From a virus, in the IMG/VR virus record IMGVR_UViG_3300047319_001547, positions 1 through 64,000 of that record: a stretch of DNA of 64,000 nt. One strand, written 5' to 3'. The notes beneath the pieces were generated by a model. The model did no database searches. It was not told the DNA's origin and was given only the letters and a program-made list of their open reading frames with translations. The translations under genes and the position numbers were made by a program. Of the stretch, positions 1 through 64,000 are shown piece after piece (position 1 is the stretch's first letter; the number at the start of each line of letters is the position of its first letter).

Positions 1-507
1 GTGCAGGCGGGCGCCACCTACATACGCACGATCCCCTGGGTGAGGTGGAGCTCCCCGCAGCTCTCGGGCGATCGTCCCCCCACCGGCTGCGAGGCGGTCG
101 TGATCGCGCACGGAAAGTCGAAGGGGCGCAAGCACTGGGGCGGGCCCGGCAACCTGACGCACTTCAGCCAGAAGTGCCTGCGGGGCGAGACGAAGCACCG
201 CGCCGAGAAGCCGCTCGACCTGATGCTGTCGCTGGTCGAGTACTTCTCGGACGCGGGCGAGCTCGTCGTCGACCCGTTCGCGGGCGCCGGCACCACCGGG
301 CTGGCGTGCCGCATCCTGGGGCGCCGGTTCGTCGGCGCGGAGCTCGACTCCGAGTGGGCCGAGAGGGCGCGACTGAGGATCAGAGCGCCGCACTTTTCGG
401 CCCGAGATGTTGAGCGTTTCAATCGCTGGGAGGGAGGCGCCGACCTTGGAACTCGAGTTCCAACCGCCCGTCCGCTCCCGGGACACGGAGTGGAGGCGAC
501 ACCGTGA
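1..507 (+). CDS. DNA methyltransferase (N6-adenine/N4-cytosine type), 5'-truncated by window edge
   Basis: HRAEKP..L...LVEYFS..GELVVDPFAGAGTTGLAC..LGRRFVGAELD: SAM-binding FxGxG motif at the C-terminus as in beta-class MTases. Confidence 0.85.
   Translation: MQAGATYIRTIPWVRWSSPQLSGDRPPTGCEAVVIAHGKSKGRKHWGGPGNLTHFSQKCLRGETKHRAEKPLDLMLSLVEYFSDAGELVVDPFAGAGTTGLACRILGRRFVGAELDSEWAERARLRIRAPHFSARDVERFNRWEGGADLGTRVPTARPLPGHGVEATP
447..462. repeat. 16-bp palindrome TGGAACTCGAGTTCCA, copy 1 (in MTase 3' end, read GTRVP)
   Basis: exact match, flanks T...A. Confidence 0.98.
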
Positions 508-908
508 ATGACGATCCGATGTTCGAGCCGGTCGTGACGAAACCCTACGGCGAGATCCGCTCCGACATGGCGGCCGCCGAGGCGAAGGAGCGCGGCTGCG
601 TGGTGGTGCTGCCGAAGGAAAACGAGCTCTTCATCGACATCGACTCTGAGGAGCAGGACGGCGCGTTCGAGCGAGCGATCGCGATCTACCGCCGTCACCG
701 CTCGGCTGTGGCGGTCAAGACGCCTTCGCCGAGTGGCGAGCCGGATCACTTTCACGTGGTGGTGCGTCTGACCAAGACGGTCGACGCGCGCGAGCGCATC
801 ATGCTGCAAGCCTGCATGGGATCCGACCCGGTGCGCGAGATGCTGAGCCTCCTGAGGCTGGAGCGTGGAGACCCGAACCCGACTCTCTTCTTCGAGAAGA
901 AGCCGTGA
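504..908 (+). CDS. hypothetical protein with primase-polymerase (AEP)-like motifs
   Basis: LFIDID (hhhDxD) followed by TPSPSG..DHFHVVV (SxSG..xH); overlaps upstream stop (GTGA). Confidence 0.45.
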   Translation: MNDDPMFEPVVTKPYGEIRSDMAAAEAKERGCVVVLPKENELFIDIDSEEQDGAFERAIAIYRRHRSAVAVKTPSPSGEPDHFHVVVRLTKTVDARERIMLQACMGSDPVREMLSLLRLERGDPNPTLFFEKKP

Positions 909-1264
909 CGACGCCCGAGGAGGTGTTTCAGATGCTGGCGCTCTCGATGGGGCGCGCCCTGATGCACCGGCACCGCGTCGTGCCGGTCGTCACGACCCTT
1001 CTGGAGCACAACGATCAGGTGAGGGTCGCGCGGTGCGGCCTGGACCGCGTGATCGTTGGTCAGGTGCCGACCGCGGAGGCGCTCGAGAACGCCCGGCTGG
1101 TCGACATCGAGTGGCGGCAGCTGGTGGGAGACCGGGAGCCTCAGGACTGCTGCGTGGTGCTGGACCGGCGGGTCGGCCAGGTGAGGCTCGAGGAGCTGAC
1201 GCCCGAGTGGCGCGCCCAGCTGGACGACTGGGAGCGGTCGGCGCGCGCGAAGTCCGCCAACTGA
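905..1264 (+). CDS. hypothetical protein
   Basis: GTGA overlap with previous gene, GC3-rich codons. Confidence 0.6.
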   Translation: MTTPEEVFQMLALSMGRALMHRHRVVPVVTTLLEHNDQVRVARCGLDRVIVGQVPTAEALENARLVDIEWRQLVGDREPQDCCVVLDRRVGQVRLEELTPEWRAQLDDWERSARAKSAN

Positions 1265-1282
1265 AGCGGCAAGAGATCTCGC

Positions 1283-1651
1283 ATGAGAGAAGCGCTCGAG
1301 AAGGTCCGCGCCCTGGTGGCGAATCCCAACACGTGGACGCGAGGCCAGTTCGCCCGAACTGCCGATGATCAGAGCTTTCGTCTGCCGCTCGACCCCGAAG
1401 CCGCCAGGTGGTGCCTGCGGGGCGCAGTTGCGCGGGCCTGCAACGACAGCGGGTTGGTCACCCCCGAGAGTTCAGAGGCCATCGCGGTGAGAGACGCGCT
1501 CATCAGAGCGGTCGCTTCGCTGGGGATCGACGTGCCGCCGGGAAAACACCAGCTGACCCACGTGAACGACGAGCTGGGGCGCGAGAAGACGCTGGAAGTG
1601 GTCGAGCGCGCGATCGCGGATTCGCCCGAAGAGGAGAAACTGCCATGGTGA
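1283..1651 (+). CDS. hypothetical phage protein (DUF6197-like)
   Basis: WTRGQFAR...WCLRGAV pattern recalled from this small phage family. Confidence 0.45.
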   Translation: MREALEKVRALVANPNTWTRGQFARTADDQSFRLPLDPEAARWCLRGAVARACNDSGLVTPESSEAIAVRDALIRAVASLGIDVPPGKHQLTHVNDELGREKTLEVVERAIADSPEEEKLPW

Positions 1652-2271
1652 ACATCTGCAAGTGCGGGATCGCCGCCGTCGACTGCGACTACCACCGGCC
1701 GACCGACAAGTTCACCGAGCGCGCCAAGAAGGTCGGCATGCTGCCGGAGGGCGTGCCGATCATCGTCGACACGACGTCGGGCAAACCGAAGGTGATCGAT
1801 CCGGCGTCAGTCGACGTGTGGAATCCCGTCACGGGACTGATGGAGCCGGCACGCGCGATCGACGTCGGTCCGCTCAACTGGCCGCGTCCGATGACGATCG
1901 ACGATCTCATCAAGGCCGAGCAGCATCTGAGGGCGGCGAAGATCCCGGAGTTCATTCCCGCCCCGTCGGAGTTGCTGATTCACCGCCACGACTTCGACCG
2001 CGCGAGCTTCGATTTCAGCCAGCCGCATCTCGATCTGTCGCCCGAGGATGTCGCGCACCGGGCGTTCCTGATGACGCCCTGCAGGTCGGTGCAGATCCAC
2101 GACAACAAGCTGCTCGGCGCCGCGACGGTCGAGCTCTTCTTCAATGCGATGCTGTGGAAGCACGCCGCCTGCACGATCGGCTTGCCGGGAGTCGACGAGT
2201 TCCGCAAGTGGATCGAAGAGAACCGCCTCGTCGGCACGTCGATCGACGTTCTCCCGTGCAGCTTCGTGTGA
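1645..2271 (+). CDS. hypothetical protein
   Basis: GAGGAG RBS before ATG 1645; N-terminal CxC...CxxH. Confidence 0.6.
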   Translation: MVNICKCGIAAVDCDYHRPTDKFTERAKKVGMLPEGVPIIVDTTSGKPKVIDPASVDVWNPVTGLMEPARAIDVGPLNWPRPMTIDDLIKAEQHLRAAKIPEFIPAPSELLIHRHDFDRASFDFSQPHLDLSPEDVAHRAFLMTPCRSVQIHDNKLLGAATVELFFNAMLWKHAACTIGLPGVDEFRKWIEENRLVGTSIDVLPCSFV

Positions 2272-2374
2272 AGCTGAGGCGCGAGCTCGCGGTGGCGGGC
2301 CTGACGCTCCTTCTGATCCCCGTCTGGCTGACGCTCGGCATCCTGACGATCCTCGCCGGCGGCATCAAGCGGTC

Positions 2375-2980
2375 ATGAGCGACCCGACCGTCTTCGACAA
2401 GCTGCAGGACCTGCGCGACCACTTCGTGCTGATGACTCAGGATTGCGACTACCAGCGGCGCAGAGCGAGCGACGCCGAAGCGCACGCGGTCCGCCTCCAG
2501 CAAGACACGCAGGCGCTCACCCTCGCCCTGAAGGTGCAGAACGAGAAGGTGGCGGCGCTCGAGAAGCAGCACAACGCCGCGTGCAAACTGCACGACGAGG
2601 TCGCGAGGGCCGAGAAGACGCGCGCCGACAAGGCGGAGAGCGAGCTGGCTGACTGGCGGTGCGAGAACTCGAGAGAGGTCAGCCGCGCGAGACTCATCGC
2701 CCGATACCAGCGATGCGCGCTTCGCATCTGGATGATGTTCGACTCTCGCATCGTCGACGGCCCGAACACTCACACGGATCCGTTCCCGGCTCTCGAGATG
2801 CTCGAGTCTTACCTGGATCGAAATCTCATCGGGCTCATCCCGGTCCCCGAATGCGCCGGCGGATGTTCGTTCACGTTCAAATGCGGCGTCTGGATCGGAC
2901 CGTGCGCGGACGGGAAGAATCATCACGTCGACTGCCCGATGGGCGTCGCGGCGAGCAAGAAGGCCGGCATCCAGCGTTGA
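2375..2980 (+). CDS. coiled-coil protein with C-terminal Cys/His cluster
   Basis: ATGA overlap, heptad-like region, C-terminal CAGGC..C..C..HH.DC. Confidence 0.6.
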   Translation: MSDPTVFDKLQDLRDHFVLMTQDCDYQRRRASDAEAHAVRLQQDTQALTLALKVQNEKVAALEKQHNAACKLHDEVARAEKTRADKAESELADWRCENSREVSRARLIARYQRCALRIWMMFDSRIVDGPNTHTDPFPALEMLESYLDRNLIGLIPVPECAGGCSFTFKCGVWIGPCADGKNHHVDCPMGVAASKKAGIQR

Positions 2981-3026
2981 GCGGCACCCATCCCGCCTTT
3001 ACGATGAGGCGCTGGAGGCGCTCAAA

Positions 3027-3677
3027 TTGAAGCGAAAGAAGAAGCCGACGCCAGGGCGGAAGCGAGATCCCGCCAACCTGATCAAGCCGGGCGAGCAGCG
3101 GCCTGTCGGTCACGTCGAGCCGCACGACCCCGACGGCAGATCGCCCGAGGATCGGATGGAGGACGAGCAGACCGGATTCGTGCTGCGGCTGCTCTCCAAC
3201 TCGCTGACGGTGCGCGAGATCGAGGCGGCGTGCCGCCAGCAGTACGGGATCGGCCACTCGCGCGTCACGAGGCTGCGTGCGCGCGCTCTCGAGGAGCTGC
3301 GGGTGGCGGCGGAGGCGAACCGTCCGTACGCGAAGGGCGAGGCGATAGCGCGCCTGCGCGGCGACCTCAGGACGCTCGCGGGGGCGATCGCGAGCGAGAC
3401 CGCGAAGCCGAAGGGTGCGGACCCGCGCGTGCTGGCGTCGCTCATCTCGGCCAAGCAGACGACCGAGATGAGGCTGGCTGACGTCGAGGGGACGCGCGCG
3501 CCCGACGAGGTGAGGGTGCATCACAACGTCACGGGGGCGCTCCTGACGGTGGCGGCGAACCTGACGCCCGAGCAGCTTCAGGCGGCGTTCGACCGCGGGA
3601 TGGAGCGCAGGCGGAAGGCGGCGATGTTCGACGCCGAGCAGAAGCTCTTGGTCGAGGCGGCAAAGGAACCGACGTGA
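3027..3677 (+). CDS. HTH protein, probable terminase small subunit
   Basis: HTH-like LTVREIEAAC...GIGHSRVTRLR, helical middle, RLADVEGTRAPDEVRV resembling the R.kl.GldaP..v motif of TerS-like proteins; upstream of TerL. Confidence 0.5.
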   Translation: MKRKKKPTPGRKRDPANLIKPGEQRPVGHVEPHDPDGRSPEDRMEDEQTGFVLRLLSNSLTVREIEAACRQQYGIGHSRVTRLRARALEELRVAAEANRPYAKGEAIARLRGDLRTLAGAIASETAKPKGADPRVLASLISAKQTTEMRLADVEGTRAPDEVRVHHNVTGALLTVAANLTPEQLQAAFDRGMERRRKAAMFDAEQKLLVEAAKEPT

Positions 3678-4051
3678 AGGTCACCAACACGATCGTCGGC
3701 GTCTTCGTGGTCGTTTTCTTCTCGACGGTGATCGGAGCACTCTCGATTCATCTGGCGGCCCAACCTGGAACTCGAGTTCCAGCAGACGAGCAGCGATGCG
3801 AGGACCGCGGCCGCGCGTGGGTGTGCTGGGTCGAGACGGCGCGCCTCACGACGGGCGACGGGCAGGATGAGAAGCCACCCACCGCAGTGAGTCCTCCCGC
3901 GGAGCCCGATGTGCCGCGATGCTGCTTGTGCGACGCGGTGCTGCGCGGAGACGACCGTCACGACCAGCAAGCAGCGTGCTGGCCCTGCCGGTCACGTCTC
4001 TCTGACGCCGAGCCGTTCTGGCTTCGCTTTCTCCGGTGGCTGGTGCGCTGA
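3674..4051 (+). CDS. membrane-anchored hypothetical protein with CxxC...CxxC
   Basis: N-terminal hydrophobic helix; GTGA overlap. Confidence 0.55.
   Translation: MKVTNTIVGVFVVVFFSTVIGALSIHLAAQPGTRVPADEQRCEDRGRAWVCWVETARLTTGDGQDEKPPTAVSPPAEPDVPRCCLCDAVLRGDDRHDQQAACWPCRSRLSDAEPFWLRFLRWLVR
3766..3781. repeat. 16-bp palindrome copy 2 (intragenic, GTRVP)
   Basis: exact match, flanks C...G. Confidence 0.98.
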
Positions 4052-4070
4052 GGGCGGCATCTCTGCTGGC

Positions 4071-4724
4071 ATGAGCGAACTCGAATACTTGGTGACGGAC
4101 GAAGACGCGAAGCTGATCGCGGACATGGTGGCTCGTCGCGCGACGATGTCGAGGGGCGATCTCGCGCACAACATCGGGTGTCTGATGCTGCGCGATGGCT
4201 ATCGACGCGGCGCAAGCGCGTCCCACAACGGCGCGATCGACGCGGAGGTGTCGAAGGGGCTGCGCGCCGAGAACGATGCTCTCAGGGCGTCGCTGAATCA
4301 CGCGAACGTCAGGCTCGAGTCCGCGATGGAGGCGATGAAGCGTGTTGGTGACCTTCACGACGACCGCGACGAGAACGGCTATTCGACGCATCCGCTCGTC
4401 CGAGAGCTGGAAGGGCAGATCGACAAGCGCGAGAAGGCCACCGCGTCAGCACTCGAGCAGGCGCGCGTCCTCGGCGAGGAGAACGCGAAGCTGATGAAGG
4501 ACCACGCCGACTTGCTGAACGATGGGATCAAGCGCGGTCGCGCCCAGGTGGTCGGCTGGCTGACCCCTGTTGCCGAGCTTCTGACCGAGAGAGGGGCGCT
4601 GAACGTCGCCGCCCTGGTGCGCGAGCTTCAGTCGTCCATCGTTCGAGCGGTGCTGGACGTGTCGATCCCGTTCGCCACGGCGCTCATCCGCTGCACCGAC
4701 ATGCCGTCCGACGACGTGGAGTGA
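4071..4724 (+). CDS. coiled-coil hypothetical protein
   Basis: ORF with typical codon bias, heptad pattern. Confidence 0.6.
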   Translation: MSELEYLVTDEDAKLIADMVARRATMSRGDLAHNIGCLMLRDGYRRGASASHNGAIDAEVSKGLRAENDALRASLNHANVRLESAMEAMKRVGDLHDDRDENGYSTHPLVRELEGQIDKREKATASALEQARVLGEENAKLMKDHADLLNDGIKRGRAQVVGWLTPVAELLTERGALNVAALVRELQSSIVRAVLDVSIPFATALIRCTDMPSDDVE

Positions 4725-4954
4725 TGAAGTTCCTCCTAGTCTTCTTCGCGACCTTCGTGGCGGACGCCGTCTGGGCTCTCTACATCCAGAACGTCGCGGC
4801 CCGTCACGCCTACGCGGCGTCCGTCTACGCGTCCGTCCTGCTGATAGCCAGCACGAGCGCGACGATCGCCTGCGTGGGGGATCACGATCTCCTGTGGCCC
4901 GCGGCATGCGGAGCGTTCGCGGGCACGTGGCTCGCAGTGAGGTTCGGACGATGA
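4721..4954 (+). CDS. small membrane protein
   Basis: 77 aa, three hydrophobic stretches, overlapping start/stop. Confidence 0.6.
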   Translation: MMKFLLVFFATFVADAVWALYIQNVAARHAYAASVYASVLLIASTSATIACVGDHDLLWPAACGAFAGTWLAVRFGR

Positions 4955-5313
4955 TTCATCTCCTGCACGCAGCCGCAGGTCTCGTAAAGCTCGTCGGACG
5001 ATTCGTCGTCGGCAAGATCCAACGCACGCCGTTCACCGTCAGGCAGACGTTCCGAGAGCATCTGACGCGCCAGGAATCGCCGAGCACCCGCGCAGTTCGC
5101 GTGATGGGTGAGATCATCGAGCGCACCGAGGAGCAGCGCGGCGAGATGACGATCCAGCAGCAGCGCGCTCAGGCGCTCAGCTTCGCCTACGGGAACCTGG
5201 CGGCGTCCGCGCATCACAAGCCGAACGTCTTCGCCTTCTGGCAGGTCGCGCAGAACGACGGCTGGGGGAAGGACGACTTCGAGGCGTGGGCGTCAGAGCG
5301 CGAGTGGGAGTGA
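4951..5313 (+). CDS. hypothetical protein
   Basis: ATGA overlap, codon bias. Confidence 0.55.
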   Translation: MIHLLHAAAGLVKLVGRFVVGKIQRTPFTVRQTFREHLTRQESPSTRAVRVMGEIIERTEEQRGEMTIQQQRAQALSFAYGNLAASAHHKPNVFAFWQVAQNDGWGKDDFEAWASEREWE

Positions 5314-5531
5314 TGGCGCCCATCCCGCCCGGCATCGCGCTCCTGTTCCTCCTGGCCACGCTGGGGCTCGCGATGGCGATCGTCTACGGACTCGGCGGCC
5401 CCCCGTCTGGCCCGCCGCCCGCCCCACGCTGACCGGAGACGCGTCCGGACCCTCCGGGACGTCCTTTCCCCCGTCCGGGACGCAGAGACGCGTCTGAAGC
5501 GATTCTCGGCGGAAGTCGGCATCATCCAGGG

Positions 5532-6032
5532 ATGGCGGACTTCGACCCGAGGAAGATGACGGACGAAGAGCGGGTGGCGATGAAGGAGCTGGAGCAGGCG
5601 GTCGTCCAGACCGCCTTCCCGGTGGTGAAGCTGTTCCTCAAGGCGGCCCACGACACCGGCAACCCGCTGGCCGGGTCGGTCGGCGACTTCTGCGCGATGG
5701 TGACGCTGCTGTCGATGTTCCTCCGCGACGCGGCTGAGCGTCAGGGGGTCGACACTGGAACTCGAGTTCCAACCCAGGACCCGCAGCAGAGCGAGTTCGC
5801 CAAGAACGCCGCGTGGCTGAAGGCGAACCGCGGGCAGGCGCGCTGGGACGGCAAGTGGGTGGCTCTTCAGGCAGGTCAGCCGCTGGTCGGCCCGTACGAC
5901 GCGCGCGACACCGTCGAGAAGGTGGCGACGTCGGCCGGGTGGGATCTGACGAAGATGACGATCGTCCGCGTGGGCGCGCCCGACTACGCGTCGATGCTGG
6001 AAGATCCGCCGGGCGGCATCAAGCCCGCATGA
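5532..6032 (+). CDS. hypothetical protein with C-terminal DUF5678-like segment
   Basis: WLKANR...WDGKWVALQAG pattern; two domains joined by a linker carrying palindrome copy 3. Confidence 0.55.
   Translation: MADFDPRKMTDEERVAMKELEQAVVQTAFPVVKLFLKAAHDTGNPLAGSVGDFCAMVTLLSMFLRDAAERQGVDTGTRVPTQDPQQSEFAKNAAWLKANRGQARWDGKWVALQAGQPLVGPYDARDTVEKVATSAGWDLTKMTIVRVGAPDYASMLEDPPGGIKPA
5756..5771. repeat. 16-bp palindrome copy 3 (intragenic linker, GTRVP)
   Basis: exact match, flanks C...A. Confidence 0.98.
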
Positions 6033-6406
6033 ACCTGAAAAGCGCGAAGCTTCTGCGCGGGTGCTGCGAGCAAGTCCCCGACTTCAAACTCAGAACATTC
6101 GTCGAGGCCAAAGGGTCTCTGGTCGTCGAGTACAGGTTCACGTTCGACGGGAAGACATACGGAAAGTCTCACATGACGAGCTTTCTGTCGATGGAAGCGA
6201 TGGGTCACGAACCCGACGACGTGAACAACACACGGATCGAACACGACCTGCTGAAGGACGCGCTTCGTCTCATCGAAGATCTCCAGAAGACCCCCGAGCA
6301 GCGCAAGTTCGACGAACTCGAGGCGCGGGTCGGCAGGCTCGAAGAGATCGAACGTTCGCGTGGCATCTCGGCGTTCGGCCCCAAGCCTTTTCGCGGCACG
6401 TATTGA
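6029..6406 (+). CDS. hypothetical protein
   Basis: ATGA overlap. Confidence 0.55.
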   Translation: MNLKSAKLLRGCCEQVPDFKLRTFVEAKGSLVVEYRFTFDGKTYGKSHMTSFLSMEAMGHEPDDVNNTRIEHDLLKDALRLIEDLQKTPEQRKFDELEARVGRLEEIERSRGISAFGPKPFRGTY

Positions 6407-6441
6407 CCGAAGCGACGCCCCCCTGAGATGCTCCACCCTGC

Positions 6442-8094
6442 GTGGAGGCGATCGCTGACAGTCCGGAGATGCTCGAGGTCGCGCTCGAGGATCTGATGAT
6501 CCGCGCCCAGGAGGCGCGCGAGGACCCCACCAAGTTCCTGGCGTTCGTGATGCGCGCCGAGGACACGGGCGAGCCGATCGAGCCGGCCGACCACCAAATA
6601 GTCATGCTGGACTTCCTGGTCCAGCACCGCGCCGCCTGCGTCCTCACCGCGGTCGACCACGCCAAGACATTCACTAGCGCCGCCCTGGTGCTCTGGCTGC
6701 TGGGCCACAACCCGCGGCTCCGCATCGCGCTCCTGGGGGACGCCGAGGAGCAGCCCAAGAAGGTGCTGAAGGTCATCCGAACGATGATCGAGCAGTCGGC
6801 GGAGCTCCGGCTCGTCTTCCCGAGCCTGCGCAAGACGACGCGAGACGGCGAGCCCTGGACGGACTCCGACATCACGGTCGAGCGCGGCCCCGGCATCAAG
6901 GACTCTTCGGTATGCGCGCGCGGGCTCGAGTCGTCCCTCATCCCAGGCTCTCGCTGGGACGTGGCGATCCTCGACGACTTCGTGAACGACGAGAACGTCC
7001 GCACACCGGAGCGCCGCGACTGGCAGCACTCGCTGGTCCAGAAGCGCTGCGTGCCGCGCGTCGACAAGAATCACGGCCGCATCTACCTGCTGTCGAACGC
7101 CTGGCACGAGGACGACAGCTTCCAGCGACACGCGAAGGTCTGGCCCTGCCTGACGATGAGGGTCGACGGCACGATCCTGATCAAGAACGCCCCGACGTGG
7201 GACAGCCCGCTGATACGGCCCGCGGACGACCGGCCCGCCGAAGACCCGAACGCCGAGTACCGGCTGATCGCGCACGACCCGGATCCGACCAACGAGCAGA
7301 CCCTCTGGCCCGAGCGCTTCAGCCGCGAAACGATCGCGAAGATCCGCGAGCAGATGCTGCCGGAGGCGTTCGCCCAGACCTACATGTGCATCTGCCGCGA
7401 CTACAGCCAGTCGCTCTGCCGTCCCGAGTACATCGCGAAGGCGCAGCAGATCGGTCGCGAGCTTCAGATCCATCCCGACGTCTACAAGGCATACGGCGGC
7501 TTTCATCGACGCAAGGAGGACGTCCGGATCCCGTGCGGCCAGGGGTTGGTCTTCATCGGGGTCGACATGGCGTTCAGCAAGCAGTCGAGCGCCGACGAGA
7601 GCGCGATCTTCACCTTCATGGTGCTGCCGGGCGCCATCAGGCTGCCGCTCTGGATCGAGCACGGCCGCTGGGGGGCGGAGGAGCTGGAGCAGCGCGTGCT
7701 GGACCACCACGAGCGCTACCAGCCGTCAGCCTTTGCGGTCGAGAACGTCGCGGCCCAGGAGCACGTCCGGCAGTTCCTCCAGCGGGTCGACAAGACGATG
7801 CCGATCAAGCCCTACACAACCGACGCCAAGAAGCACAACGTGTTCTTCGGCGTCCCCTCCATCTTCGCCGAGTTCGCCGCGGGCGCGTGGGCGTTTCCCA
7901 ATCAGGAGGGACGGATGCGGCCGGAGCTCCAGAAGTTCGCCGACCAGTGCCTCGGCTATGCGCCCTCCGATCACACGGGCGACCTCCTGATGGCCGCCTA
8001 CTTTGCGTCCGAGATGGCGAAGAAGTTCGGCGCCCTCGCGCGCAACCTCGGGCCGAAGAACAAGCGGATCGCGGCAAACCTCATGGCGAGGTGA
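6442..8094 (+). CDS. terL: terminase large subunit
   Basis: ADHQ adenine-binding Q, Walker A-like AVDHAKT, Walker B VAILDD, coupling SNAWH.DD, LWPERF, RNase H-fold FIGVDMA...ADESA...AVE.VAAQ...DHTGDLLMA. Confidence 0.9.
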   Translation: MEAIADSPEMLEVALEDLMIRAQEAREDPTKFLAFVMRAEDTGEPIEPADHQIVMLDFLVQHRAACVLTAVDHAKTFTSAALVLWLLGHNPRLRIALLGDAEEQPKKVLKVIRTMIEQSAELRLVFPSLRKTTRDGEPWTDSDITVERGPGIKDSSVCARGLESSLIPGSRWDVAILDDFVNDENVRTPERRDWQHSLVQKRCVPRVDKNHGRIYLLSNAWHEDDSFQRHAKVWPCLTMRVDGTILIKNAPTWDSPLIRPADDRPAEDPNAEYRLIAHDPDPTNEQTLWPERFSRETIAKIREQMLPEAFAQTYMCICRDYSQSLCRPEYIAKAQQIGRELQIHPDVYKAYGGFHRRKEDVRIPCGQGLVFIGVDMAFSKQSSADESAIFTFMVLPGAIRLPLWIEHGRWGAEELEQRVLDHHERYQPSAFAVENVAAQEHVRQFLQRVDKTMPIKPYTTDAKKHNVFFGVPSIFAEFAAGAWAFPNQEGRMRPELQKFADQCLGYAPSDHTGDLLMAAYFASEMAKKFGALARNLGPKNKRIAANLMAR

Positions 8095-8345
8095 TGATGG
8101 GCGGAGCTCGGATGCGGTCGGACGGCACTCGCCAGAACGCGGTCTTCATCGACGCGCTGCGGGCGGTCCTGAGGCTCGACCCACTCTACGAGAGCGTGAG
8201 CCAGCGCAACGCACGCATGCCCGCGGAGCTCCGCCACGTGGTCGGCATCTGGCCGGATTTCGCCGACAACGACGGCCATCTGGCTGCGATGAACTTCCAC
8301 CCTGGAACTCGAGTTCCAACCCCGGGACGCCGCGCGTGCCGGTAG
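8094..8345 (+). CDS. hypothetical protein
   Basis: TGATG coupling to TerL. Confidence 0.45.
   Translation: MMGGARMRSDGTRQNAVFIDALRAVLRLDPLYESVSQRNARMPAELRHVVGIWPDFADNDGHLAAMNFHPGTRVPTPGRRACR
8303..8318. repeat. 16-bp palindrome copy 4 (3' end of small ORF, GTRVP)
   Basis: exact match, flanks C...A. Confidence 0.98.
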
Positions 8346-8527
8346 CGATCAAGAAGTGCGGCTGCGGACGCACCTACGACCTCGCTGCGTGGAATCGTCT
8401 GCAGTATGTGGGCATCCAGGAAGGCGAGCTCACCTACGACCTGGAGCTCCGGAACTGCTTCTGCGGGTCGACGATCTCCCTGCGCAAATCAGTGCGGTTG
8501 ACCCGTCGGTCAGGAGCCTCAGACTAG
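8336..8527 (+). CDS. small zinc-ribbon protein
   Basis: KKCGCGRTY...LELRNCFCGSTIS. Confidence 0.55.
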   Translation: MPVAIKKCGCGRTYDLAAWNRLQYVGIQEGELTYDLELRNCFCGSTISLRKSVRLTRRSGASD

Positions 8528-8534
8528 ACAGGAG

Positions 8535-8882
8535 ATGGCGGACCGGGCGGCAAGGATCGGAAGGATGCTCCCGCCGCAGATGGACGTCGTGCAGAGAAGC
8601 GAGTGGAATCACTTCACTCATCTGCTGCTGACCGACGGGCAGCTGCTGGATCTGCTGAGGAAGCGCTGGCCGGACTTCAAGGTCGAGCGCACCAACTCCG
8701 AGGGGATGGACGCCTGGACGGCCGCCCCCACGCCCGCGCGCCCCTGCTGGCTGGTGAGGTTTCACGACGGGACGAACAAGCACCAGATCGCCATCACGAT
8801 CGAGGACGGGCACGAGTGGCTTTGCTATCGCTTCGCCCTCTACACCGCCTACGTGTTTCACCTTTCTGGGAGCGGATCATGA
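8535..8882 (+). CDS. hypothetical protein
   Basis: GGAG before ATG, codon bias. Confidence 0.55.
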   Translation: MADRAARIGRMLPPQMDVVQRSEWNHFTHLLLTDGQLLDLLRKRWPDFKVERTNSEGMDAWTAAPTPARPCWLVRFHDGTNKHQIAITIEDGHEWLCYRFALYTAYVFHLSGSGS

Positions 8883-9051
8883 CGCCTGAGGTTCGAGAGA
8901 TCTACGACGCCCTGATTGCCAAGCCGGCCATCTTCGGTGACGCGCGCGCCCGCTACGAGAAGCTTCGGGCGCGGATCATCGAGGAGGTCGGCTACAACGC
9001 CTTCTGGGACCGGCAGCACGAAGCGTTCGTGGAGCTGGGGCGCAACAGACC

Positions 9052-9324
9052 GTGAGCATGCGAGAGATCCTCGAAGGCGTCCCGGAGGGCGAGCCGTCCG
9101 AGCTGGTGGCACGAATGGGTCGCCGCGTCACCGACGTCTACTACGTCTCGCTGGAGGCCATCAGCGACGAGGAGCGGAACGCCTTCCTGAAGTGGCTGGT
9201 GGATCTCGTCGAGCACCGAGACTGGCGGTCGCTGCTGATCGAGGTCGAGAAGGGCCGGCCGATCGCCAACGGGATGACGACCGACGGGGAGGTTCACTCC
9301 TTCGGCTGGCCGGTCTGGTCGTAG
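9052..9324 (+). CDS. hypothetical protein
   Basis: GTGA overlap with small ORF 8879-9055. Confidence 0.5.
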   Translation: MSMREILEGVPEGEPSELVARMGRRVTDVYYVSLEAISDEERNAFLKWLVDLVEHRDWRSLLIEVEKGRPIANGMTTDGEVHSFGWPVWS

Positions 9325-9344
9325 GGGCGCGGCAAGAAGCGCAC

Positions 9345-9788
9345 GTGACCGAAGAAGCGAAGATTCCAGAGCTCGGAACGTCGGACGAGATGACGCTCAC
9401 GATCGCCGAGGAGGCGCTTGGGTTCGCGCGCGCCCGCATGACGCAGCTCATCTCCCAGCTTCTGGTCGAGACCGACACGCAGTGGGCGAAGGATCTGCTG
9501 CGCGAATTCGCCTGCGTTCTCCCGCACTACCACCGCGCCCTCAAGCTGCTGGTGGCGCTCCGTCTGCGCTCACCCTGGTGGCAGCCGGTCAAGTTCACGA
9601 TCGGGCCGAACGGCGAACCGGACTTCGGTAAGACTGAGATCCCCGACCACGAAGACCGCACCACCTGCTTCCGGGCTCAGCACTTCGCCCGGAGGACGAT
9701 CGGCGATCGAACGGTCTTCACGTTCCGAGACTTCAACGGGCTGTCGATCGACGTCTCGATGCCCTCAGACACCGGGCTCCCGTTGTGA
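9345..9788 (+). CDS. hypothetical protein
   Basis: GTG start, codon bias. Confidence 0.55.
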   Translation: MTEEAKIPELGTSDEMTLTIAEEALGFARARMTQLISQLLVETDTQWAKDLLREFACVLPHYHRALKLLVALRLRSPWWQPVKFTIGPNGEPDFGKTEIPDHEDRTTCFRAQHFARRTIGDRTVFTFRDFNGLSIDVSMPSDTGLPL

Positions 9789-10124
9789 GTCGCAGCGCAG
9801 CAAGGTCGACGCCGAGAGACGGACAGGTGCGCTGCACCATCCACCAGTTCCCGAAGCGCTTCGGGCTCGCCAAGCCTCTCTGGGTGGCGGTCATCTGGCA
9901 GGACGGGCTGGTGCACGATGCGTTCGAGTCGACCGTCAGCGAGCAACAGGTATGGTGCGACGTCCTGAAGAAGTGGCCGAACGCCGTGCTGGTCCCGGAG
10001 GGCTGGCGCCCGTGGCGGTCCGAGGTCGCGTGAGGGGCTTCATCTGGGGCGGCCCGAACCGCCTGCGTCTCCCCTTCTGGGGGACCGTTTGGGCGATCAT
10101 CCGCGAGGTCTGTAGGATCGGGCG

Positions 10125-10412
10125 ATGATCGTTCTCATCTGGGTGTTCTGGGCACTCGTCAGCGTCGCGTCGATCGCGTGCATCTGGAAGCTCGGCCGGT
10201 GGATCTCGAGATGGTGGTCGGACGTCCCGAAGGCGGCCGCCTATCCGAGTCGAACATTCCGCCCCGAGGCGGAGCCGGATCCGTTTCCGATGCGCCCCCT
10301 CGCGAAGGCATACCCGAAGGCGCCGGACCGTCCCGTCAGTCGGACGATGAAGACCCACAAGGCACGGGTGGCGGCCAAGACGAAGGCGAAGCGCGGCAAG
10401 AAGAAACCGTGA
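10125..10412 (+). CDS. membrane-anchored basic protein
   Basis: TAGGAT-6nt-ATG leaderless signature; N-terminal TM helix, Lys-rich tail. Confidence 0.55.
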   Translation: MIVLIWVFWALVSVASIACIWKLGRWISRWWSDVPKAAAYPSRTFRPEAEPDPFPMRPLAKAYPKAPDRPVSRTMKTHKARVAAKTKAKRGKKKP

Positions 10413-10843
10413 GCCAAGACGGAAAGATCGAGCTGGAACTCGAGTTCCAAGACCAGCTTTCCACCATCGCCCAGCGGCTCGACGAGATCGGGCTGGCGCA
10501 GAATGCCGACCTGACGCTCATCCAGCCGATCGAGGGCGCGTACGGACGGTTCGCGGTCCTGAGGGTGGTGGGGGCGGACGAGATGTCGCGCCTCCAGCCG
10601 ATGAGACCGCGCTCCCAGGAGCCGACGGAGGACCGCCGGCGAGCGCTCGGAGCGCGCATCAAGCTGCTGGTCCAGGTCAAGTACGGCGCGCAGTTCACGC
10701 GCGAGTCCGCCCTGTCGTGGCTCCGAAATGAGCGCAAGCTGCTGCCGCAGGAGTCTATTGAGCAGCTCGACCTGCTGCTGAATCGCGGCGCCCTGATGGT
10801 CGATCCCGACGGCTTCCTGAAGTTCCCGCCCGAGACGGTCTGA
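10409..10843 (+). CDS. hypothetical protein
   Basis: GTGA overlap; contains palindrome read as LELEFQ. Confidence 0.55.
   Translation: MSQDGKIELELEFQDQLSTIAQRLDEIGLAQNADLTLIQPIEGAYGRFAVLRVVGADEMSRLQPMRPRSQEPTEDRRRALGARIKLLVQVKYGAQFTRESALSWLRNERKLLPQESIEQLDLLLNRGALMVDPDGFLKFPPETV
10434..10449. repeat. 16-bp palindrome copy 5 (intragenic, LELEFQ)
   Basis: exact match, flanks C...A. Confidence 0.98.
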
Positions 10844-10882
10844 TTTTTCTCCTGCCCGGCGGGGGCTGATACGCAAGGGGGG

Positions 10883-11884
10883 ATGGCCACTTTCGTCCTC
10901 GCGAACGACATCAACGTCAGCGGCACGCGGATGCGCGCGGGGAAACTGATCTCCGACACGGTGTACGTGATCGCCACCCTCCAGCTGGCGGGTGCCATCC
11001 TGGTGCCGGTCACCACCCAGGTGACGGCGCGCTCGAAGGTGCTTCAGAGCAAGTCGAAGAGCGGGCAGGACCCGACGTTCGAGAACGCGACGCGGTTCGA
11101 CACGATCGATCCGTTCGTCCCGGCCGCCGGCGGCACGCTCGCGGGTGACGTCACGGGCCCGGTCGCGACGAACACGGTCGTCAATCTGACGGGCGCCGCG
11201 GGCGTCGTGACTGTCTCGGCCGCCACTTCGATGGCGTTCGGCACCAACCCGGCGGCGTCGGGACTCATCCGCCTGCCGAACAACACCACGATTTCAGCAA
11301 GGAATCCGGGCAACACTGCCGACCGAACGCTGATCACTCTGAGCGCTTCTGACGGCGTCGTGATCGGAGACGCCGCCTCGACAGGACCGACAAATCTCCT
11401 CGCCGGGTCGACGATCGGAATCAATTCGTCGTCGAATGCGAACGCGGGAATCAACCTTCAGTCAGGCTCGTCTGGAGCGATAGTTCTCACGGCCGGCGGC
11501 GCCAGCCTCAGGGTCGATTCGACCAACACGCTCACGCTCACGCCCAACGGTCACGGCGTCATCATTTTGAACGGGGCGCAGCGGGTCAACACCGTCTCGA
11601 AGGGCGCCGCCTACACGGCCGACTCGACGCTGTCCGACTACGCGATTCTCCTCACCGGCACCGCCAACGCGCAGACGCTCCCGCCCGCCACCGCGGGCCG
11701 CGTCGTCGTCTACAAGGATTCGGCCGGCAACGCGGCGGCTCAGAACAAGACCCTGACGCCCGCCGCCGGGACGATCGACGGCGCCGCCACCTACGTGCTG
11801 AACGTCAACAACGGGGCGATCGTCCTGCTGTCGGACGGCGCCAACTGGTTCGTCATCGGCTCGTACAACGGCACCGTCATCTGA
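10883..11884 (+). CDS. virion fibre/decoration-like protein
   Basis: Gly/Thr/Ala/Asn-rich beta protein, LAGDVTGP motif, C-terminal TLPPA..GR...YKD...TIDG...SDGANW fibre-tip pattern; N-terminal module shared with 12316, 41089, 46569. Confidence 0.65.
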   Translation: MATFVLANDINVSGTRMRAGKLISDTVYVIATLQLAGAILVPVTTQVTARSKVLQSKSKSGQDPTFENATRFDTIDPFVPAAGGTLAGDVTGPVATNTVVNLTGAAGVVTVSAATSMAFGTNPAASGLIRLPNNTTISARNPGNTADRTLITLSASDGVVIGDAASTGPTNLLAGSTIGINSSSNANAGINLQSGSSGAIVLTAGGASLRVDSTNTLTLTPNGHGVIILNGAQRVNTVSKGAAYTADSTLSDYAILLTGTANAQTLPPATAGRVVVYKDSAGNAAAQNKTLTPAAGTIDGAATYVLNVNNGAIVLLSDGANWFVIGSYNGTVI

Positions 11885-11938
11885 TCGCCCTTTACGGGCG
11901 CGCGGTCCGTCTGTAGCCTCCTCACTGGAGGCGCGAAG

Positions 11939-12262
11939 ATGGCGGACAGGACGTTCAAGAAGCCCGATTCGTTTCAGGTCAAGGTGCGGATGCCGGACGG
12001 CACGGAGACGACCGCGCCCTACGGGTTCGACGACTTTCTGGTCGAGTACGTCTGGCCGCACGCGAAGTGGAACGAGGACGCGTGGGAGGAAGCGCAGATC
12101 CGCATCGGCGACGCTCTGGAGGGCGTCGAGGACGGTGGCGACGTCGGCCTGAAGCTCGAGGATTGGGAGAAGCTCCGCGAGGCCGTCAAGGCGGCGCAGA
12201 TCGGCGGCCGCTACGCGCCGAAGGTCCGCCGCATGACGCGCGCGGTGAACACCGCCTGCTGA
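11939..12262 (+). CDS. hypothetical protein (possible fibre chaperone)
   Basis: GGAGG RBS; small acidic protein right after fibre gene. Confidence 0.55.
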   Translation: MADRTFKKPDSFQVKVRMPDGTETTAPYGFDDFLVEYVWPHAKWNEDAWEEAQIRIGDALEGVEDGGDVGLKLEDWEKLREAVKAAQIGGRYAPKVRRMTRAVNTAC

Positions 12263-12315
12263 CGCGGTTCGGAAAAGTCTCTTCCGGGACCGCCCGCCAG
12301 TAAGCTCGGCGGGAG

Positions 12316-12939
12316 ATGGCGCAGTACGTCCTGGCGAACGACATCATGCTGACGGACCGCGGGCTCGTCCGGCGCCTTCCGGCCGGCAAGATCATCGACG
12401 ACCGGCAGTTCAACATCGCGCTCCTCCAGACGCTCGGCGCCCTGCTGGTGCCGGTGTCGGGCGCCGCTCTGGCGCGCTCTGCTCAGCTCCTCAAGCAGCA
12501 GCGCAGGGGGCTGACGCCGAACTTCGACATCGCGACCCGGACCGATTCGGTCGACCCGTTCCTGACCCCCACGGTCGGCTCTTCCCCCACGACGCGCGCC
12601 TACGCGAACGAGAGCAACTCGCCCTATCTGGTGCTGGCGACCGATGACCTGATCTTCGTCGACAACAGCGTGGCGGGCGCCCAGGTGACGGTGCTGTTCG
12701 AGGCGGCGCCGGCCGCCGGCGCGGTCCATCAGGTCATCTGGTGGAAATCGATGTCGCCGCCCGGCCGGCCTCCGATCGTCAGCGGAAACGGAGCGCAGAT
12801 CGCCGACTGGAACAGCGCGTCGGGCTTCACGTCGATCGGTCCGACGACTTCGATCACCGCGCTGGGGTCGTCTGGCAAGTGGGAGTTCGTCGCGGCTGTG
12901 AACGGAAACCCGGTGAATGCATGGATCCTCGTCGTCTGA
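12316..12939 (+). CDS. virion protein, paralog of 10883-11884
   Basis: MAQYVLANDI...AGKIIDD...LGALLVPV...TRTDSVDPF matches MATFVLANDI...AGKLISD...AGAILVPV...TRFDTIDPF. Confidence 0.65.
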   Translation: MAQYVLANDIMLTDRGLVRRLPAGKIIDDRQFNIALLQTLGALLVPVSGAALARSAQLLKQQRRGLTPNFDIATRTDSVDPFLTPTVGSSPTTRAYANESNSPYLVLATDDLIFVDNSVAGAQVTVLFEAAPAAGAVHQVIWWKSMSPPGRPPIVSGNGAQIADWNSASGFTSIGPTTSITALGSSGKWEFVAAVNGNPVNAWILVV

Positions 12940-14525
12940 TCGCCCTCCTGGTCGTTCTTCTCGGGCTCGCGTCGTCTGGCGGGTGCATCTCGCACTCGCA
13001 CGTCTCGCAGGGAGTTCCGGTCGCCAGCACGGGACTCATTCTCTGCAGGGCGAACTACGCGGAGCCGAAAGACGGGCGCGCGACGTTCAACTGCAGGGTC
13101 TTCAGCGAGCAGGAGTTCGCGCACGCTCCGACGGAGCGCCAGCTGTACGCCGTCGGGGCGCAGCCGCCGATCATCAATCCTCTCTGGAATCAGCCGACCT
13201 GGTGCGTCGACGGCGGAAATATTTCTGGCTGCGCATCCGACAAGCTGAACGATGGAGCGGTCTGCGCGTGCGGCGCGTCGGGGCACGGCCCGCTGGTGAC
13301 CGTTCGGGAGTTGACGGATCACCGATGGGGGTGTGCGGGAGCGACCGAATGTCCGCGAGTGACGTCCGCCAGCATGACGATCACGTTGGCGTCGTCGCAG
13401 GTGGGGGGAGACGTCTTCACGTTTCAGCCCACGTTCGAGGGAGGCGGGCCGATCGTCCTGCAGGGGGCGCTCGGCGCCGCGCAGACGATCGGGACCGGAA
13501 CTCTGGCGGGTGTGACGTTGTCGACCCGAACTAACAACGCGCCGCCCGCCAAAGCGACGCTGACTCCGTCTGGAGGATCCGTCGCGCTTCATCAGCTCAT
13601 CTTCGACTCGACCGCGAACGCGTACTTCTGGGTCACCAAGAGCGACGGCGCGAACGTCTGGGAGCTCTCCAACCCGATCGCGGCGTTCAATCTGTCGACC
13701 CCGAACGTTCTGCAGCCCGCGGTCACGATATCGAACGGCGACGCGTACACGATCTATCGTCCCGTCACCTCCACGCCGCTGCTCGTGAAGCCCAGGTGCG
13801 GGAACACCGCTACGAACCTGAATCTTTATCATCTGACGTTGTGGAACGATCAGACGACCATGACGACGGGCCCCAACGTCAACGTGATCGAGAGTGCCGT
13901 GAATGCGTACTGGAAGGCGGTCGATCCGATCACGAATCTGGTCCCGATGGTGTTCAACTCTGACACCGGGTTCTTCGTGCAGTCCGCCGCCGACAAGCAG
14001 GCGGCCACCGGCTACGCGTTCATCGGAGGTCAGAACATCGGGGGAAATTACATGATCGGCGACATCGTCATCGATGGAGATTTCGTGATCGCCAATGGTG
14101 GTGTGATCGGCATGCTGAGCGGCACGGTCGGCACCGCATTCGTCGGCCCCGGATCGACGATCAGCATCGACGGCTTGGTGCTCGCGGTCGCGAACGACAT
14201 CAGCGGGTCGGTGTACAACGGCGGGATCCCTGTCTGGTATGGGCCCGGTCAGGCGTTCGTTCATGGGGGAGGACACCTCTACTACCCGGGGGGAGCCAAC
14301 AAGGCGGCGACGACGTTTCCGTTGGCGGGAGGACTCCGACAGACCGGACCCAAATCCGCCTTCGACACGAGCGTCGATCCAGCAATTCTGCATCCGCGAG
14401 CCGACGACGGGCACGCGTTCGTGCTCGACCTCGACCTGCCGATCAGTTCGGGTGGGTACGGAATGGGCGCATCGAGCAATTGTTCGGTCGCCCCCGACAC
14501 GTCGATCTGCAATCAGGGCCCCTGA
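12921..14525 (+). CDS. exported/lipoprotein paralog of the central domain of the 1184-aa fibre/spike protein
   Basis: signal peptide MDPRRLIALLVVLLGLASSGGC; shares GALGAAQTIGTGTL, ATLTP..G.VA..QLIF.S, NVW..S.P, NGD.YT...PV, AFD..V.P with 14563-18117. Confidence 0.7.
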   Translation: MDPRRLIALLVVLLGLASSGGCISHSHVSQGVPVASTGLILCRANYAEPKDGRATFNCRVFSEQEFAHAPTERQLYAVGAQPPIINPLWNQPTWCVDGGNISGCASDKLNDGAVCACGASGHGPLVTVRELTDHRWGCAGATECPRVTSASMTITLASSQVGGDVFTFQPTFEGGGPIVLQGALGAAQTIGTGTLAGVTLSTRTNNAPPAKATLTPSGGSVALHQLIFDSTANAYFWVTKSDGANVWELSNPIAAFNLSTPNVLQPAVTISNGDAYTIYRPVTSTPLLVKPRCGNTATNLNLYHLTLWNDQTTMTTGPNVNVIESAVNAYWKAVDPITNLVPMVFNSDTGFFVQSAADKQAATGYAFIGGQNIGGNYMIGDIVIDGDFVIANGGVIGMLSGTVGTAFVGPGSTISIDGLVLAVANDISGSVYNGGIPVWYGPGQAFVHGGGHLYYPGGANKAATTFPLAGGLRQTGPKSAFDTSVDPAILHPRADDGHAFVLDLDLPISSGGYGMGASSNCSVAPDTSICNQGP

Positions 14526-14562
14526 ATGTGTTGACGTCCCAGCGCGATTGTAGGATCGCGCG

Positions 14563-17500
14563 ATGGGGACCGCGCTGCTCAAGTTCTCTCAGGGGATCAC
14601 GATCGGGACCCCCGGCCAGGCCCTCATGGTGGTCGACGGGACGCCCGTCGTCGCCGGCAACAACGACGACTCACACATCGTCAAGTGGACCTTCACGTGG
14701 CTCGACACGCCTCCCGGGAGCGCGATCCCGCGCGGACTCGCCCAGACGGGTGCGACCCCGACCCTGACCTTCACGCCGGACGTCCCGGACAGCTACCTGC
14801 TGCAGCTGGACACGCTCGACGACACCGGCCACACCGCGACGGACATCCGGGCCGTGGCGGTCCTGCGCCCCACCGGCCGCTTCATCCCGCCGTTCGAGGG
14901 GTCTTCCACCAGCATAAACTTCGGCGGCCAGACGCGCGGCTGGGCGCCCGACATGGAGACGTGGCTGAACTACCTCGACAGCCTGACGTTCTCGAGCGGC
15001 GCGAAGTCGACGTTCGTCTTCCGACCCGCGGGGGTGGCGACCGGGAACGTCTACACGTCGTGGTCGCTGCTCGTGACGGCCCTGCTGGCGTGCCCCGGGC
15101 CGAAGTGGGTCGAGGTCGACGGGTCGCTCGCCGCCGCGCACGTTCCGACCGGCACGTGGAATCTCAACGGCTTCGTGACGTTCGTGACCTCTCAGGCGGT
15201 CGGCTCGGCGGCCGCGAAGCTGACGTTCGACGACGGCGCGGTCTTCACCTACACGCAGCTGACCCTCAGCGGCCCGGTCGTGTTCGCGTGCGACTCCACG
15301 TCGCCGGTTGCGACGCAGGGCGCCGGGTCTCTCCTGCTGCTGCGGGACGGCGCTCAGATCCTGTCGAACCCCGGCAAGGCGGTCTGGCTGCGCGTCTCGG
15401 CGTCGACCCCCCAGGTGGTGCTGCTGAACGGAAGCACGCTCGGCGGCGGAGCGACCGCGGCCGTGACGGTTGCGGCGGCGACCATCATGTCGCTGACGGT
15501 GTTCTCCAACTCCGTCGTCTCCGCGAGCGCGATCTCGGGCGCGGGCACCGTCAACGCCGTCCAGGACGACAGCGGGCTGGTGAATGCTCAGACGGTCGCG
15601 ACCCTCAACCTGACGCTGGCAGCGCTCTCTCAGCAGGTCGCCTACACGCCCGCCGTTCCGGCGGATTGGATCACGCCCAATCCGACTCAGGTCAAGCAGG
15701 CACTCGACGACCTGGCGGCGCTGGTGCCGCACACACGAAACTGGGCCGTCACAACCGTCTGGTGGGATCCGGCCAACAGCACAGCGCTCGCCTCCGACGA
15801 CATGACCAACCCGCTGCGAGGTCTCGACGCAGCGCACCCGCTCCTCACGTGGAACGCCGGCGTGGTGGGTGCCTTCTGGGGCACCTACAGCCCCAATTTC
15901 CCCGCGACCGTCACGGTCAATCAGATGAGCAGTCAGCCGGGGACGACCGACCCGGTGCAGCTCTCGCCTTACGGGGCGGTCGTTGTGATCGTAGGAGCTC
16001 TCGGTGCCGCGCAGACGATCGGGACCGGAACACTAGGAAGCGTCATCTCGAAGAACTCTTCAACTCGGCAACTGCTCACCGCAACGCTGACTCCCGGCAC
16101 CGGAGCGGTCGCGATCGGTCAGCTCATCTTCAATTCGTCAAAAGGATCTTATGCGCACATCAACTTCAATGTTTCGGGGAACGTCTGGAACATCTCGCAG
16201 CCTTACACAACGGGGCTGGCCGAAGACGATACTTGGGCCAACGGGGACAGCTACACGCTCTTCACTCCGGTCTCGACCGCAATCGGCGGCACTTATGCGT
16301 TGAATTCGTTCATCACGTTCGAATTCGTGTCTCAAATTACGGTGAACGCTGAAATAATCAAAACGAACTTTTTCTTCTGCAACATCCTAGGTCTGCTCAT
16401 AAACGGTGACACAAGCTCGATTGTGGCGTGCGACATCTCGAGTTCCGTTTGGCGAGCGATTGGGGTCGCGACGACGAACATCATCGGCGGCCAATATCGA
16501 GGCAACGCGATCGGCATTGCGGGACAGTTCGCCATTTCGGGCGACTTCATTTTCCGTGGACTCCAACTTCTTCAGGCAGCGGGGTCGATACAAAACTGCT
16601 GGACGATGAGCACCGGCGTTTCCCAAAACTTTTGGAACATCGTCGGCGGCGTGCAGGTGACCGGCTACCTGACGGGCGATTGGAAGATCAACGTATCCGT
16701 ATCCTCGTTCGGCTCTGGCGGTGCGCTCCAGCTCTCGAGTGGAACGTTCACGAGCAGGTTCCTCAACTCGGGAGGATTGCTGATCGACGGCGTCGCGTTC
16801 GCGGACGCATTCGATCGGACCGTCACGCCGGGGCAGTGGTATCCCAAGCGCGCGCTGACGGCGGCCGCGCTCGACGCGGCGATAGGGGGCCCCGGAGGAA
16901 CTGGGTTCAATGGGATCGCGTACGGCGCAGACGGTGCGGTGGCGATCTTCAGTTTGAGCGCGATCACCGACGTGTCCGCCACCACACCGTTCGTCCTGGA
17001 CGTCGCGCACGGCGGCACCGGGCTGGCTGCCCCGGGCGCCAACGGGAACGTGCTGACCAGCAACGGGAGCGTGTGGATCTCCGCCCCGCTGCCGGCCGAC
17101 GTCGACTTCTACCAGACGTTCGAGGCGAACGGCGTGGCGGGGGTTCCTCAGCGGGCGGCGGTCAACTTCGTCGCCGGCACCGGCATCTCGGTCGCAATCT
17201 CGGACGTCGCGGGAGTGACGACTCTCACGATCGTCAACACGTCGCCCGCGTCGGCAGACACGGACTTCTACCAGCAGGTCGAGGCGAACGCCGGCGGTTC
17301 GGTCGTCCAGCGGCCGATCTTGAACTTCATCAACGGGTCGAACATCAGCGTCACGGCGGTCGACAACCCGGGAAACAACCGGACGGACGTCACGGTGACC
17401 TCCACGGCCCCGGAGGGACCGGACTTCTACCAGACAGTCGTCGACGAATCGAACAACCCCGTCACGCAGCGTCCCACCATCAAGTTCGGCGGCAACGGCG

Positions 17501-18117
17501 CGACGATCTCGACGTTCGACGACGGGGCGAACAACCGCACGGTCGTGTTCCTCACCGCGTACTCTCAGGTGCAGGCGAACGGCGCGGGCGAGCCGAAGCG
17601 GACCGTCCTCAACTTCCTGCCGGGCTTCATCGTCGCAGACAACCCGGGCAACGGGTCGACCGACGTCGGGCCGGCCGCCGGGTCTGCGTTCGGACGGATC
17701 TTCTCGTCCGGCGGGACCATCCAGGCCATCTCGACGGCCGGCACCACCTACCAGCTGGCCCTCTGGGACACCAACCGCCCGTCGCACGTCGACACCGCCG
17801 ACGAGGCGAACGGCCGGATCATCATCGGCCACACCGGCACCTACAAGATCGAGCTGTCGATCCAGTGCAGCATCGACATCATCGACCAGCTTGCGTTCAC
17901 GATCCGCCGCAACGGCACGCCGTTCGAAGGCGGCGTCATCACCATCATCGGGAGCGCGCAGGGAACCTCGAATGAGCTCTTCATGCAGGTGCACATCGAC
18001 GGCGGATTCGTCGCGTGCGCGGGCGGAGACTTCATCACGGCGGCGGTGACGCCCATCTTCAACAACGGGGCGCAGATCAGCTACCGGGGCAGCCTGTCGA
18101 CTCAGCAGATCGCGTGA
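14563..18117 (+). CDS. large multidomain tail fibre/spike-like virion protein
   Basis: N-terminal PKD/Ig-like segment (KWTFTWLDTPPGS...LTFTPDVPDSYLLQL), beta-helix-like regions, LDVAHGGTG fibre motif, 53-aa DFYQ repeats, C1q/BclA-like tip (RIIIGHTGTYKIELSIQ). Confidence 0.75.
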   Translation: MGTALLKFSQGITIGTPGQALMVVDGTPVVAGNNDDSHIVKWTFTWLDTPPGSAIPRGLAQTGATPTLTFTPDVPDSYLLQLDTLDDTGHTATDIRAVAVLRPTGRFIPPFEGSSTSINFGGQTRGWAPDMETWLNYLDSLTFSSGAKSTFVFRPAGVATGNVYTSWSLLVTALLACPGPKWVEVDGSLAAAHVPTGTWNLNGFVTFVTSQAVGSAAAKLTFDDGAVFTYTQLTLSGPVVFACDSTSPVATQGAGSLLLLRDGAQILSNPGKAVWLRVSASTPQVVLLNGSTLGGGATAAVTVAAATIMSLTVFSNSVVSASAISGAGTVNAVQDDSGLVNAQTVATLNLTLAALSQQVAYTPAVPADWITPNPTQVKQALDDLAALVPHTRNWAVTTVWWDPANSTALASDDMTNPLRGLDAAHPLLTWNAGVVGAFWGTYSPNFPATVTVNQMSSQPGTTDPVQLSPYGAVVVIVGALGAAQTIGTGTLGSVISKNSSTRQLLTATLTPGTGAVAIGQLIFNSSKGSYAHINFNVSGNVWNISQPYTTGLAEDDTWANGDSYTLFTPVSTAIGGTYALNSFITFEFVSQITVNAEIIKTNFFFCNILGLLINGDTSSIVACDISSSVWRAIGVATTNIIGGQYRGNAIGIAGQFAISGDFIFRGLQLLQAAGSIQNCWTMSTGVSQNFWNIVGGVQVTGYLTGDWKINVSVSSFGSGGALQLSSGTFTSRFLNSGGLLIDGVAFADAFDRTVTPGQWYPKRALTAAALDAAIGGPGGTGFNGIAYGADGAVAIFSLSAITDVSATTPFVLDVAHGGTGLAAPGANGNVLTSNGSVWISAPLPADVDFYQTFEANGVAGVPQRAAVNFVAGTGISVAISDVAGVTTLTIVNTSPASADTDFYQQVEANAGGSVVQRPILNFINGSNISVTAVDNPGNNRTDVTVTSTAPEGPDFYQTVVDESNNPVTQRPTIKFGGNGATISTFDDGANNRTVVFLTAYSQVQANGAGEPKRTVLNFLPGFIVADNPGNGSTDVGPAAGSAFGRIFSSGGTIQAISTAGTTYQLALWDTNRPSHVDTADEANGRIIIGHTGTYKIELSIQCSIDIIDQLAFTIRRNGTPFEGGVITIIGSAQGTSNELFMQVHIDGGFVACAGGDFITAAVTPIFNNGAQISYRGSLSTQQIA

Positions 18118-18220
18118 TCGACTTCGTCTGGCGGCATCAAGACGGTCTGATGACGGTCGGCCTGCTGATCGAGATGACGATCCTGACCGCCTGGGTGGTG
18201 CTGAGCGACTGGGGGAGCGA

Positions 18221-18403
18221 GTGAGTCGGTTGCAGCCCCGTCGGGACGTTAGCGAATCCCAAACGCCCGTGCCTGGAACTCGAGTTCCAACCCCTCAGAG
18301 CATCGCGGTCTGCCGCGCGTGCCGCTGCCGCTATCTCGCGAAGTTCACGCAGTGCGTGAAGTGCGGCGCGGCAAACCCCGGTGCATGTGGATCATCTTCC
18401 TGA
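18221..18403 (+). CDS. small zinc-ribbon protein
   Basis: CRAC...CVKCG; GTGA overlap. Confidence 0.5.
   Translation: MSRLQPRRDVSESQTPVPGTRVPTPQSIAVCRACRCRYLAKFTQCVKCGAANPGACGSSS
18274..18289. repeat. 16-bp palindrome copy 6 (intragenic, GTRVP)
   Basis: exact match, flanks C...A. Confidence 0.98.
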
Positions 18404-18906
18404 AGTGGGTCCAGCGGCTTCTCGGACCGATCCGCGTCATCTGGGATCGACCCGGAACCGCCCCCTACATCTCGCGCTCCTACTTCTGGGCGCGCCCTAA
18501 GCGCCCCGACGGCGCGTGGCCGTTCGACGCGACCGGGCAACCGCTGCCCGGCATCAAGCTGCGCGACTTCCCGGTGACGGCGCACCTGCACCAGATCCAC
18601 CAGTCAGACTCAGAGCCGGAGCTCCACTCGCATCCCTGGCGGTGGGCGGTGTCGCTGATTCTCTCAGGCGGCTACGTCGAGGAGCGGCGGTGTCGTGGCT
18701 CGACGGTGCGCGTGCGTCGCGTCCGTCCAGGACAGATCGTTTTCTTCCGGCACGACACGTTTCATCGCCTGGATCTGATCGGCGGCCGGGAGTGCTGGTC
18801 GCTCTTCATCGCGGGCCCAAGACTCGAGGAGCCGTGGAAGTTCTGGAACCGAGAGACCGGAGAAACGGTCAAATGGTACGAGTTCATCGCACGAAAGCGC
18901 GCCTGA
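18385..18906 (+). CDS. cupin-fold protein
   Basis: HLHQI..SD....LHSHPW...SLILSGGYVEE...FHRL...WSLFIAGPR. Confidence 0.7.
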   Translation: MWIIFLKWVQRLLGPIRVIWDRPGTAPYISRSYFWARPKRPDGAWPFDATGQPLPGIKLRDFPVTAHLHQIHQSDSEPELHSHPWRWAVSLILSGGYVEERRCRGSTVRVRRVRPGQIVFFRHDTFHRLDLIGGRECWSLFIAGPRLEEPWKFWNRETGETVKWYEFIARKRA

Positions 18907-18907
18907 T

Positions 18908-19195
18908 ATGTTCCCCGGGATGTGGGGATGCCCGTCGACTCCGCTCTGGCCGCCTCCGATGGAGAAGAAGCCGCCCGGAGATCCTAGCAAGCCGGTCGCG
19001 TGCGTCCTCAAGCACAAGGGCGACTACGTCGACACGTCGTGGTGCGGACTCGGGATCGAGATGGGCGCCTACCTGTTTCCGGATCCGAAGTACGCCGAGC
19101 GGTATTACGCGGACGTGAAGGGCAAGGGACTGCGGGCGTGCCCGGACTGCGTGAGGGCGATCCGGGAAGCGCTCGCCAAAGGAGATCTGAAATGA
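18908..19195 (+). CDS. small Cys-containing hypothetical protein
   Basis: SWCG...ACPDC; start uncertain. Confidence 0.45.
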   Translation: MFPGMWGCPSTPLWPPPMEKKPPGDPSKPVACVLKHKGDYVDTSWCGLGIEMGAYLFPDPKYAERYYADVKGKGLRACPDCVRAIREALAKGDLK

Positions 19196-19665
19196 CCGAC
19201 ATGAGGCTGAGCGGGGATGCGATTCTGGTGACGCTGATCGAGCTCGAGGCGACTGCCGATCGAGGCACGCCCGTCGAGGAGGCGGAGCGCGTGCTCGATC
19301 GATTCGAAGCGATTCAGCGCGAGGCGACGATCCGTTCGATGCGCGCCGAGGTGCGGGTCGCCGAGGACGTCGCGAAGCAGATTCACGACAGCTGCGACAA
19401 GCGCGAGTGGAAGGTGGCGAGCACGATCGCGGCCGCCTACGGGAGCAACATGGGCAAGACGCAGCACCCGTGCTGCTGGCCGTTCGCGCTCCGGTTCGCC
19501 CTGATGGCGCAGGGGATGGCGCCCGGCGCGATCGACGAGAAGCAGGGGGCGGAGTTCGTCCGCGTGCTGCTCGAGATGAGGGACGCGCTGCTGCGCCAGA
19601 TCGACGTCGATGTCGAGCTGAAGAACGCGCAGATGAATCCGACGCCGGCGTCCGGAGCGGTCTGA
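19192..19665 (+). CDS. hypothetical protein
   Basis: GGAG RBS, ATGA overlap. Confidence 0.55.
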   Translation: MTDMRLSGDAILVTLIELEATADRGTPVEEAERVLDRFEAIQREATIRSMRAEVRVAEDVAKQIHDSCDKREWKVASTIAAAYGSNMGKTQHPCCWPFALRFALMAQGMAPGAIDEKQGAEFVRVLLEMRDALLRQIDVDVELKNAQMNPTPASGAV

Positions 19666-19970
19666 TGGCGGCTCTTCAGGAAGCGATCGACGCGCTGGCG
19701 AAGCGCGCGAATCAGATCGCCCGGTTCGTCGGCCTCTGGCGGGCGAACCGCACGCAGGCCGGCAAGGCGGCCCATCAGACCTACGGGCACGGCAAGGTGC
19801 CGCGCGATCTTCACTACGCGCTCCACCCCGCCGACGAGCAGCACCCGCGCGGCTACCAGCGGGTCCGGCTGGCGCAAGGAATTTATGCGAACGTCCGGGC
19901 AGGCTACGGTGAGGGAGCGCGGGCAGCCCGCGCGCGCCGGGGAGGACGTGGACCTTTCGGAGGGGCTTGA
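19665..19970 (+). CDS. basic hypothetical protein
   Basis: TGATG coupling. Confidence 0.5.
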   Translation: MAALQEAIDALAKRANQIARFVGLWRANRTQAGKAAHQTYGHGKVPRDLHYALHPADEQHPRGYQRVRLAQGIYANVRAGYGEGARAARARRGGRGPFGGA

Positions 19971-20118
19971 GATGTCGGGCGACAAGGACGGATTCGACGA
20001 GGCGGACTCGGTGGTGACGTCGGTCGAGACCCCGACCGCGCTGAAGTCGGAGCGTCCGAAGAAGACCCGATCGGGCGAGCACGAGTTCGTGCTTCCGAAG
20101 CAGCACAAGAAGATCAGC

Positions 20119-20134
20119 TGGAACTCGAGTTCCA
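20119..20134. repeat. 16-bp palindrome copy 7 (last codons of small ORF 19972-20139, WNSSS)
   Basis: exact match, flanks C...A. Confidence 0.98.
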
Positions 20135-20355
20135 AGTGAGATCCGGCGAGAACATCCGCGACGATCTTCGCGAGGTCATCACCCGTCTGTTCGTGCGCGG
20201 CGTCTTTTTCTGTTTGGAAGAGGACAACGACTTTTACGCGACCCTGCAGTTCGAGGAAGCCAGGGATTGGGCGGTGCTCGCAACGATAACGATGCCGAAC
20301 CGGGGTCCCTGGGCGAGAGCGTGATAACCGCGCCTCCGGGCGCTACGCTCCGCCC

Positions 20356-21147
20356 ATGCTGAAGGGCGTCGACGTCTCGGTCGTGCAGGGCCACGTCGAC
20401 TGGCATCAGGTCGCGGACGCGGGGGTGCGGTTCGCCTTCCTGAAGTGCGGCGAGGGCAACAAGGGGACGGACCCGCAGCTGGGGCGGCCCGGCTGGGAGG
20501 TCGACCACCGCCGCGCGGCCGGTCAGAGCGGGCAGGATCCGCTCTTCGACTGGAACGTCGGGCACGCGAAGGCGGCCGGCATCCTGGTGGCCCCCTACAG
20601 CTTCGCGTATCCGCTACCCCATCAGGACGGCAATCCCGTCAGGGACCCGGAGATCCAGGCGAAGTTTCACTTCGACCTCTCGCTCGGACTCGGCAGCATC
20701 AGAGGCGACCTGACGCCGATGCTCGACTTCGAGTGGCCCGCCCCGGTCGACTGGGCGAAGTGGGGATGCAGCAGCAATCAGATGGTGGACTGGCTGGAGC
20801 TCTATCTGGGCGCCGCCGACGCTTACTGGGGGACGAAGCTCGGCTGCTACACCTACCCGGACTTCTGGCACCACCTGACGGTCGGGCTCGACGCCTTGCA
20901 CGCCGCGAAGCTGGTCGTGATCTGCACCGGCCGCGTCTTCTGGCCGGCCGACTACCCGAACCCCGGCCGCTGGCCGTCCGACATCGAGCGGCCGCGCGCG
21001 TTCGCGCCGTTCGGCAACCCGACCTTCTGGCAGTTCAGCGGCGGCCAGATGGCGATGCCGGGCGGCGGCCCTCCAACAGACCTGGACGTGTTCCTGGGCG
21101 ACGAGAATGCCCTCAGGGGGCTCGCAGGACTGGACCCCCTACCGTGA
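20356..21147 (+). CDS. GH25 muramidase (endolysin)
   Basis: GVDVS..QG.VDW..V...GVRFAFLK.GEG, LDFE catalytic DxE, FWQFS, DLDVF. Confidence 0.9.
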   Translation: MLKGVDVSVVQGHVDWHQVADAGVRFAFLKCGEGNKGTDPQLGRPGWEVDHRRAAGQSGQDPLFDWNVGHAKAAGILVAPYSFAYPLPHQDGNPVRDPEIQAKFHFDLSLGLGSIRGDLTPMLDFEWPAPVDWAKWGCSSNQMVDWLELYLGAADAYWGTKLGCYTYPDFWHHLTVGLDALHAAKLVVICTGRVFWPADYPNPGRWPSDIERPRAFAPFGNPTFWQFSGGQMAMPGGGPPTDLDVFLGDENALRGLAGLDPLP

Positions 21148-21295
21148 GAGGGGTCGCTTGGAACGTGCGCGTGGATGCCTCTCCTGAGCCCGTGACGCAG
21201 GTCGTGGCGGTTGGGTGGCACGAAGCCCGCGCCGACGCTGCCGCGAAGTTGAACGTCGCGAAGGAACGGATCCACGTTTCACAGGTGAGGTCGCC

Positions 21296-21742
21296 GTGAG
21301 GCTCGGCAGCTGGGCGGACTCGAACCTGAGGGCAGCCAGGAGCACCGAGCAGGCGATCTCGCTGCTCCGCGCCATCCCGGGCGGGCCGAAGATCTCCAAC
21401 CCGATCCGGTACGCCGGGCCGTCGCCCATCCAGCAGCAATTCTCGAACGAGGATCTGAATTCGCGAATCGCGAACGCGCCGATCCGCAAGGTCGCGATCT
21501 CGAGCCTCGTGACGGGCCAGCAGCACACCGTCGTGCGCGGGCGCGTCGAGTCGTACATCAAGAAGCCCCACCTCATCCCGGAGGGCGCGCACCACAAGCA
21601 CCACGGCGGCCCGATCGACCTCCCGATCGTCATGCTGTTCGACGGGAAGCGCTGGCTCTGGGACGGTCACCACCGCGTGATGGCGGAGACCCTCCTGGGG
21701 GCTCGGATGATCCGGGCACGCGTGGTCGACCTGGAGAAGTGA
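21296..21742 (+). CDS. stand-alone ParB/Srx N-terminal domain protein
   Basis: LPIVMLFDGKRWLWDGHHRVMAETLLGARMIRARVV matches PI.V......l.DGHHR..A...lG...i.a.v. Confidence 0.7.
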   Translation: MRLGSWADSNLRAARSTEQAISLLRAIPGGPKISNPIRYAGPSPIQQQFSNEDLNSRIANAPIRKVAISSLVTGQQHTVVRGRVESYIKKPHLIPEGAHHKHHGGPIDLPIVMLFDGKRWLWDGHHRVMAETLLGARMIRARVVDLEK

Positions 21743-21770
21743 GCCAAACCCTTCCGGTTTTCAGATACCC

Positions 21771-21806
21771 TTAGACAACCTTGTCTAACGGCCGTAGGAT
21801 TTAGGC
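21771..21806 (+). promoter_or_regulatory. sigma70-type leaderless promoter with inverted-repeat operator (type 2, copy 1)
   Basis: TAGACA-17nt-TAGGAT-6nt-ATG; TTAGACAA-CC-TTGTCTAA inverted repeat over the -35. Confidence 0.8.
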
Positions 21807-22352
21807 ATGACCAGCCGCCACTACTGCTTCGCAGCCTTCGCGCTCCTCGTCCTGGTGTTCTTCGGGTGCGCGGCTCCGCACCGCCCGCTGGCGACCCACT
21901 ACCGGATCGAGATCGACCCGTCGTTCCCCGACTACGCGGTGCCGGCGATCGTCGACGCCGCCGAGTCCTGGAAGGTCGCCGCCCCGGGGCTGACGCTCGA
22001 CGTCGTGATCTCGCAGTGCAGCCTGGAGCCGGAGGCGATCTGCGTCGCGCCCGTCGTCGCCATGACGGCTCATCCCGGCAAGGTCGGCTGGACGGATGAA
22101 TATCCGGCGGCCGACGACGCCACCATCACGGTGCTGCCGACGCACGCGAACGTCGAGATGACGAAGATCGTCGCGCACGAGTTCGGCCACGCGATGGGGC
22201 TGAGCCACGACGTCCCGGGAACCGTCATGTGCGAGGACGTCAACTGCGCGGCCAACAAGGTGACGTGCGGCGACGTCGCGCAGTTCTGGAGGGTCCGGGG
22301 CGGCCCGGCGGCGTTCGCTCACGCGTGCGGCGTGGCGCCGACGAATCCGTGA
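21807..22352 (+). CDS. metzincin (matrixin/M10-like) zinc protease lipoprotein
   Basis: lipobox VFFGC; HEFGHAMGLSH zinc motif and Met-turn GTVM. Confidence 0.85.
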   Translation: MTSRHYCFAAFALLVLVFFGCAAPHRPLATHYRIEIDPSFPDYAVPAIVDAAESWKVAAPGLTLDVVISQCSLEPEAICVAPVVAMTAHPGKVGWTDEYPAADDATITVLPTHANVEMTKIVAHEFGHAMGLSHDVPGTVMCEDVNCAANKVTCGDVAQFWRVRGGPAAFAHACGVAPTNP

Positions 22353-22367
22353 GGTAGGCTTCACGAC

Positions 22368-22577
22368 ATGAGGGCCCGCGCAGCACTGGTGTTCGTCGTC
22401 GCTCTGGCGGCATGCCGTTCGGCGGACGTTCCGCAAGCGCGCGGGCGCGCTTGCGGTGGAGACGTCGACTGCGCCCTCGACGGCAGTCAGGTCTGCCGGT
22501 TCCCGGCCGCCAACACGCGCGCGGTGTGCGTTCCCGCCAACGGGCGGGCGCCCGACTGGATGCCGGACCCTCTGTGA
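22368..22577 (+). CDS. small Cys-rich lipoprotein
   Basis: lipobox LAAC; C...DC....C...C disulfide pattern; TAGGCT-7nt-ATG. Confidence 0.65.
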   Translation: MRARAALVFVVALAACRSADVPQARGRACGGDVDCALDGSQVCRFPAANTRAVCVPANGRAPDWMPDPL

Positions 22578-23167
22578 ACGCGGGGTGGCTGGCGCTCCTG
22601 CTGGTCTCCTGCGCGGCCCTGCCGCACTCCGCCACTCCGCTCCCCCAAGCCACCGAACCGACGCTCGACGTCGCGGTCTGGCTGGACTCGCGATTCAATC
22701 CCGCCGAGAACGCGGCCGCCCGCGCTGCGCTCGAGGAGTGGAACGACGCGCTGGGCGGCTACGCGCACTTCTTCGTCGAGAGCGACAAGCTGGACCACCC
22801 GTCGGCCGACCCGATCGTCATCTCGTCTGCCATCATCCGACTCGGCCCGACCGTCACGATCGACCGGGAGCCGGACGACTGCGCGGTCTGCTCCTGGCAC
22901 GTGAAGTATCTGGCGTGGATGCCCCACGTGTTCGACCGCGACATCCACATCATCTCGTCCCGCATCGAGCGCGACCACGACGACTTCCGCGGGATCGTCG
23001 AGCACGAGATCGGGCACTTCCTGGGGCTGAAGCACGTCGAGACGCCCGCCCAGCTGATGTCGGACCACATCGAGATCCAGTGCATGTGCGTCGACGAGGA
23101 CACGCTGAGGCGCGTCGCGAAGCTCCATCGCTGGAACTTCGACCACATGCGGCCGGGCTGCCGATGA
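22574..23167 (+). CDS. second metzincin zinc protease lipoprotein
   Basis: lipobox LVSC; HEIGHFLGLKH and Met-turn QLMS. Confidence 0.85.
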   Translation: MNAGWLALLLVSCAALPHSATPLPQATEPTLDVAVWLDSRFNPAENAAARAALEEWNDALGGYAHFFVESDKLDHPSADPIVISSAIIRLGPTVTIDREPDDCAVCSWHVKYLAWMPHVFDRDIHIISSRIERDHDDFRGIVEHEIGHFLGLKHVETPAQLMSDHIEIQCMCVDEDTLRRVAKLHRWNFDHMRPGCR

Positions 23168-23172
23168 GTGGC

Positions 23173-23188
23173 TGGAACTCGAGTTCCA
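23173..23188. repeat. 16-bp palindrome copy 8 (intergenic, directly upstream of -10 TAGGGT)
   Basis: exact match, extends to 20 bp GC...GC. Confidence 0.98.
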
Positions 23189-23203
23189 GCTAGGGTCTTG
23201 AGG

Positions 23204-23707
23204 ATGTTCCCTCTCGCCACCGCCACGCCCGCGTCGAACGCCGCGAACTCGAAGAACGCCAAGCAGGCCAGCACGGCGGCGGAGAAGATGAGCGGCGCGA
23301 CCTCGGAGGACGACCACGAGTCGCACGACCGCGCCGCGTCCGCCCACTACGACGCCGCGAGCGCGAACCGGCAGGCGGGCAATCAGACGGCGGCGGACCG
23401 CCACATGGCGCAGGCGAAGGTGCACGGCGAGAAGGCGCAGTTCGGCCGTCAGGCCAAGAGCTTCGCGGACGACATGTCGCGATCGGCCGAGCAGCTGAGC
23501 GCCAAGGCGGAGAAGTCGCAGTTCGGCAAGGACGACGAGGATCCGCGCTCCGAGAAGGAGCTCCACGCCGACGCCGCTCAGGCGCACGACCGGGCCGCGA
23601 AGGCACACGAGCTCGCGGCACCGGGCGGCAGAGAAGCCGCATACCACGCCGCGAAGGCGGAGAAGCACGGATCGATCGGGAAGAACGGGCCGCCCCCGAC
23701 CGCGTGA
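23204..23707 (+). CDS. His/Ala-rich helical repeat protein
   Basis: repeated HxxAAxAHxxAA; TAGGGT-7nt-ATG. Confidence 0.65.
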   Translation: MFPLATATPASNAANSKNAKQASTAAEKMSGATSEDDHESHDRAASAHYDAASANRQAGNQTAADRHMAQAKVHGEKAQFGRQAKSFADDMSRSAEQLSAKAEKSQFGKDDEDPRSEKELHADAAQAHDRAAKAHELAAPGGREAAYHAAKAEKHGSIGKNGPPPTA

Positions 23708-23723
23708 GCGGCATCCCACGGTC

Positions 23724-24302
23724 GTGAGACGAGACGGCGAGGTCGCGGAGAAGCGCGCGAACTACCGCCGCGGGTTCTGCATCTGGTGCGGCGAGAAGGT
23801 TGCGCCGCCGCGCCGCACGTACTGCTCGAAGGAGTGCGTCCACGAGTGGTACCTGCGGACCAGCCAGTCGTACGTCCGCACGCTGGTGAAGCGCCGCGAC
23901 GGGGGGATCTGCGCCGACTGCGGGCGAGACTGCGTGGCGCTCCACCGCGACCTCGAGATGGTGGCGGCTCGGAGCGCGGGGGAGTTCGTCGACCGCTGCG
24001 TCAGCTTGAAGATCGAGAAGCGCGTGCCTCAGTGGCACTTGTGGATCGCGCTGGCGCGCTGCGAGTCGCTGGACCAGGAGCACGGGAGGGAAGCAGATCG
24101 ATCGAAGAACTCTCTGAGGCTCGACCTGTCGGGGCGCGGCTCGACGTTCGTCAGAAGCCTCTGGGATGCCGACCACACGACCAGCCTGGAGGAGGGCGGG
24201 TCACATCAGATCGTGAATCTCCAGACGCTCTGCTGGGCTTGTCACAAGGCCAAGACGGCGCTGCATGCTGCCCGGCGTGCGGCGCGCAGGAGGGCGAAGT
24301 GA
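23724..24302 (+). CDS. HNH endonuclease with N-terminal zinc finger
   Basis: CIWCG...YCSKEC; RRDGGICADCG...WDADH...EGG...NLQTLCWACHKAKT. Confidence 0.85.
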   Translation: MRRDGEVAEKRANYRRGFCIWCGEKVAPPRRTYCSKECVHEWYLRTSQSYVRTLVKRRDGGICADCGRDCVALHRDLEMVAARSAGEFVDRCVSLKIEKRVPQWHLWIALARCESLDQEHGREADRSKNSLRLDLSGRGSTFVRSLWDADHTTSLEEGGSHQIVNLQTLCWACHKAKTALHAARRAARRRAK

Positions 24303-24545
24303 CGCCGCGGAAGATCACGCGCTGCCGTCACTGCGGGTATTTCCGCGACGTCGTGTCGGTCGCGAAGGTACTGCCGGAACTCTGCCAAGGGTGCGCGCAG
24401 ACGCTGAGGAGGATCAGAGAGCGAACAACCGCCAAGGAATTAGCCGACGCAATGGCGCGCGTGGTTTTCACCGACCAAGCGGCAAAGGTGCTCGAGGAGC
24501 TGTTCCACGATCGGTACGTTCCCAATCTGAGCCGGAGGACACCTG

Positions 24546-24902
24546 ATGAGACTCGTCTACCTTGAGTCGCCGCTGGCCGGCGACGTGCCGCGAAACGTCG
24601 CGTACGCGCGCGCCTGCATGCTCGACTGCCTGAAGCGCGGCGAAGCTCCGTTCGTCAGCCACCTGCTGTACACGCAGTGCTTGGACGACCTGAAGCCCGA
24701 GGAGCGGAGTCTCGGCATGGAGGCTGGGTTCTGCTGGAGCGAGAAGGCGGAGTTGTCGGTCTTCTACATCGACTTCGGAATGAGCGGCGGGATGCGGGTG
24801 GGGATGGAGCGCGCCCAGAAGGCGTGCCGCCCGATCTCGCTGCGAGTCCTTCCGCGAGACGATCCCTTCTGGGATTCATCCGCGTCCTGGTCGGTGACGT
24901 GA
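24546..24902 (+). CDS. nucleoside 2-deoxyribosyltransferase-like (DUF4406-type) phage protein
   Basis: VYLESPLAGD...N..YAR.C......GEAPF.SHLLY.Q.LDD....ER..G...G. Confidence 0.7.
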   Translation: MRLVYLESPLAGDVPRNVAYARACMLDCLKRGEAPFVSHLLYTQCLDDLKPEERSLGMEAGFCWSEKAELSVFYIDFGMSGGMRVGMERAQKACRPISLRVLPRDDPFWDSSASWSVT

Positions 24903-25123
24903 TGAGCGCGCTGGATGTTCTTTCCTGGTCGGCGTGCTTCCTGCTTCTCGTGGGACTCGAGCTCATCGGGCGGAAGAAAATATCGGGGTTCTTCGTCGCC
25001 TTCATCGCAGAGATCCTGTGGATCTGGTGGGCAGCGCGGACGGGCGCTCACGCGATGGTCGTCATGTCGGGTGTCATCTGCGTGATGTATCTGCGGGCAA
25101 TCTGGAACTGGCGAAAGTCGTGA
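24902..25123 (+). CDS. small membrane protein, PnuC-like fragment
   Basis: three TM helices, L.GRKK..GF...ILWIWW...IWNW. Confidence 0.55.
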   Translation: MSALDVLSWSACFLLLVGLELIGRKKISGFFVAFIAEILWIWWAARTGAHAMVVMSGVICVMYLRAIWNWRKS

Positions 25124-25695
25124 GCGCCGAGGGTCTGCTGGTCGGCGGGCTGCTGCGCGCCATACAGGACGCGACCGACAAGCGGTTCGACGCGCAGGCG
25201 TGCATGGATCTCGCCAAGGCGTCCGCGCACGCGCGCGATGCGCTCCGACGGATCTCGATCTCACGGCTGGAGGGCGCCGAGCCTCCCGATCCGCCGCCCT
25301 TCATCTCGCCGCATCTGACGGCAGCCGAGCGGGTCTTCGTCGATGGGGTGAGTGCGGGTTTGGTGCGAAAGGGCGTGCGGCTTGTGAACGTCCAGTGCGC
25401 CTACGGGGAGCTGTTTCTAACGGGACTTCAGCCGGACGGCACCCTGCGGGTCTCGCGCCTGCGTCTGATCGACGCTCATTGGGCGTCGCAGGACGGGATC
25501 GTCCAGTCGCGCTCCGACATCGTCCGGAAGCTCTCGCGGATGAGACGTGCCCCATTGACGCCGGCGATTCCTCCGGGAGAGCATCTCGGGAATGCGAAGC
25601 CTGACGCTCTCCCAGAGGATGCCGATTGCCGAGACGGACGAGGGGGACGGCCCCGCCCCAAGCATCGAACGACCACGAACCCGCGCCGACTGTAA
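25120..25695 (+). CDS. hypothetical protein
   Basis: GTGA overlap; 3' end overlaps next gene, uncertain. Confidence 0.4.
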   Translation: MSAEGLLVGGLLRAIQDATDKRFDAQACMDLAKASAHARDALRRISISRLEGAEPPDPPPFISPHLTAAERVFVDGVSAGLVRKGVRLVNVQCAYGELFLTGLQPDGTLRVSRLRLIDAHWASQDGIVQSRSDIVRKLSRMRRAPLTPAIPPGEHLGNAKPDALPEDADCRDGRGGRPRPKHRTTTNPRRL

Positions 25696-26047
25696 AGACG
25701 GACCGCGCCCCTGCCCGTGGGTGGGGTGCCGGCATCACCTCTACCTCGACATCAGCGGGCGCGGCTCGCTCAAGCTGAACTTTCCCGAGAAGGACTTCGA
25801 CGAGATCGCCGAGACGTGCAGCATCGACGTGGCGGACCGGGGCGAGCACACGCTGGAGCAGATCGGCGACCTGATGAACGTCACGCGCGAGCGCGCCCGC
25901 CAGCTTGAGGCTCGCGGCCTGGTGTCGATGAGGAGCGCCGCCGCGCTCGACTACGTGCCGGACTCGGATCGGGCGGCCGCCGAGGAGTTCGTCGAGATGA
26001 TGTCGAGCGAGATCGACTTCTTCGGCGAGGGACCGTCGACGCCGTAG
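25619..26047 (+). CDS. sigma-70 region-4 HTH DNA-binding protein with Cys/His-rich N-terminus
   Basis: [25 protein letters not shown]...[35 protein letters not shown]. Confidence 0.85.
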
Positions 26048-26056
26048 CATCCGGAG

Positions 26057-26326
26057 ATGCTCGCGCAGGTCACCGCCACGCCCGTCGACGAGATCGTCCA
26101 TCAGCTCGAGGTCGCGCTGACGGCGGCGCGCGCGGGAGTTATCCGAAGCCTCGTGATGGTGTTCGAACACCGCGACCCCTGCGAGACCGACTACTCGGTG
26201 GCGTGGGAGGACGGCGCGCCGCTTCAGATGCTGCTGGGCGAGCTCGAACGCGTGAAGCTCGTCCTGCTGCTGAAGATGATCGAGCAGTCGGGCGCGAAGG
26301 AAGGCGAGCCGGGCAGCACGGGCTGA
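26057..26326 (+). CDS. hypothetical protein
   Basis: TAGCAT-6nt-ATG leaderless signature. Confidence 0.55.
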   Translation: MLAQVTATPVDEIVHQLEVALTAARAGVIRSLVMVFEHRDPCETDYSVAWEDGAPLQMLLGELERVKLVLLLKMIEQSGAKEGEPGSTG

Positions 26327-26344
26327 CGCGGCATCCGGTTCGTC

Positions 26345-26689
26345 ATGGGCCGAAAAGCAAAGCCGCCGGAAGCCGTCAACGAAGCACCGACCCGACCTGG
26401 AACTCGAGTTCCAGGAACGATTCCCTGCTGGGCGCGGGGCATCGAAGACGCGCGCCCGCTGGCGCCCGGGATGGAGCTCCTCTATCCCGAGACACAGTCG
26501 AGCCGACCCGTCGAGATCCATCTGCTGGCGCCGCCGGCGGAAGATGGCGTCTATCGCTATCTCTGCGGGACGGTGGAGAGGCACGACGAGCTTCAAGTCG
26601 TCGCTCCGCTGGATCATCCTGCCATGTGCGGACCCTGCGCGGCGAAGCGGACCGGACCGACGAAATCATTCTTGGTGGTGAGCCGATGA
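26345..26689 (+). CDS. hypothetical protein, possible zinc binder
   Basis: H...LCG...CGPC; N-terminal tail carries palindrome. Confidence 0.5.
   Translation: MGRKAKPPEAVNEAPTRPGTRVPGTIPCWARGIEDARPLAPGMELLYPETQSSRPVEIHLLAPPAEDGVYRYLCGTVERHDELQVVAPLDHPAMCGPCAAKRTGPTKSFLVVSR
26398..26413. repeat. 16-bp palindrome copy 9 (intragenic, GTRVP)
   Basis: exact match, extends to 20 bp CC...GG. Confidence 0.98.
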
Positions 26690-27000
26690 ACTTCTTCGCC
26701 CGCGTCTGGGCGGCCCTGATGGGACGGCAGACCCCCGAGGAGCTCCGCGCGCTGGAGATCGCCGACCTGCACAAGAAGGCGCAGCGCCGGACCCGCGACG
26801 CCGCAGACCGCCTGCTGGGGGCGGTCGTGGTGCGGGCCGACTGGCGGCCGGGCGAGTACGCGTGGAGCCGCAAGGGCGTGTCGGTCGCGCTCCCGGTCGA
26901 GGAGTGGCTGGCGTTCGCGCGCGACGTTCTGGGCGAGGACCACCCCGTCACGGAGCGGATCCGGCTGAAAGCCGCCCTGGTCGAGCCCCTCGTCCAATAG
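26686..27000 (+). CDS. hypothetical protein
   Basis: ATGA overlap. Confidence 0.55.
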   Translation: MNFFARVWAALMGRQTPEELRALEIADLHKKAQRRTRDAADRLLGAVVVRADWRPGEYAWSRKGVSVALPVEEWLAFARDVLGEDHPVTERIRLKAALVEPLVQ

Positions 27001-27003
27001 TCC

Positions 27004-27038
27004 TGGACAAGCTTGTCCACGTCCGCTAGGCTTTAGTC
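27004..27038 (+). promoter_or_regulatory. leaderless promoter with type-2 palindromic operator (copy 2)
   Basis: TGGACA-17nt-TAGGCT-6nt-ATG; perfect palindrome TGGACAAGCTTGTCCA 27004-27019. Confidence 0.8.
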
Positions 27039-27320
27039 ATGAAGAAGACGGCAGCGACAGTCGGGCTCGCGAACATCGTCCGCGGCGACTTGCCCGGGCA
27101 CGCGCTCATCCAGTTCCCGTCGGGACGCTGGGGATTCGCTGGCAAGGTCGATTCTCGGCTCGCGCATGTGATGAAGGACGGGACCGAAGTGACGCCCGCG
27201 GCAGCCAAGATCGCCCGCGAGTTCGGCCCTGCTCTTGCCGGGGTCAAGACGCGCACCTGGGACACCTCAGACGCTGCGATCGAAGCGGCCGCCAGCATCG
27301 GGATTGCGGTGTCGACGTGA
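27039..27320 (+). CDS. hypothetical protein
   Basis: starts 6 nt after -10 element. Confidence 0.65.
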   Translation: MKKTAATVGLANIVRGDLPGHALIQFPSGRWGFAGKVDSRLAHVMKDGTEVTPAAAKIAREFGPALAGVKTRTWDTSDAAIEAAASIGIAVST

Positions 27321-27969
27321 GCCACCGCCAGATCCTCCCGCCCCCTTCGAACCCCCCGATCCGCCCGCGCGTCTCGCGCCACCGCGCCTTCATCGTCGAG
27401 GAGACGGTGTCGATCAGCCGGCAGGACCCCCGGGTCGACCCGGTGGAGGAGAAGCCCGCGACCGTCCGCCCGGGTCGGCGGCCGTGATGAACCGCTGCAG
27501 CTCCGAGAATTCGCGGGGCGAGCTCGCAGCCGGGTTTCTCTGGTCCGAGGGGAGACGCATCTGCCCGATGTGTCGCCACCACGCCGAGGCGTGCATCCGC
27601 GAATATGCGGAGAAGCTCGGAGAGACCTGCTGGGAGTTCGTCGCGGAACCCGATTCCGGCTCCGCAGGGGGGCCGGCGACGTGTCGGGAGGGCAGACCCG
27701 CGGCTCCCGGGCCGGCCGATCGTCCGGACGCGTCTCTGCCCGTCCAGGGGCCGTCCGGACGCCTCCTCGCCCAGGTCGCCTGGGTGTTCCTCCGGGAGGC
27801 CGACCAGCAGGCGCCCGGCCCCGAGAACAACCGCCTGCATGCGATCGCCCAGCGTCTCTTCTACCGGGCGGCCGAACTGGGCCAGACCGCGACCGGACTC
27901 GACTACGTGTTCGGCGACGACGTGTAGGCAAACCGGATACAAATCTAAAGTCTGGGTTTACTTTCGTGC

Positions 27970-28004
27970 TAGACAAGCTTGTCTAACGGCCGTACCTTCT
28001 AGTC
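27970..28004 (+). promoter_or_regulatory. leaderless promoter with type-2 palindromic operator (copy 3)
   Basis: TAGACA-17nt-TACCTT-6nt-ATG; perfect palindrome TAGACAAGCTTGTCTA 27970-27985; AT-rich tract upstream. Confidence 0.8.
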
Positions 28005-28211
28005 ATGAGCAAAACAGATTGGAACTCCCCGATGTTCTCCGGCCGCGATTCGGCAACTCGCGCGCGGATCCGCGCCGACCGGGCTTCCGCGTCGGAAGTC
28101 ACTGCGCTGATGGACGCGATTCTCCCTCCCGAGTCGGATCTCGACCGGAAGATCTCGGCGTTGATCGGACGCGTCGCGACGGGCGACTGCACGCCTTCGC
28201 GCCGCCGCTAG
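28005..28211 (+). CDS. small hypothetical protein
   Basis: starts 6 nt after -10 element. Confidence 0.55.
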   Translation: MSKTDWNSPMFSGRDSATRARIRADRASASEVTALMDAILPPESDLDRKISALIGRVATGDCTPSRRR

Positions 28212-28283
28212 TTCGCTCCTCGCGTTCCGGATCTCCCCGCGGGGTCCGGTGCGCGGCGAACGAGCCGCAGAAAGCAGCCAGCC

Positions 28284-29399
28284 ATGAACGCCACCACGAT
28301 GCATGAGCCGACCTCCAGCGAGGCGTCTCGCTACCGCACGATTCTCGACCGGAAAATCTCCGAGGGTGCGAAGCGCGCCGCCTCCGTGATCGAGACCATC
28401 CACCAGAACGCCCCGACGGACGCGATCGTCCCGACGTCGCGCGTCCGCTTCTCCTTCCAGGCGTCGCCGCAAAGCGCGGTCGGCAACGGCCTGCTGGTGG
28501 GCTGGGACGGACTCGAAACCTTCAGGACGTCCGACCACGCGCTCGCGCAGGTCGCGGAGCGGGCAGGCGCGCCCACCGCGTACATCCGCCAGCTCGCCTC
28601 CGGGATCGCGGAGCACGAGAACCCCTTCTGGTCGCGCGCGCTCGCGGCCGACATCCTCAACACCAGCTACGCGAACCTCCCCCGCGAGCGCGTCCTGGCG
28701 CGCCGGGTGGGGGGCCAGCTGCGCGGCTGGCTGTCGGACCGCTACCGCCGCCTGGACTCGCGGCCGCTCGTCGACGCGCTCGCGCAGGCATCCCAGGAGC
28801 TCGGCGCCATCCCGGTCGACGGAAGTGCGACCGAGACGCGCGTCGCCCTGAAGGTCATGATGCCGGAGATCATCGAGCCGGTGCCGGGCGAGTATCTGGT
28901 GCTCGGACTCGAGTGGAGCAACTCGGACTACGGGAACGGCACGCACGGCGTCCGGGAGTTCGTGCTGCGGGTCGCCTGCCTGAACGGGATGACGCGCGAG
29001 AATCTGCTGCGCCAGATCCACCTCGGCGGCCGCCTGGGTGACTCGATCGAGTACAGCGACCGCACGCTCCGCCTCGACACCGCGGCGTCCGTCTCGGCGC
29101 TGCGCGACACCGTCCGGGGCGCTCTCGGGCCCGCGGCGCGCTCGAAGCTGGCGGACCGCATCCGCGCCGCCAGCGACCAGGAGGCGAGCAGCGCGATGGT
29201 GCGGGGCGCCCTGAAGGGGTTCCCGAAGGAGACGGCGAAGCTCGCCGCCGACGCGTTCGACAGCGAGGACGTGCTGAACCTGCCGGCCGGCAAGACGGCC
29301 TGGCGGGCGTCGAACGCGATCAGCTGGATCGCGAAGAACTGCGAGGACGCCGAGCGGCGCCTCGACCTCGAGCGCGCGGCCGGTTCGGTCGTCTCCTGA
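28284..29399 (+). CDS. DUF932-family protein
   Basis: RGWLSDRYRRLD...NSDYGNG.......LRVACLNGM...HLG...TAWRASNAIS. Confidence 0.8.
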   Translation: MNATTMHEPTSSEASRYRTILDRKISEGAKRAASVIETIHQNAPTDAIVPTSRVRFSFQASPQSAVGNGLLVGWDGLETFRTSDHALAQVAERAGAPTAYIRQLASGIAEHENPFWSRALAADILNTSYANLPRERVLARRVGGQLRGWLSDRYRRLDSRPLVDALAQASQELGAIPVDGSATETRVALKVMMPEIIEPVPGEYLVLGLEWSNSDYGNGTHGVREFVLRVACLNGMTRENLLRQIHLGGRLGDSIEYSDRTLRLDTAASVSALRDTVRGALGPAARSKLADRIRAASDQEASSAMVRGALKGFPKETAKLAADAFDSEDVLNLPAGKTAWRASNAISWIAKNCEDAERRLDLERAAGSVVS

Positions 29400-29414
29400 G
29401 GCTCCCCGGGGGCT

Positions 29415-29430
29415 TGGAACTCGAGTTCCA
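29415..29430. repeat. 16-bp palindrome copy 10 (intergenic; extends to 28-bp perfect palindrome 29409-29436)
   Basis: GGGGCT-TGGAACTCGAGTTCCA-AGCCCC. Confidence 0.98.
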
Positions 29431-29834
29431 AGCCCCGTCGGAGTCCGCCCATCTCTCCTGGCCAACGTTGTCCGCGCCGCATCTGGCTGGCGTGGCGCGG
29501 ACGTGGGGAGGCGGGCGGACTCCGGCGACACCGCCGGGAAGGAGACGACCGATGAACCCCACACTGCAGACCACCATGGTCGCGTTCGCCGCCGGGACGC
29601 CCATCCACACGCGACTCGCGGCGATCGCCGCCCGTCATCAGATACGCGACTGGGAGCTGCTGACGTTCTGCGAGTTCGCCGCCGCGGTCGCGAGCCGCAC
29701 GCCGAGCGTCCCTTGTACGTAGTCCACGGCGCGAAGGGGACGCAGCGGATCCGCCTGCCGCGTGCGTGGCCGACCGTCTTCAACACCGTCTGGAAGCTCC
29801 GCCAGCTGGGCTGGCGGGTGGTGGTGCGGCGCGC

Positions 29835-31214
29835 CTAGCCGATGGCGGCGCGCACGCGCTCGATCCCGACGACCGACACGGAGTCGAGCCCGTACTCGCG
29901 GTGATACGCGACCGCCTTCAGGGCGCGTCCCGACCGATAGCCGGAGTGGTGATGCCAGGCGTCCCGTCCGGCGAGTGTGCGGTGCGTGTCGACCACGCAG
30001 CCGCGCAGCTCCTTCTGGGTCCAGTGGTGGATGTGGCCGGTGTTCCAGTAGCGGAACCGCGCCGCCCCCCACATCCGGGGCTCGTCGGTCGCCATTATTT
30101 CGCCGAGGTCGTCGAGCTTCGCGCCGTCTCCGTGCGCCCAGCCGAGCAGCACGCGTCCGAACGTGTCGTACTGGTAGGGGTTGAAACCGTCCTCCACCGT
30201 CACGCGCGGCTCGTTCGCGTACGCGGCCCTGATGTACTCGGGCAGCCAGAAGGACGAGTGTGGATCGTGATTGCCCGGGATGGAGCGGACCCTCACACGC
30301 GCGTGCTTCGACAGCGCGGTGTCGACGAGCGTCCGGAACAGGTTCAGGCCGACGCGCCCCACCTTGCCGGCCCGGCCGTCGACGTCCAGCTTGTTCCCAC
30401 TCTTGGGCGTCCGCTGGTCGTCGTCCTGGGCGTGCCAGAAGTCCCCGAGGTTCACGACGATCGCCTCCGCGGCGGCGGGTGAGCGCGCGACGAGCTGCCG
30501 CATGCACTCGCAGAGCTCGCGCTCCGCTATCCGCAGGTCGAAGTGCTCTCCCACCTCGTTCGCCCACGCCAGCATGCCGATGTGCGGGTCGCCCAGCGGA
30601 TATGCGACCAGCAGATCCTCATCCGCGTGCGCGGGCGCGTCGACGGGCGGCGCGGGACGGACGTACTCGGCGACGTGCTGCGAGACGGCGGTCTTGACGT
30701 CCTCCCACTGAGCAACGGTGTCGCGCTTGTAGGAACTCCACTGCACGGACGTCGTGCCGTCGCCGCGCCGCATCACGGACGTGCGGTCGAGCAGGAACGA
30801 ATCGGGAACCGGATCGGACGGTTCGTCGGCGCCCGCGACGCGCGTCTTGCTCCACTCGGCAGAAGTCGCGCCGCTGTCGTCGGTGAGGCGCGAGACGCCC
30901 GCGAGCTCGTGGCCGTCGGGGATGTAGTGCGGGCGCTCCGTCGGGCCGCGGTCCGGTCTCGGCACGTATCCGGTCGGGGGCGGATCGGTGTCGTGAATGG
31001 GCGGCGGTGCCGGGATGGTGCCACCGACACGCTTCGCCCGGCGCTTCTGGATCTCCGCTTCGATGCTGGCCAGCCCCAGACGCTGCAGACGCTTCTGGAT
31101 CGCATTCGCGCTCCGCCCGACGTAGCTCACGACTTGCTCGATCGTCGCGTATTCGCTCAGCGCTTCCTGGAGGTTCAGGTCGTCTTCGGGCGTCCAGCGA
31201 TACGAGTCGGTCAT
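29835..31214 (-). CDS. calcineurin-like metallophosphoesterase with N-terminal HTH
   Basis: GDPHIG, NLGDFWH, GNHD, AHGD, TGHIHH; N-terminal WT..DD...GRS.NAIQKR. Confidence 0.85.
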   Translation of the reverse strand: MTDSYRWTPEDDLNLQEALSEYATIEQVVSYVGRSANAIQKRLQRLGLASIEAEIQKRRAKRVGGTIPAPPPIHDTDPPPTGYVPRPDRGPTERPHYIPDGHELAGVSRLTDDSGATSAEWSKTRVAGADEPSDPVPDSFLLDRTSVMRRGDGTTSVQWSSYKRDTVAQWEDVKTAVSQHVAEYVRPAPPVDAPAHADEDLLVAYPLGDPHIGMLAWANEVGEHFDLRIAERELCECMRQLVARSPAAAEAIVVNLGDFWHAQDDDQRTPKSGNKLDVDGRAGKVGRVGLNLFRTLVDTALSKHARVRVRSIPGNHDPHSSFWLPEYIRAAYANEPRVTVEDGFNPYQYDTFGRVLLGWAHGDGAKLDDLGEIMATDEPRMWGAARFRYWNTGHIHHWTQKELRGCVVDTHRTLAGRDAWHHHSGYRSGRALKAVAYHREYGLDSVSVVGIERVRAAIG

Positions 31215-31591
31215 TCGAACCTCGGGGGCTTAGGGAACTTCAGCCAGCCGTTCCGCACCAGGACGTCGAACAGCGGGCCTTCGATCAGGCAGATGATGTG
31301 CTCTTCGCGGTCGGACAGAACCGCCTCGTCTTTCGCGCCGAACACCTTCAGCCGCAGGTCGACGCCGATCGTCTCGAGGCATCGGTGGAACGTCTCGTGA
31401 AACAGCCGCTGCTTCTGGATCGACTCCTCGGCGACGCCGATGTCGATCTCGTTCTTCTTGCGGTCGAACGACGCGTCGCACTCGTTCCCGTCGTCGTCGG
31501 TGGGAGTGGGGTGGACGAAGACGGGCGTCACGCCGCCGTGCGTCTCCATCTTGGTCCAGAGCCGCCGCCTGCGTCGCCGGGGGTTTGCCAC
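31211..31591 (-). CDS. small HExxH zincin-like protein
   Basis: EIDIG.......RLFHETFH...REE; CATACT-6nt-GTG start on minus strand. Confidence 0.6.
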   Translation of the reverse strand: MANPRRRRRRLWTKMETHGGVTPVFVHPTPTDDDGNECDASFDRKKNEIDIGVAEESIQKQRLFHETFHRCLETIGVDLRLKVFGAKDEAVLSDREEHIICLIEGPLFDVLVRNGWLKFPKPPRFE

Positions 31592-31680
31592 GCCCGGAGT
31601 ATGCCGCCCGACGCGTGAATGCTGCACGTCTCGGGGGGTAATTGTGGGCGATCCCGGCGGCGAGTAGCCTCAGCGGGGCG

Positions 31681-32376
31681 ATGAGTAAATCAGACGGCCT
31701 CGAGAACTCCTGGCTGCTGCTTTATTTCACCGCAACGGCGATCGCGAACATCGCCGACAACGCAGCGAGCGTGCCCGCGACGAACATCTTCATCTCGCTC
31801 CACACGGCAGATCCCGGCGAGGGCGGCAATCAGACGTCGAACGAGTGCGCCTACACGGGTTATGCCCGCATCGCGGTCGTGCGAACGAGCGGAGGCTGGA
31901 CGGTCTCCGGGACGAACCCGACGCAGGCCGTCAATGCGGCGCTCGTTCAATTCGCGAAGTCGACCGGGGTCGCCGACAACACCAACGCCATCTACTTCGG
32001 CGTGGGCCGTTCGTCGTCGGGGGCGGGAACTCTCGACTATTCGGGCGTCCTCGGAACGGCGCTCGGCCCCGGAACAGCCGAGACGGACGACAACACCGTC
32101 ACGATTCCCGGCCTGGCGGGCGTCGCGGTCGGCGACAAGATCATCTTCGTTCACTCGCCCAACGGTCTGACGCCGGGCGGGATCGTCGAAGGGACGACCT
32201 ACTTCGCCAAGACGGTCGCGGGCGACGTGCTGACGCTCTCCGCCACGTCGGGAGGCGCGACGCTGACCGTCACGTCGGACGGTTCGGGATTCTGGTATCG
32301 GAGCTCGCCGCTTCAGATCACGCTCAACGTTCAGCCGCAGTTCGCGGCCGGCACGCTCGTCGTCACCGAGGACTGA
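31681..32376 (+). CDS. virion structural protein (fibre-associated)
   Basis: LEN..L...IFISLHTADPGEGG....E..YTGYAR.AV...PQFAAGTLVVTED pattern common in phage structural genes. Confidence 0.7.
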   Translation: MSKSDGLENSWLLLYFTATAIANIADNAASVPATNIFISLHTADPGEGGNQTSNECAYTGYARIAVVRTSGGWTVSGTNPTQAVNAALVQFAKSTGVADNTNAIYFGVGRSSSGAGTLDYSGVLGTALGPGTAETDDNTVTIPGLAGVAVGDKIIFVHSPNGLTPGGIVEGTTYFAKTVAGDVLTLSATSGGATLTVTSDGSGFWYRSSPLQITLNVQPQFAAGTLVVTED

Positions 32377-32732
32377 TGGCCGCGACAGACGGCACGCAGC
32401 TCAACTTGGGTCTCGCCGGAGATCTAGTCAGCGACGAGGACATGACGGGACTGCCGCGAGGCGTCGCTGACGTTCCGCAGCTGGGATCGGGCAACGCAAA
32501 CTACAAGGTCGAGCGGACGAAGGTCGCCGTGGGCCGCTACGGACACGACGACGGAGACGCCGAACCGGACAGCCCGCTGTGGGTTGGAATGCGCCGGGAG
32601 CGTCTGGTGCTCGAAACAGAAATGCTCGCACGATTGGACGCAAACGCGATGAGCATGCAGCGCAGATGCTACGAACGCGTCGGCCTGAGCGATCGGCGCG
32701 GACGAACAGCGGAGAGAGGAAACGTCAGATGA
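32376..32732 (+). CDS. hypothetical protein
   Basis: TGATG coupling. Confidence 0.5.
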   Translation: MAATDGTQLNLGLAGDLVSDEDMTGLPRGVADVPQLGSGNANYKVERTKVAVGRYGHDDGDAEPDSPLWVGMRRERLVLETEMLARLDANAMSMQRRCYERVGLSDRRGRTAERGNVR

Positions 32733-33385
32733 TTCTCGAAGGCATCTATCGTCGATTCCAGGCACTTCGTGCAGGGAAGGGCCCGATCGATCTGAGGCTC
32801 ACGCACGCCGAGAGTCTGGCGATCTGTCAGGTGGAGCCGATCGGCTTCGAGATGGCGCGCGCAGGACGGCGATTCGCCCTCGGCTACTCGGCTGCCGTCA
32901 CCGGGATCGCTCCCGTCCAGGCGCTTCCGACCACCGCCGCCCAGTGGGTGTGGTGGAACAACGATGCGACGAAGTCGCACATCGTTCAGACGCTGGGAGC
33001 TCAGGTTTTGAGCGGGACCCCGGGAGTCGCCGGTCAGCTTTTCGCTGCTCTGATTCAGGCACCCGCCACGGTTGGAACCGTCAGCAAGGCGGGACTGACC
33101 GTGGCGTCGAAGTCCAACGGAGGACTCACAAGCAAGGCAGTCTTCACGTCGGGCGTGACGGTGACGGCGCCAGCCGCACCGGCGTGGTTTTCTGTCGCGG
33201 AGAACCTGTCGCCCAACGTCGGGGCGTTCCCGGGATCGGGAATCATGGTCAACCGGATACTCGATGGACGGATCGTGATTCCGCCCGGTCAGGGTCTCGC
33301 GCTCGCCGTCGTCGCACTCGCCGGCACGACGCCGCTGTTTGGTCCGATCGCTGAGTGGGTCGAGTTGGAAACCGATCTCGAATAA
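32729..33385 (+). CDS. putative virion protein
   Basis: beta-rich, C-terminal IVIPPGQGLAL...EWVE. Confidence 0.5.
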   Translation: MILEGIYRRFQALRAGKGPIDLRLTHAESLAICQVEPIGFEMARAGRRFALGYSAAVTGIAPVQALPTTAAQWVWWNNDATKSHIVQTLGAQVLSGTPGVAGQLFAALIQAPATVGTVSKAGLTVASKSNGGLTSKAVFTSGVTVTAPAAPAWFSVAENLSPNVGAFPGSGIMVNRILDGRIVIPPGQGLALAVVALAGTTPLFGPIAEWVELETDLE

Positions 33386-33394
33386 AACGGGGTC

Positions 33395-34618
33395 ATGCGT
33401 CTCGCGAAGATCGCGAACAACCTCAACCCGCAGCTGGCTTTCATTGCGGGCGTGAGCGCGTCTCTCGCTGCGGGGAGTGGGGCGCCGTCAGCGCAGGGCG
33501 CCGTCGTCGGCAGTTCGGACGGCGCCGCGACGTGCCTCTCGTCCGTGACGGGAGTCGGAGTGGAGTCAGGAGTCTCGGCGGCGGATTCTACCGCTCAATC
33601 GAGCGTCGTCGGCGTGGGTGGCGCGCCCGCGATCGCCGTCGGGAGCTCCCTGGATTCGGCGTCACCGCCGACCGGGCAGGGATCGGTGGTCGGATCGTCG
33701 GCGGGTGCTGCGGCAGGATCTGGAGTTGCTGCGGGTCTGGGCGGCGTCGCGGGATCTAGCGCGGGGGGAGATGCGCCGCGGGGTGACGTCACCGGCGTGT
33801 TCGCCGCCGGCGGCACGACGTCGGGGGATTCTGCTGCAGCGGGCGTTGTGATCGGCGTGGGAGGAGTCGCGGGCAAACCCGTGGGTGGATCAACTGCGTC
33901 GGCTTCCCTGGCGGGCCCAGCTGGGATGGCGGCGCGCGCGGATGCGAGTTCTACGGCGTCTTCGGCGGCTGCGGGAATCGGAAGCGTCGGTGGATATTCG
34001 TCGGGAATCGCGGCCCCGACCTCTTCCGTCGTGGGGGCGGGCGTGGAGAGCGGTTCGAGCGCAGGCGATGCTGCAGCGTCGGGTTCGGTCGCCGGGTTCG
34101 GCGCAGCAGCGGGCGTCTCCAACACGGTCGCGGCCGCCCGCGGCGTGATTGGGGGTCCCGCGTCTGCTCTCGCTGCGTCGTCGGGAGGAGCCGCAGCGCG
34201 CGCCAGTGCATCGGCAATCGGGGCGGTGGCGGGACGATCAGACGCCTTCGGCGCGGCGACTGCGCAGGTCATGTCTTCAGGGATTCTTTTCGGCGCCGGG
34301 GTGTCGGCCGGGATCTCCGTCGTGGCGGGGATCGTCGCCGGAACGGCATCCGGTTCCGGAATCTCGGGAGGTTCGTCGTCCGTCTTCAGTGCGCTGGTCG
34401 CGGCGGGCGTCGTCTCCGGCGCGTCGCGCAGTTCGTCTTCGGTGGGCGGCACCTTCAGCGCTGCGGGATACCTGGGGGGTGTCGTCGTCGGAGTCGCGGG
34501 CGGTTGCGGCATCATCGACCCCCCTCCGCTCGCCACACTTCTCGGCGCGGCCGCCGTCATCACGACGACGCGAACGGTCGTCGTCCGCTACGGAATTGCT
34601 CGACTGCGACGCCGATGA
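33395..34618 (+). CDS. Gly/Ala/Ser-rich low-complexity repeat protein
   Basis: degenerate ~20-aa G.S.G.(S/A)...G repeats through the whole ORF. Confidence 0.6.
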   Translation: MRLAKIANNLNPQLAFIAGVSASLAAGSGAPSAQGAVVGSSDGAATCLSSVTGVGVESGVSAADSTAQSSVVGVGGAPAIAVGSSLDSASPPTGQGSVVGSSAGAAAGSGVAAGLGGVAGSSAGGDAPRGDVTGVFAAGGTTSGDSAAAGVVIGVGGVAGKPVGGSTASASLAGPAGMAARADASSTASSAAAGIGSVGGYSSGIAAPTSSVVGAGVESGSSAGDAAASGSVAGFGAAAGVSNTVAAARGVIGGPASALAASSGGAAARASASAIGAVAGRSDAFGAATAQVMSSGILFGAGVSAGISVVAGIVAGTASGSGISGGSSSVFSALVAAGVVSGASRSSSSVGGTFSAAGYLGGVVVGVAGGCGIIDPPPLATLLGAAAVITTTRTVVVRYGIARLRRR

Positions 34619-34783
34619 GATCCTCGACGTCATGTCGAACCCGCGCGACAACGTGTCGTTCTCGCTGACTCGAGCGACCGTCAACGCGGTCTCGACGAAC
34701 CCGGATGCGGAAGTCGATCCCGCCGCGTCGACGAACCGCGACCGAGAAGTCGTGGTGAGGGTCTCGATCAAAAGTCTGAACCG

Positions 34784-35263
34784 ATGAGCTCCTCGTTTCC
34801 GCCCGGCCCGTCGTCCGATCGCCCGTCGGATCGTCCGCTCTACACGGACGAAGAGCTGGTGCTCCAGCCCCACTATCAGCGCCGGACGATGTACGGAGGC
34901 GACACCTTCATCTTCGACATCCAGATCCAACGGCCGCCCGCCGGCAGTCCCCCCGGCACGCCTCCGCAGCCCGTGAATCTGACTGGATATTTCATCTGGT
35001 TTTCGGCGAAATACCACGCGGTCGATCCGGACAATCAGGCGGTGTCGTTTCTGACGACCGCATTGTCGGGCGGGATCGTCGTGACGGACGCGCTGAACGG
35101 CAAGGTGGAGATCACGATGCCTGCGATCGCCACGCGCAGCTTCCCGAGCGGCGTCACGCCTCTCATCACGACCGTCAAGGTCAAAGACACGTCGGGCAAC
35201 GTCTTCACCGCAGAAGTGGCAGTGCTCGAGGTCTGGCCGTCCGGGGTCGCCGCCATCTCCTGA
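34784..35263 (+). CDS. BppU-N-like virion protein
   Basis: GGDTF.FDI...PVNLTGY.I.FSAK...VTDALNGKVEIT.....T. Confidence 0.55.
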   Translation: MSSSFPPGPSSDRPSDRPLYTDEELVLQPHYQRRTMYGGDTFIFDIQIQRPPAGSPPGTPPQPVNLTGYFIWFSAKYHAVDPDNQAVSFLTTALSGGIVVTDALNGKVEITMPAIATRSFPSGVTPLITTVKVKDTSGNVFTAEVAVLEVWPSGVAAIS

Positions 35264-35267
35264 AGGT

Positions 35268-35283
35268 TGGAACTCGAGTTCCA
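35268..35283. repeat. 16-bp palindrome copy 11 (intergenic, over -35/spacer of protease promoter)
   Basis: exact match, flanks T...G; followed by gcccgg-TAGGGT-6nt-ATG. Confidence 0.98.
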
Positions 35284-35301
35284 GCCCGGTAGGGTTTCGG
35301 C

Positions 35302-36123
35302 ATGGCGAACCTCACGCCCCTCCTCCAGCGAGGGATGGGGCACATTCCTGGCCCGTTCCCCGAGGGGACGCTGTCGACCAAGCACCTGTTCGGCGCACGC
35401 CGCGTCGGGCTGTCGGGCAACGTCGACCTGTCAGATTACGTCGACATGATTCGCGACCAGGGGCAGACGAGCCGCTGCGTCGGCGCCGCGAACGCGCGCA
35501 CGCTGCACGTCGCGGCGCAGCGCCAGAAGTTCGGCGGTCCGAACCCGACTCAGATGCCGTATCCGAGCGAGCGCGGTCTCTACTCGCTGGCGCGCGCGGA
35601 GGAGAGCGTCACGGGCGACGAGGAGCTGATCGACGAGGGATCGGTGCCGGGTCTGCTGGTGACGGCGGTGCAGCGCGACATCGGGGTGCCGCTCGAGCGC
35701 GACTTCCCGGAGGACGACGCCAACATCAACGAGCGCGTGCCGGCCGAAGTGATCGCCGCCGCGCTGTCGATCAAGGTCAAGGCGATCCACCTGATCGACT
35801 CCGACGGGTTGAACCGCGTCGACGACGCCGTCCAGACGCTGCTCGAGGGGTTCGCCTTCACGATGGCGATTCCGGTCGGCCCTGAGTACGAGGGCTGCAA
35901 CTCCGAGACGCCCGTCGAGGCGTGCGGCGCCCAGGTGTTCGGCGGCCACGACGTCGCGATCCTTGGCGTCAAGACCGTGAACGGACGGCGGTTCTTCAAG
36001 AACGCCGGATCGTGGGGCACCCGCTTCGGCTTCAACGGCTGGGTGTGGCTGGCCGAGTCGGTCCTGACGGACCCGCGCGCGCGAGACTTCATCGTCCCAA
36101 CCGTCGTCACGGACTGGAGCTGA
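35302..36123 (+). CDS. papain-like (C1) cysteine peptidase
   Basis: VDL...IRDQGQTSRCVG (oxyanion Q, catalytic C), GGHDVAILG (His), AGSWGTRFGFNGWVW. Confidence 0.85.
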   Translation: MANLTPLLQRGMGHIPGPFPEGTLSTKHLFGARRVGLSGNVDLSDYVDMIRDQGQTSRCVGAANARTLHVAAQRQKFGGPNPTQMPYPSERGLYSLARAEESVTGDEELIDEGSVPGLLVTAVQRDIGVPLERDFPEDDANINERVPAEVIAAALSIKVKAIHLIDSDGLNRVDDAVQTLLEGFAFTMAIPVGPEYEGCNSETPVEACGAQVFGGHDVAILGVKTVNGRRFFKNAGSWGTRFGFNGWVWLAESVLTDPRARDFIVPTVVTDWS

Positions 36124-36127
36124 TCCG

Positions 36128-36445
36128 ATGCTGCGTCATTTCGTGTTCGCCGTCGTGCTGACCGCCCTCTCGTGCTGCGTTCCGCAGCCGGGCCCGGCCC
36201 CCATGCCACCGGACGCCACGGACGCGTCTCCGCCCGTCCTGGACGCCGCACCGCCCGACGACGACTCGTCCGATCCCGCCTCCCAGGCGTGCGCGCACCT
36301 GCGGGATCTCGGCTGCCCGCTCGGGTCAGCCGCGACGTGCGTCGCGGTCTTCTCGCTCGACCCAAAGTGGGGCATCACTCCCGCGTGCGTCCTGAGGGCT
36401 CGCGGTCCGGCAGAACTCGAAACCTGCCACGTCATCTGCAGGTGA
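36128..36445 (+). CDS. Cys-rich lipoprotein
   Basis: lipobox LSCC, Pro/Asp linker, several Cys. Confidence 0.65.
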   Translation: MLRHFVFAVVLTALSCCVPQPGPAPMPPDATDASPPVLDAAPPDDDSSDPASQACAHLRDLGCPLGSAATCVAVFSLDPKWGITPACVLRARGPAELETCHVICR

Positions 36446-36449
36446 TCGG

Positions 36450-36734
36450 GTGCCGGGCCTGACGGGACTCGGTTCCTGGGTGGCAGACTCCAAGAGGCGA
36501 AAGTTCAGCCTTCCGATCGCGCACAAGCCCTACATGGTGCTGCCGCGCGGTGGAACCGGGCCGTTTTCGTGCGCCAATTGTGCATTCATCTTCAAGAAGG
36601 GTGATGAGCATCACTGCTCGAACCGTGATTATCAATCGTTCGCCGGCACGACTCTGCTGGTGGCGGAAGACGGGAAGACTCCGTTGGACGATCCGTCGCG
36701 CGCCTGCAGCGACTTCTTCCGGCCCGCGCGTTGA
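36450..36734 (+). CDS. small Cys-cluster protein
   Basis: SCANC...HC...AC. Confidence 0.45.
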   Translation: MPGLTGLGSWVADSKRRKFSLPIAHKPYMVLPRGGTGPFSCANCAFIFKKGDEHHCSNRDYQSFAGTTLLVAEDGKTPLDDPSRACSDFFRPAR

Positions 36735-36778
36735 CGACCGCGCGCCCGCGGGGTCTTCTGGACCGCGGAGGCGCTGAC

Positions 36779-37360
36779 ATGATGGGAGAGAAGACGGACC
36801 ACGTCATCGTGTGGGATCCGAGCGGTGACTTCTGGCCGGGCGGGATCGTCACGTCGGAGGTCGCCGACTCGCTGCTGTCGGCCGGGGTCGTGATGCTGCC
36901 GGTCGAGCGCAACCTCATCGAGCAGTGCGCGATCGGCGGCTACTTCTTCCGGTCGTGGGGGGCGGGGGTTCCGCTTCCGCTGGGGGTTCCGCGGATGATC
37001 TGCCCGCTGGCGCTGTACGTGTCGCGAATCAACAACTCCAAGCCGGACGCGCCGACGCGTCTCAGCTGGGTGGCGCGGCTCGTCCAGGTGAATCCCTACG
37101 GGCAGCTGGTGAAGCCGAAGGGAACGATCCGGCTGGCGCCCGACACCGGGCAGACCGGGATGTTCGGCGGCGGCGTGTCGGCGAACGACAAGACGGCCGT
37201 CGATCTCGGGCTGCTTCAGGCCCCCGACGAGCACGGTGGCTGGACGGTGAGGGGCGAGGCGGGCGTGAACGTCGCGATCGACGCCATGCTGGGGCTCGGC
37301 CTTTATTGTTCGGGTGAGGGCGCGCGGATAGCCTGGGCGGCAGTCAGCCAGTCTCGCTGA
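36779..37360 (+). CDS. putative virion protein
   Basis: GGAGG RBS; position upstream of portal. Confidence 0.5.
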   Translation: MMGEKTDHVIVWDPSGDFWPGGIVTSEVADSLLSAGVVMLPVERNLIEQCAIGGYFFRSWGAGVPLPLGVPRMICPLALYVSRINNSKPDAPTRLSWVARLVQVNPYGQLVKPKGTIRLAPDTGQTGMFGGGVSANDKTAVDLGLLQAPDEHGGWTVRGEAGVNVAIDAMLGLGLYCSGEGARIAWAAVSQSR

Positions 37361-37376
37361 CGCGGAGGCTCTTCCG

Positions 37377-38123
37377 ATGCGGTTTCCCCTGACGTTTCAG
37401 CGCCGAAAGGGCGGATCCGGATCGGTGCCGGTGATCGGCGGATCTCAGGACGCAGCTCCGGTTTCGACGCCGCCGAGCGCCAAGGCGGACAACATCCTGT
37501 TCTGCGGGCTGCGGGACGTGAACGGCTGGCCGATCCAGCGCATCGCGATCTGCTGGACGCTCGAGACCAACTCCTACACGCTCGCGGCGGCCGGGACCGC
37601 ACCTCCCGCCGTCACCCTCTCGGGCACGACTTCCGGCAGGCCGGCGGTCACGATCGAGATCGACATCACGCTGACGGGCATCCGCGGAGTCGCGACGTTT
37701 CAGTGGCTGCTCAATGGCGTCGTCCAGCAGACCGGCCAGCTGACGGCCGCGACGTTCGCGCTCGGAACGACTGGCCTGACTGCCAACTTCCCGGCCGGCA
37801 CCTACACGAACGACAACGTCTACACGTCGTCGCCGACGGTTCCGACTGCGTTCAACGTCGACGCGTACTTCTGGGAGGCCGCGACCGGCCGCTGGTACAA
37901 GATCAACGACACGGCGCTGTCGGTGAAGCCGAATCAGCTCTTCTTCTTCGACACCGTGACGATCGCCGCGCCGGCGCCGTCGAACTCCACCATCAATCAA
38001 CCGGGGTCGCCCGCGCAGCCCGGTGGGATGGAGATCTTCATCGTCGTCACGGACCCGGGTGCCCAGGTGAACGGCACGTACTCGTTCGCGGTGGGCGGCG
38101 ACCTGACGACTGTCGGGACGTGA
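37377..38123 (+). CDS. putative virion protein
   Basis: GGAGG RBS; Thr/Gly-rich beta protein. Confidence 0.55.
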   Translation: MRFPLTFQRRKGGSGSVPVIGGSQDAAPVSTPPSAKADNILFCGLRDVNGWPIQRIAICWTLETNSYTLAAAGTAPPAVTLSGTTSGRPAVTIEIDITLTGIRGVATFQWLLNGVVQQTGQLTAATFALGTTGLTANFPAGTYTNDNVYTSSPTVPTAFNVDAYFWEAATGRWYKINDTALSVKPNQLFFFDTVTIAAPAPSNSTINQPGSPAQPGGMEIFIVVTDPGAQVNGTYSFAVGGDLTTVGT

Positions 38124-38130
38124 GCCCCGC

Positions 38131-39996
38131 ATGCCGTCCCCCAGCCAGTCTGGAGTGATCGACACGAACAGCATGGGCTCGGGTGGCTCGCTGATCGCGC
38201 CGTCGGCGTTCCGCGGCACCAGCTTCCTGTCGAGCCCGCGCTTCAAGGAGCTCGACCGCCGGCAGTCCTACTACGACTGCCAGCAGCACGACGGGAAGAA
38301 GTACGACTTCGACGGGCGCATCATCGACCTTCAGGGGCCGGGCGCCATGTCGACCCAGCGGCTGCTGAACTCCGACGTCGCCCCCTACTACGTGCCGCTC
38401 CGCGCGCGCCGCCCCAGCGCGCCCGCGCGGCTGGCGCGCGTCATCACGAACGCCTTCACCAACATGGTGTTCGGCGCCCAGCGGTTTCCCGAGCTGAAGG
38501 TCGAGGGGGATCCGGACACGCAGGACTTCGACGCCGCGATCGCGAAGGCCACCAGCCTGTCGACGAAGATGATCCGCGCCCGGACGATCGGCGGGTCGGT
38601 CGGCACGGTCGGGATGTCGTGGTGCTTCGATCGCAAGGGGCGGCCCCGCATCGAGACCCACAACGGCAAATACCTGTTCGTCCACGACTGGGAGGACCGC
38701 GAGGAGCTGGTCCCGAAGTGGGTGACGGAAGTCTACCTGACGGCGCGCCCCGAGTGGGACGGCAGCCGGAAGAAGTTCGTCATCAACTGGTACTGGCACC
38801 GGCGCGACTGGGACGCCCGCAACGACATCCTCTTCAAGGAGTGCCTCTACAAGGCAGGCGAGGAGCCGATCTGGATGCCGGATCCGCTCAACTCCGTCAC
38901 GCACGACGACGGGTTCTGCCACATGACGTGGATCCAGAACCTGCCGACCGAAGACCTCGACGGGCTGCCGGACTTCGACGGGCTGTTCGACCTGTTCGAC
39001 TCCATCGACATCCTGAACAGCGTCGTCGTCAAGGGGGCGATCCTCAATCTCGACCCGACGCTGGTGCTGAAGATCGACCGCGACATCGCGGGCTCGATGG
39101 GGGTCAAGACCGGCAGCGACGACGCGCTCATAGTGGGCGAGGAGGGCGGGGCCGAATACCTGGAGCTGACCGGCACGTCGCTCGAGTCGGGCATCAAGCT
39201 GCTGAACGAGCAGCGCCGCAACGCGCTCGAGACCGCGCAGTGCATCGTGCCGGATCCGGCCGACATCGCCGCCCAGGGGATCTCGAGCGTCGCCCTGAAG
39301 GGCATCTTCGGCCCGATGATCGGCAAGTGCGAGACGCTGCGCGACCAGTACGGCAAGGGGATGAAGCGCGTGCTGGACCAGATGACGGACGTCGCGCGAG
39401 CGAAGCTCGGCCAGAAGACGATCATCTACGTCAAGAACGACGCGGGCGAGCCGGAGGCTCAGGAGGTCGAGTTCTTCATCGACCTGCCGGCGAAGGTGGT
39501 GGAGACGCCGCAGCAGAGTCCCGACGGTCAGCCGGTCGTCGAGGAGGACACCGGCAAGCCGGTGGTCGACACCCAGAAGGTCGAGCTCAAGCCCGGCGAC
39601 GGCGGCGAGCTGGAGCTCGTGTGGCCCGAGTACTTCCCGGCGACTCCCGCCGATCAGGCGGCAGTCGTGACGACGCTCGGCACTGCCGCGGGCGGCAAGC
39701 CGATCATCAGCCAGCAGACCGCGGTCGAGAAGACGGCGGCCGTCTACGGGGTCGAGCCCGCCGAGGAGTGGGCGCGCGTCCAGAAGGGCAACGCCGAAGA
39801 CAAGGCGGCCGCTGCCGAGAACGCGAAGGCGATGGGGACAGACGGAGACTTCGCGGGCGGGAAACCTGGGGCGGACGGCATGCCGGAAGGCGCCAAGCCG
39901 AAGCCGCTCGCCGCGCCGAAGTTCGGCGGCTCCAAGGCACCGTTCGGCGGCAAGCAGGACGACGACGCGGGCGGAGACGACGACGGGGGGAAGTGA
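38131..39996 (+). CDS. portal protein
   Basis: 621 aa; LARVITNAFTNMVFG, GAEYLEL.G, SSVALK....PM..K, ISQQTAV; precedes gpF-like, scaffold and capsid genes. Confidence 0.8.
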   Translation: MPSPSQSGVIDTNSMGSGGSLIAPSAFRGTSFLSSPRFKELDRRQSYYDCQQHDGKKYDFDGRIIDLQGPGAMSTQRLLNSDVAPYYVPLRARRPSAPARLARVITNAFTNMVFGAQRFPELKVEGDPDTQDFDAAIAKATSLSTKMIRARTIGGSVGTVGMSWCFDRKGRPRIETHNGKYLFVHDWEDREELVPKWVTEVYLTARPEWDGSRKKFVINWYWHRRDWDARNDILFKECLYKAGEEPIWMPDPLNSVTHDDGFCHMTWIQNLPTEDLDGLPDFDGLFDLFDSIDILNSVVVKGAILNLDPTLVLKIDRDIAGSMGVKTGSDDALIVGEEGGAEYLELTGTSLESGIKLLNEQRRNALETAQCIVPDPADIAAQGISSVALKGIFGPMIGKCETLRDQYGKGMKRVLDQMTDVARAKLGQKTIIYVKNDAGEPEAQEVEFFIDLPAKVVETPQQSPDGQPVVEEDTGKPVVDTQKVELKPGDGGELELVWPEYFPATPADQAAVVTTLGTAAGGKPIISQQTAVEKTAAVYGVEPAEEWARVQKGNAEDKAAAAENAKAMGTDGDFAGGKPGADGMPEGAKPKPLAAPKFGGSKAPFGGKQDDDAGGDDDGGK

Positions 39997-39999
39997 CGC

Positions 40000-41022
40000 G
40001 TGGCCGCGACACCGCGCGACGTTCTGGCGTCTGACCACCGCGACTCGCTCGAGATGCTCAAGCAGCTCGGCGCCGTCAGGACGCGGAAGATCCTGGCGCG
40101 CGCGCAGCGCGACCTGGAGCGGCGACTCGACCAGGCGGTGAGGGCACCCGGCGCCCAGTCCTACACGGCGGCGAACCTCAGGACGGCCCTCACGCAAGTC
40201 AGGGAGGCGACGCGCATCGTCCAGAAGGGGATGAGGGGTGTGCTGCTGGACGGGGCCGGCTACGCGGCCGAGCGGTCGGTCGAGAACCTGTCGCGCTACC
40301 TGCACGCGGCGAATCAGCAGTTCAGCGGGGTGTCGCGTCCTCTCGCGCTCGACACCGCCGCGATGGTGGACGAGGCAAGCTCGGGCGCGCGCGCGACGGT
40401 GCTGCGTCGCCTGGCGTCATCCGGCACGCAGGTTCCGGGCGCGGAGCCGGATCCCCACCCCGCGCGCGCCGGCATCATGGAGCGCTACGGGCTGGCGACG
40501 ATCGGACACTTCGAGCAGATACTTCAGCGCGGGCTGATCGCGCGCGCGCCGTGGGAGGACGTAAAGGACGAGATGACGGGTGCGAGCTCCTTCCTCCAGG
40601 GAGCACCCCGCTTCTGGAGCGAGCGGATCGTCAGGACCGAGACGGCCGGCATCTACAACCGCGCCGGCTGGGAGGCGATCCGCACCGCCGACGACGAGCT
40701 GGGCGACATGCTGAAGATCCTGTCGGCGACGTTCGACGATCGGACCGCCAGCGACTCGTATGCGGTCCACGGGCAGATCCGCAAGCCCGAGCAGGCGTTC
40801 GAGTCGTGGTACGGGCTGTACCAACATCCGCCCAACCGACCCAACGACCGCGAGGTGGTGGTGCCGCACAGGATGTCGTGGCCGATCCCTCCCTACCTGA
40901 AGTGGATGACCGCCGAGCAGATCGCCGCGCGGTGGCGCCACGAGGGACGCAAGGGGAAGGTGCCGCCCCGCCCGATGATGACGACCGTCCCGCTGGACCA
41001 GATCGGCAGGGGGAAGAAGTGA
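40000..41022 (+). CDS. minor head morphogenesis protein (Mu gpF / SPP1 gp7-like)
   Basis: ERIVRTET...YN, DDRT..DS..VHGQI, HPPNRPNDR; follows portal. Confidence 0.8.
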   Translation: MAATPRDVLASDHRDSLEMLKQLGAVRTRKILARAQRDLERRLDQAVRAPGAQSYTAANLRTALTQVREATRIVQKGMRGVLLDGAGYAAERSVENLSRYLHAANQQFSGVSRPLALDTAAMVDEASSGARATVLRRLASSGTQVPGAEPDPHPARAGIMERYGLATIGHFEQILQRGLIARAPWEDVKDEMTGASSFLQGAPRFWSERIVRTETAGIYNRAGWEAIRTADDELGDMLKILSATFDDRTASDSYAVHGQIRKPEQAFESWYGLYQHPPNRPNDREVVVPHRMSWPIPPYLKWMTAEQIAARWRHEGRKGKVPPRPMMTTVPLDQIGRGKK

Positions 41023-41026
41023 GGGT

Positions 41027-41042
41027 TGGAACTCGAGTTCCA
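41027..41042. repeat. 16-bp palindrome copy 12 (intergenic, 4 bp after stop)
   Basis: exact match, extends to 20 bp GT...AC. Confidence 0.98.
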
Positions 41043-41088
41043 ACTTGATTCTTTGCGGGCCCCGCCCACCGCCGCTAGGGTTTTGCTC

Positions 41089-41352
41089 ATGGCAACGTTC
41101 ATCCTCATGAACACGGTGCGGCTGAAGGGGGCGAGCGGACCGATCGTTCTGACTGCCGGACGCACGATCGACGACGCGAAGACCCCCACCGCCCCCATCA
41201 CGGCGGCCGGCGGAGTTCTCGCCGCGACGGCCGACACGTCGGTCGCTGCAGCCGCGGTTCTCGCCGTCAAGATGAAGAAGGGCGGCCGCGACTACTGGGA
41301 GATGAACGACGTCATGCTGGCGGCGGGGCTGAAGCAGCTCGGCCTGACCTGA
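41089..41352 (+). CDS. small head-region protein carrying the shared N-terminal module
   Basis: MATFILMN...LTAGRTIDD...AGGVL; TAGGGT-7nt-ATG. Confidence 0.6.
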   Translation: MATFILMNTVRLKGASGPIVLTAGRTIDDAKTPTAPITAAGGVLAATADTSVAAAAVLAVKMKKGGRDYWEMNDVMLAAGLKQLGLT

Positions 41353-41362
41353 GAGGCTCCCC

Positions 41363-41665
41363 GTGAGCACTCCGTTCAAGAACATGAAGGGCGGCAGCGC
41401 CCCGGCGGGATTCGAAGGCGGCGCCAAGCAGGCACCGCGACCCCGCCACAACGCCGCCGAGACGGCGAAGCACGCGCAGGACGAGGGCGAGACCCTGGTC
41501 GAGGCGGCCGCCGAGGAGATGGTGCCGGACTACGAGGTGTCGAGTGCGACGCCGCACGAGGCCGGGCAGTCTCACGGCGAGGGTCACGCTCAGCGTCCGA
41601 CGTACGAGCGATCAAACCCGTGGCCGGACGCGAAGCCGGTCGCGCACAAGCCCTTCAAGGTCTGA
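41363..41665 (+). CDS. small disordered protein
   Basis: STPFK...SNPW...HKPFKV; GAGG RBS. Confidence 0.55.
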   Translation: MSTPFKNMKGGSAPAGFEGGAKQAPRPRHNAAETAKHAQDEGETLVEAAAEEMVPDYEVSSATPHEAGQSHGEGHAQRPTYERSNPWPDAKPVAHKPFKV

Positions 41666-41730
41666 GGCTCTGCTTCTTTGCCGGGCCGCGCGCGGCGCGC
41701 TACGGATTTCTGGAGAGCAAGGAGACGACC

Positions 41731-42099
41731 ATGGGTGACGGCAAGAGCAATCCCTTCGGCAGCGGCAAGAGCGGAGCCGACGGCAACAAGTCGGGCGGAA
41801 GCTCGGCCGGCATGTCGGGTCACCGCGGTCCCGAGCGCTCGCAGAAGATGGGCGAGAGCACCACCGGGCAGTTCGACGGCGACCGTCCCCCGACGGGCGA
41901 CAAGTACCTGAAGGTCGACCCCCCGACGGACCGCAAGGGTCTGGTGGGGCAGAAGGCGGACGACAAGGGCGGGATGAAGCACAAGCCCTTCAAGCTCGGT
42001 GGAAAAGGTCCGTCGATGGGCGGCGAGAACTCCGACTCTGATCTCGAAGGCGGAGTCGGCGATCTCCGCGACGAGCCGACGCCCGACGAAGGGTTCTGA
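41731..42099 (+). CDS. small disordered Gly/Lys/Asp-rich protein
   Basis: SNPFG...HKPFKL; AAGGAG RBS. Confidence 0.6.
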   Translation: MGDGKSNPFGSGKSGADGNKSGGSSAGMSGHRGPERSQKMGESTTGQFDGDRPPTGDKYLKVDPPTDRKGLVGQKADDKGGMKHKPFKLGGKGPSMGGENSDSDLEGGVGDLRDEPTPDEGF

Positions 42100-42104
42100 C
42101 CGCC

Positions 42105-42530
42105 GTGCCGGGGCTGACGCTCGAAGCGAACCTGACGGAGACGCCCCCGAGCAGCTCCGACAGTCCCTTTCCGTCCGCCACGACGACGATCCCGTTCGGC
42201 CTCAGCACGGCGCCGCAGCCCAAGCAGGTTCAGGCATCGACGGGGCGGACGCTCCGCACCCTCAACTCGCCGTCTGCGTTCGTCACGCTCGACAACATCG
42301 GCACGGGACTCGACGTCACGCAGGCGTCGACGTTCTACATGCGGGTCCGCAGCGGCGGCTTTCAGGTGCGGCTCACGTACGCGAATCCGCTGGGCGGATC
42401 GATCATCGCCATCACGCCGCTGGCGGGCGTGATGCTGATCGAGCCCGACGCCGGCGGTGGGTTCTTCATCACGAAGGTCGAACTTCAGGGATCCGGCCAG
42501 TACGAGCTGTATGCGTCCGGGTCGCTGTGA
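42105..42530 (+). CDS. putative virion protein
   Basis: beta-rich, head module. Confidence 0.55.
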   Translation: MPGLTLEANLTETPPSSSDSPFPSATTTIPFGLSTAPQPKQVQASTGRTLRTLNSPSAFVTLDNIGTGLDVTQASTFYMRVRSGGFQVRLTYANPLGGSIIAITPLAGVMLIEPDAGGGFFITKVELQGSGQYELYASGSL

Positions 42531-42599
42531 CGTCGCAGTAAATTGGCACCGCGCGGGCGCGACCCTAGCATCCGCTGAAGACACTCCAAGGAGATACCG

Positions 42600-43364
42600 A
42601 TGGCCCTGAATCCGCTCCCGACCGCAAACACGCTCAAGCAGCGACTCGACGCCGCTGACCTGAACACGCTCGCGGACGCGATGCGGGTTCTGGGATTCGG
42701 CACGGTTCTGCGTCAGATGGTCGGCGTCCTCAGGCGTCAGAACCCGTTCGCGCAGCCCGCGAGCCCGTACGATCTCGCGACCCTCAAGGTCATCCAGCTT
42801 CCGGACGACGCGAAGGCGATGAGCATCGACCCCGGTGCGGCCGCACCCGCGTACGTTCGCACCCAGGACGCTTCGGCGTCGACCGGAGCAGCGGGCGTCT
42901 ACACCTACAAGACGCCGGCCGGAACGACTGCGACGACCGGCACGGTCGGCATCACGCCCGCCGGCAACATCGCGTTCCTCGCGACCGACGCCCCGAACGA
43001 CGTCGACCTCGAGTACAACGTCTTCGTCGGCGACATGGTGGAGCTCACCCTCAACGCGGTCGCCGGCACTGGCGTCTGCGCGCTTCCGGCCAGCGTGGTC
43101 GGGGCAGGCCCCGGCAAGGGCGCGGGACCCGGCGTGCTGTTCATGTCGGAAGCTGAGATTCTGGTCGGCACGGCGGTCGGCAAGAAGATCGTTCTCGTTC
43201 CCGCGGCGGGCGCACCCGCGGCAGGAAACGCACGGCTCGACGTCGCGAAGCTCAACGTCCAGTTCGCAGTGGCGGACGGCGCGACAAGCGTGCGGGTGAA
43301 GCTGATGACCTGCAGCAAGATCGACGTGAACGCGCTGCTCGAGGCTGCGTCGCCCGTCCTCTGA
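42600..43364 (+). CDS. putative head decoration protein
   Basis: AAGGAG RBS, Ala/Gly/Thr/Val-rich, own terminator, upstream of scaffold. Confidence 0.55.
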   Translation: MALNPLPTANTLKQRLDAADLNTLADAMRVLGFGTVLRQMVGVLRRQNPFAQPASPYDLATLKVIQLPDDAKAMSIDPGAAAPAYVRTQDASASTGAAGVYTYKTPAGTTATTGTVGITPAGNIAFLATDAPNDVDLEYNVFVGDMVELTLNAVAGTGVCALPASVVGAGPGKGAGPGVLFMSEAEILVGTAVGKKIVLVPAAGAPAAGNARLDVAKLNVQFAVADGATSVRVKLMTCSKIDVNALLEAASPVL

Positions 43365-43383
43365 TTCTGTCGACTCTGACCCC

Positions 43384-43422
43384 GCGGCGCCTCGCAGAAA
43401 TGCCAGGCGCCGCTTTTCATTT
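43384..43422 (+). terminator. intrinsic terminator
   Basis: GCGGCGCCT...GAAA...AGGCGCCGC followed by TTTTCATTT. Confidence 0.7.
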
Positions 43423-43466
43423 GGGGTGCCTCCGTGAGACATTCGCGGTTCGAGGAGGCCACCAAC

Positions 43467-44354
43467 ATGACGACTGCTGCTGCCGCGACTGAAGGCAAAC
43501 CGGGCGAAGTCCCGGCCGCCGAACCCCCCAAGCCCGCCGCCGAACCCCCCAAGCCGCCCGCAGTGGTGGCCCCGGTGGTGCCGGCCGCCGAACCCCCCAA
43601 ACCCGCCGCGCAGGAAGCGCCCGTGGAGCTCGCCGACGACGCCGAGCCGAAGCCCGGCCAGCGCATCTCGATGACGAGCGAGGCGATGCGCAAGCGCATC
43701 GAGCGCGGCACGAAGGCGAGCCTGAAGGAGGAGTTCGGGACCGACGATCCGAAGGTGCTGAAGGACAAGCTCGCGCGGCTCGACAAATTCGAAGCCGACG
43801 CCGAGGCGTCCCGTCAGGCGCAGCTCACCAAGGAGCAGAAGCTCGAAGAGAAGGCGACGGCCGCCGAGCAGCGCGCCACCGCGGCCGAGCAGCGCGCCCT
43901 CGAGGTCGAAGAGCAGCACGAGGTCAGCCAGGCCGACACGGCGCTGCGCGACAGCCTGAAGGACACCATCAAGCCGAAGTACTGGCGCCACGTGCGCGAG
44001 GACCTGGCGACCTGGCTGTCGGAGAATCACGACCCCGAGAAGCTCGACGCCATGAACGACTCGGATCGCGAGAAGATCGTGACCGACTGGGCGGCTGCGT
44101 ACGCGAAGGAGAACCCCGAGTTCGCCGTCACGGCCGCGATTCCCGTGCCAGAACCGAAGCCCGCGGTGGCTGCGAAGGTGCCGCTGACGAACGGCGTGAC
44201 GAACCCCCAGGGGCGCGGCGCGAATGCCAAGCCGACGCCCGTCGCGATCGCCACCGGGAAGTTCGCCGGCAAGACGGCGGCTCCCGGGCATCCGAACTCG
44301 ATGAGTCCTGCCGAATTCGCCGAGTGGAAGCGCGCCACCGGCAACAACTTCTGA
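43467..44354 (+). CDS. head scaffolding protein
   Basis: Pro/Ala/Glu-rich N-terminus with AAEPPKP repeats, coiled coil, immediately before major capsid. Confidence 0.75.
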   Translation: MTTAAAATEGKPGEVPAAEPPKPAAEPPKPPAVVAPVVPAAEPPKPAAQEAPVELADDAEPKPGQRISMTSEAMRKRIERGTKASLKEEFGTDDPKVLKDKLARLDKFEADAEASRQAQLTKEQKLEEKATAAEQRATAAEQRALEVEEQHEVSQADTALRDSLKDTIKPKYWRHVREDLATWLSENHDPEKLDAMNDSDREKIVTDWAAAYAKENPEFAVTAAIPVPEPKPAVAAKVPLTNGVTNPQGRGANAKPTPVAIATGKFAGKTAAPGHPNSMSPAEFAEWKRATGNNF

Positions 44355-44375
44355 CGGCCACACCTCGCCGTCAGC

Positions 44376-44415
44376 AGGGGCGCACCGGAGAGATCTGGTG
44401 CGCCCTTTTTATTTT
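44376..44415 (+). terminator. intrinsic terminator
   Basis: AGGGGCGCACCGGA-GAGA-TCTGGTGCGCCCTT followed by TTTATTTT. Confidence 0.85.
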
Positions 44416-44623
44416 CGTCGATCAGGATCTTTGCGCGCCCTCTGACGCTCTCTGATTCTGGGCGGGACGAGACACCCACAAGGCCAGTGAGCCGAAAGCC
44501 CAGCACCTCGAACACGCGCACGCCGGCGGTCAACAGGCGGATCCTTCGGGGGGTCGGGCAGCAAGCACCAGCAGGCAGGCGTCTCCAAGCGAAGTTTTCG
44601 ACGAAACCCCGGAGGATCGACCG

Positions 44624-46015
44624 ATGTCCGTTCTGCTGCTCGTGCCGCCCGCGATTCAGGAGCTGAATCAGCAAGGAGCGATCGAACGCGCCTTCCACGA
44701 CGCGCTGTTCCCCAACCTGGCGTTCCGCGCCGAAGCGATGGCCGAAGAGTGGCCCGCCAACACCGGCCAAGAGATCTTCCAGAGCCGCCCCGGGCTGATC
44801 CCCCCGAAGACGACCCCGCTCGTCCCCGGACAGGATCCGGTCCCGAGCGTCGTCCCCTACGAGCAGTGGAAGGCCGTGCTGGCCCAGTTCGGCGACGCAG
44901 TCGACACCCACATGCCGACCGCCATCACGAGCAACGCGAACTTGTTCCTCAGGAACATCCAGCAGCTCGGACTCGGCGCCGGCCAGTCGATCAACCGCGT
45001 GGCCCGCAATCAGCTTTTCCAGAGCTATCTCTCGGGCAACACCCTGACGAACGCCGCCGTGTCGGCTGCCGCGACCGCGATCCACGTCGCGAGCGTGAAC
45101 GGCTTCACGGACGTGATCGTCCCTGGTGTGAACGTCGCCCCGAAGCCCGTCAGCCCCTCGACGCCGCTTGCTGCCGTCATCGGCATCTCGCCGACGTTCG
45201 AGACGGTTCAGATCGTCGGCTTCGTGCTCGACAACCCGGCCGACCCGGTCGGTCCCGGCACGCTGCTTCTCGCCGCCGGTCTTGTGAACGGCTACGCGAC
45301 CCGCAGCTCGGTCAAGAGCGTCAACGCCCCCCGCATCGTCCGCTCGGGCGGCGGCGCGACGGTCGACGCCATCGGGCCGTCCGACACGCTCCTGCTCCAG
45401 GACTGCATCAACGCGGTCGCGCTCCTGCGGCGCGCCAACATCCTGCCGCACGAGGATGGCTACTACCACGCGCACATCAGCCCGCTCGCGAACGCTCAGG
45501 TGTTCGCCGACCCGGTCTTCCAGCGCCTCAACACCGCGCTGCCCGAGGGGGTCATGTACTCCCAGGGATTCATCGGCCACATCTCGGGCGTGATGTTCTT
45601 CATGAACACCGAGGCGCCGGACCCCACCAACACCGGGACGCGCGTCCTCACGGGCACCAACGCGTTCTACAGCCCCGACATCGGGGCCGAGACGACCAAC
45701 GACAGCGGCGTCGACATCGGGCGCGTGATCGTGACCGGCAAGGGAGCTCTCTACGAGCGCTACCTCGACGAGTCGCAGTACGTGACGGAGGCCGGCACTG
45801 TCGGAAAGATCGGCGAGTTCGACGTCGTGAACAACGGCATCACGATCCTGACGGAGCGCATCCGCCTCGTCATCCGCGCGCCGCTTGACCGCCTGCAGCA
45901 AGTCGTGAGCTCCGCCTGGAGCATCTCGACGTCGTTCCCGGTTCCGTCCGACATCACGGCGACGACCGGGCCGGAGCGCTTCAAGCGCAGCATCGTTCTC
46001 GAGCACGCGCTCTGA
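44624..46015 (+). CDS. major capsid protein (HK97 fold, N4-gp56-like) with an inserted domain
   Basis: 463 aa; AQFG..VDT, QQLGLGAGQSINR, INAVALLRRAN....DGYYHAHISP, IGHISGVMF, APLDRLQQ; strong codon bias; follows scaffold. Confidence 0.85.
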   Translation: MSVLLLVPPAIQELNQQGAIERAFHDALFPNLAFRAEAMAEEWPANTGQEIFQSRPGLIPPKTTPLVPGQDPVPSVVPYEQWKAVLAQFGDAVDTHMPTAITSNANLFLRNIQQLGLGAGQSINRVARNQLFQSYLSGNTLTNAAVSAAATAIHVASVNGFTDVIVPGVNVAPKPVSPSTPLAAVIGISPTFETVQIVGFVLDNPADPVGPGTLLLAAGLVNGYATRSSVKSVNAPRIVRSGGGATVDAIGPSDTLLLQDCINAVALLRRANILPHEDGYYHAHISPLANAQVFADPVFQRLNTALPEGVMYSQGFIGHISGVMFFMNTEAPDPTNTGTRVLTGTNAFYSPDIGAETTNDSGVDIGRVIVTGKGALYERYLDESQYVTEAGTVGKIGEFDVVNNGITILTERIRLVIRAPLDRLQQVVSSAWSISTSFPVPSDITATTGPERFKRSIVLEHAL

Positions 46016-46043
46016 GATACCCGCGCCTGACGGCGCGAATCAG

Positions 46044-46086
46044 GAGGGCCCGCCCGGCGAAAGCTCGGCGGGCCTTTCGTCATTTC
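46044..46086. terminator. hairpin terminator after capsid gene, between convergent genes
   Basis: AGGGCCCGCC...GAAA...GGCGGGCCTT-TCGTCATTT. Confidence 0.65.
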
Positions 46087-46325
46087 AGCCGAGATGAACG
46101 CGAAGCGTGAAGAGCTCTTGCTCGAGTTCTGCGATTCGTTCATCGCGGGCGATGAGGGTGGCCAGCAGTTTCGGAACGATTCTCGGCGCCGCAAAGTGCC
46201 AGTCGACCGCCGCCGCATGGGACAACCCCAAGTTCTGGAGTTCCGAGGCGTTCAGTGGACCGAATTCGCGCGCATCCAGCGCCATCGATTGAGATCGTCT
46301 GGGCACGTCTGCTGGATGCCGCCGT

Positions 46326-46493
46326 CTAGTCGGCGGAGTCGGCGCCCGCGTCGCAGTCGCGCACCATCGCGGTGCTGCCCGGCAGCTCGACGATCACGCA
46401 TTTGATCTCGATCTTCGGCTCCGGCACGTCGACCTTCTCGACTCGGAGCGTGCAGGCGGAGAGGAGGATCATGAGCGCAGCGATTGACCGCAT
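46326..46493 (-). CDS. 55-aa lipoprotein (not in ORF track)
   Basis: MRSIAALMILLSAC-TLRVEKVDVPEPKIEIKCVIVELPGSTAMVRDCDAGADSAD; canonical LSAC lipobox. Confidence 0.65.
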   Translation of the reverse strand: MRSIAALMILLSACTLRVEKVDVPEPKIEIKCVIVELPGSTAMVRDCDAGADSAD

Positions 46494-46568
46494 GCGTCCA
46501 ATCCTCTCATTGCAGCTTTGGCGGGGCTCGTGACCCGTGAGACGCTCGGCTCACGAGGAGGCACGAAG

Positions 46569-47114
46569 ATGAGAAACGCGACTAAGGCAGGAGGGCCGCA
46601 GATGCCCGGGGGGGCGTCTGGCGCGCCGCAGGTGGCGGCAGCCGGGATGCAGCAGGCGGGGGTCGGGATGGTGAAGCCGCAGGCGTCTGCCGGTCACGGG
46701 CCGCCTCCGCGCGAGCCAGTGAGGTACCGGGTGATGAACGGCGGGACGATCGTCTGGCACGGCTGCCGGACGCCCCTGAGGGCCGGCAAAGAGATCTCCG
46801 ACGCTCAGTACGACATCACGCTGCTGAAGCGCCAGGGGATCCGGCTCGCCCGCATCGACCAGGACGGCGAAGAGGAGTACGTGGAGCGCGGGGGCGAGAT
46901 CACGCGCGACACCCACGGGGTGAGGCGCTCCGAGGTGCTGGTGCCGGGATCTCCCGAGGCGATCTCCCAGGGGAATCAGTGGGAGAAAGAGCGCAAGTCC
47001 GCGGAGGCTTGGGAGGCCGAGAAGAAGAAGGCGAAGGCGGAGGGACGCGAGCCCGATCAGAAGCTCTCCGCCCCGACGCTGTCGGATCCGAAACCCCAGT
47101 TCGCGAAGGCTTGA
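46569..47114 (+). CDS. head-region protein with internal copy of the shared module
   Basis: GAGGAGG RBS; YRVMN...LRAGKEISDAQYDITLLKRQGIRL. Confidence 0.65.
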   Translation: MRNATKAGGPQMPGGASGAPQVAAAGMQQAGVGMVKPQASAGHGPPPREPVRYRVMNGGTIVWHGCRTPLRAGKEISDAQYDITLLKRQGIRLARIDQDGEEEYVERGGEITRDTHGVRRSEVLVPGSPEAISQGNQWEKERKSAEAWEAEKKKAKAEGREPDQKLSAPTLSDPKPQFAKA

Positions 47115-47119
47115 CCTAG

Positions 47120-47518
47120 ATGCCTGGACCGTCCGGCGAAGAGCGCGTGAAGATCAGGATGCACCTGGGGTACCTCAACGTGCAGATGGCCTTCACGTTC
47201 GTCTTGGGGGTGCCGGCCGCGGTCCAGACGCAGTTCACCGTCGAAGGCGCGATGGACCGACTGCTGCTCGACGCCGAGCCGGAGATGCGCCGCCACCTGA
47301 GGATCCTCGACAAGATCCAGGACCAGATGGTGGACGACCTCGAGCTGCTGGCGGTAGAGGGGATCGACGAGATCAAGATCCGCAAGGACGAGCAGGCGGC
47401 CCTCTGGGATCAGTACGAGCAGTGGCGCCGGGGACTTGCGAACCTGTTCGGAATCGCGCCCAATCCGTTCGACCAGCGGCTGAAGTCGAAGGGCGTCAAC
47501 GTCGCGCGGACACACTGA
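47120..47518 (+). CDS. putative head-tail adaptor
   Basis: helical 132 aa, EERVKIRMHLGY; position after capsid. Confidence 0.55.
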   Translation: MPGPSGEERVKIRMHLGYLNVQMAFTFVLGVPAAVQTQFTVEGAMDRLLLDAEPEMRRHLRILDKIQDQMVDDLELLAVEGIDEIKIRKDEQAALWDQYEQWRRGLANLFGIAPNPFDQRLKSKGVNVARTH

Positions 47519-47521
47519 TGC

Positions 47522-47537
47522 TGGAACTCGAGTTCCA
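47522..47537. repeat. 16-bp palindrome copy 13 (intergenic, over -35 position of next promoter)
   Basis: exact match, flanks C...G; TAAGGT-7nt-ATG begins 18 nt downstream. Confidence 0.98.
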
Positions 47538-47568
47538 GGCCCCCTCGAAAGGCGATAAGGTGACCGAC

Positions 47569-47835
47569 ATGATGACCGGCGTGAAAATGCTGTTTCTGGG
47601 TTCTCTAGCGGCGCTCTGCGCCGGATGCCTCAACACGCCCGCCAAGGTGGTGGAGACGACCGTCCTGACGGCCGAGATGACGACCTGCATCCTGGAGCAC
47701 GTCACGGACCAGCTCCCCGCCATCCTGGTCGAGTGCAACATCCCGAAGGCGCTCGCCGACGAGGTGAAGGTGCTCGACACGGCGAACAAGAAGATGGCGG
47801 CCAAGAAGGCTGCCGCCTGCGCGGGCGCGAAGTAA
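47569..47835 (+). CDS. small lipoprotein
   Basis: hydrophobic leader ending LCAGC. Confidence 0.55.
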   Translation: MMTGVKMLFLGSLAALCAGCLNTPAKVVETTVLTAEMTTCILEHVTDQLPAILVECNIPKALADEVKVLDTANKKMAAKKAAACAGAK

Positions 47836-48055
47836 CGTCTGGGGCGTGTGGTCGATCTCTGAACTCACCGCCGCGAAGCTGAAGTACTTCGCCGCCGGGC
47901 TGACGCTGGCGGGCGCCATCTGGTGCTTCGCGCACGCGTGGTCGGTCGGGTGGGCGCAGTGATCCCGGTCGTGCGATTCGTCATCGGCGCGGTGCTGCTT
48001 GCCGGCGCCCTTCTGTTCGTCGTCCGGGCGAACTTTCAGAACCGGAGGCGCTGAG

Positions 48056-48682
48056 GTGCCGCGCCCCAGACCGCTGAGCGACGGCGAGGCGCGCCGGACT
48101 CTCGCCCACCGACTGGGGGGAAGGGTCGACCGCCTCCGGCAGTTCGCCACCCGGCTCGGCATCCGGCCGTATCGCTGCTGGCTTCACTGGACGAAGTGGA
48201 CCGGGGCGGAGCGCGGCCAGGGGCGCGAGGTCGAGATCCCGGGCGGTCTGATGGAGATCCTGCCGACCCCGAAGATCAAGAACCTCGACCAGGGCAGCTA
48301 CCAGTTCTTCTCGGGCGGCGTGCTGCCGGTCGGGAGCGTGAGGGTTCAGCAGATCAGCGTGAACTACACGGCCGACCAGCTGACCGGGCTGGCGGTGCCG
48401 ACGGCCGACTTCACGGAGGACAACAACCCGCCGCGCCGGCGGAGCGCGCGCGAGCTGCCAGCCAAGCCGTCCAACATCGACCTGCCGCACCCGTTCGACT
48501 TCTGCTGGGAGATCGCCGAGGACGAGCGTGGGGACGACCCGGCGGCGCGCCACAAGTTCCGCCTGCTGTCGTGGCCGTGGCGCGACGCGGGGGGCGTCCA
48601 GTGGAGCGTGCTGCTCGAACGCGTCTCGAACGACGAGAACCGCGACGGAACGCTCGACAGCGGGTTCGATCAGGATCGCTGA
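48056..48682 (+). CDS. putative head closure/neck protein
   Basis: position between adaptor and tail genes; GAG RBS + GTG. Confidence 0.5.
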   Translation: MPRPRPLSDGEARRTLAHRLGGRVDRLRQFATRLGIRPYRCWLHWTKWTGAERGQGREVEIPGGLMEILPTPKIKNLDQGSYQFFSGGVLPVGSVRVQQISVNYTADQLTGLAVPTADFTEDNNPPRRRSARELPAKPSNIDLPHPFDFCWEIAEDERGDDPAARHKFRLLSWPWRDAGGVQWSVLLERVSNDENRDGTLDSGFDQDR

Positions 48683-49386
48683 TGGGACTCTTCAACACGC
48701 TGCGCCGGATGATCGTCGGCACCCTCTGGGGGGACGTCGTGCCGGAGAAGTCCGAGCCGCCCAAGCAGCCGCTCGACGCGCGCCAGTGGGCAATTTCGGC
48801 GCTGCTCGACTACATCGCGACGATCCGCTTTCAGATCGACAACTCGCCCGCGCCCCCGAAGGCGTTCCAGATCGCGCGCGAGAACCTGCTGGACGAGTGG
48901 CCGGACAACATGGACACGCTGGTGTTCCCGTCGATCGCGGTGCTGCCGGGCGAGCCGATCATCACGCCGCGCGGGATGTCGAACTCGATCGACGAGTCGA
49001 CGCTGGACGTGTTCGGGATCGGGACCGCCGTGCTGCCGATCCACGAGCACCAGGAGCGGATCGTCCTGGAGGTCTGGGCGACAACGCGCTTCATGCGGGC
49101 CGCCATCGTGGCGGGACTGCAGTCGGCGTTCGACGCCTCCGAGGAGATGAGCGGGATCCGCATTCCGCTCCCCCACTACTTCGGCCAGGTGGCGCGCTTC
49201 ACCCTCGAGGGGGACGCGCGGGTCGACGACGAGAACAGCGCGCGCCGCCGGCGGCGGCAGCGCATGACGGTCCGGATGGAGGTCGACGTCGTTCGACTGG
49301 TCAACACCGTGCCGATCCTGCCCGAGACCGAAGTGGTGGTGGTGGGGCCGCTCGACTCGCTCGACGGCTCGCCCCCCACCCCCTGA
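48682..49386 (+). CDS. putative tail terminator/completion protein
   Basis: FPSIAV...LEVWA; directly before sheath. Confidence 0.5.
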   Translation: MGLFNTLRRMIVGTLWGDVVPEKSEPPKQPLDARQWAISALLDYIATIRFQIDNSPAPPKAFQIARENLLDEWPDNMDTLVFPSIAVLPGEPIITPRGMSNSIDESTLDVFGIGTAVLPIHEHQERIVLEVWATTRFMRAAIVAGLQSAFDASEEMSGIRIPLPHYFGQVARFTLEGDARVDDENSARRRRRQRMTVRMEVDVVRLVNTVPILPETEVVVVGPLDSLDGSPPTP

Positions 49387-49422
49387 AACGTGCAAGCCAG
49401 AAATCCGAGCCCTAGCCTGGGC

Positions 49423-49438
49423 TGGAACTCGAGTTCCA
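49423..49438. repeat. 16-bp palindrome copy 14 (intergenic, at predicted +1 of sheath promoter)
   Basis: exact match, flanks C...G; TAGCCT ends 4 nt upstream. Confidence 0.98.
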
Positions 49439-49461
49439 GGCGGACAGGGGAAAGCTGAGCC

Positions 49462-52053
49462 ATGTCGATCTTCACGCGCAGATTCCTGAGCGATCCGGGC
49501 GAGCAGGTTCTGCTCAACATCGAGTCGGTCAACATCATCGACCTCCAGCCTCCGAGCGACATCACGGGGGTAGGCAGCGGCACGGTCTGCATCGTCGGCG
49601 AGTTCGAGAACGGGCCATTCAACACCCCCACCGAGGTCTTCAGCGGCAACGGGTTCGTCGCCTCGTTCGGGTCGCTCGGCTACACGTACGGCGGCATCCA
49701 GGCGCAGAATCCCTGCGCGCGCGCCCGCAAGTCGGACGGCGCGCTCGTGCCGGAGTACTGGAACGGCAACGGGTTCGTCCAGCTCAACGCCAAACGGTTC
49801 TCTCGCCTCGTCGTGGCGCGCGTCGACACGAGCGTGGGAGCGGTCAGCGTCCAGCGGCTCGCGTTCCTGACGGGCGCCGCGTCGTTCCGCTACCAGCTCG
49901 CGAACGCTCAGGTGCTGCAGCTCGACGTCGGGGCGGGCCCGCTGAGCGCGACCTTCAACGCCACGGCGGCGACCGTCACGGCGGCCGGCGGCGTCTACCC
50001 CACCACCTTCGCGGGCGGCAACACGCTGACGCTCGGCTACGACTCGACGCCGAACTTCGTCGTCACCTTCCTGGCGGCCGATCAGACGCTCGCCCAGGTG
50101 GTGGCGCGCATCAATCAGTACGCCGGGTTCGCGTTCGCGGACTCGACGGGCGGGCAGCTGCGCCTGACGGGACTCCAGCAGGGGTCGGGCGCCCAGGTGC
50201 GGGTCGTGTCGGGTTCGGCCGGCGTGCTGACGCAGCTCGGCCTGACGTCCGCCACCACGTTCGGGACCGGCAACGTCGCGAACGTCGCGGCCGTCACCGC
50301 CCAGGAGATCACACTTGTGGTCCAGGCGGCGGTCGCCAACACGAAGGTCGAAGTCGACCAGAACGGGGCGCTGCGGATCTCCAACACGGTCGCGCCGGGC
50401 TTCATCCTGGTGGGCGCCGCCACGACGGCGGTCAACCTCGGCTTCCTGGTGGGCGCTGAGGCGACCGACAACGGCCAGCCCGTTCTGGTCAGCGGAGCCG
50501 GCACCTACAATCTCGGGACGACCGGGACCATCACACTTCAACTCGACGCGGCGCTGCCGAGCGTCGTGACGACCGTGACGGCGGGCGACAGCCTGGCGAC
50601 GACCGTCACGAACCTCAACGCAGCCTTCACGGCGGCCGGTCAGGGCGCGCCCGTGGTGGCTGACGGCGCGGTGCGGTTCGCCGTGACGGGCCCGAACCCG
50701 GGCGGAACCGTCTCGGTCGTAGCGGCAAGTTTGCCGGCCGTCCTGACGGAGCTCGGCCTGGTGGTGGGTGGCACGAAGGGACTTCTGCCGCCGTTCGGTC
50801 TGCTGCCGGCCGGCACGCAGGTGGGGGTGTCGGGCGGCGTCCAGTTCGTGACGATGCAGGACATCGACTTCGAGCTGGCGGGCGTCAGCATCTCGGGCGT
50901 CCTTCAGGTGAAGGCCGCCAGCTACTCGGTGAAGATCCGGCACGCACTCGACGACGGGACGGGGCTCGGAACGGGCGCCGGGACCGTGACGGTGATCGCG
51001 AGCTCGCCGGCGATCGGCGCCTTCTCGGTCATCAACCCCCAGATCGTCTCTGCTGCCCTCACGGAGGCGGCGATCGACTCTCAGTACACGACCGCCCTTC
51101 AGTCGACGACCAACATCACGAACGTCGGGCAGCAGATCAACGTCCAGTGGTCGGCCCGGCAGTCGAACACGATCCGGAGCGCGCTGAAGAACACCGCTCT
51201 GAACGCCAGCGCGGCCGGATGTCTCGGCCGGATGGCGATCGTCCGGACGCCGATGAACACGCTCGAGGCGACCGCGCTCTCCACGACTGCCCAGCCGGGC
51301 GTCGGCGCGACGCGCGATCAGCGGGTCGTCTTCTGCTACCCGCAGGCCAACACGTTCGTGCCCATCATCGCCCTCCTGGGGATCAGCGGCGGCACGGGCT
51401 TCACGGCGACCGGCAACGTCGACGTCGGGGCGGACGGCTTCCTGGCGTCGATCCTCAGCCTTCTGAACCCCGAGGAGGACCCCGGGCAGGCGACGAGCTT
51501 CACGGGCGGCGTCAACAGCCTGGAGAGCGGCGCGAACATCCAGCAGGCCAACGGCGGGCTGGGCTTCCAGATGAGCGACTACCAAGCCTTCAAGGCGGCG
51601 GGCATCTGCGCGCTCCGGATCGACACCGGCGTTGCGATCTTCCAGAGCGGCGTGACGAGCGTCGACCCGCTGGTGTTCCCGAATCTGGTGGACATCAATC
51701 GCCGGCGGATCGCCGACTTCATCCAGGACAGCATCGCGATCTCGATGAAGCAGTACGGAAAGAAGCTCTCGACCGTCAAGCGGCGCGCCGCGATCGTGAC
51801 GCAGATCCGAAACTTCATGACGGGACTCGCCGGCGGCGGGCCGGGGGCGGCGGACGGCAACCCGAACAACCCCGACGCTCAGAGGATCGCGGGCTTCTCG
51901 CTCGACCCGAAGACGGCCAACACGGTGACGTCCCTCGGCAAGGGTCTGTTCCGCCTGATCCTGCGCACCCGCACGCTCTCGAGCCTGAAGGCCATCGTGA
52001 TTCAGACCGAGATCGGACCGACCGTCGTCACCGTCAGCGAGCTGACGGGCTGA
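49462..52053 (+). CDS. tail sheath protein with inserted domains
   Basis: TVCIVGEFENGPFN.P.EV......F..FG, LVVARV, C-terminal INRRRIADFI. Confidence 0.85.
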   Translation: MSIFTRRFLSDPGEQVLLNIESVNIIDLQPPSDITGVGSGTVCIVGEFENGPFNTPTEVFSGNGFVASFGSLGYTYGGIQAQNPCARARKSDGALVPEYWNGNGFVQLNAKRFSRLVVARVDTSVGAVSVQRLAFLTGAASFRYQLANAQVLQLDVGAGPLSATFNATAATVTAAGGVYPTTFAGGNTLTLGYDSTPNFVVTFLAADQTLAQVVARINQYAGFAFADSTGGQLRLTGLQQGSGAQVRVVSGSAGVLTQLGLTSATTFGTGNVANVAAVTAQEITLVVQAAVANTKVEVDQNGALRISNTVAPGFILVGAATTAVNLGFLVGAEATDNGQPVLVSGAGTYNLGTTGTITLQLDAALPSVVTTVTAGDSLATTVTNLNAAFTAAGQGAPVVADGAVRFAVTGPNPGGTVSVVAASLPAVLTELGLVVGGTKGLLPPFGLLPAGTQVGVSGGVQFVTMQDIDFELAGVSISGVLQVKAASYSVKIRHALDDGTGLGTGAGTVTVIASSPAIGAFSVINPQIVSAALTEAAIDSQYTTALQSTTNITNVGQQINVQWSARQSNTIRSALKNTALNASAAGCLGRMAIVRTPMNTLEATALSTTAQPGVGATRDQRVVFCYPQANTFVPIIALLGISGGTGFTATGNVDVGADGFLASILSLLNPEEDPGQATSFTGGVNSLESGANIQQANGGLGFQMSDYQAFKAAGICALRIDTGVAIFQSGVTSVDPLVFPNLVDINRRRIADFIQDSIAISMKQYGKKLSTVKRRAAIVTQIRNFMTGLAGGGPGAADGNPNNPDAQRIAGFSLDPKTANTVTSLGKGLFRLILRTRTLSSLKAIVIQTEIGPTVVTVSELTG

Positions 52054-52065
52054 CAGGAGAACTCG

Positions 52066-52503
52066 ATGCCCTCACTGCGAATCAGGGGTCAGGAGACCCA
52101 AATCGTCCTCACGCGCGGCGGCGTCCTCGAGACGACGTTCGACAACATCCACTCGCTCAACATCGAACTCGAGAGCGAGATCCTGGAGGCGTCCTACCTG
52201 GGGATGAAGACGAAGCTCCACGACGACATCTTCCACGGCGTGAAGGGCGACTTCGAGTGGCACTCGCACTCTCAGGACTGGCTGCGGTGGGCGCTCGCCC
52301 TGATGGACCGGCAGAAGCGCAACACGCCGGCGCTCGTGTTCAACATCACGACCGTGCTGTTCTACCCGAACTTCGACAACCCCCAGATCTTCATCCCGGA
52401 CGTGAAGTTCGGGCCGCTCGGCGTCGGAATCCCGAACCGGGAAGCGTACGTGAACAAGAAGATCACCTACGCGGCTGACGACTTTGATGTGCAGTTGTCG
52501 TGA
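52066..52503 (+). CDS. tail tube protein
   Basis: 145 aa beta protein directly after sheath, AGGAG RBS. Confidence 0.7.
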   Translation: MPSLRIRGQETQIVLTRGGVLETTFDNIHSLNIELESEILEASYLGMKTKLHDDIFHGVKGDFEWHSHSQDWLRWALALMDRQKRNTPALVFNITTVLFYPNFDNPQIFIPDVKFGPLGVGIPNREAYVNKKITYAADDFDVQLS

Positions 52504-52541
52504 GGTTGTACATCATCTAAGTTAGCTACTAAGCTAACGGG

Positions 52542-53222
52542 ATGACAACAAGACGGCGGGTGTTTCGCGGGCCAGATCTGACGGGGCGGACGTTCGAACG
52601 ACTTTTCGTAATCGAACGAACGACGTTCGACGGGCGCAAATGGAAATGGCGGTGCCGTTGCGCGTGCGGCTCTGAGGTCGACGTCATCGGCCAGAACCTC
52701 GTACGGGGGAATACGCGTTCGTGCGGGTGCTTTCACAGCCAGCGCGTCAAAGAGACCTTCACGACGCACGGGTTTTGCGCCGAAGGTCCGCCAAAGACGG
52801 AGTACCGGATCTGGAACTGCATCCAGCAGCGATGCCAGAACCCGAAGAACCCCAACTGGCCGAACTACGGGGGGCGAGGGATTCGTCTGTGTGCCCAGTG
52901 GCAGACGTTCGAGGGGTTCTTCGCAGACGTCGGTCCGCGACCGTCTCCCGATCTCACGCTCGACCGGAAGGACAACAACGGCGACTACGAGCCCGGGAAC
53001 GTTCGGTGGGCCACGCAGGCAGAGCAGATCCGCAATCGGCGCAGCAGCGTCATTGTGGAGCACGCTGGCGAAAAACTGTCAGTGACGGAGTGGGGGCGAC
53101 GTTTTGGGATCGAACCGAAGACTCTCAAGAACCGACTCTTCCACCAGAAGTTGTCGTTCGAGGAGGCGACATCGCGACCAGGACGGAAAGCGTGCGTAGG
53201 GGGCTCGCCTCCCCCAGCCTGA
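52542..53222 (+). mobile_element. free-standing HNH homing endonuclease
   Basis: DLTGRTF.RL...WRCRC.CG...TRSCGC...RC.NP....YGGRGI...TLDRKDNNGDYEPGNVRWAT..Q.RNR; own AT-rich promoter TTGTAC-18nt-TAAGCT-6nt-ATG. Confidence 0.85.
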
Positions 53223-53376
53223 CGGTGGGCTGACCGGGAGGCATCTACCTCGCGGGGGCCCGCCGGTCTCATGCAGCCGCGCCGCGCCTCCTCGCTGCGT
53301 CCTGCGCCTCCCGGAGGCCGGCGGGCACCCACCATCCCGCGGACGCGTCTGCGGGGCGCCCAGGAGCGGGACGGGG

Positions 53377-53673
53377 CTATCCGGTGACCTTCCCGCAGTC
53401 CATCTCCGTTTCGTTCAGAGCGGCTTCGAGCGCCCTGATGGGGTTAGGATCGCCCGCCGGAAGCTCGACCGCAGCCAGCAGCTCCTTCTGAAGCTGGTCG
53501 ATCGTCCCGGCGTGCCCCTTCACGAAGTCGCCCAGCAGGCAGCAGAGACCCTCGACGGCCTCCGCACGCGTCTCGCCGTGGGCCGCCGCCCCGACGCCTT
53601 CGATGCTGGCCTCCCAGTGGCCGCCCTCTTGACGCTCCGTCTTCAGCACGCTCTTGACCTCTAGATCGCTCAT
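53377..53673 (-). CDS. HicB-like protein
   Basis: ERQEGGHWEASIEGVGAAAHGETRAEAVEGL matches HicB N-terminal pattern. Confidence 0.6.
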   Translation of the reverse strand: MSDLEVKSVLKTERQEGGHWEASIEGVGAAAHGETRAEAVEGLCCLLGDFVKGHAGTIDQLQKELLAAVELPAGDPNPIRALEAALNETEMDCGKVTG

Positions 53674-54251
53674 GGGGCGGGAGATGCCGCGCGCGACTTC
53701 GGCTCGTCGTCCTTCTCGATCGTCTGCTTGTAGAGGTTCCCCGACGGTGCGTGGAAGATGACGATGCCCTCCGGGCGCATGAAGCCGGGGGCTGCAACGC
53801 TTCCTTTTTCTTTCAGATCGTTCATGCACATGCGGATCCCGTCGGTGTCGAACGTGTCGAACAGTCCGAGAATTGGAACGACGTCGCAGCAGGGCGGCCG
53901 AATCTGGCGAGCTTCACCGTGAGGCTCTTCCGCGAGCCAGCGTCCGACGTTGAAGAGTGAGAAACGCTTCTCCTTCAAGTCGTAGCGGCGCTGGATCCCT
54001 TGACCCCACCACTCGCCGAAGTGCCGACCGGGCCCGAGTCCTCGCAGCTCTTCGCGGTGTTCCGACACCCAGAAGGCGAAGCCGAAGTTGTCCGCATCGG
54101 GAGAGATCCAGCGTGTGCGGGATCCCGCCGTCACGGTTCCGTCTTCGGCCACATGCACGCAGGCGTTCGTGCCGTCGATCTTCTCCGTCACGATGATGCG
54201 GCGCTGGAGGCGGAAGATCTTCGGGAACTCGACGAAGTCGTTGTCGCTCAT
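53670..54251 (-). CDS. RNA ligase (Rnl2-type nucleotidyltransferase domain)
   Basis: FPKI.R, TEKIDGTN (motif I), GSRTR, FGEWWG.GIQ, F.LFN, EGIV, YK. Confidence 0.9.
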   Translation of the reverse strand: MSDNDFVEFPKIFRLQRRIIVTEKIDGTNACVHVAEDGTVTAGSRTRWISPDADNFGFAFWVSEHREELRGLGPGRHFGEWWGQGIQRRYDLKEKRFSLFNVGRWLAEEPHGEARQIRPPCCDVVPILGLFDTFDTDGIRMCMNDLKEKGSVAAPGFMRPEGIVIFHAPSGNLYKQTIEKDDEPKSRAASPAP

Positions 54252-54484
54252 GCGTCAGGAGTTGCCGCGCGAATTATCGCGTCGACGGCATACGGGAGCC
54301 ACGGAGGAGGAGAAGGATACCCAGCACGGATCATCCAACCCCACGCCCATTGAGCAGCTTCGTGAGACCCCATCCCCATCCGCGCCGACAGCGAAGCGTA
54401 CGCCGCCACGTCGGGGGCAATTTCGCCGTTTACACCCCAGCGCGTATCACCAATCGCTAATCGGATCGCATCCTCGTGCGTCAC
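54248..54484 (-). CDS. hypothetical protein
   Basis: overlapping start/stop with both neighbours. Confidence 0.5.
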   Translation of the reverse strand: MTHEDAIRLAIGDTRWGVNGEIAPDVAAYASLSARMGMGSHEAAQWAWGWMIRAGYPSPPPWLPYAVDAIIRAATPDA

Positions 54485-54789
54485 GGTTCCGCCGATTCAT
54501 CGGGCGCCAGGACGGTCAGGCAGATGCGCGCGCCCGCATCGTCCCGGACGACGAACCGGATCGGCGCGCCGTCGGTCGCGCACCAGATCTCGTCGCCCGT
54601 CCCGGTCCGCCCCTGGGTGCGCTCGGCGGTCCGGCTGATGATCATGCACTCGACGCGCGCCCTCCCGGGGGACAGCTGGGGGCAGATGCGCTCGCGGAAC
54701 TGGTCGAACGCGTGCCCGGAGATGAAGAACGGGCCGTCGTGGCGGCGCTTCGGGCCCCCGTGAGCTGCTGACTTGTGAGACTTCCCCAC
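54481..54789 (-). CDS. small protein with toxin-ribonuclease-like N-terminal motif
   Basis: FFISGHAFDQFRERI...IRFVV...ICLTVL resembles hSxHAxxRxxER proteins. Confidence 0.45.
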   Translation of the reverse strand: MGKSHKSAAHGGPKRRHDGPFFISGHAFDQFRERICPQLSPGRARVECMIISRTAERTQGRTGTGDEIWCATDGAPIRFVVRDDAGARICLTVLAPDESAEP

Positions 54790-54809
54790 GGCTTCTTCTT
54801 GCCGCTCGC

Positions 54810-54825
54810 TGGAACTCGAGTTCCA
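54810..54825. repeat. 16-bp palindrome copy 15 (between divergent genes)
   Basis: exact match, flanks C...A. Confidence 0.98.
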
Positions 54826-54841
54826 AGCGACGATCCGGTGG

Positions 54842-55363
54842 GTGAGCAAGATCACGATCGACCAGGCGCCCGGGTGGGTGAAGAACCTGGAGGGGGAGCT
54901 GCACCGCGCCGCCCTGAAGGGCGTCAGGTCTGCCGGCCAGCGGCTCGTCTCTCACATCCAGACGGAGGTCATCCCGGCGGAGTCGCGCGTGCCGGTCGAC
55001 CGCGGGATCTACAAGGCGGCCTGGAGGTCGACGAACGAGCCGAACGGCTGCGACGTCCACAACGACAGCCCGCACGCGGGCTTCATCGATGACGGGGTGA
55101 GGGGGGCGAACGTGAAGATCGGCCGCAAGCTGATCGAGGCGCTGGTCGACTGGGTGCAGCGCAAGGGGTTGGTGCGGGACGTTTCGCGCAACTCCAAGAC
55201 GGCGGCCGCGCGTCAGATCGCCTGGGGGATCGCCAAGTCGATGCAGAAGAAAGGGATCTTCAACTCGGGTGCGGGCCTGAAGATCCTCGAGAAGGGGCGG
55301 CGCCAGGTGGCGCGCTTCATCGACGAGGAGGTCAGACGCGAGATTGAGAAGATCCGACGCTGA
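54842..55363 (+). CDS. HK97 gp10-like neck/tail protein
   Basis: VPVDRG.YK..W...HNDSPHAGFIDDG.R. Confidence 0.7.
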   Translation: MSKITIDQAPGWVKNLEGELHRAALKGVRSAGQRLVSHIQTEVIPAESRVPVDRGIYKAAWRSTNEPNGCDVHNDSPHAGFIDDGVRGANVKIGRKLIEALVDWVQRKGLVRDVSRNSKTAAARQIAWGIAKSMQKKGIFNSGAGLKILEKGRRQVARFIDEEVRREIEKIRR

Positions 55364-55391
55364 GCGCACAATCGCCGCGGAGGCGCGTGAG

Positions 55392-55964
55392 ATGAGCGAG
55401 ATCGGCGAGAATCCGGAGCGCGAAGAGCGCAAGAAGAGCCTGACGGACGCCCTGCGGTCGGCCGCCGCGGACGGCGGAGCGATCCCCGGAGTGGTCGACC
55501 TCGACGACGAGGAAGACGTCGCGGAGGTGGCGCCCGGCGGCTCCGCGCCCGCTTGGGCGATCGTGCCGAGCGGCGGCGAAATCCCGTTCGTGATGCCGGA
55601 AGGCTGGGTGGTGTTCTTCATCCGGTTCCGCGCCAAGTGGACGAACCGGCCCGGCAGCGCGGACCGCCAGTGCATCCTCTGGAACCTCTCGGAGTCCGAC
55701 GAGAAGCGCGCCAGCGCCCGCGCGCGCGGCGACGGGATGAGGCTCGTCGAGGAGATGAGCAAGCAGATGATCCGCGCGATCGACGGCGAGCGCGCCGACT
55801 GGAGCGGCGCCCCGGGCCCGCAGAACGTCGGGCAGTTCTGGAGCGAGATCGGCGGAAAGTGCCGCTACATGCTCAAGTCTCACTACCTCAAGACTCACAC
55901 GATGAGCACGGAGGAGACCGTCGATTTTTTCGACAACTGCGTCGCGTCGAGGTCGGTCGGCTGA
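55392..55964 (+). CDS. tail assembly chaperone (G-like)
   Basis: GGAGG RBS; upstream of tape measure; slippery site near 3' end. Confidence 0.7.
   Translation: MSEIGENPEREERKKSLTDALRSAAADGGAIPGVVDLDDEEDVAEVAPGGSAPAWAIVPSGGEIPFVMPEGWVVFFIRFRAKWTNRPGSADRQCILWNLSESDEKRASARARGDGMRLVEEMSKQMIRAIDGERADWSGAPGPQNVGQFWSEIGGKCRYMLKSHYLKTHTMSTEETVDFFDNCVASRSVG
55925..55931 (+). other. -1 programmed frameshift heptamer T TTT TTC giving GT-like extension to 56251
   Basis: in-frame GAT TTT TTC; -1 frame open to 56251; hairpin GGTCGGTC-GGCT-GACCGACC at 55951-55970. Confidence 0.8.
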
Positions 55965-56243
55965 CCGACCGCGGGCGGCCGTTCCCGGCCGACCCGGACG
56001 CCGTCGAAGACATCCTCGACCGGCTGGTGGTGTGCCGCAGCCTGGACGTCTCGCTGCTGGCTCGGTTCGACGCCGCCGCGCAGGCGCGAACCCGCCTGAG
56101 AATGAAGCTCTCGCTGGCCCGCCACGGCCGGATCCCGCCCTCCTACTGGGATGGGAAGGATGTCGCGGAGATCCGCGCCTACTACCATGAGCTGGTCGCG
56201 ATGATCACCGCCGAGCACGGTGCGCCCGACGTGGAGGACGCTG

Positions 56244-58214
56244 GTGGCTGAGCACACGGAAGTAAAAACGAAGCTGACGCTCGACGACGCGGCCAGCACC
56301 GCCCTGCACCACATCCGCGAGGGATTCGCGGACGTCGGCGAGAAGGTCAAGGAGGTCGGGCACGAGCTGGTCTCGATGGCCAAGCAGGCGGCCGCGGTGG
56401 CGATCGGCTTTCAGCTGAGCGGAATGATCGACAGCTTCAAGGAGCTGGGCCACGAGCTCGTCGAGGGGGCGACCCACCTCGAGAATCAGAAGAAGGAGCT
56501 CGCCGGCGTCATCTCGCTCGCCGAGAAGGGTGACATGTCGATGGAGGAGCTCGGCGAGCGTGCCGGGCAGCTCAATGAGAGGTTCGAGATGCTCGGCATC
56601 ACGGCGGGCGTCTCGAAGGACTCGCTGGTCGACATGTTCGAGATGATGGCGAGCCGCTCGACGCGCGGCAGCGCGGCGGCTGCCGACATGGCGGAGCAGA
56701 TGGCGATCGCCGCGCGCGTGCTCCCGGGCGGCGCTGACGCGATGGCGGCGGCGTGGCGCGACCTCGAGTCGGGGATCGTCCGGCCCAAGAACGCGCTCGT
56801 GATGCTGATGCGTCAGACCGGCGTGGCGGCCGGCACCAGCAAGCAGATCGCCAAGGGGCTGAGCGCCCTCTTCACGGCCGGCAAGCAGGAGAAGGCGATG
56901 CAGATGGCAGAGCAGGCCATCAGCCGCATGGCGGAGAAGATGCGCCACGTTCCGCCGACGTTCGAGCAGGTTCTGACGAGCCTGAAGGGCTTCCGCGAGA
57001 TGTTCATCGAGACGATGGGAACGCCGATCCTCCGGCAGATCGTCCCGCAGTTCGAGCGCCTCAAGCAGTACCTGATCGGCCACCGCGAGGAGATCGAGAA
57101 GCTTGCCCACACGATGGGGGAGAAGGTCGGCGAGTGGGTGTCGCGCGCGGCCGAGATGATCCGCGACGCCTTCATGTACCTGCAGTCTCATTCGCAGGAG
57201 ATCTTCGAAGCGCTCGAGGGCGGAGCGAAAGCCATCAAGGACGCAGTGTCTTTCATGGTGACGCACCGGCAGCTTCTGCTGGGGCTGGCGGCGGCGAACT
57301 TCGTGGGCGGCGCGGTCGGGGGCGAGGGCGGGAAGGCCGCCAAGCTGGCGGGGTCGCTGCCGCAGATCGGCACCGCGCTCGGCGAAGGACTCAAGAAGGC
57401 GCTGAATCAGAAGACGTTCGGGGTCCAGATGGGACTCGGCGGGATGGCGCTCGGCGCGGGCGCCGGCATCGCGGCCGTGGCGGCCTGGCGGGGCGCGTTC
57501 GAGCAGGCGGCAGTGCTCGAGAAGGAGAGCGGCCTGACGACCCTCCAGACGATGAAGCACCTGCTTCACATCGGGGGCGGACTGTCGACCGCCAGCAACC
57601 GCATCATGAACTTCGGCTCTGTGCTGGGGAGGTTCGCCGAGGACTCCGCCAACATCGACGCGTCGGGCGACGACCTCGAGCAGCTGGCGGACAAGATCGG
57701 GCGCCTGGGGCGCGCGGCCGTCGCGGCGGGCGACATGACCCAGGAGGCGCTCGACAAGACGATGCGCGCCACCAACGAGCGGCTCGAGACCGAGACGAAG
57801 CTGCGGGGGGCTCTCGACCAGATGAGGGACTCGAACGTCGAGGCGGCCAGCGGGCCGCTCGGCAGCATCGATCCGATGCACCACTACATGGAGGCGTTCG
57901 CGGCCGCGAACGAGGGGCACGCCAAGGAGGCGGTCCTTCAGGCGCACCGCATGAGCGACGCGATGCGGATCGCCATCGCGGGCCCGATGGGGACGATCGA
58001 CGACGCCATCAAGAAGCTTCAGGCATACGCGACGGGCAAAACTGATGGGGAATTCAAGCCGCCGCAGATCAACTTCGGCCCGACGACGATGAACATCAAG
58101 CAGGATTTCAGAGACCAGGATCCCGACAGGATCGCGATCGTCTTCCGGAAGGACATCGCGAAGAACGCAGCGAGCCGCGTGAGCGCCCGCACCGCGACTC
58201 CGTTCGGCTACTGA
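56244..58214 (+). CDS. tape measure protein
   Basis: Ala/Gly/Met-rich helical, TKLTLDDAAS N-terminus, C-terminal INF...NIKQDF; follows chaperone. Confidence 0.85.
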   Translation: MAEHTEVKTKLTLDDAASTALHHIREGFADVGEKVKEVGHELVSMAKQAAAVAIGFQLSGMIDSFKELGHELVEGATHLENQKKELAGVISLAEKGDMSMEELGERAGQLNERFEMLGITAGVSKDSLVDMFEMMASRSTRGSAAAADMAEQMAIAARVLPGGADAMAAAWRDLESGIVRPKNALVMLMRQTGVAAGTSKQIAKGLSALFTAGKQEKAMQMAEQAISRMAEKMRHVPPTFEQVLTSLKGFREMFIETMGTPILRQIVPQFERLKQYLIGHREEIEKLAHTMGEKVGEWVSRAAEMIRDAFMYLQSHSQEIFEALEGGAKAIKDAVSFMVTHRQLLLGLAAANFVGGAVGGEGGKAAKLAGSLPQIGTALGEGLKKALNQKTFGVQMGLGGMALGAGAGIAAVAAWRGAFEQAAVLEKESGLTTLQTMKHLLHIGGGLSTASNRIMNFGSVLGRFAEDSANIDASGDDLEQLADKIGRLGRAAVAAGDMTQEALDKTMRATNERLETETKLRGALDQMRDSNVEAASGPLGSIDPMHHYMEAFAAANEGHAKEAVLQAHRMSDAMRIAIAGPMGTIDDAIKKLQAYATGKTDGEFKPPQINFGPTTMNIKQDFRDQDPDRIAIVFRKDIAKNAASRVSARTATPFGY

Positions 58215-58253
58215 GTGTTCGCGCCCGCCCGGCGGCGCTGCTAGACAGGCTGA

Positions 58254-58478
58254 ATGACGACCGTCGACAACACGCAGCTGGCAGCCCTCGTTTCCGACTT
58301 CGAATCCAAGGAGCAGGCGCTCTCAGACGCGTCCGACTCCGACGGCGCTGCCCAGAAGGCGCTCGCCGACGCGACCGCGGCCGCAGCTGCGACGCTGGCG
58401 GCCAAGAGCGCGGCTCACGACGCCCTGGTGGCGTCCGGCAACGCTCTCGTCAGCTTCGTCCACACCGTCGCGTCCTGA
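58254..58478 (+). CDS. small Ala-rich helical protein
   Basis: 74 aa coiled-coil-like. Confidence 0.5.
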   Translation: MTTVDNTQLAALVSDFESKEQALSDASDSDGAAQKALADATAAAAATLAAKSAAHDALVASGNALVSFVHTVAS

Positions 58479-58481
58479 CGC

Positions 58482-58497
58482 TGGAACTCGAGTTCCA
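58482..58497. repeat. 16-bp palindrome copy 16 (intergenic, 3 bp after stop)
   Basis: exact match, flanks C...G. Confidence 0.98.
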
Positions 58498-58557
58498 GGT
58501 CGTTTGCGGGGCTCGATCCCGCCTGTTACGACGGAAAGTGCGAAGGAGCTCCGGCAG

Positions 58558-58884
58558 ATGGCTTTTCCCAAGCTGAACAAGTTCGTCAAGGCGAAGAAGG
58601 GCGGAAAGCCGCCGCCCGCCAAGGCTCCTCCCTCCGGTTCCCCGTCGGGCTCGCCGTCGATGAGCGCCTCCAGCGCTTCCGCGGCTCCCCCCAGCGCGGC
58701 CCCGCCGTCTGCCTCACCCGCGTCCGGATCGGCGTCGACCATGAGCGCGTCTCCGGGGTCGTCCGGATCCGGATCGGCGTCGACCATGAGCGGATCGTCC
58801 GCGTCGACTGTCGGCGGGACGTCGAAGTCCAAGGCTCCGAACCCCCTCTCGGTTTGGGTGAACAAGAACAAGAAGGCGCGCTGA
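58558..58884 (+). CDS. Ser/Pro/Ala-rich disordered protein with Lys-rich ends
   Basis: AAGGAG RBS; SGSASTMS repeated. Confidence 0.55.
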   Translation: MAFPKLNKFVKAKKGGKPPPAKAPPSGSPSGSPSMSASSASAAPPSAAPPSASPASGSASTMSASPGSSGSGSASTMSGSSASTVGGTSKSKAPNPLSVWVNKNKKAR

Positions 58885-58912
58885 CGGGGCGTTCCCCCCG
58901 GGGGAGGCTCCG

Positions 58913-60166
58913 TTGAGTTACTCAAGCGCCATCGTCATCGAGGAGCTCGACTCCAATCAGAAGCCCCTGAGGGTTCTGGAGCTCCGCGGACCCGGGCTGC
59001 CCAAGCAGGGGGCCAACTGGGGCGGCGAGAGCGTCGTGCCGACGACGTGGCTGCCCGGCAACCCGGACGACGCCACCCAGCAGGTGCTGGTCTCGAAGGA
59101 GATCCCGACCCGCTGGGAGGGGATGTGGCATCTCACGATGCTGAACCGGACCCCCTGCAGGCTCCGGGATCCGTCCGGCCTGGCGGGCATCAGCCCGCAG
59201 GAGGCGCAGGACGTCACGTCGCCGAAGCTCTTGGTCGACACCATCGAGGACATGCGCCGCAAGGGGCGGCTGATTCGCGTCACCTGGGCGGTGAACTCGA
59301 GCGACCTGGACGCGCAGTCGATCTCGCGGCTCGGCCGCATGACGCGCGCCGACTTCAAGTACAAGCGCCACGTCGACATCGACTGGGAGATCGAGTGGAC
59401 CTGGAAGTCGCGCGGCACGACGCAGACGCGCGTGACGTCGACCCGCGACGACAACGTGCCGAGCGCCGCGACGGCAGTTCAAGCAGCCATCGCTGCCGCC
59501 GTCACGGCAGCAAATTCTAAGATTCTGAGCGTGAATAGTGAAATCCGGGCGAGCGCATCCCAATTCACCCTGGGTCAGCTCGAAGTATTTGCCGATGCGC
59601 CGCGCGCTTTCGTGCAAATACTTCTCGGGAATCTGTCGCGGTTCGTGAATCGGTTCGACGAGGTCGGTCGTCTGCTTATTCAGGTGAAGTCGATTCCTCT
59701 GCAGATCGCAAACGAAGCGGTCCAATTTGCACGCAACACCGTCGATGTCGGGAATCAATTCGTCGACGACATCTCGGGAGTACCGGCCGAGCAGACGACG
59801 CTATCCAACAACACGACCGATCTTCTTCGTTCGTTCTGTTATTTCGCGCACATCGACGACGCGACTCAAACGGTCAACCGACGTGCGGCCGAGATGCAGA
59901 TGCAGCTGCGTCAGACGCTGTCGACCAACCCCGGACGCGGCGCGCCGTCGATTCGAGAGACGTCCGCCACGCAGGCGCGTGACATCATCACGATCCGCGT
60001 CGTCAAGAAGGGTGACACCCCGCAGTCGCTCTCGATGCTGTTCTACGGCACGCCCGACCGCGACGTCGACATCCTGCGGGCCAACCGACTGCCGCTCTAT
60101 CAGCCGTCGTTCGACGCCGGGTCGCTAGTCGTCATCCCGGTCGTCTCGACCTCTAAGAAGATCTGA
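58913..60166 (+). CDS. tail tube initiator/baseplate protein with C-terminal LysM-like domain
   Basis: VVKKGDTPQSLSMLFYG......ILRAN.L......G..VVIP; follows tape measure. Confidence 0.7.
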   Translation: MSYSSAIVIEELDSNQKPLRVLELRGPGLPKQGANWGGESVVPTTWLPGNPDDATQQVLVSKEIPTRWEGMWHLTMLNRTPCRLRDPSGLAGISPQEAQDVTSPKLLVDTIEDMRRKGRLIRVTWAVNSSDLDAQSISRLGRMTRADFKYKRHVDIDWEIEWTWKSRGTTQTRVTSTRDDNVPSAATAVQAAIAAAVTAANSKILSVNSEIRASASQFTLGQLEVFADAPRAFVQILLGNLSRFVNRFDEVGRLLIQVKSIPLQIANEAVQFARNTVDVGNQFVDDISGVPAEQTTLSNNTTDLLRSFCYFAHIDDATQTVNRRAAEMQMQLRQTLSTNPGRGAPSIRETSATQARDIITIRVVKKGDTPQSLSMLFYGTPDRDVDILRANRLPLYQPSFDAGSLVVIPVVSTSKKI

Positions 60167-61875
60167 TGCCCCAGCCGGAGCAGACCTATTGGCCCAGCGC
60201 GCTAGTGCGCCTGATCGTGCGGTTCGACGAGTTCGGATCAACCGCCGTCCAGCAGCAGTCCCCGAAGAAGCCGTCGACGGTGCTGAGGGGCATCAAGGAC
60301 AGCCGTCAGCCGCTCGTCGCGCAGCTCGACCACACCAACCCGGGGGTGACGCGCATCCTGCTGGTGCCGGCGGGCGGGACGGCGCCGCCGGGCGGCCCCC
60401 AGGGGCAGACGGGGTCGAGCGATCTCCTGACCTGGACGGTTGCGGGCATCATCCCGAAGCGCGCCAGCTGGTCTCAGAACGGCATCCGGGTCGCCGACAC
60501 CCTCTCGGCGACGCTGAAGTTCATCGACTGCCCGATCGATCCGCGGACCATCCGGTCGTGCGCGATCGAGTACTACAGCGGGACCGTGACGGGCGACCAG
60601 TACGCGCGCGGGGTCGCGGGCGAGACCCGGACCCCGAAGGGTCAGACGGCCGCCAAGCAGTCGCTGAACGTCATCCCGGAGACGTGGGTGGACGACTCCG
60701 GCCGGCAGCGCACGAATCAGCGCTTTCAGGGATTCGTCGACAAGTGGACGGTCGACTGGGACGAGAACGAGGAGCCGATCATTCAGCTCGAGTGCCGCGA
60801 CAACACGCAGCTGCTGATCGACACCGAGGCGCCGTCTGCGCTGACGATCTCGCCCAAGAAGACGATCGACCATGCGATCGCCGACTACCTGGCGAACTTC
60901 CCGACATTCAGCGGTCTGGCGGTCGAGTATCGTCCGACCGGCGCGACTCCTCCGACGCTCGGCGGCGCGCTGGCCGGCACCGCATTTCAGCCTCACCTGG
61001 GGCCCGCGCCCGCGAAGGGGGGCGGAGCGTCGGCGGGCGAGAAGCTGTCGGTGTGGGACTACCTGACGGACGTCTGCGGAGCTCTCGGGCACAACATCCG
61101 GGTCGAGGGGACGACGATCGTCATCGAGCAGGTCTCGACGCTGCTCTCCAACAAGGCGGCGCGCCGCGCTGACGATCCCTTCCAGGGCCGGACGGTCGAC
61201 GGCGTGCCGTTCACCTATCGGCGCTTCATCTGGGGCCGCAACCTCAAGAAGCTGCAGATCTCGCGCAATTACTCGAAGCACGCGCCGACCTGCATCGAGG
61301 TGAGGAGCTACAGCACGCGTCGCAAAAAGACGCTGGTGGTGCGGTTTCCCGACCCTCAGACGCAGCGCGCGCTCCTTCAGGCGCACGCGCTCCCGGGCAA
61401 CGGCGGGACCGACCAGAAGTGGCTGGTCCTGAAGGTCCGGGGCATCGAAGACAAGGCGACCCTGACGGTGATCGCGCAGAACGCCTACCAGTCGATCGGC
61501 CGCAACGAGTTCGGCATCCAGCTCGAGACGCCGAACCTCGCGAGCTTCGGCGGCGACAGCTTGGATCCGGACGTGCTCGACATGCTGGTGGGCGACACGT
61601 TCGAGGTGCTGGTGGCGCGCGACCAGGAGACGGACGCGATGAGCGGCACCGAGGACGACCTGCTGGCGCGCGGCACCGAGCTGATGAGATCTCTGGGGTT
61701 CGACGAGGGGTTCTCGGCCGCCTACTCGAACGCCTACACGTCGGCCGGGTTCCTGACGACGTTCCGGGTGCGCCAGATGACGCAGGAGTGGGACGCCGAG
61801 GAGGGACTCAACATCGCGATCCACGGCGTGAATTATCTGGAAGTCCGGGTCGATCAACCGTTCGCGGGGTCCTGA
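60166..61875 (+). CDS. baseplate hub protein
   Basis: RFQGFVD.W...IQLECRDNTQLLID, SVWDYL; position before spike. Confidence 0.65.
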   Translation: MPQPEQTYWPSALVRLIVRFDEFGSTAVQQQSPKKPSTVLRGIKDSRQPLVAQLDHTNPGVTRILLVPAGGTAPPGGPQGQTGSSDLLTWTVAGIIPKRASWSQNGIRVADTLSATLKFIDCPIDPRTIRSCAIEYYSGTVTGDQYARGVAGETRTPKGQTAAKQSLNVIPETWVDDSGRQRTNQRFQGFVDKWTVDWDENEEPIIQLECRDNTQLLIDTEAPSALTISPKKTIDHAIADYLANFPTFSGLAVEYRPTGATPPTLGGALAGTAFQPHLGPAPAKGGGASAGEKLSVWDYLTDVCGALGHNIRVEGTTIVIEQVSTLLSNKAARRADDPFQGRTVDGVPFTYRRFIWGRNLKKLQISRNYSKHAPTCIEVRSYSTRRKKTLVVRFPDPQTQRALLQAHALPGNGGTDQKWLVLKVRGIEDKATLTVIAQNAYQSIGRNEFGIQLETPNLASFGGDSLDPDVLDMLVGDTFEVLVARDQETDAMSGTEDDLLARGTELMRSLGFDEGFSAAYSNAYTSAGFLTTFRVRQMTQEWDAEEGLNIAIHGVNYLEVRVDQPFAGS

Positions 61876-62825
61876 TGTTCAGCGCGTTCGATCACACGAC
61901 GGCAGGCTCCGCGTACGCGCGCCCCGGGATGGACACCCGCCAGTGGTGCAGCCACGGGACGGTCGCGCCCGAGACGGCCGACCAGAAGAGCGTGACCTTC
62001 ACCAAGGAGTACGGGCCGCTGGTGAACGTGACGCTTCATCCGAGCGGCACGCCGTGCGTCTGCCGGGTCGCCCACGAGGTCGCCGGAAATGGCGAGGGGG
62101 AGTGGTTTCCCTTCATAGCGGGCGACGAGGTGATCGTTCTGATTCCGGAGGGGGACGAGTCGGCGGGCTGCGTGATCGTCGGCCGCCTCAATCAGGAGAT
62201 CGACCAGTGGCCGCAGACGGTCGCCGGCCAGGACGCCACCAAGAACAACTTCGGGTTCCGGCGGCTGCGCGTCCCCTACATCATCGAGACCGCGTCCGGC
62301 TGGATGGTGCGGCACGCCACCACGGGGGCGTTCTTCGGCTTCTCGCCAGAAGGCGCGCTGACGTTCTCGAATTCTGACAAGGCGTTCTTCGCGATCCGGC
62401 CCGACTTCATCGGAATGCAGAACGGCGACGCCGACGTGCTGCTGCAGATCGACGTCTCGGCCAAGCAGATCGTCGCGGAGGCGGCCGGCACCAAGATGGT
62501 GCTGGACGCGCTGAAGTCGAGCATCTACACGCTCGGCACCATCGAGCTCGGCACCGCCGGCAATCAGGCGAGCGAACACGCCACCAGCATCGAGAGCGTC
62601 ATCCTGCTGATTCAGGCGCTGTTCGCCGCGATCGGTGTGGCGAGTCCGGGTCCGCTGACGGGAGCAGCGCTGGCGGCTCTCGTTCTGCCTCAGATGAACC
62701 TCGCGCTTCCCGCGTCCGCCATCCTCCCCATCGCGCCCTACACGGCGGCTCTCACGACCGCGCTGTCGATTCCCAAGGTGCCGGGCGTGACGCCGGGCGT
62801 CGCAGCACCGGGGTTGAAGATATGA
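61875..62825 (+). CDS. baseplate spike (gpV/gp5 OB-fold) protein
   Basis: CRVA...AGNG.GEWFP...GDEVIVLIPEGD...G.VIVGRL. Confidence 0.75.
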   Translation: MFSAFDHTTAGSAYARPGMDTRQWCSHGTVAPETADQKSVTFTKEYGPLVNVTLHPSGTPCVCRVAHEVAGNGEGEWFPFIAGDEVIVLIPEGDESAGCVIVGRLNQEIDQWPQTVAGQDATKNNFGFRRLRVPYIIETASGWMVRHATTGAFFGFSPEGALTFSNSDKAFFAIRPDFIGMQNGDADVLLQIDVSAKQIVAEAAGTKMVLDALKSSIYTLGTIELGTAGNQASEHATSIESVILLIQALFAAIGVASPGPLTGAALAALVLPQMNLALPASAILPIAPYTAALTTALSIPKVPGVTPGVAAPGLKI

Positions 62826-63256
62826 GCCTCCCGATCCCCGACGGACCGCCGCTGGCGGTGCAGCAGGCGCAGGCGGCAGCCGCGACGTTTCCGCAGGCTC
62901 CCGTCGATCCGACCGCGGTGCTGCTTCTGGCCGACCAGACGATCGATCTGAACGCCATACTCGATCAGGCGGGAGCGAGCGCGATTGCAGGCGGCGGGAC
63001 GTTCAACGTTGGCACCATCAGCACGCCGCATTTTCCCCCGTTCTGCGGCTTCAAGCTTCCGTTCCTGCTGTTCGGTTTCTCGTTCAATGTCCCCGAGTTT
63101 GATTTTCCGCCGAAGCTTCCGGTCTTCCGGCTGTCGATCGGCATCAACTGCCTGCTGTCGAACCCGGTCAACATCTCGGCCGGGGTGGCGTACGGGGGCG
63201 GGCGGGTATCGACGTCGGATCCGGATCCCGATCTCGCGCTCGACCAGGCATCCTGA
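62822..63256 (+). CDS. hypothetical baseplate-region protein
   Basis: ATGA overlap; Pro/Phe-rich. Confidence 0.5.
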   Translation: MSLPIPDGPPLAVQQAQAAAATFPQAPVDPTAVLLLADQTIDLNAILDQAGASAIAGGGTFNVGTISTPHFPPFCGFKLPFLLFGFSFNVPEFDFPPKLPVFRLSIGINCLLSNPVNISAGVAYGGGRVSTSDPDPDLALDQAS

Positions 63257-63268
63257 GAGACTTCCATC

Positions 63269-64000
63269 ATGCCGTGCGGATGGGGCGCAGGAGAATGGGG
63301 AGGGAGCGCCTGGGGTGGTATCTGTCTACCTACCGTGGCCGGCATGACGATCACGTCGGCGCTGGCGATCTCCGAGAACGTCATCCGGGTCACCTTCAGC
63401 GAGCAGCCGTTCTTCTCGACTCTCCTCGAGCCCGACGATGCGTCGTCGGGGCGCCACTACATCGTGACGCCGATCGCCGGCACGGTGGGGCTGGACGGCA
63501 ACCCGGTCAGGAGCGTCACGGCCCTGTACGCCACGCAGGATCCGAGCGACCCGACGGGGTCGACGCTGGACGTAGTGCTGGACCGGCCGATGACGCCCGC
63601 TCCCGCGCAGTACCAGATCGAGATCGTCGGCACGACGGACTTCACGACCCGCTCGCCGTCCGTGCCGGATCCGACCTTTCTGACCTTCACGAGCGTCTTC
63701 AAGCAGGTGGCGCGCCCGCAGCTCGACGCGGCCGCGCCATCGCGCGACATCGGCAACCCGCAGACCGCGGGCGCGCTGCTGGACCCGCTGCCGGTGACCT
63801 CCAATCCGCTGGCGCTCGGAACCTTCAACGCAGACGACACGGGCGATTACTCGTTCGACCAGGGGCTGGTCAGCTACAAGAAGCGGGTGCTGCGGCGCGG
63901 CATCACGACCCCGAACGGGTTCGCCCACCTGCCCGGCTACGGGGTGGGGATCCCCGGCTACGGGAAGAAGCTCGCCAGCCCGGCGACGCGCGAGAAGATC
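63269..64000 (+). CDS. Ig-like domain fused to gp25-like baseplate wedge domain, 3'-truncated (not in ORF track)
   Basis: MPCGWGAGEWGGSAWGG...AISENVIRVTFS...; last part GLVSYKKRVLRRGITTPNGFAHLPGYGVGI resembles gp25/GPW. Confidence 0.55.
   Translation, partial: MPCGWGAGEWGGSAWGGICLPTVAGMTITSALAISENVIRVTFSEQPFFSTLLEPDDASSGRHYIVTPIAGTVGLDGNPVRSVTALYATQDPSDPTGSTLDVVLDRPMTPAPAQYQIEIVGTTDFTTRSPSVPDPTFLTFTSVFKQVARPQLDAAAPSRDIGNPQTAGALLDPLPVTSNPLALGTFNADDTGDYSFDQGLVSYKKRVLRRGITTPNGFAHLPGYGVGIPGYGKKLASPATREKI

Follow-up and report, generated by a model that had tools for sequence, protein, structure and literature searches.

The palindrome array and its genomic setting

The window analysed here, a 64,000-nt stretch comprising bases 1–64,000 of the 95,060-bp record of an uncultured phage, carries 16 copies of a 16-base palindrome. 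An exact search reproduced all 16 at the positions reported in an earlier note on this DNA, and the 16-mer was absent from 100 shuffles of the window. The first copy (447–462), which reads GTRVP, falls within the final 60 nt of ORF 1–507, and the next start (504) follows 41 nt on. The second (3766–3781) falls in the gap between ORF 3027–3677 and ORF 4092–4724, or within a weak ORF at 3674–4051. The third (5756–5771) sits in the middle of ORF 5556–6032 and encodes GTRVP in rare codons, and the fourth (8303–8318) follows the large terminase gene (6442–8094), 209 nt beyond its stop, in a doubtful small ORF. The fifth (10434–10449) occupies codons 9–14 of ORF 10409–10843 as LELEFQ, the sixth (18274–18289) is intergenic, between a gene for a fibre-like protein of 1184 aa and the next ORF, and the seventh (20119–20134) supplies the end codons of ORF 19885–20139 (WNSSSK-stop), with a GTG start 1 nt on.

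Copy 8 (23173–23188) begins 5 nt past a stop, and a TAGGGT −10-like box (23191) follows it by 2 nt; the promoter there is of the leaderless type, with an ATG at 23204. Copy 9 (26398–26413) lies 71 nt past the stop of ORF 26057–26326. Copy 10 (29415–29430), in which the flanks lengthen the dyad to 28 bp, is found 15 nt past the stop of ORF 28284–29399, in the gap where that ORF and the minus-strand gene 29835–31214 converge. Copy 11 (35268–35283), which lies 4 nt past a stop and is followed after 6 nt by TAGGGT (35290; ATG at 35302), spans the −35/spacer region of the head-module operon promoter. Copy 12 (41027–41042), 4 nt past the stop of a Mu F-like gene and 33 nt upstream of TAGGGT (41076; ATG at 41089), alone among the copies between 23 and 42 kb resembles a terminator, with an extended stem and a T-rich tail. 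Copy 13 (47522–47537) forms codons 2–7 of ORF 47518–47835 (MLELEFQ) and abuts the stop of the upstream gene, and copy 14 (49423–49438) is intergenic, with the ATG of an 863-aa structural gene (49462–52053) 23 nt downstream. Copy 15 (54810–54825) occupies the divergent gap between minus-strand ORF 54481–54789 and plus-strand ORF 54842–55363, and copy 16 (58482–58497) lies 3 nt past the stop of ORF 58254–58478; both intervals also hold a site in the nearest relative.

The full record contains 24 exact copies, or about one per 4 kb, the additional ones starting at 67216, 69645, 70717, 72503, 77235, 82592, 86694, and 92742. Not one copy with one or two mismatches exists in the whole record, where the nearest degenerate match has three, and the window holds no further copy at up to three mismatches (0.3 expected). 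With its flanks the dyad has the consensus S-Y-TGGAACTCGAGTTCCA-R-S (18–20 bp): a pyrimidine precedes and a purine follows all 24 copies, as the earlier note had described for the window, and G or C occupies position −2 in 22 and position +2 in 23 of them, with no other conservation within 30 nt. The motif is not a host repeat: 185,579 species genomes gave single chance matches only, and no bacterial genome in the search held it repeatedly.

By our own gene calls, 12–14 of the 24 copies are intergenic (P about 4e-7). The earlier note had assigned eight copies to small genes; several of these genes are doubtful ORFs or merely reflect alternative starts. Its remark that the palindrome avoids large core genes holds within the window and fails beyond it, where copies lie within the primase gene, a sigma-like gene, and the PolB tail. 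Intragenic copies are located in variable linkers or tails, and they do use the rare A/T-ending codons noted before (GGA 15%, ACT 4.4%, CGA 7.8%, GTT 6.0%, and CCA 3.5% of their codon families). The PolB-tail copy occupies one alignment column in this phage and its closest relative, and both its sequence and its reading frame differ between the two. Selection on the intragenic copies acts at the level of DNA, as the rare codons and the PolB-tail column show.

Each of the three TAGGGT −10-like boxes at gene starts in this phage has a palindrome 2–33 nt upstream, and all three belong to structural operons. The distance from site to box varies and the majority of the phage's predicted promoters have no copy, so no fixed RNA polymerase geometry is evident.

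Palindromes of related phages

Seventeen near-complete relatives, with portal proteins 41–56% identical, were compared, and 16 of them carry an invariant dyad of their own, 16–26 bp long and present in 6–26 copies, almost always centred on C|G. The closest relative (G001) has GGGAACCCGGGTTCCC in 20 exact copies and one single-mismatch copy. Of 90 related loci with a length of 15 kb or more, 38 contain a private 12-mer palindrome in at least three copies, and 18 of the 20 distinct 12-mer cores are CG-centred. The sites are lineage-private, most relatives carrying a palindrome of their own. An adaptor or assembly artefact is ruled out because the relatives were recovered from independent metagenomes and have, at equal density, palindromes of their own.

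The arrays are also more evenly spaced than chance would give. In 15 of 15 genomes the coefficient of variation of the spacing is 0.35–0.74 versus about 0.9 expected (combined Z −7.4), and the result is unchanged against random gene boundaries. Across the same number of genomes, intergenic DNA holds 154 of 245 sites, versus a non-coding share of roughly 8%. In 65 of these 154, no more than about 10 nt separate the upstream stop from the start of the palindrome, and the next start usually lies 11–80 nt from its end. A TANNNT box occurs within 25 nt downstream of 37 sites, compared with 12 on the mirrored side. Only about one quarter of sites share the same tight orthologue interval between the phage and G001, so a function tied to fixed positions is not strongly conserved.

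Variation at the degenerate positions bears on how the dyad is read. In the 24 copies the −1/+1 flank pairs are C/G in eight, C/A in seven, T/G in five, and T/A in four, as expected for independent flanks, and the flanks are often unpaired, as the earlier note had stated. Half-sites likewise vary independently in three relatives: four of the 13 sites of GGAAWCCCGGGWTTCC in G013 are mixed, 10 of the 12 sites in G017 have unlike halves (A/G), and mixed M/K sites are present in G002. Judged from this variation, the two halves of the dyad are evidently read independently. A symmetric dimer on duplex DNA would fit such independence, which disfavours a hairpin.

A candidate binding protein

With moderate confidence, we propose as the best candidate binder a conserved protein encoded at 82925–83917 of the genome, outside the window and beside a phage sigma factor gene (sigma region 2 match to FliA/ECF sigma factors, E 8e-6). 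The family is core, being present in 16 of 17 genomes. Three parts make up the protein: a SAP-like N-terminal segment that includes a zinc ribbon, a ParB/KorB-type helix-turn-helix in the centre, and a small C-terminal β domain; the ParB CTPase domain is absent. In the AF2 model, residues 120–240 have pLDDT >90. The best Foldseek matches are the DNA-binding domains of ParB, Noc, and Spo0J on parS/NBS (probability 0.93–0.98, E 0.2–0.8), and VIA-align places ParB 6s6h first (Z 7.5), followed by Spo0J (Z 6.1, rmsd 2.7 over 87 residues), KorB (Z 5.3 and 4.9), and SopB (Z 4.7); at Z below 8 and Foldseek E above 0.1, such matches may reflect no more than a shared helical arrangement. Pfam HTH_ParB matches one family member (E 0.0017) and DUF3102 two, and in the ESM Atlas the family lies closest to Plasmid_parti_N/DUF3102 clusters.

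The flanks of the putative recognition helix are conserved, the helix itself hypervariable. Covariation tests did not set the candidate apart: recognition helix against half-site gave a partial Mantel r of 0.11 (p 0.07), the candidate is no outlier in a family-wide Mantel test, and its per-column association does not exceed that of the PolB control. G001 and L293 have the inner half-site GGAACCC in common, yet their putative recognition helices are unlike. Five relatives encode the protein with no exact dyad array detected (G015, L314, L318, L321, and L322). In 9 of 18 loci a site is found no more than 1.6 kb upstream of the gene for the candidate, against an expectation of 5.9 (p 0.10).

Most of the binders proposed earlier from inside the window found no support. 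The Sigma70_r4 protein at 25592–26047 is present in only 4 of 20 relatives and suits a different, second family of palindromes found at three promoters. The product of 3027–3677 gives generic coiled-coil matches only, and that of 29835–31214 has no Pfam match and no orthologue in the nearest relative. The stand-alone protein encoded on the plus strand at 21296–21742 contains a DGHHR motif and is weakly similar to ParB N-terminal/sulfiredoxin proteins. It lacks a helix-turn-helix, is present in 10 of 17 genomes, and shows no ParB match in a Pfam scan; it is not supported as the binder and is possibly an accessory protein.

Possible roles and known analogues

The sites most likely dock a phage DNA-binding protein in paired (dimeric) form, because the copies are exact, evenly spaced, and mostly between genes, and because the palindromes of relatives differ. 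That a dimer reads a lattice of protein-binding sites on duplex DNA, as the earlier note already proposed, is the best-supported reading given independent half-sites, private palindromes, even spacing, and DNA-level selection. A symmetric dimer of a phage-encoded protein would dock on the double-stranded dyad, chiefly at gene and operon junctions. Once bound, it might mark and control transcription-unit boundaries, conceivably by blocking read-through or by occluding a neighbouring promoter. We infer that the array may serve boundary control or insulation of transcription units, or chromosome organisation. The whole account, in which dimer docking sites, the 82925–83917 protein as candidate binder, and boundary control are combined, we rate at about an even chance. 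If true, the lineage-specific sequence would give each phage a private regulatory identity, comparable to the stoperators of Cluster A mycobacteriophages.

The earlier note did not recognise the motif from any described system, but its class has a precedent, with a close analogue in Cluster O mycobacteriophages (PMC4351075). These carry 17-bp dyad repeats, TGTTCGG-N3-CCGAACA (34 copies in Corndog), located between genes (about 40%), at gene 5′ ends (about 30%), and within genes (about 30%); the host lacks them, and a dimeric DNA-binding protein was proposed by the authors (PMC4351075). The arrays have in common invariant inverted repeats that are scattered genome-wide and absent from the host. 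However, Cluster O dyads have a 3-bp variable spacer and one sequence common to all of these 70-kb siphoviruses, whereas the dyad here is uninterrupted with a CG centre, differs in each lineage, and belongs to an unrelated 95-kb contractile-tail phage with its own replisome. Even spacing, found here, is not reported for Cluster O.

The other closest described cases are KorB operators and stoperators. Up to about 30 near-identical stoperators lie mostly in short intergenic gaps of Cluster A genomes, where bound repressor stops elongation, and motif and repressor co-diverge among subclusters, setting immunity specificity (PMC6550527, PMC9283540). The analogy drawn in the earlier note is apt for how the sites may work and does not extend to membership: stoperators are asymmetric 13-bp sites, oriented with transcription and bound by a monomeric two-domain repressor, whereas the sites here are symmetric and without orientation, and no lysogeny genes were identified. 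KorB binds 16-bp OB operators on plasmid RK2 (PMC11790492), and SopB binds four IR sites on the prophage-plasmid N15 (PMC7205306). Like KorB–OB, ParB–parS, and Noc–NBS sites, ours are 16-bp palindromes dispersed over a mobile replicon, near or far from promoters. Sites of the KorB, ParB, Noc, and SopB type are read by a ParB-type helix-turn-helix, and the best fold matches of the candidate are these same DNA-binding domains. The present array differs in its more numerous copies, even spacing, and lineage-private sequence.

An alternative, which we consider unlikely, is that the sites form a chromosome-organising lattice instead of transcriptional operators, on which a ParB/Noc-like protein loads or anchors and compacts, tethers, or bridges the phage DNA into domains some 4 kb in size, for instance for replication factories or packaging. 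Covering of domains predicts the even spacing, which holds for each genome and persists when random gene boundaries are the reference, although operon size or deletion between close copies could also yield it. Copies also persist within genes, although an operator there would serve no evident purpose; this suits such a lattice, as do the ParB-type fold of the candidate, the separate weak ParB/Srx-like protein, and CG-centred 16-bp dyads of parS and NBS format. A sliding-clamp mechanism is not supported, however, because the candidate, unlike KorB and ParB, is without the N-terminal CTPase domain that ParB, Noc, and KorB require for spreading. No KorA-like partner was identified, nor a ParA-like one among core families, and a purely structural role needs neither the intergenic bias nor downstream −10 boxes.

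Less probable still is that a phage nuclease, nickase, or modification enzyme acts on the sites, these being either starts of recombination-dependent replication or lineage-specific cut/protect sites in inter-phage competition, which their private sequence would suit. The phage encodes RecA, SbcC- and SbcD-like proteins, UvrD, DnaB, primase, and PolB, together with an HNH endonuclease (23724–24302), and a symmetric cutter or methylase would find suitable targets in the conserved CG centre and in cores that look like restriction sites (CTCGAG, CCCGGG, ATCGAT, and GTCGAC). Conservation of the HNH family does not extend across the array-bearing relatives, though, no methyltransferase or dedicated nuclease appears in core families in a scan covering part of the proteins, and the intergenic bias is left unexplained.

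We regard as very doubtful the notion that the palindromes act as RNA or single-strand DNA hairpins, whether terminators, stabilisers of mRNA 3′ ends, or processing sites for a phage RNA-binding protein. Sites immediately 3′ of stop codons, the strong predicted folding of relatives' dyads of up to 20–28 bp, the extended stem and T-rich tail at 41027, and the 28-bp dyad in the convergent gap at 29415 are all suggestive of such a role. The stems, however, are frequently mismatched (C/A in 7 of 24 copies here, 4 of 13 sites in G013, and 10 of 12 in G017), a 6-bp stem is weak, only one of five copies between 23 and 42 kb is terminator-like, terminator-like matches are not above shuffles, some copies lie within essential genes, and a hairpin role does not need identical sequence.

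A selfish or neutral REP/MITE-like mini-repeat, spread by insertion or recombination, retained wherever it is harmless, and identical through recent copying, would account for the lack of decayed copies, the turnover of positions among relatives, a “palindrome + promoter + gene” cassette at a mosaic junction (L032 versus L030), and, by analogy, the indels tied to recombination between Cluster O repeats (PMC4351075), but it is highly improbable: alignment to orthologues gave no clean 16- or 18-bp insertion, the Y/R flanks exclude target-site duplication, a non-exhaustive search found no transposase, independent variation at degenerate positions indicates selection on each half-site, one intragenic site is orthologous in the phage (G000) and G001 despite changed sequence, and copy number and even spacing alike in 15 diverged genomes point to function.

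The private palindromes of G000 and its relatives

The 16 copies of TGGAACTCGAGTTCCA that an earlier note had counted in the window are all exact, with none in shuffled sequence, and no further copy appears in the window when up to three mismatches are allowed. In the whole 95,060-bp record of the studied phage, G000, which IMG/VR rates as complete, this 16-bp palindrome with a CG centre is dispersed over the replicon in 24 exact copies and in none with one or two mismatches, the nearest degenerate match differing at three positions. Every one of the 24 copies is preceded by a pyrimidine and followed by a purine, and the second base outward is G or C in 22 of 24 copies on one side and 23 of 24 on the other. 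Within 30 nt on both sides there is no other conservation, which leaves a perfect palindrome without a conserved asymmetric flank. The conservation of these degenerate outer positions indicates that the real unit is a dyad of 18–20 bp. The outer pairs are C/G in eight copies, C/A in seven, T/G in five, and T/A in four, as expected from two independent half-sites and not from a paired stem. The argument of the earlier note that selection acts on the DNA is borne out by codon usage; the intragenic copies use codons that are rare in this genome (GGA, 15% of its own codon family; ACT, 4%; CGA, 8%; GTT, 6%; and CCA, 3.5%).

A DNA-level search of cultured phages returned nothing similar to G000, and a limited literature search found no description of the phage family or its arrays. 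The portal protein of G000 (38131–39996) shares 27% identity with Ralstonia phage portals; its metagenomic homologues number in the hundreds and are as much as 71% identical to it. One of these homologues, P0004 (1013 aa, on a 98.9-kb contig), carries an intein/homing-endonuclease insertion according to the Pfam assignments precomputed at the source (PF14528 and PF14890). A single-protein locus search for close relatives gave no result; alignment of the portal homologues led to 79 IMG/VR loci, in which perfect palindromes were counted, and of 174 relatives linked through the family B DNA polymerase (PolB) and confirmed in IMG/VR, 80 were taken.

Many of the portal-retrieved loci have a repeated invariant palindrome of their own, different in each lineage. 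Such an array is present in 16 of the 17 near-complete relatives: the closest, G001, has 20 exact copies of GGGAACCCGGGTTCCC and one single-mismatch copy, and other examples are ATTGGAAACCCGGGTTTCCAAT (G012, 18 copies), CCACCGCACGGCGCCGTGCGGTGG (G006, 26 copies), AGTCGAGGCCCGGGCCTCGACT (G016, 17 copies), and GACCAAAARGCGCYTTTTGGTC (G017, 12 copies). Among 90 related loci that are 15 kb or longer, 38 contain at least three copies of a private 12-mer palindrome, and 18 of the 20 distinct 12-mer cores in this set have a CG centre. One relative (L300/L059) carries the gapped dyad ACGTCTA-N6-TAGACGT in place of an uninterrupted palindrome. An exact array was sought and not found in a minority of relatives (G015, L314, L318, L321, L322, and some others), and none appeared in G008, a low-GC record beyond the 17 for which gene calling failed. 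In G015 (L157–L161), the one complete relative that lacks a palindrome array, about 26.5–38 kb of the record holds six copies of a long direct repeat with the core AAACCGAAACCC, which reads GGGTTTCGGTTT on the minus strand; each repeat has a TTGACT-like hexamer before it and ATGGT after it. From their sequence, these repeats look like a set of near-identical strong promoters.

Elsewhere in IMG/VR, TGGAACTCGAGTTCCA occurs on one other contig, in a single occurrence, and among the 185,579 species genomes of bacteria and archaea searched the 16-mer has single chance matches only, so the G000 palindrome is not a host repeat; the same search rules out a site for a host factor. An assembly or adaptor artefact is ruled out by the relatives from other metagenomes with arrays of their own and by the in-frame copies inside conserved genes.

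Placement, spacing, and independence of the half-sites

Genes of G000 were called with a codon-usage model trained on long ORFs, and nearly all of them lie on the plus strand. Twelve to fourteen of the 24 copies are intergenic, compared with a non-coding share of 9–14% of the genome (P about 4e-7), and most of the others occupy the opening or closing few codons of a gene. Copies that are clearly internal start at 5756, 70717, 77235 (in the DnaG-type primase), 82592 (in a sigma-like gene), and 86694 (in the tail of the family B DNA polymerase), and protein alignments place the last three in variable linkers or tails. Across 15 genomes, 154 of 245 sites are intergenic versus about 8% non-coding DNA. 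Typically, about 10 nt or less separate the upstream stop codon from the palindrome, and 11–80 nt separate the palindrome from the next start; a TANNNT box is present within 25 nt downstream in 37 cases versus 12 on the mirrored side. In G000, the copies at 23173, 35268, and 41027 lie 2, 6, and 33 nt upstream of a TAGGGT box that is followed 6–7 nt later by an ATG, the geometry of a leaderless promoter; nine further G000 promoters of this kind lack a copy.

The sites are evenly spaced. In every one of the 15 genomes, gap lengths have a coefficient of variation of 0.35–0.74 against about 0.9 expected (combined Z of −7.4), a result that is unchanged when random gene boundaries serve as the null.

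The gene order of G000 and G001 is collinear, and about six of the 24 G000 sites share a tight orthologue interval with a site of G001; in seven tight intervals, only G000 has a site. In the PolB tail, the copies of both genomes occupy the identical alignment column and differ in sequence and frame (GTRVP versus GNPGS), which is hard to account for without selection on the DNA at that point. Comparison with orthologues, as a check for six-codon insertions, showed no clean insertion of 16 or 18 bp, the intragenic copies lying in variable linkers. Two relatives that are about 97% identical differ at a mosaic junction (L032:19636–20048 versus L030:19674–19801) by a cassette that comprises a 28-bp palindrome, a promoter with the extended −10 box TGGTAACAT, and a small gene of ~97 aa. 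An 8-nt remnant kept in L030 matches one arm of the palindrome.

Several arrays contain sites with unlike halves. The 13 sites of GGAAWCCCGGGWTTCC in G013 comprise six T/A, three A/T, and four mixed sites, G002 has mixed M/K sites, and in G017 the halves are unlike in 10 of 12 sites. The two arms thus vary independently of each other at the degenerate positions. Unlike half-sites place mismatches in a hairpin, yet they are allowed for a dimer that reads each half on duplex DNA. The W, M/K, and R/Y positions of these three genomes look like relaxed-specificity intermediates of a possible joint change in site and reader.

Function of the array and comparison with known systems

Docking on duplex DNA by a symmetric phage protein is well supported as the role of the sites, as far as sequence comparison can tell. 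The main proposal of the earlier note, a protein-binding lattice on the phage chromosome, is supported for an array that is much broader than the window. The sites stand where genes or operons meet: some adjoin −10 boxes, and others immediately precede a ribosome-binding site, which leaves no space for a promoter. This placement fits a protein acting at unit boundaries. We infer that the sites may serve boundary control of transcription units, where the bound protein would block read-through or occlude promoters.

A joint reading of the data can be offered tentatively. This large family of uncultured phages of ~90–100 kb would set chromosome domains of ~4–6 kb by evenly spaced, lineage-private palindromes, read by a ParB-type helix-turn-helix protein in which the CTPase clamp was lost or was never present. 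The array would act as a genome-wide insulator or silencer and as a lineage “identity code” against cross-regulation by co-infecting relatives, with site and reader changing together via relaxed-specificity intermediates.

We consider it rather doubtful that organisation of chromosome domains is itself what the sites are for, although such a role matches the even spacing and the retention of intragenic copies at least as well as boundary control does. The even spacing could also arise from deletions between close copies. Use of the sites as nuclease or modification targets appears improbable. A hairpin is unlikely to be the selected property, since independently varying arms would give mismatched stems; REP/RAYT palindromes are imperfect and hairpin-forming, keep their base pairing, and are repeated in the host, whereas the arms here are independent and there is no host repeat. 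Intrinsic terminators combine a G+C-rich stem with a T run, and the flank profile of G000 shows no T run. Among the five copies at 23–42 kb, only the one at 41027 is terminator-like, and the total of terminator-like matches in this interval is not above that of shuffles; a few copies may additionally serve as terminators.

The nearest described case is that of the Cluster O mycobacteriophages, in which a 17-bp dyad repeat of unknown function is present in 34 invariant copies (PMC4351075). In both systems, tens of copies of one invariant inverted repeat lie within and between genes, and host genomes lack it; the Cluster O type is a descriptive class with no mechanism established. With KorB/OB, ParB/parS, Noc/NBS, and the SopB sites of N15, of which there are four (PMC7205306), the array shares the site format and the likely fold of the reader, but the clamp domain is absent here. 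KorB acts at proximal and distal operators (PMC11790492), which resembles in outline the boundary control proposed here. Stoperators, in outline, block or occlude at unit boundaries (PMC6550527, PMC9283540), and they further resemble the present array in their genome-wide logic and in that site and reader diverge together. However, stoperators are asymmetric 13-bp sites oriented with transcription, whereas the G000 site is a perfect palindrome.

Genome-wide arrays of an invariant dyad have been seen before in a few cultured phages, such as those of Cluster O, with no function found. New here are dozens of diverged natural site “alleles” that span an entire family of uncultured phages, a strong rule of even spacing, direct sequence evidence for separate reading of the two halves on duplex DNA, intermediates in the change of specificity that can be seen today, and a concrete, family-conserved candidate reader. 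The natural diversity of the sites makes the function of the array directly testable. Should the array insulate or silence transcription units or organise the chromosome, it would represent a design principle common to large phage genomes and a source of orthogonal protein–operator pairs.

A candidate reader and other putative DNA-binding proteins

Proteins of all genomes were clustered to define core families. The non-structural core comprises the large terminase, an SF2 helicase, DnaB, the DnaG-type primase, UvrD, RecA, the family B DNA polymerase, SbcC- and SbcD-like proteins, a sigma-like protein, and a 330-aa protein encoded directly downstream of the sigma-like gene (82925–83917 of the genome). 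The sigma-like gene (82194–82913 of the genome, L007:2194–2913, outside the window) matches the profile of FliA/ECF sigma region 2 (E of 8e-6) and is present in 16 of 17 relatives, always directly upstream of the gene for the 330-aa, ParB-HTH-like protein. Just upstream of it, also outside the window, about 1.3 kb (80873–82194) is without a confident gene call.

The 330-aa protein is laid out as a short N-terminal SAP-like helical part, a Cys4 zinc ribbon, a disordered linker, a central helical domain that is predicted well (pLDDT above 90), and a small C-terminal β domain. The best Foldseek matches of the helical domain are the DNA-binding domains of ParB, Noc, and Spo0J on parS or NBS, with probabilities of 0.93–0.98 and E-values of only 0.2–0.8. 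VIA-align, which is independent of Foldseek, places ParB (Z of 7.5), Spo0J (Z of 6.1; rmsd of 2.7 Å over 87 residues), KorB (5.3 and 4.9), and SopB (4.7) at or near the top of its ranking. In Pfam, HTH_ParB is matched by one of 14 family members (E of 0.0017) and DUF3102 by two, and the nearest ESM Atlas clusters are Plasmid_parti_N and DUF3102. Each of these lines is weak, but they agree in predicting a ParB-type helix-turn-helix domain. The putative recognition-helix segment is hypervariable between conserved flanks. The N-terminal CTPase domain of ParB is absent, with no ParBc match in any of the 14 members, and neither a partner ATPase (ParA) nor a co-repressor (KorA) was recognised among roughly 50 proteins scanned.

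Covariation between this protein and the sites did not confirm the assignment. Recognition-helix and half-site distances are only weakly correlated (partial Mantel r of 0.11, p of 0.07, 25 lineages), no core family stands out against palindrome distance, and the per-column association in the candidate is no higher than in PolB, which served as a control together with the sigma-like protein. An autoregulation-type placement, with a site in the 1.6 kb upstream of the candidate gene, is seen in nine of 18 loci versus 5.9 expected, which is not significant (p of 0.10); some relatives have the protein and no detectable array. We regard the protein encoded at 82925–83917 as a reasoned candidate for the reader, at roughly even odds.

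The binders that the earlier note had proposed inside the window mostly lack support. The Sigma70_r4-only protein (25592–26047) is rejected as a universal binder, being present in only four of 20 relatives. The protein at 21296–21742 is small and separate, shows weak ParB N-terminal/sulfiredoxin similarity, and occurs in 10 of 17 genomes. For the family at 3027–3677, a possible small terminase with a helix-turn-helix, PDB profile and fold searches returned generic helical matches only; it remains a putative alternative binder.

A second palindrome family, RGACAA-NN-TTGTCY (e.g., TGGACAAGCTTGTCCA), has three exact copies in the window (21773–21786, 27005–27018, and 27971–27984) versus 0.15 expected, and a weak fourth at 29460–29473. 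Each of the three copies overlies the −35 region of a different leaderless promoter; the left half takes the position of the −35 hexamer at 21771 and 27004, with TAGGAT or TAGGCT 6–7 nt downstream and an ATG 6 nt further. The Sigma70_r4-only protein, encoded nearby, is a plausible reader of this family.

Other genes of the window include an HNH endonuclease (23724–24302), which has an orthologue in the nearest relative and is not family-conserved, and an RNA-ligase-domain protein (53670–54251), encoded on the minus strand within a small minus-strand island. A GH25 muramidase (20356–21147) is followed by two proteins with zinc-metallopeptidase (matrixin-like) motifs (21807–22352 and 22574–23167), and the segment 20356–23167 is a probable lysis module.
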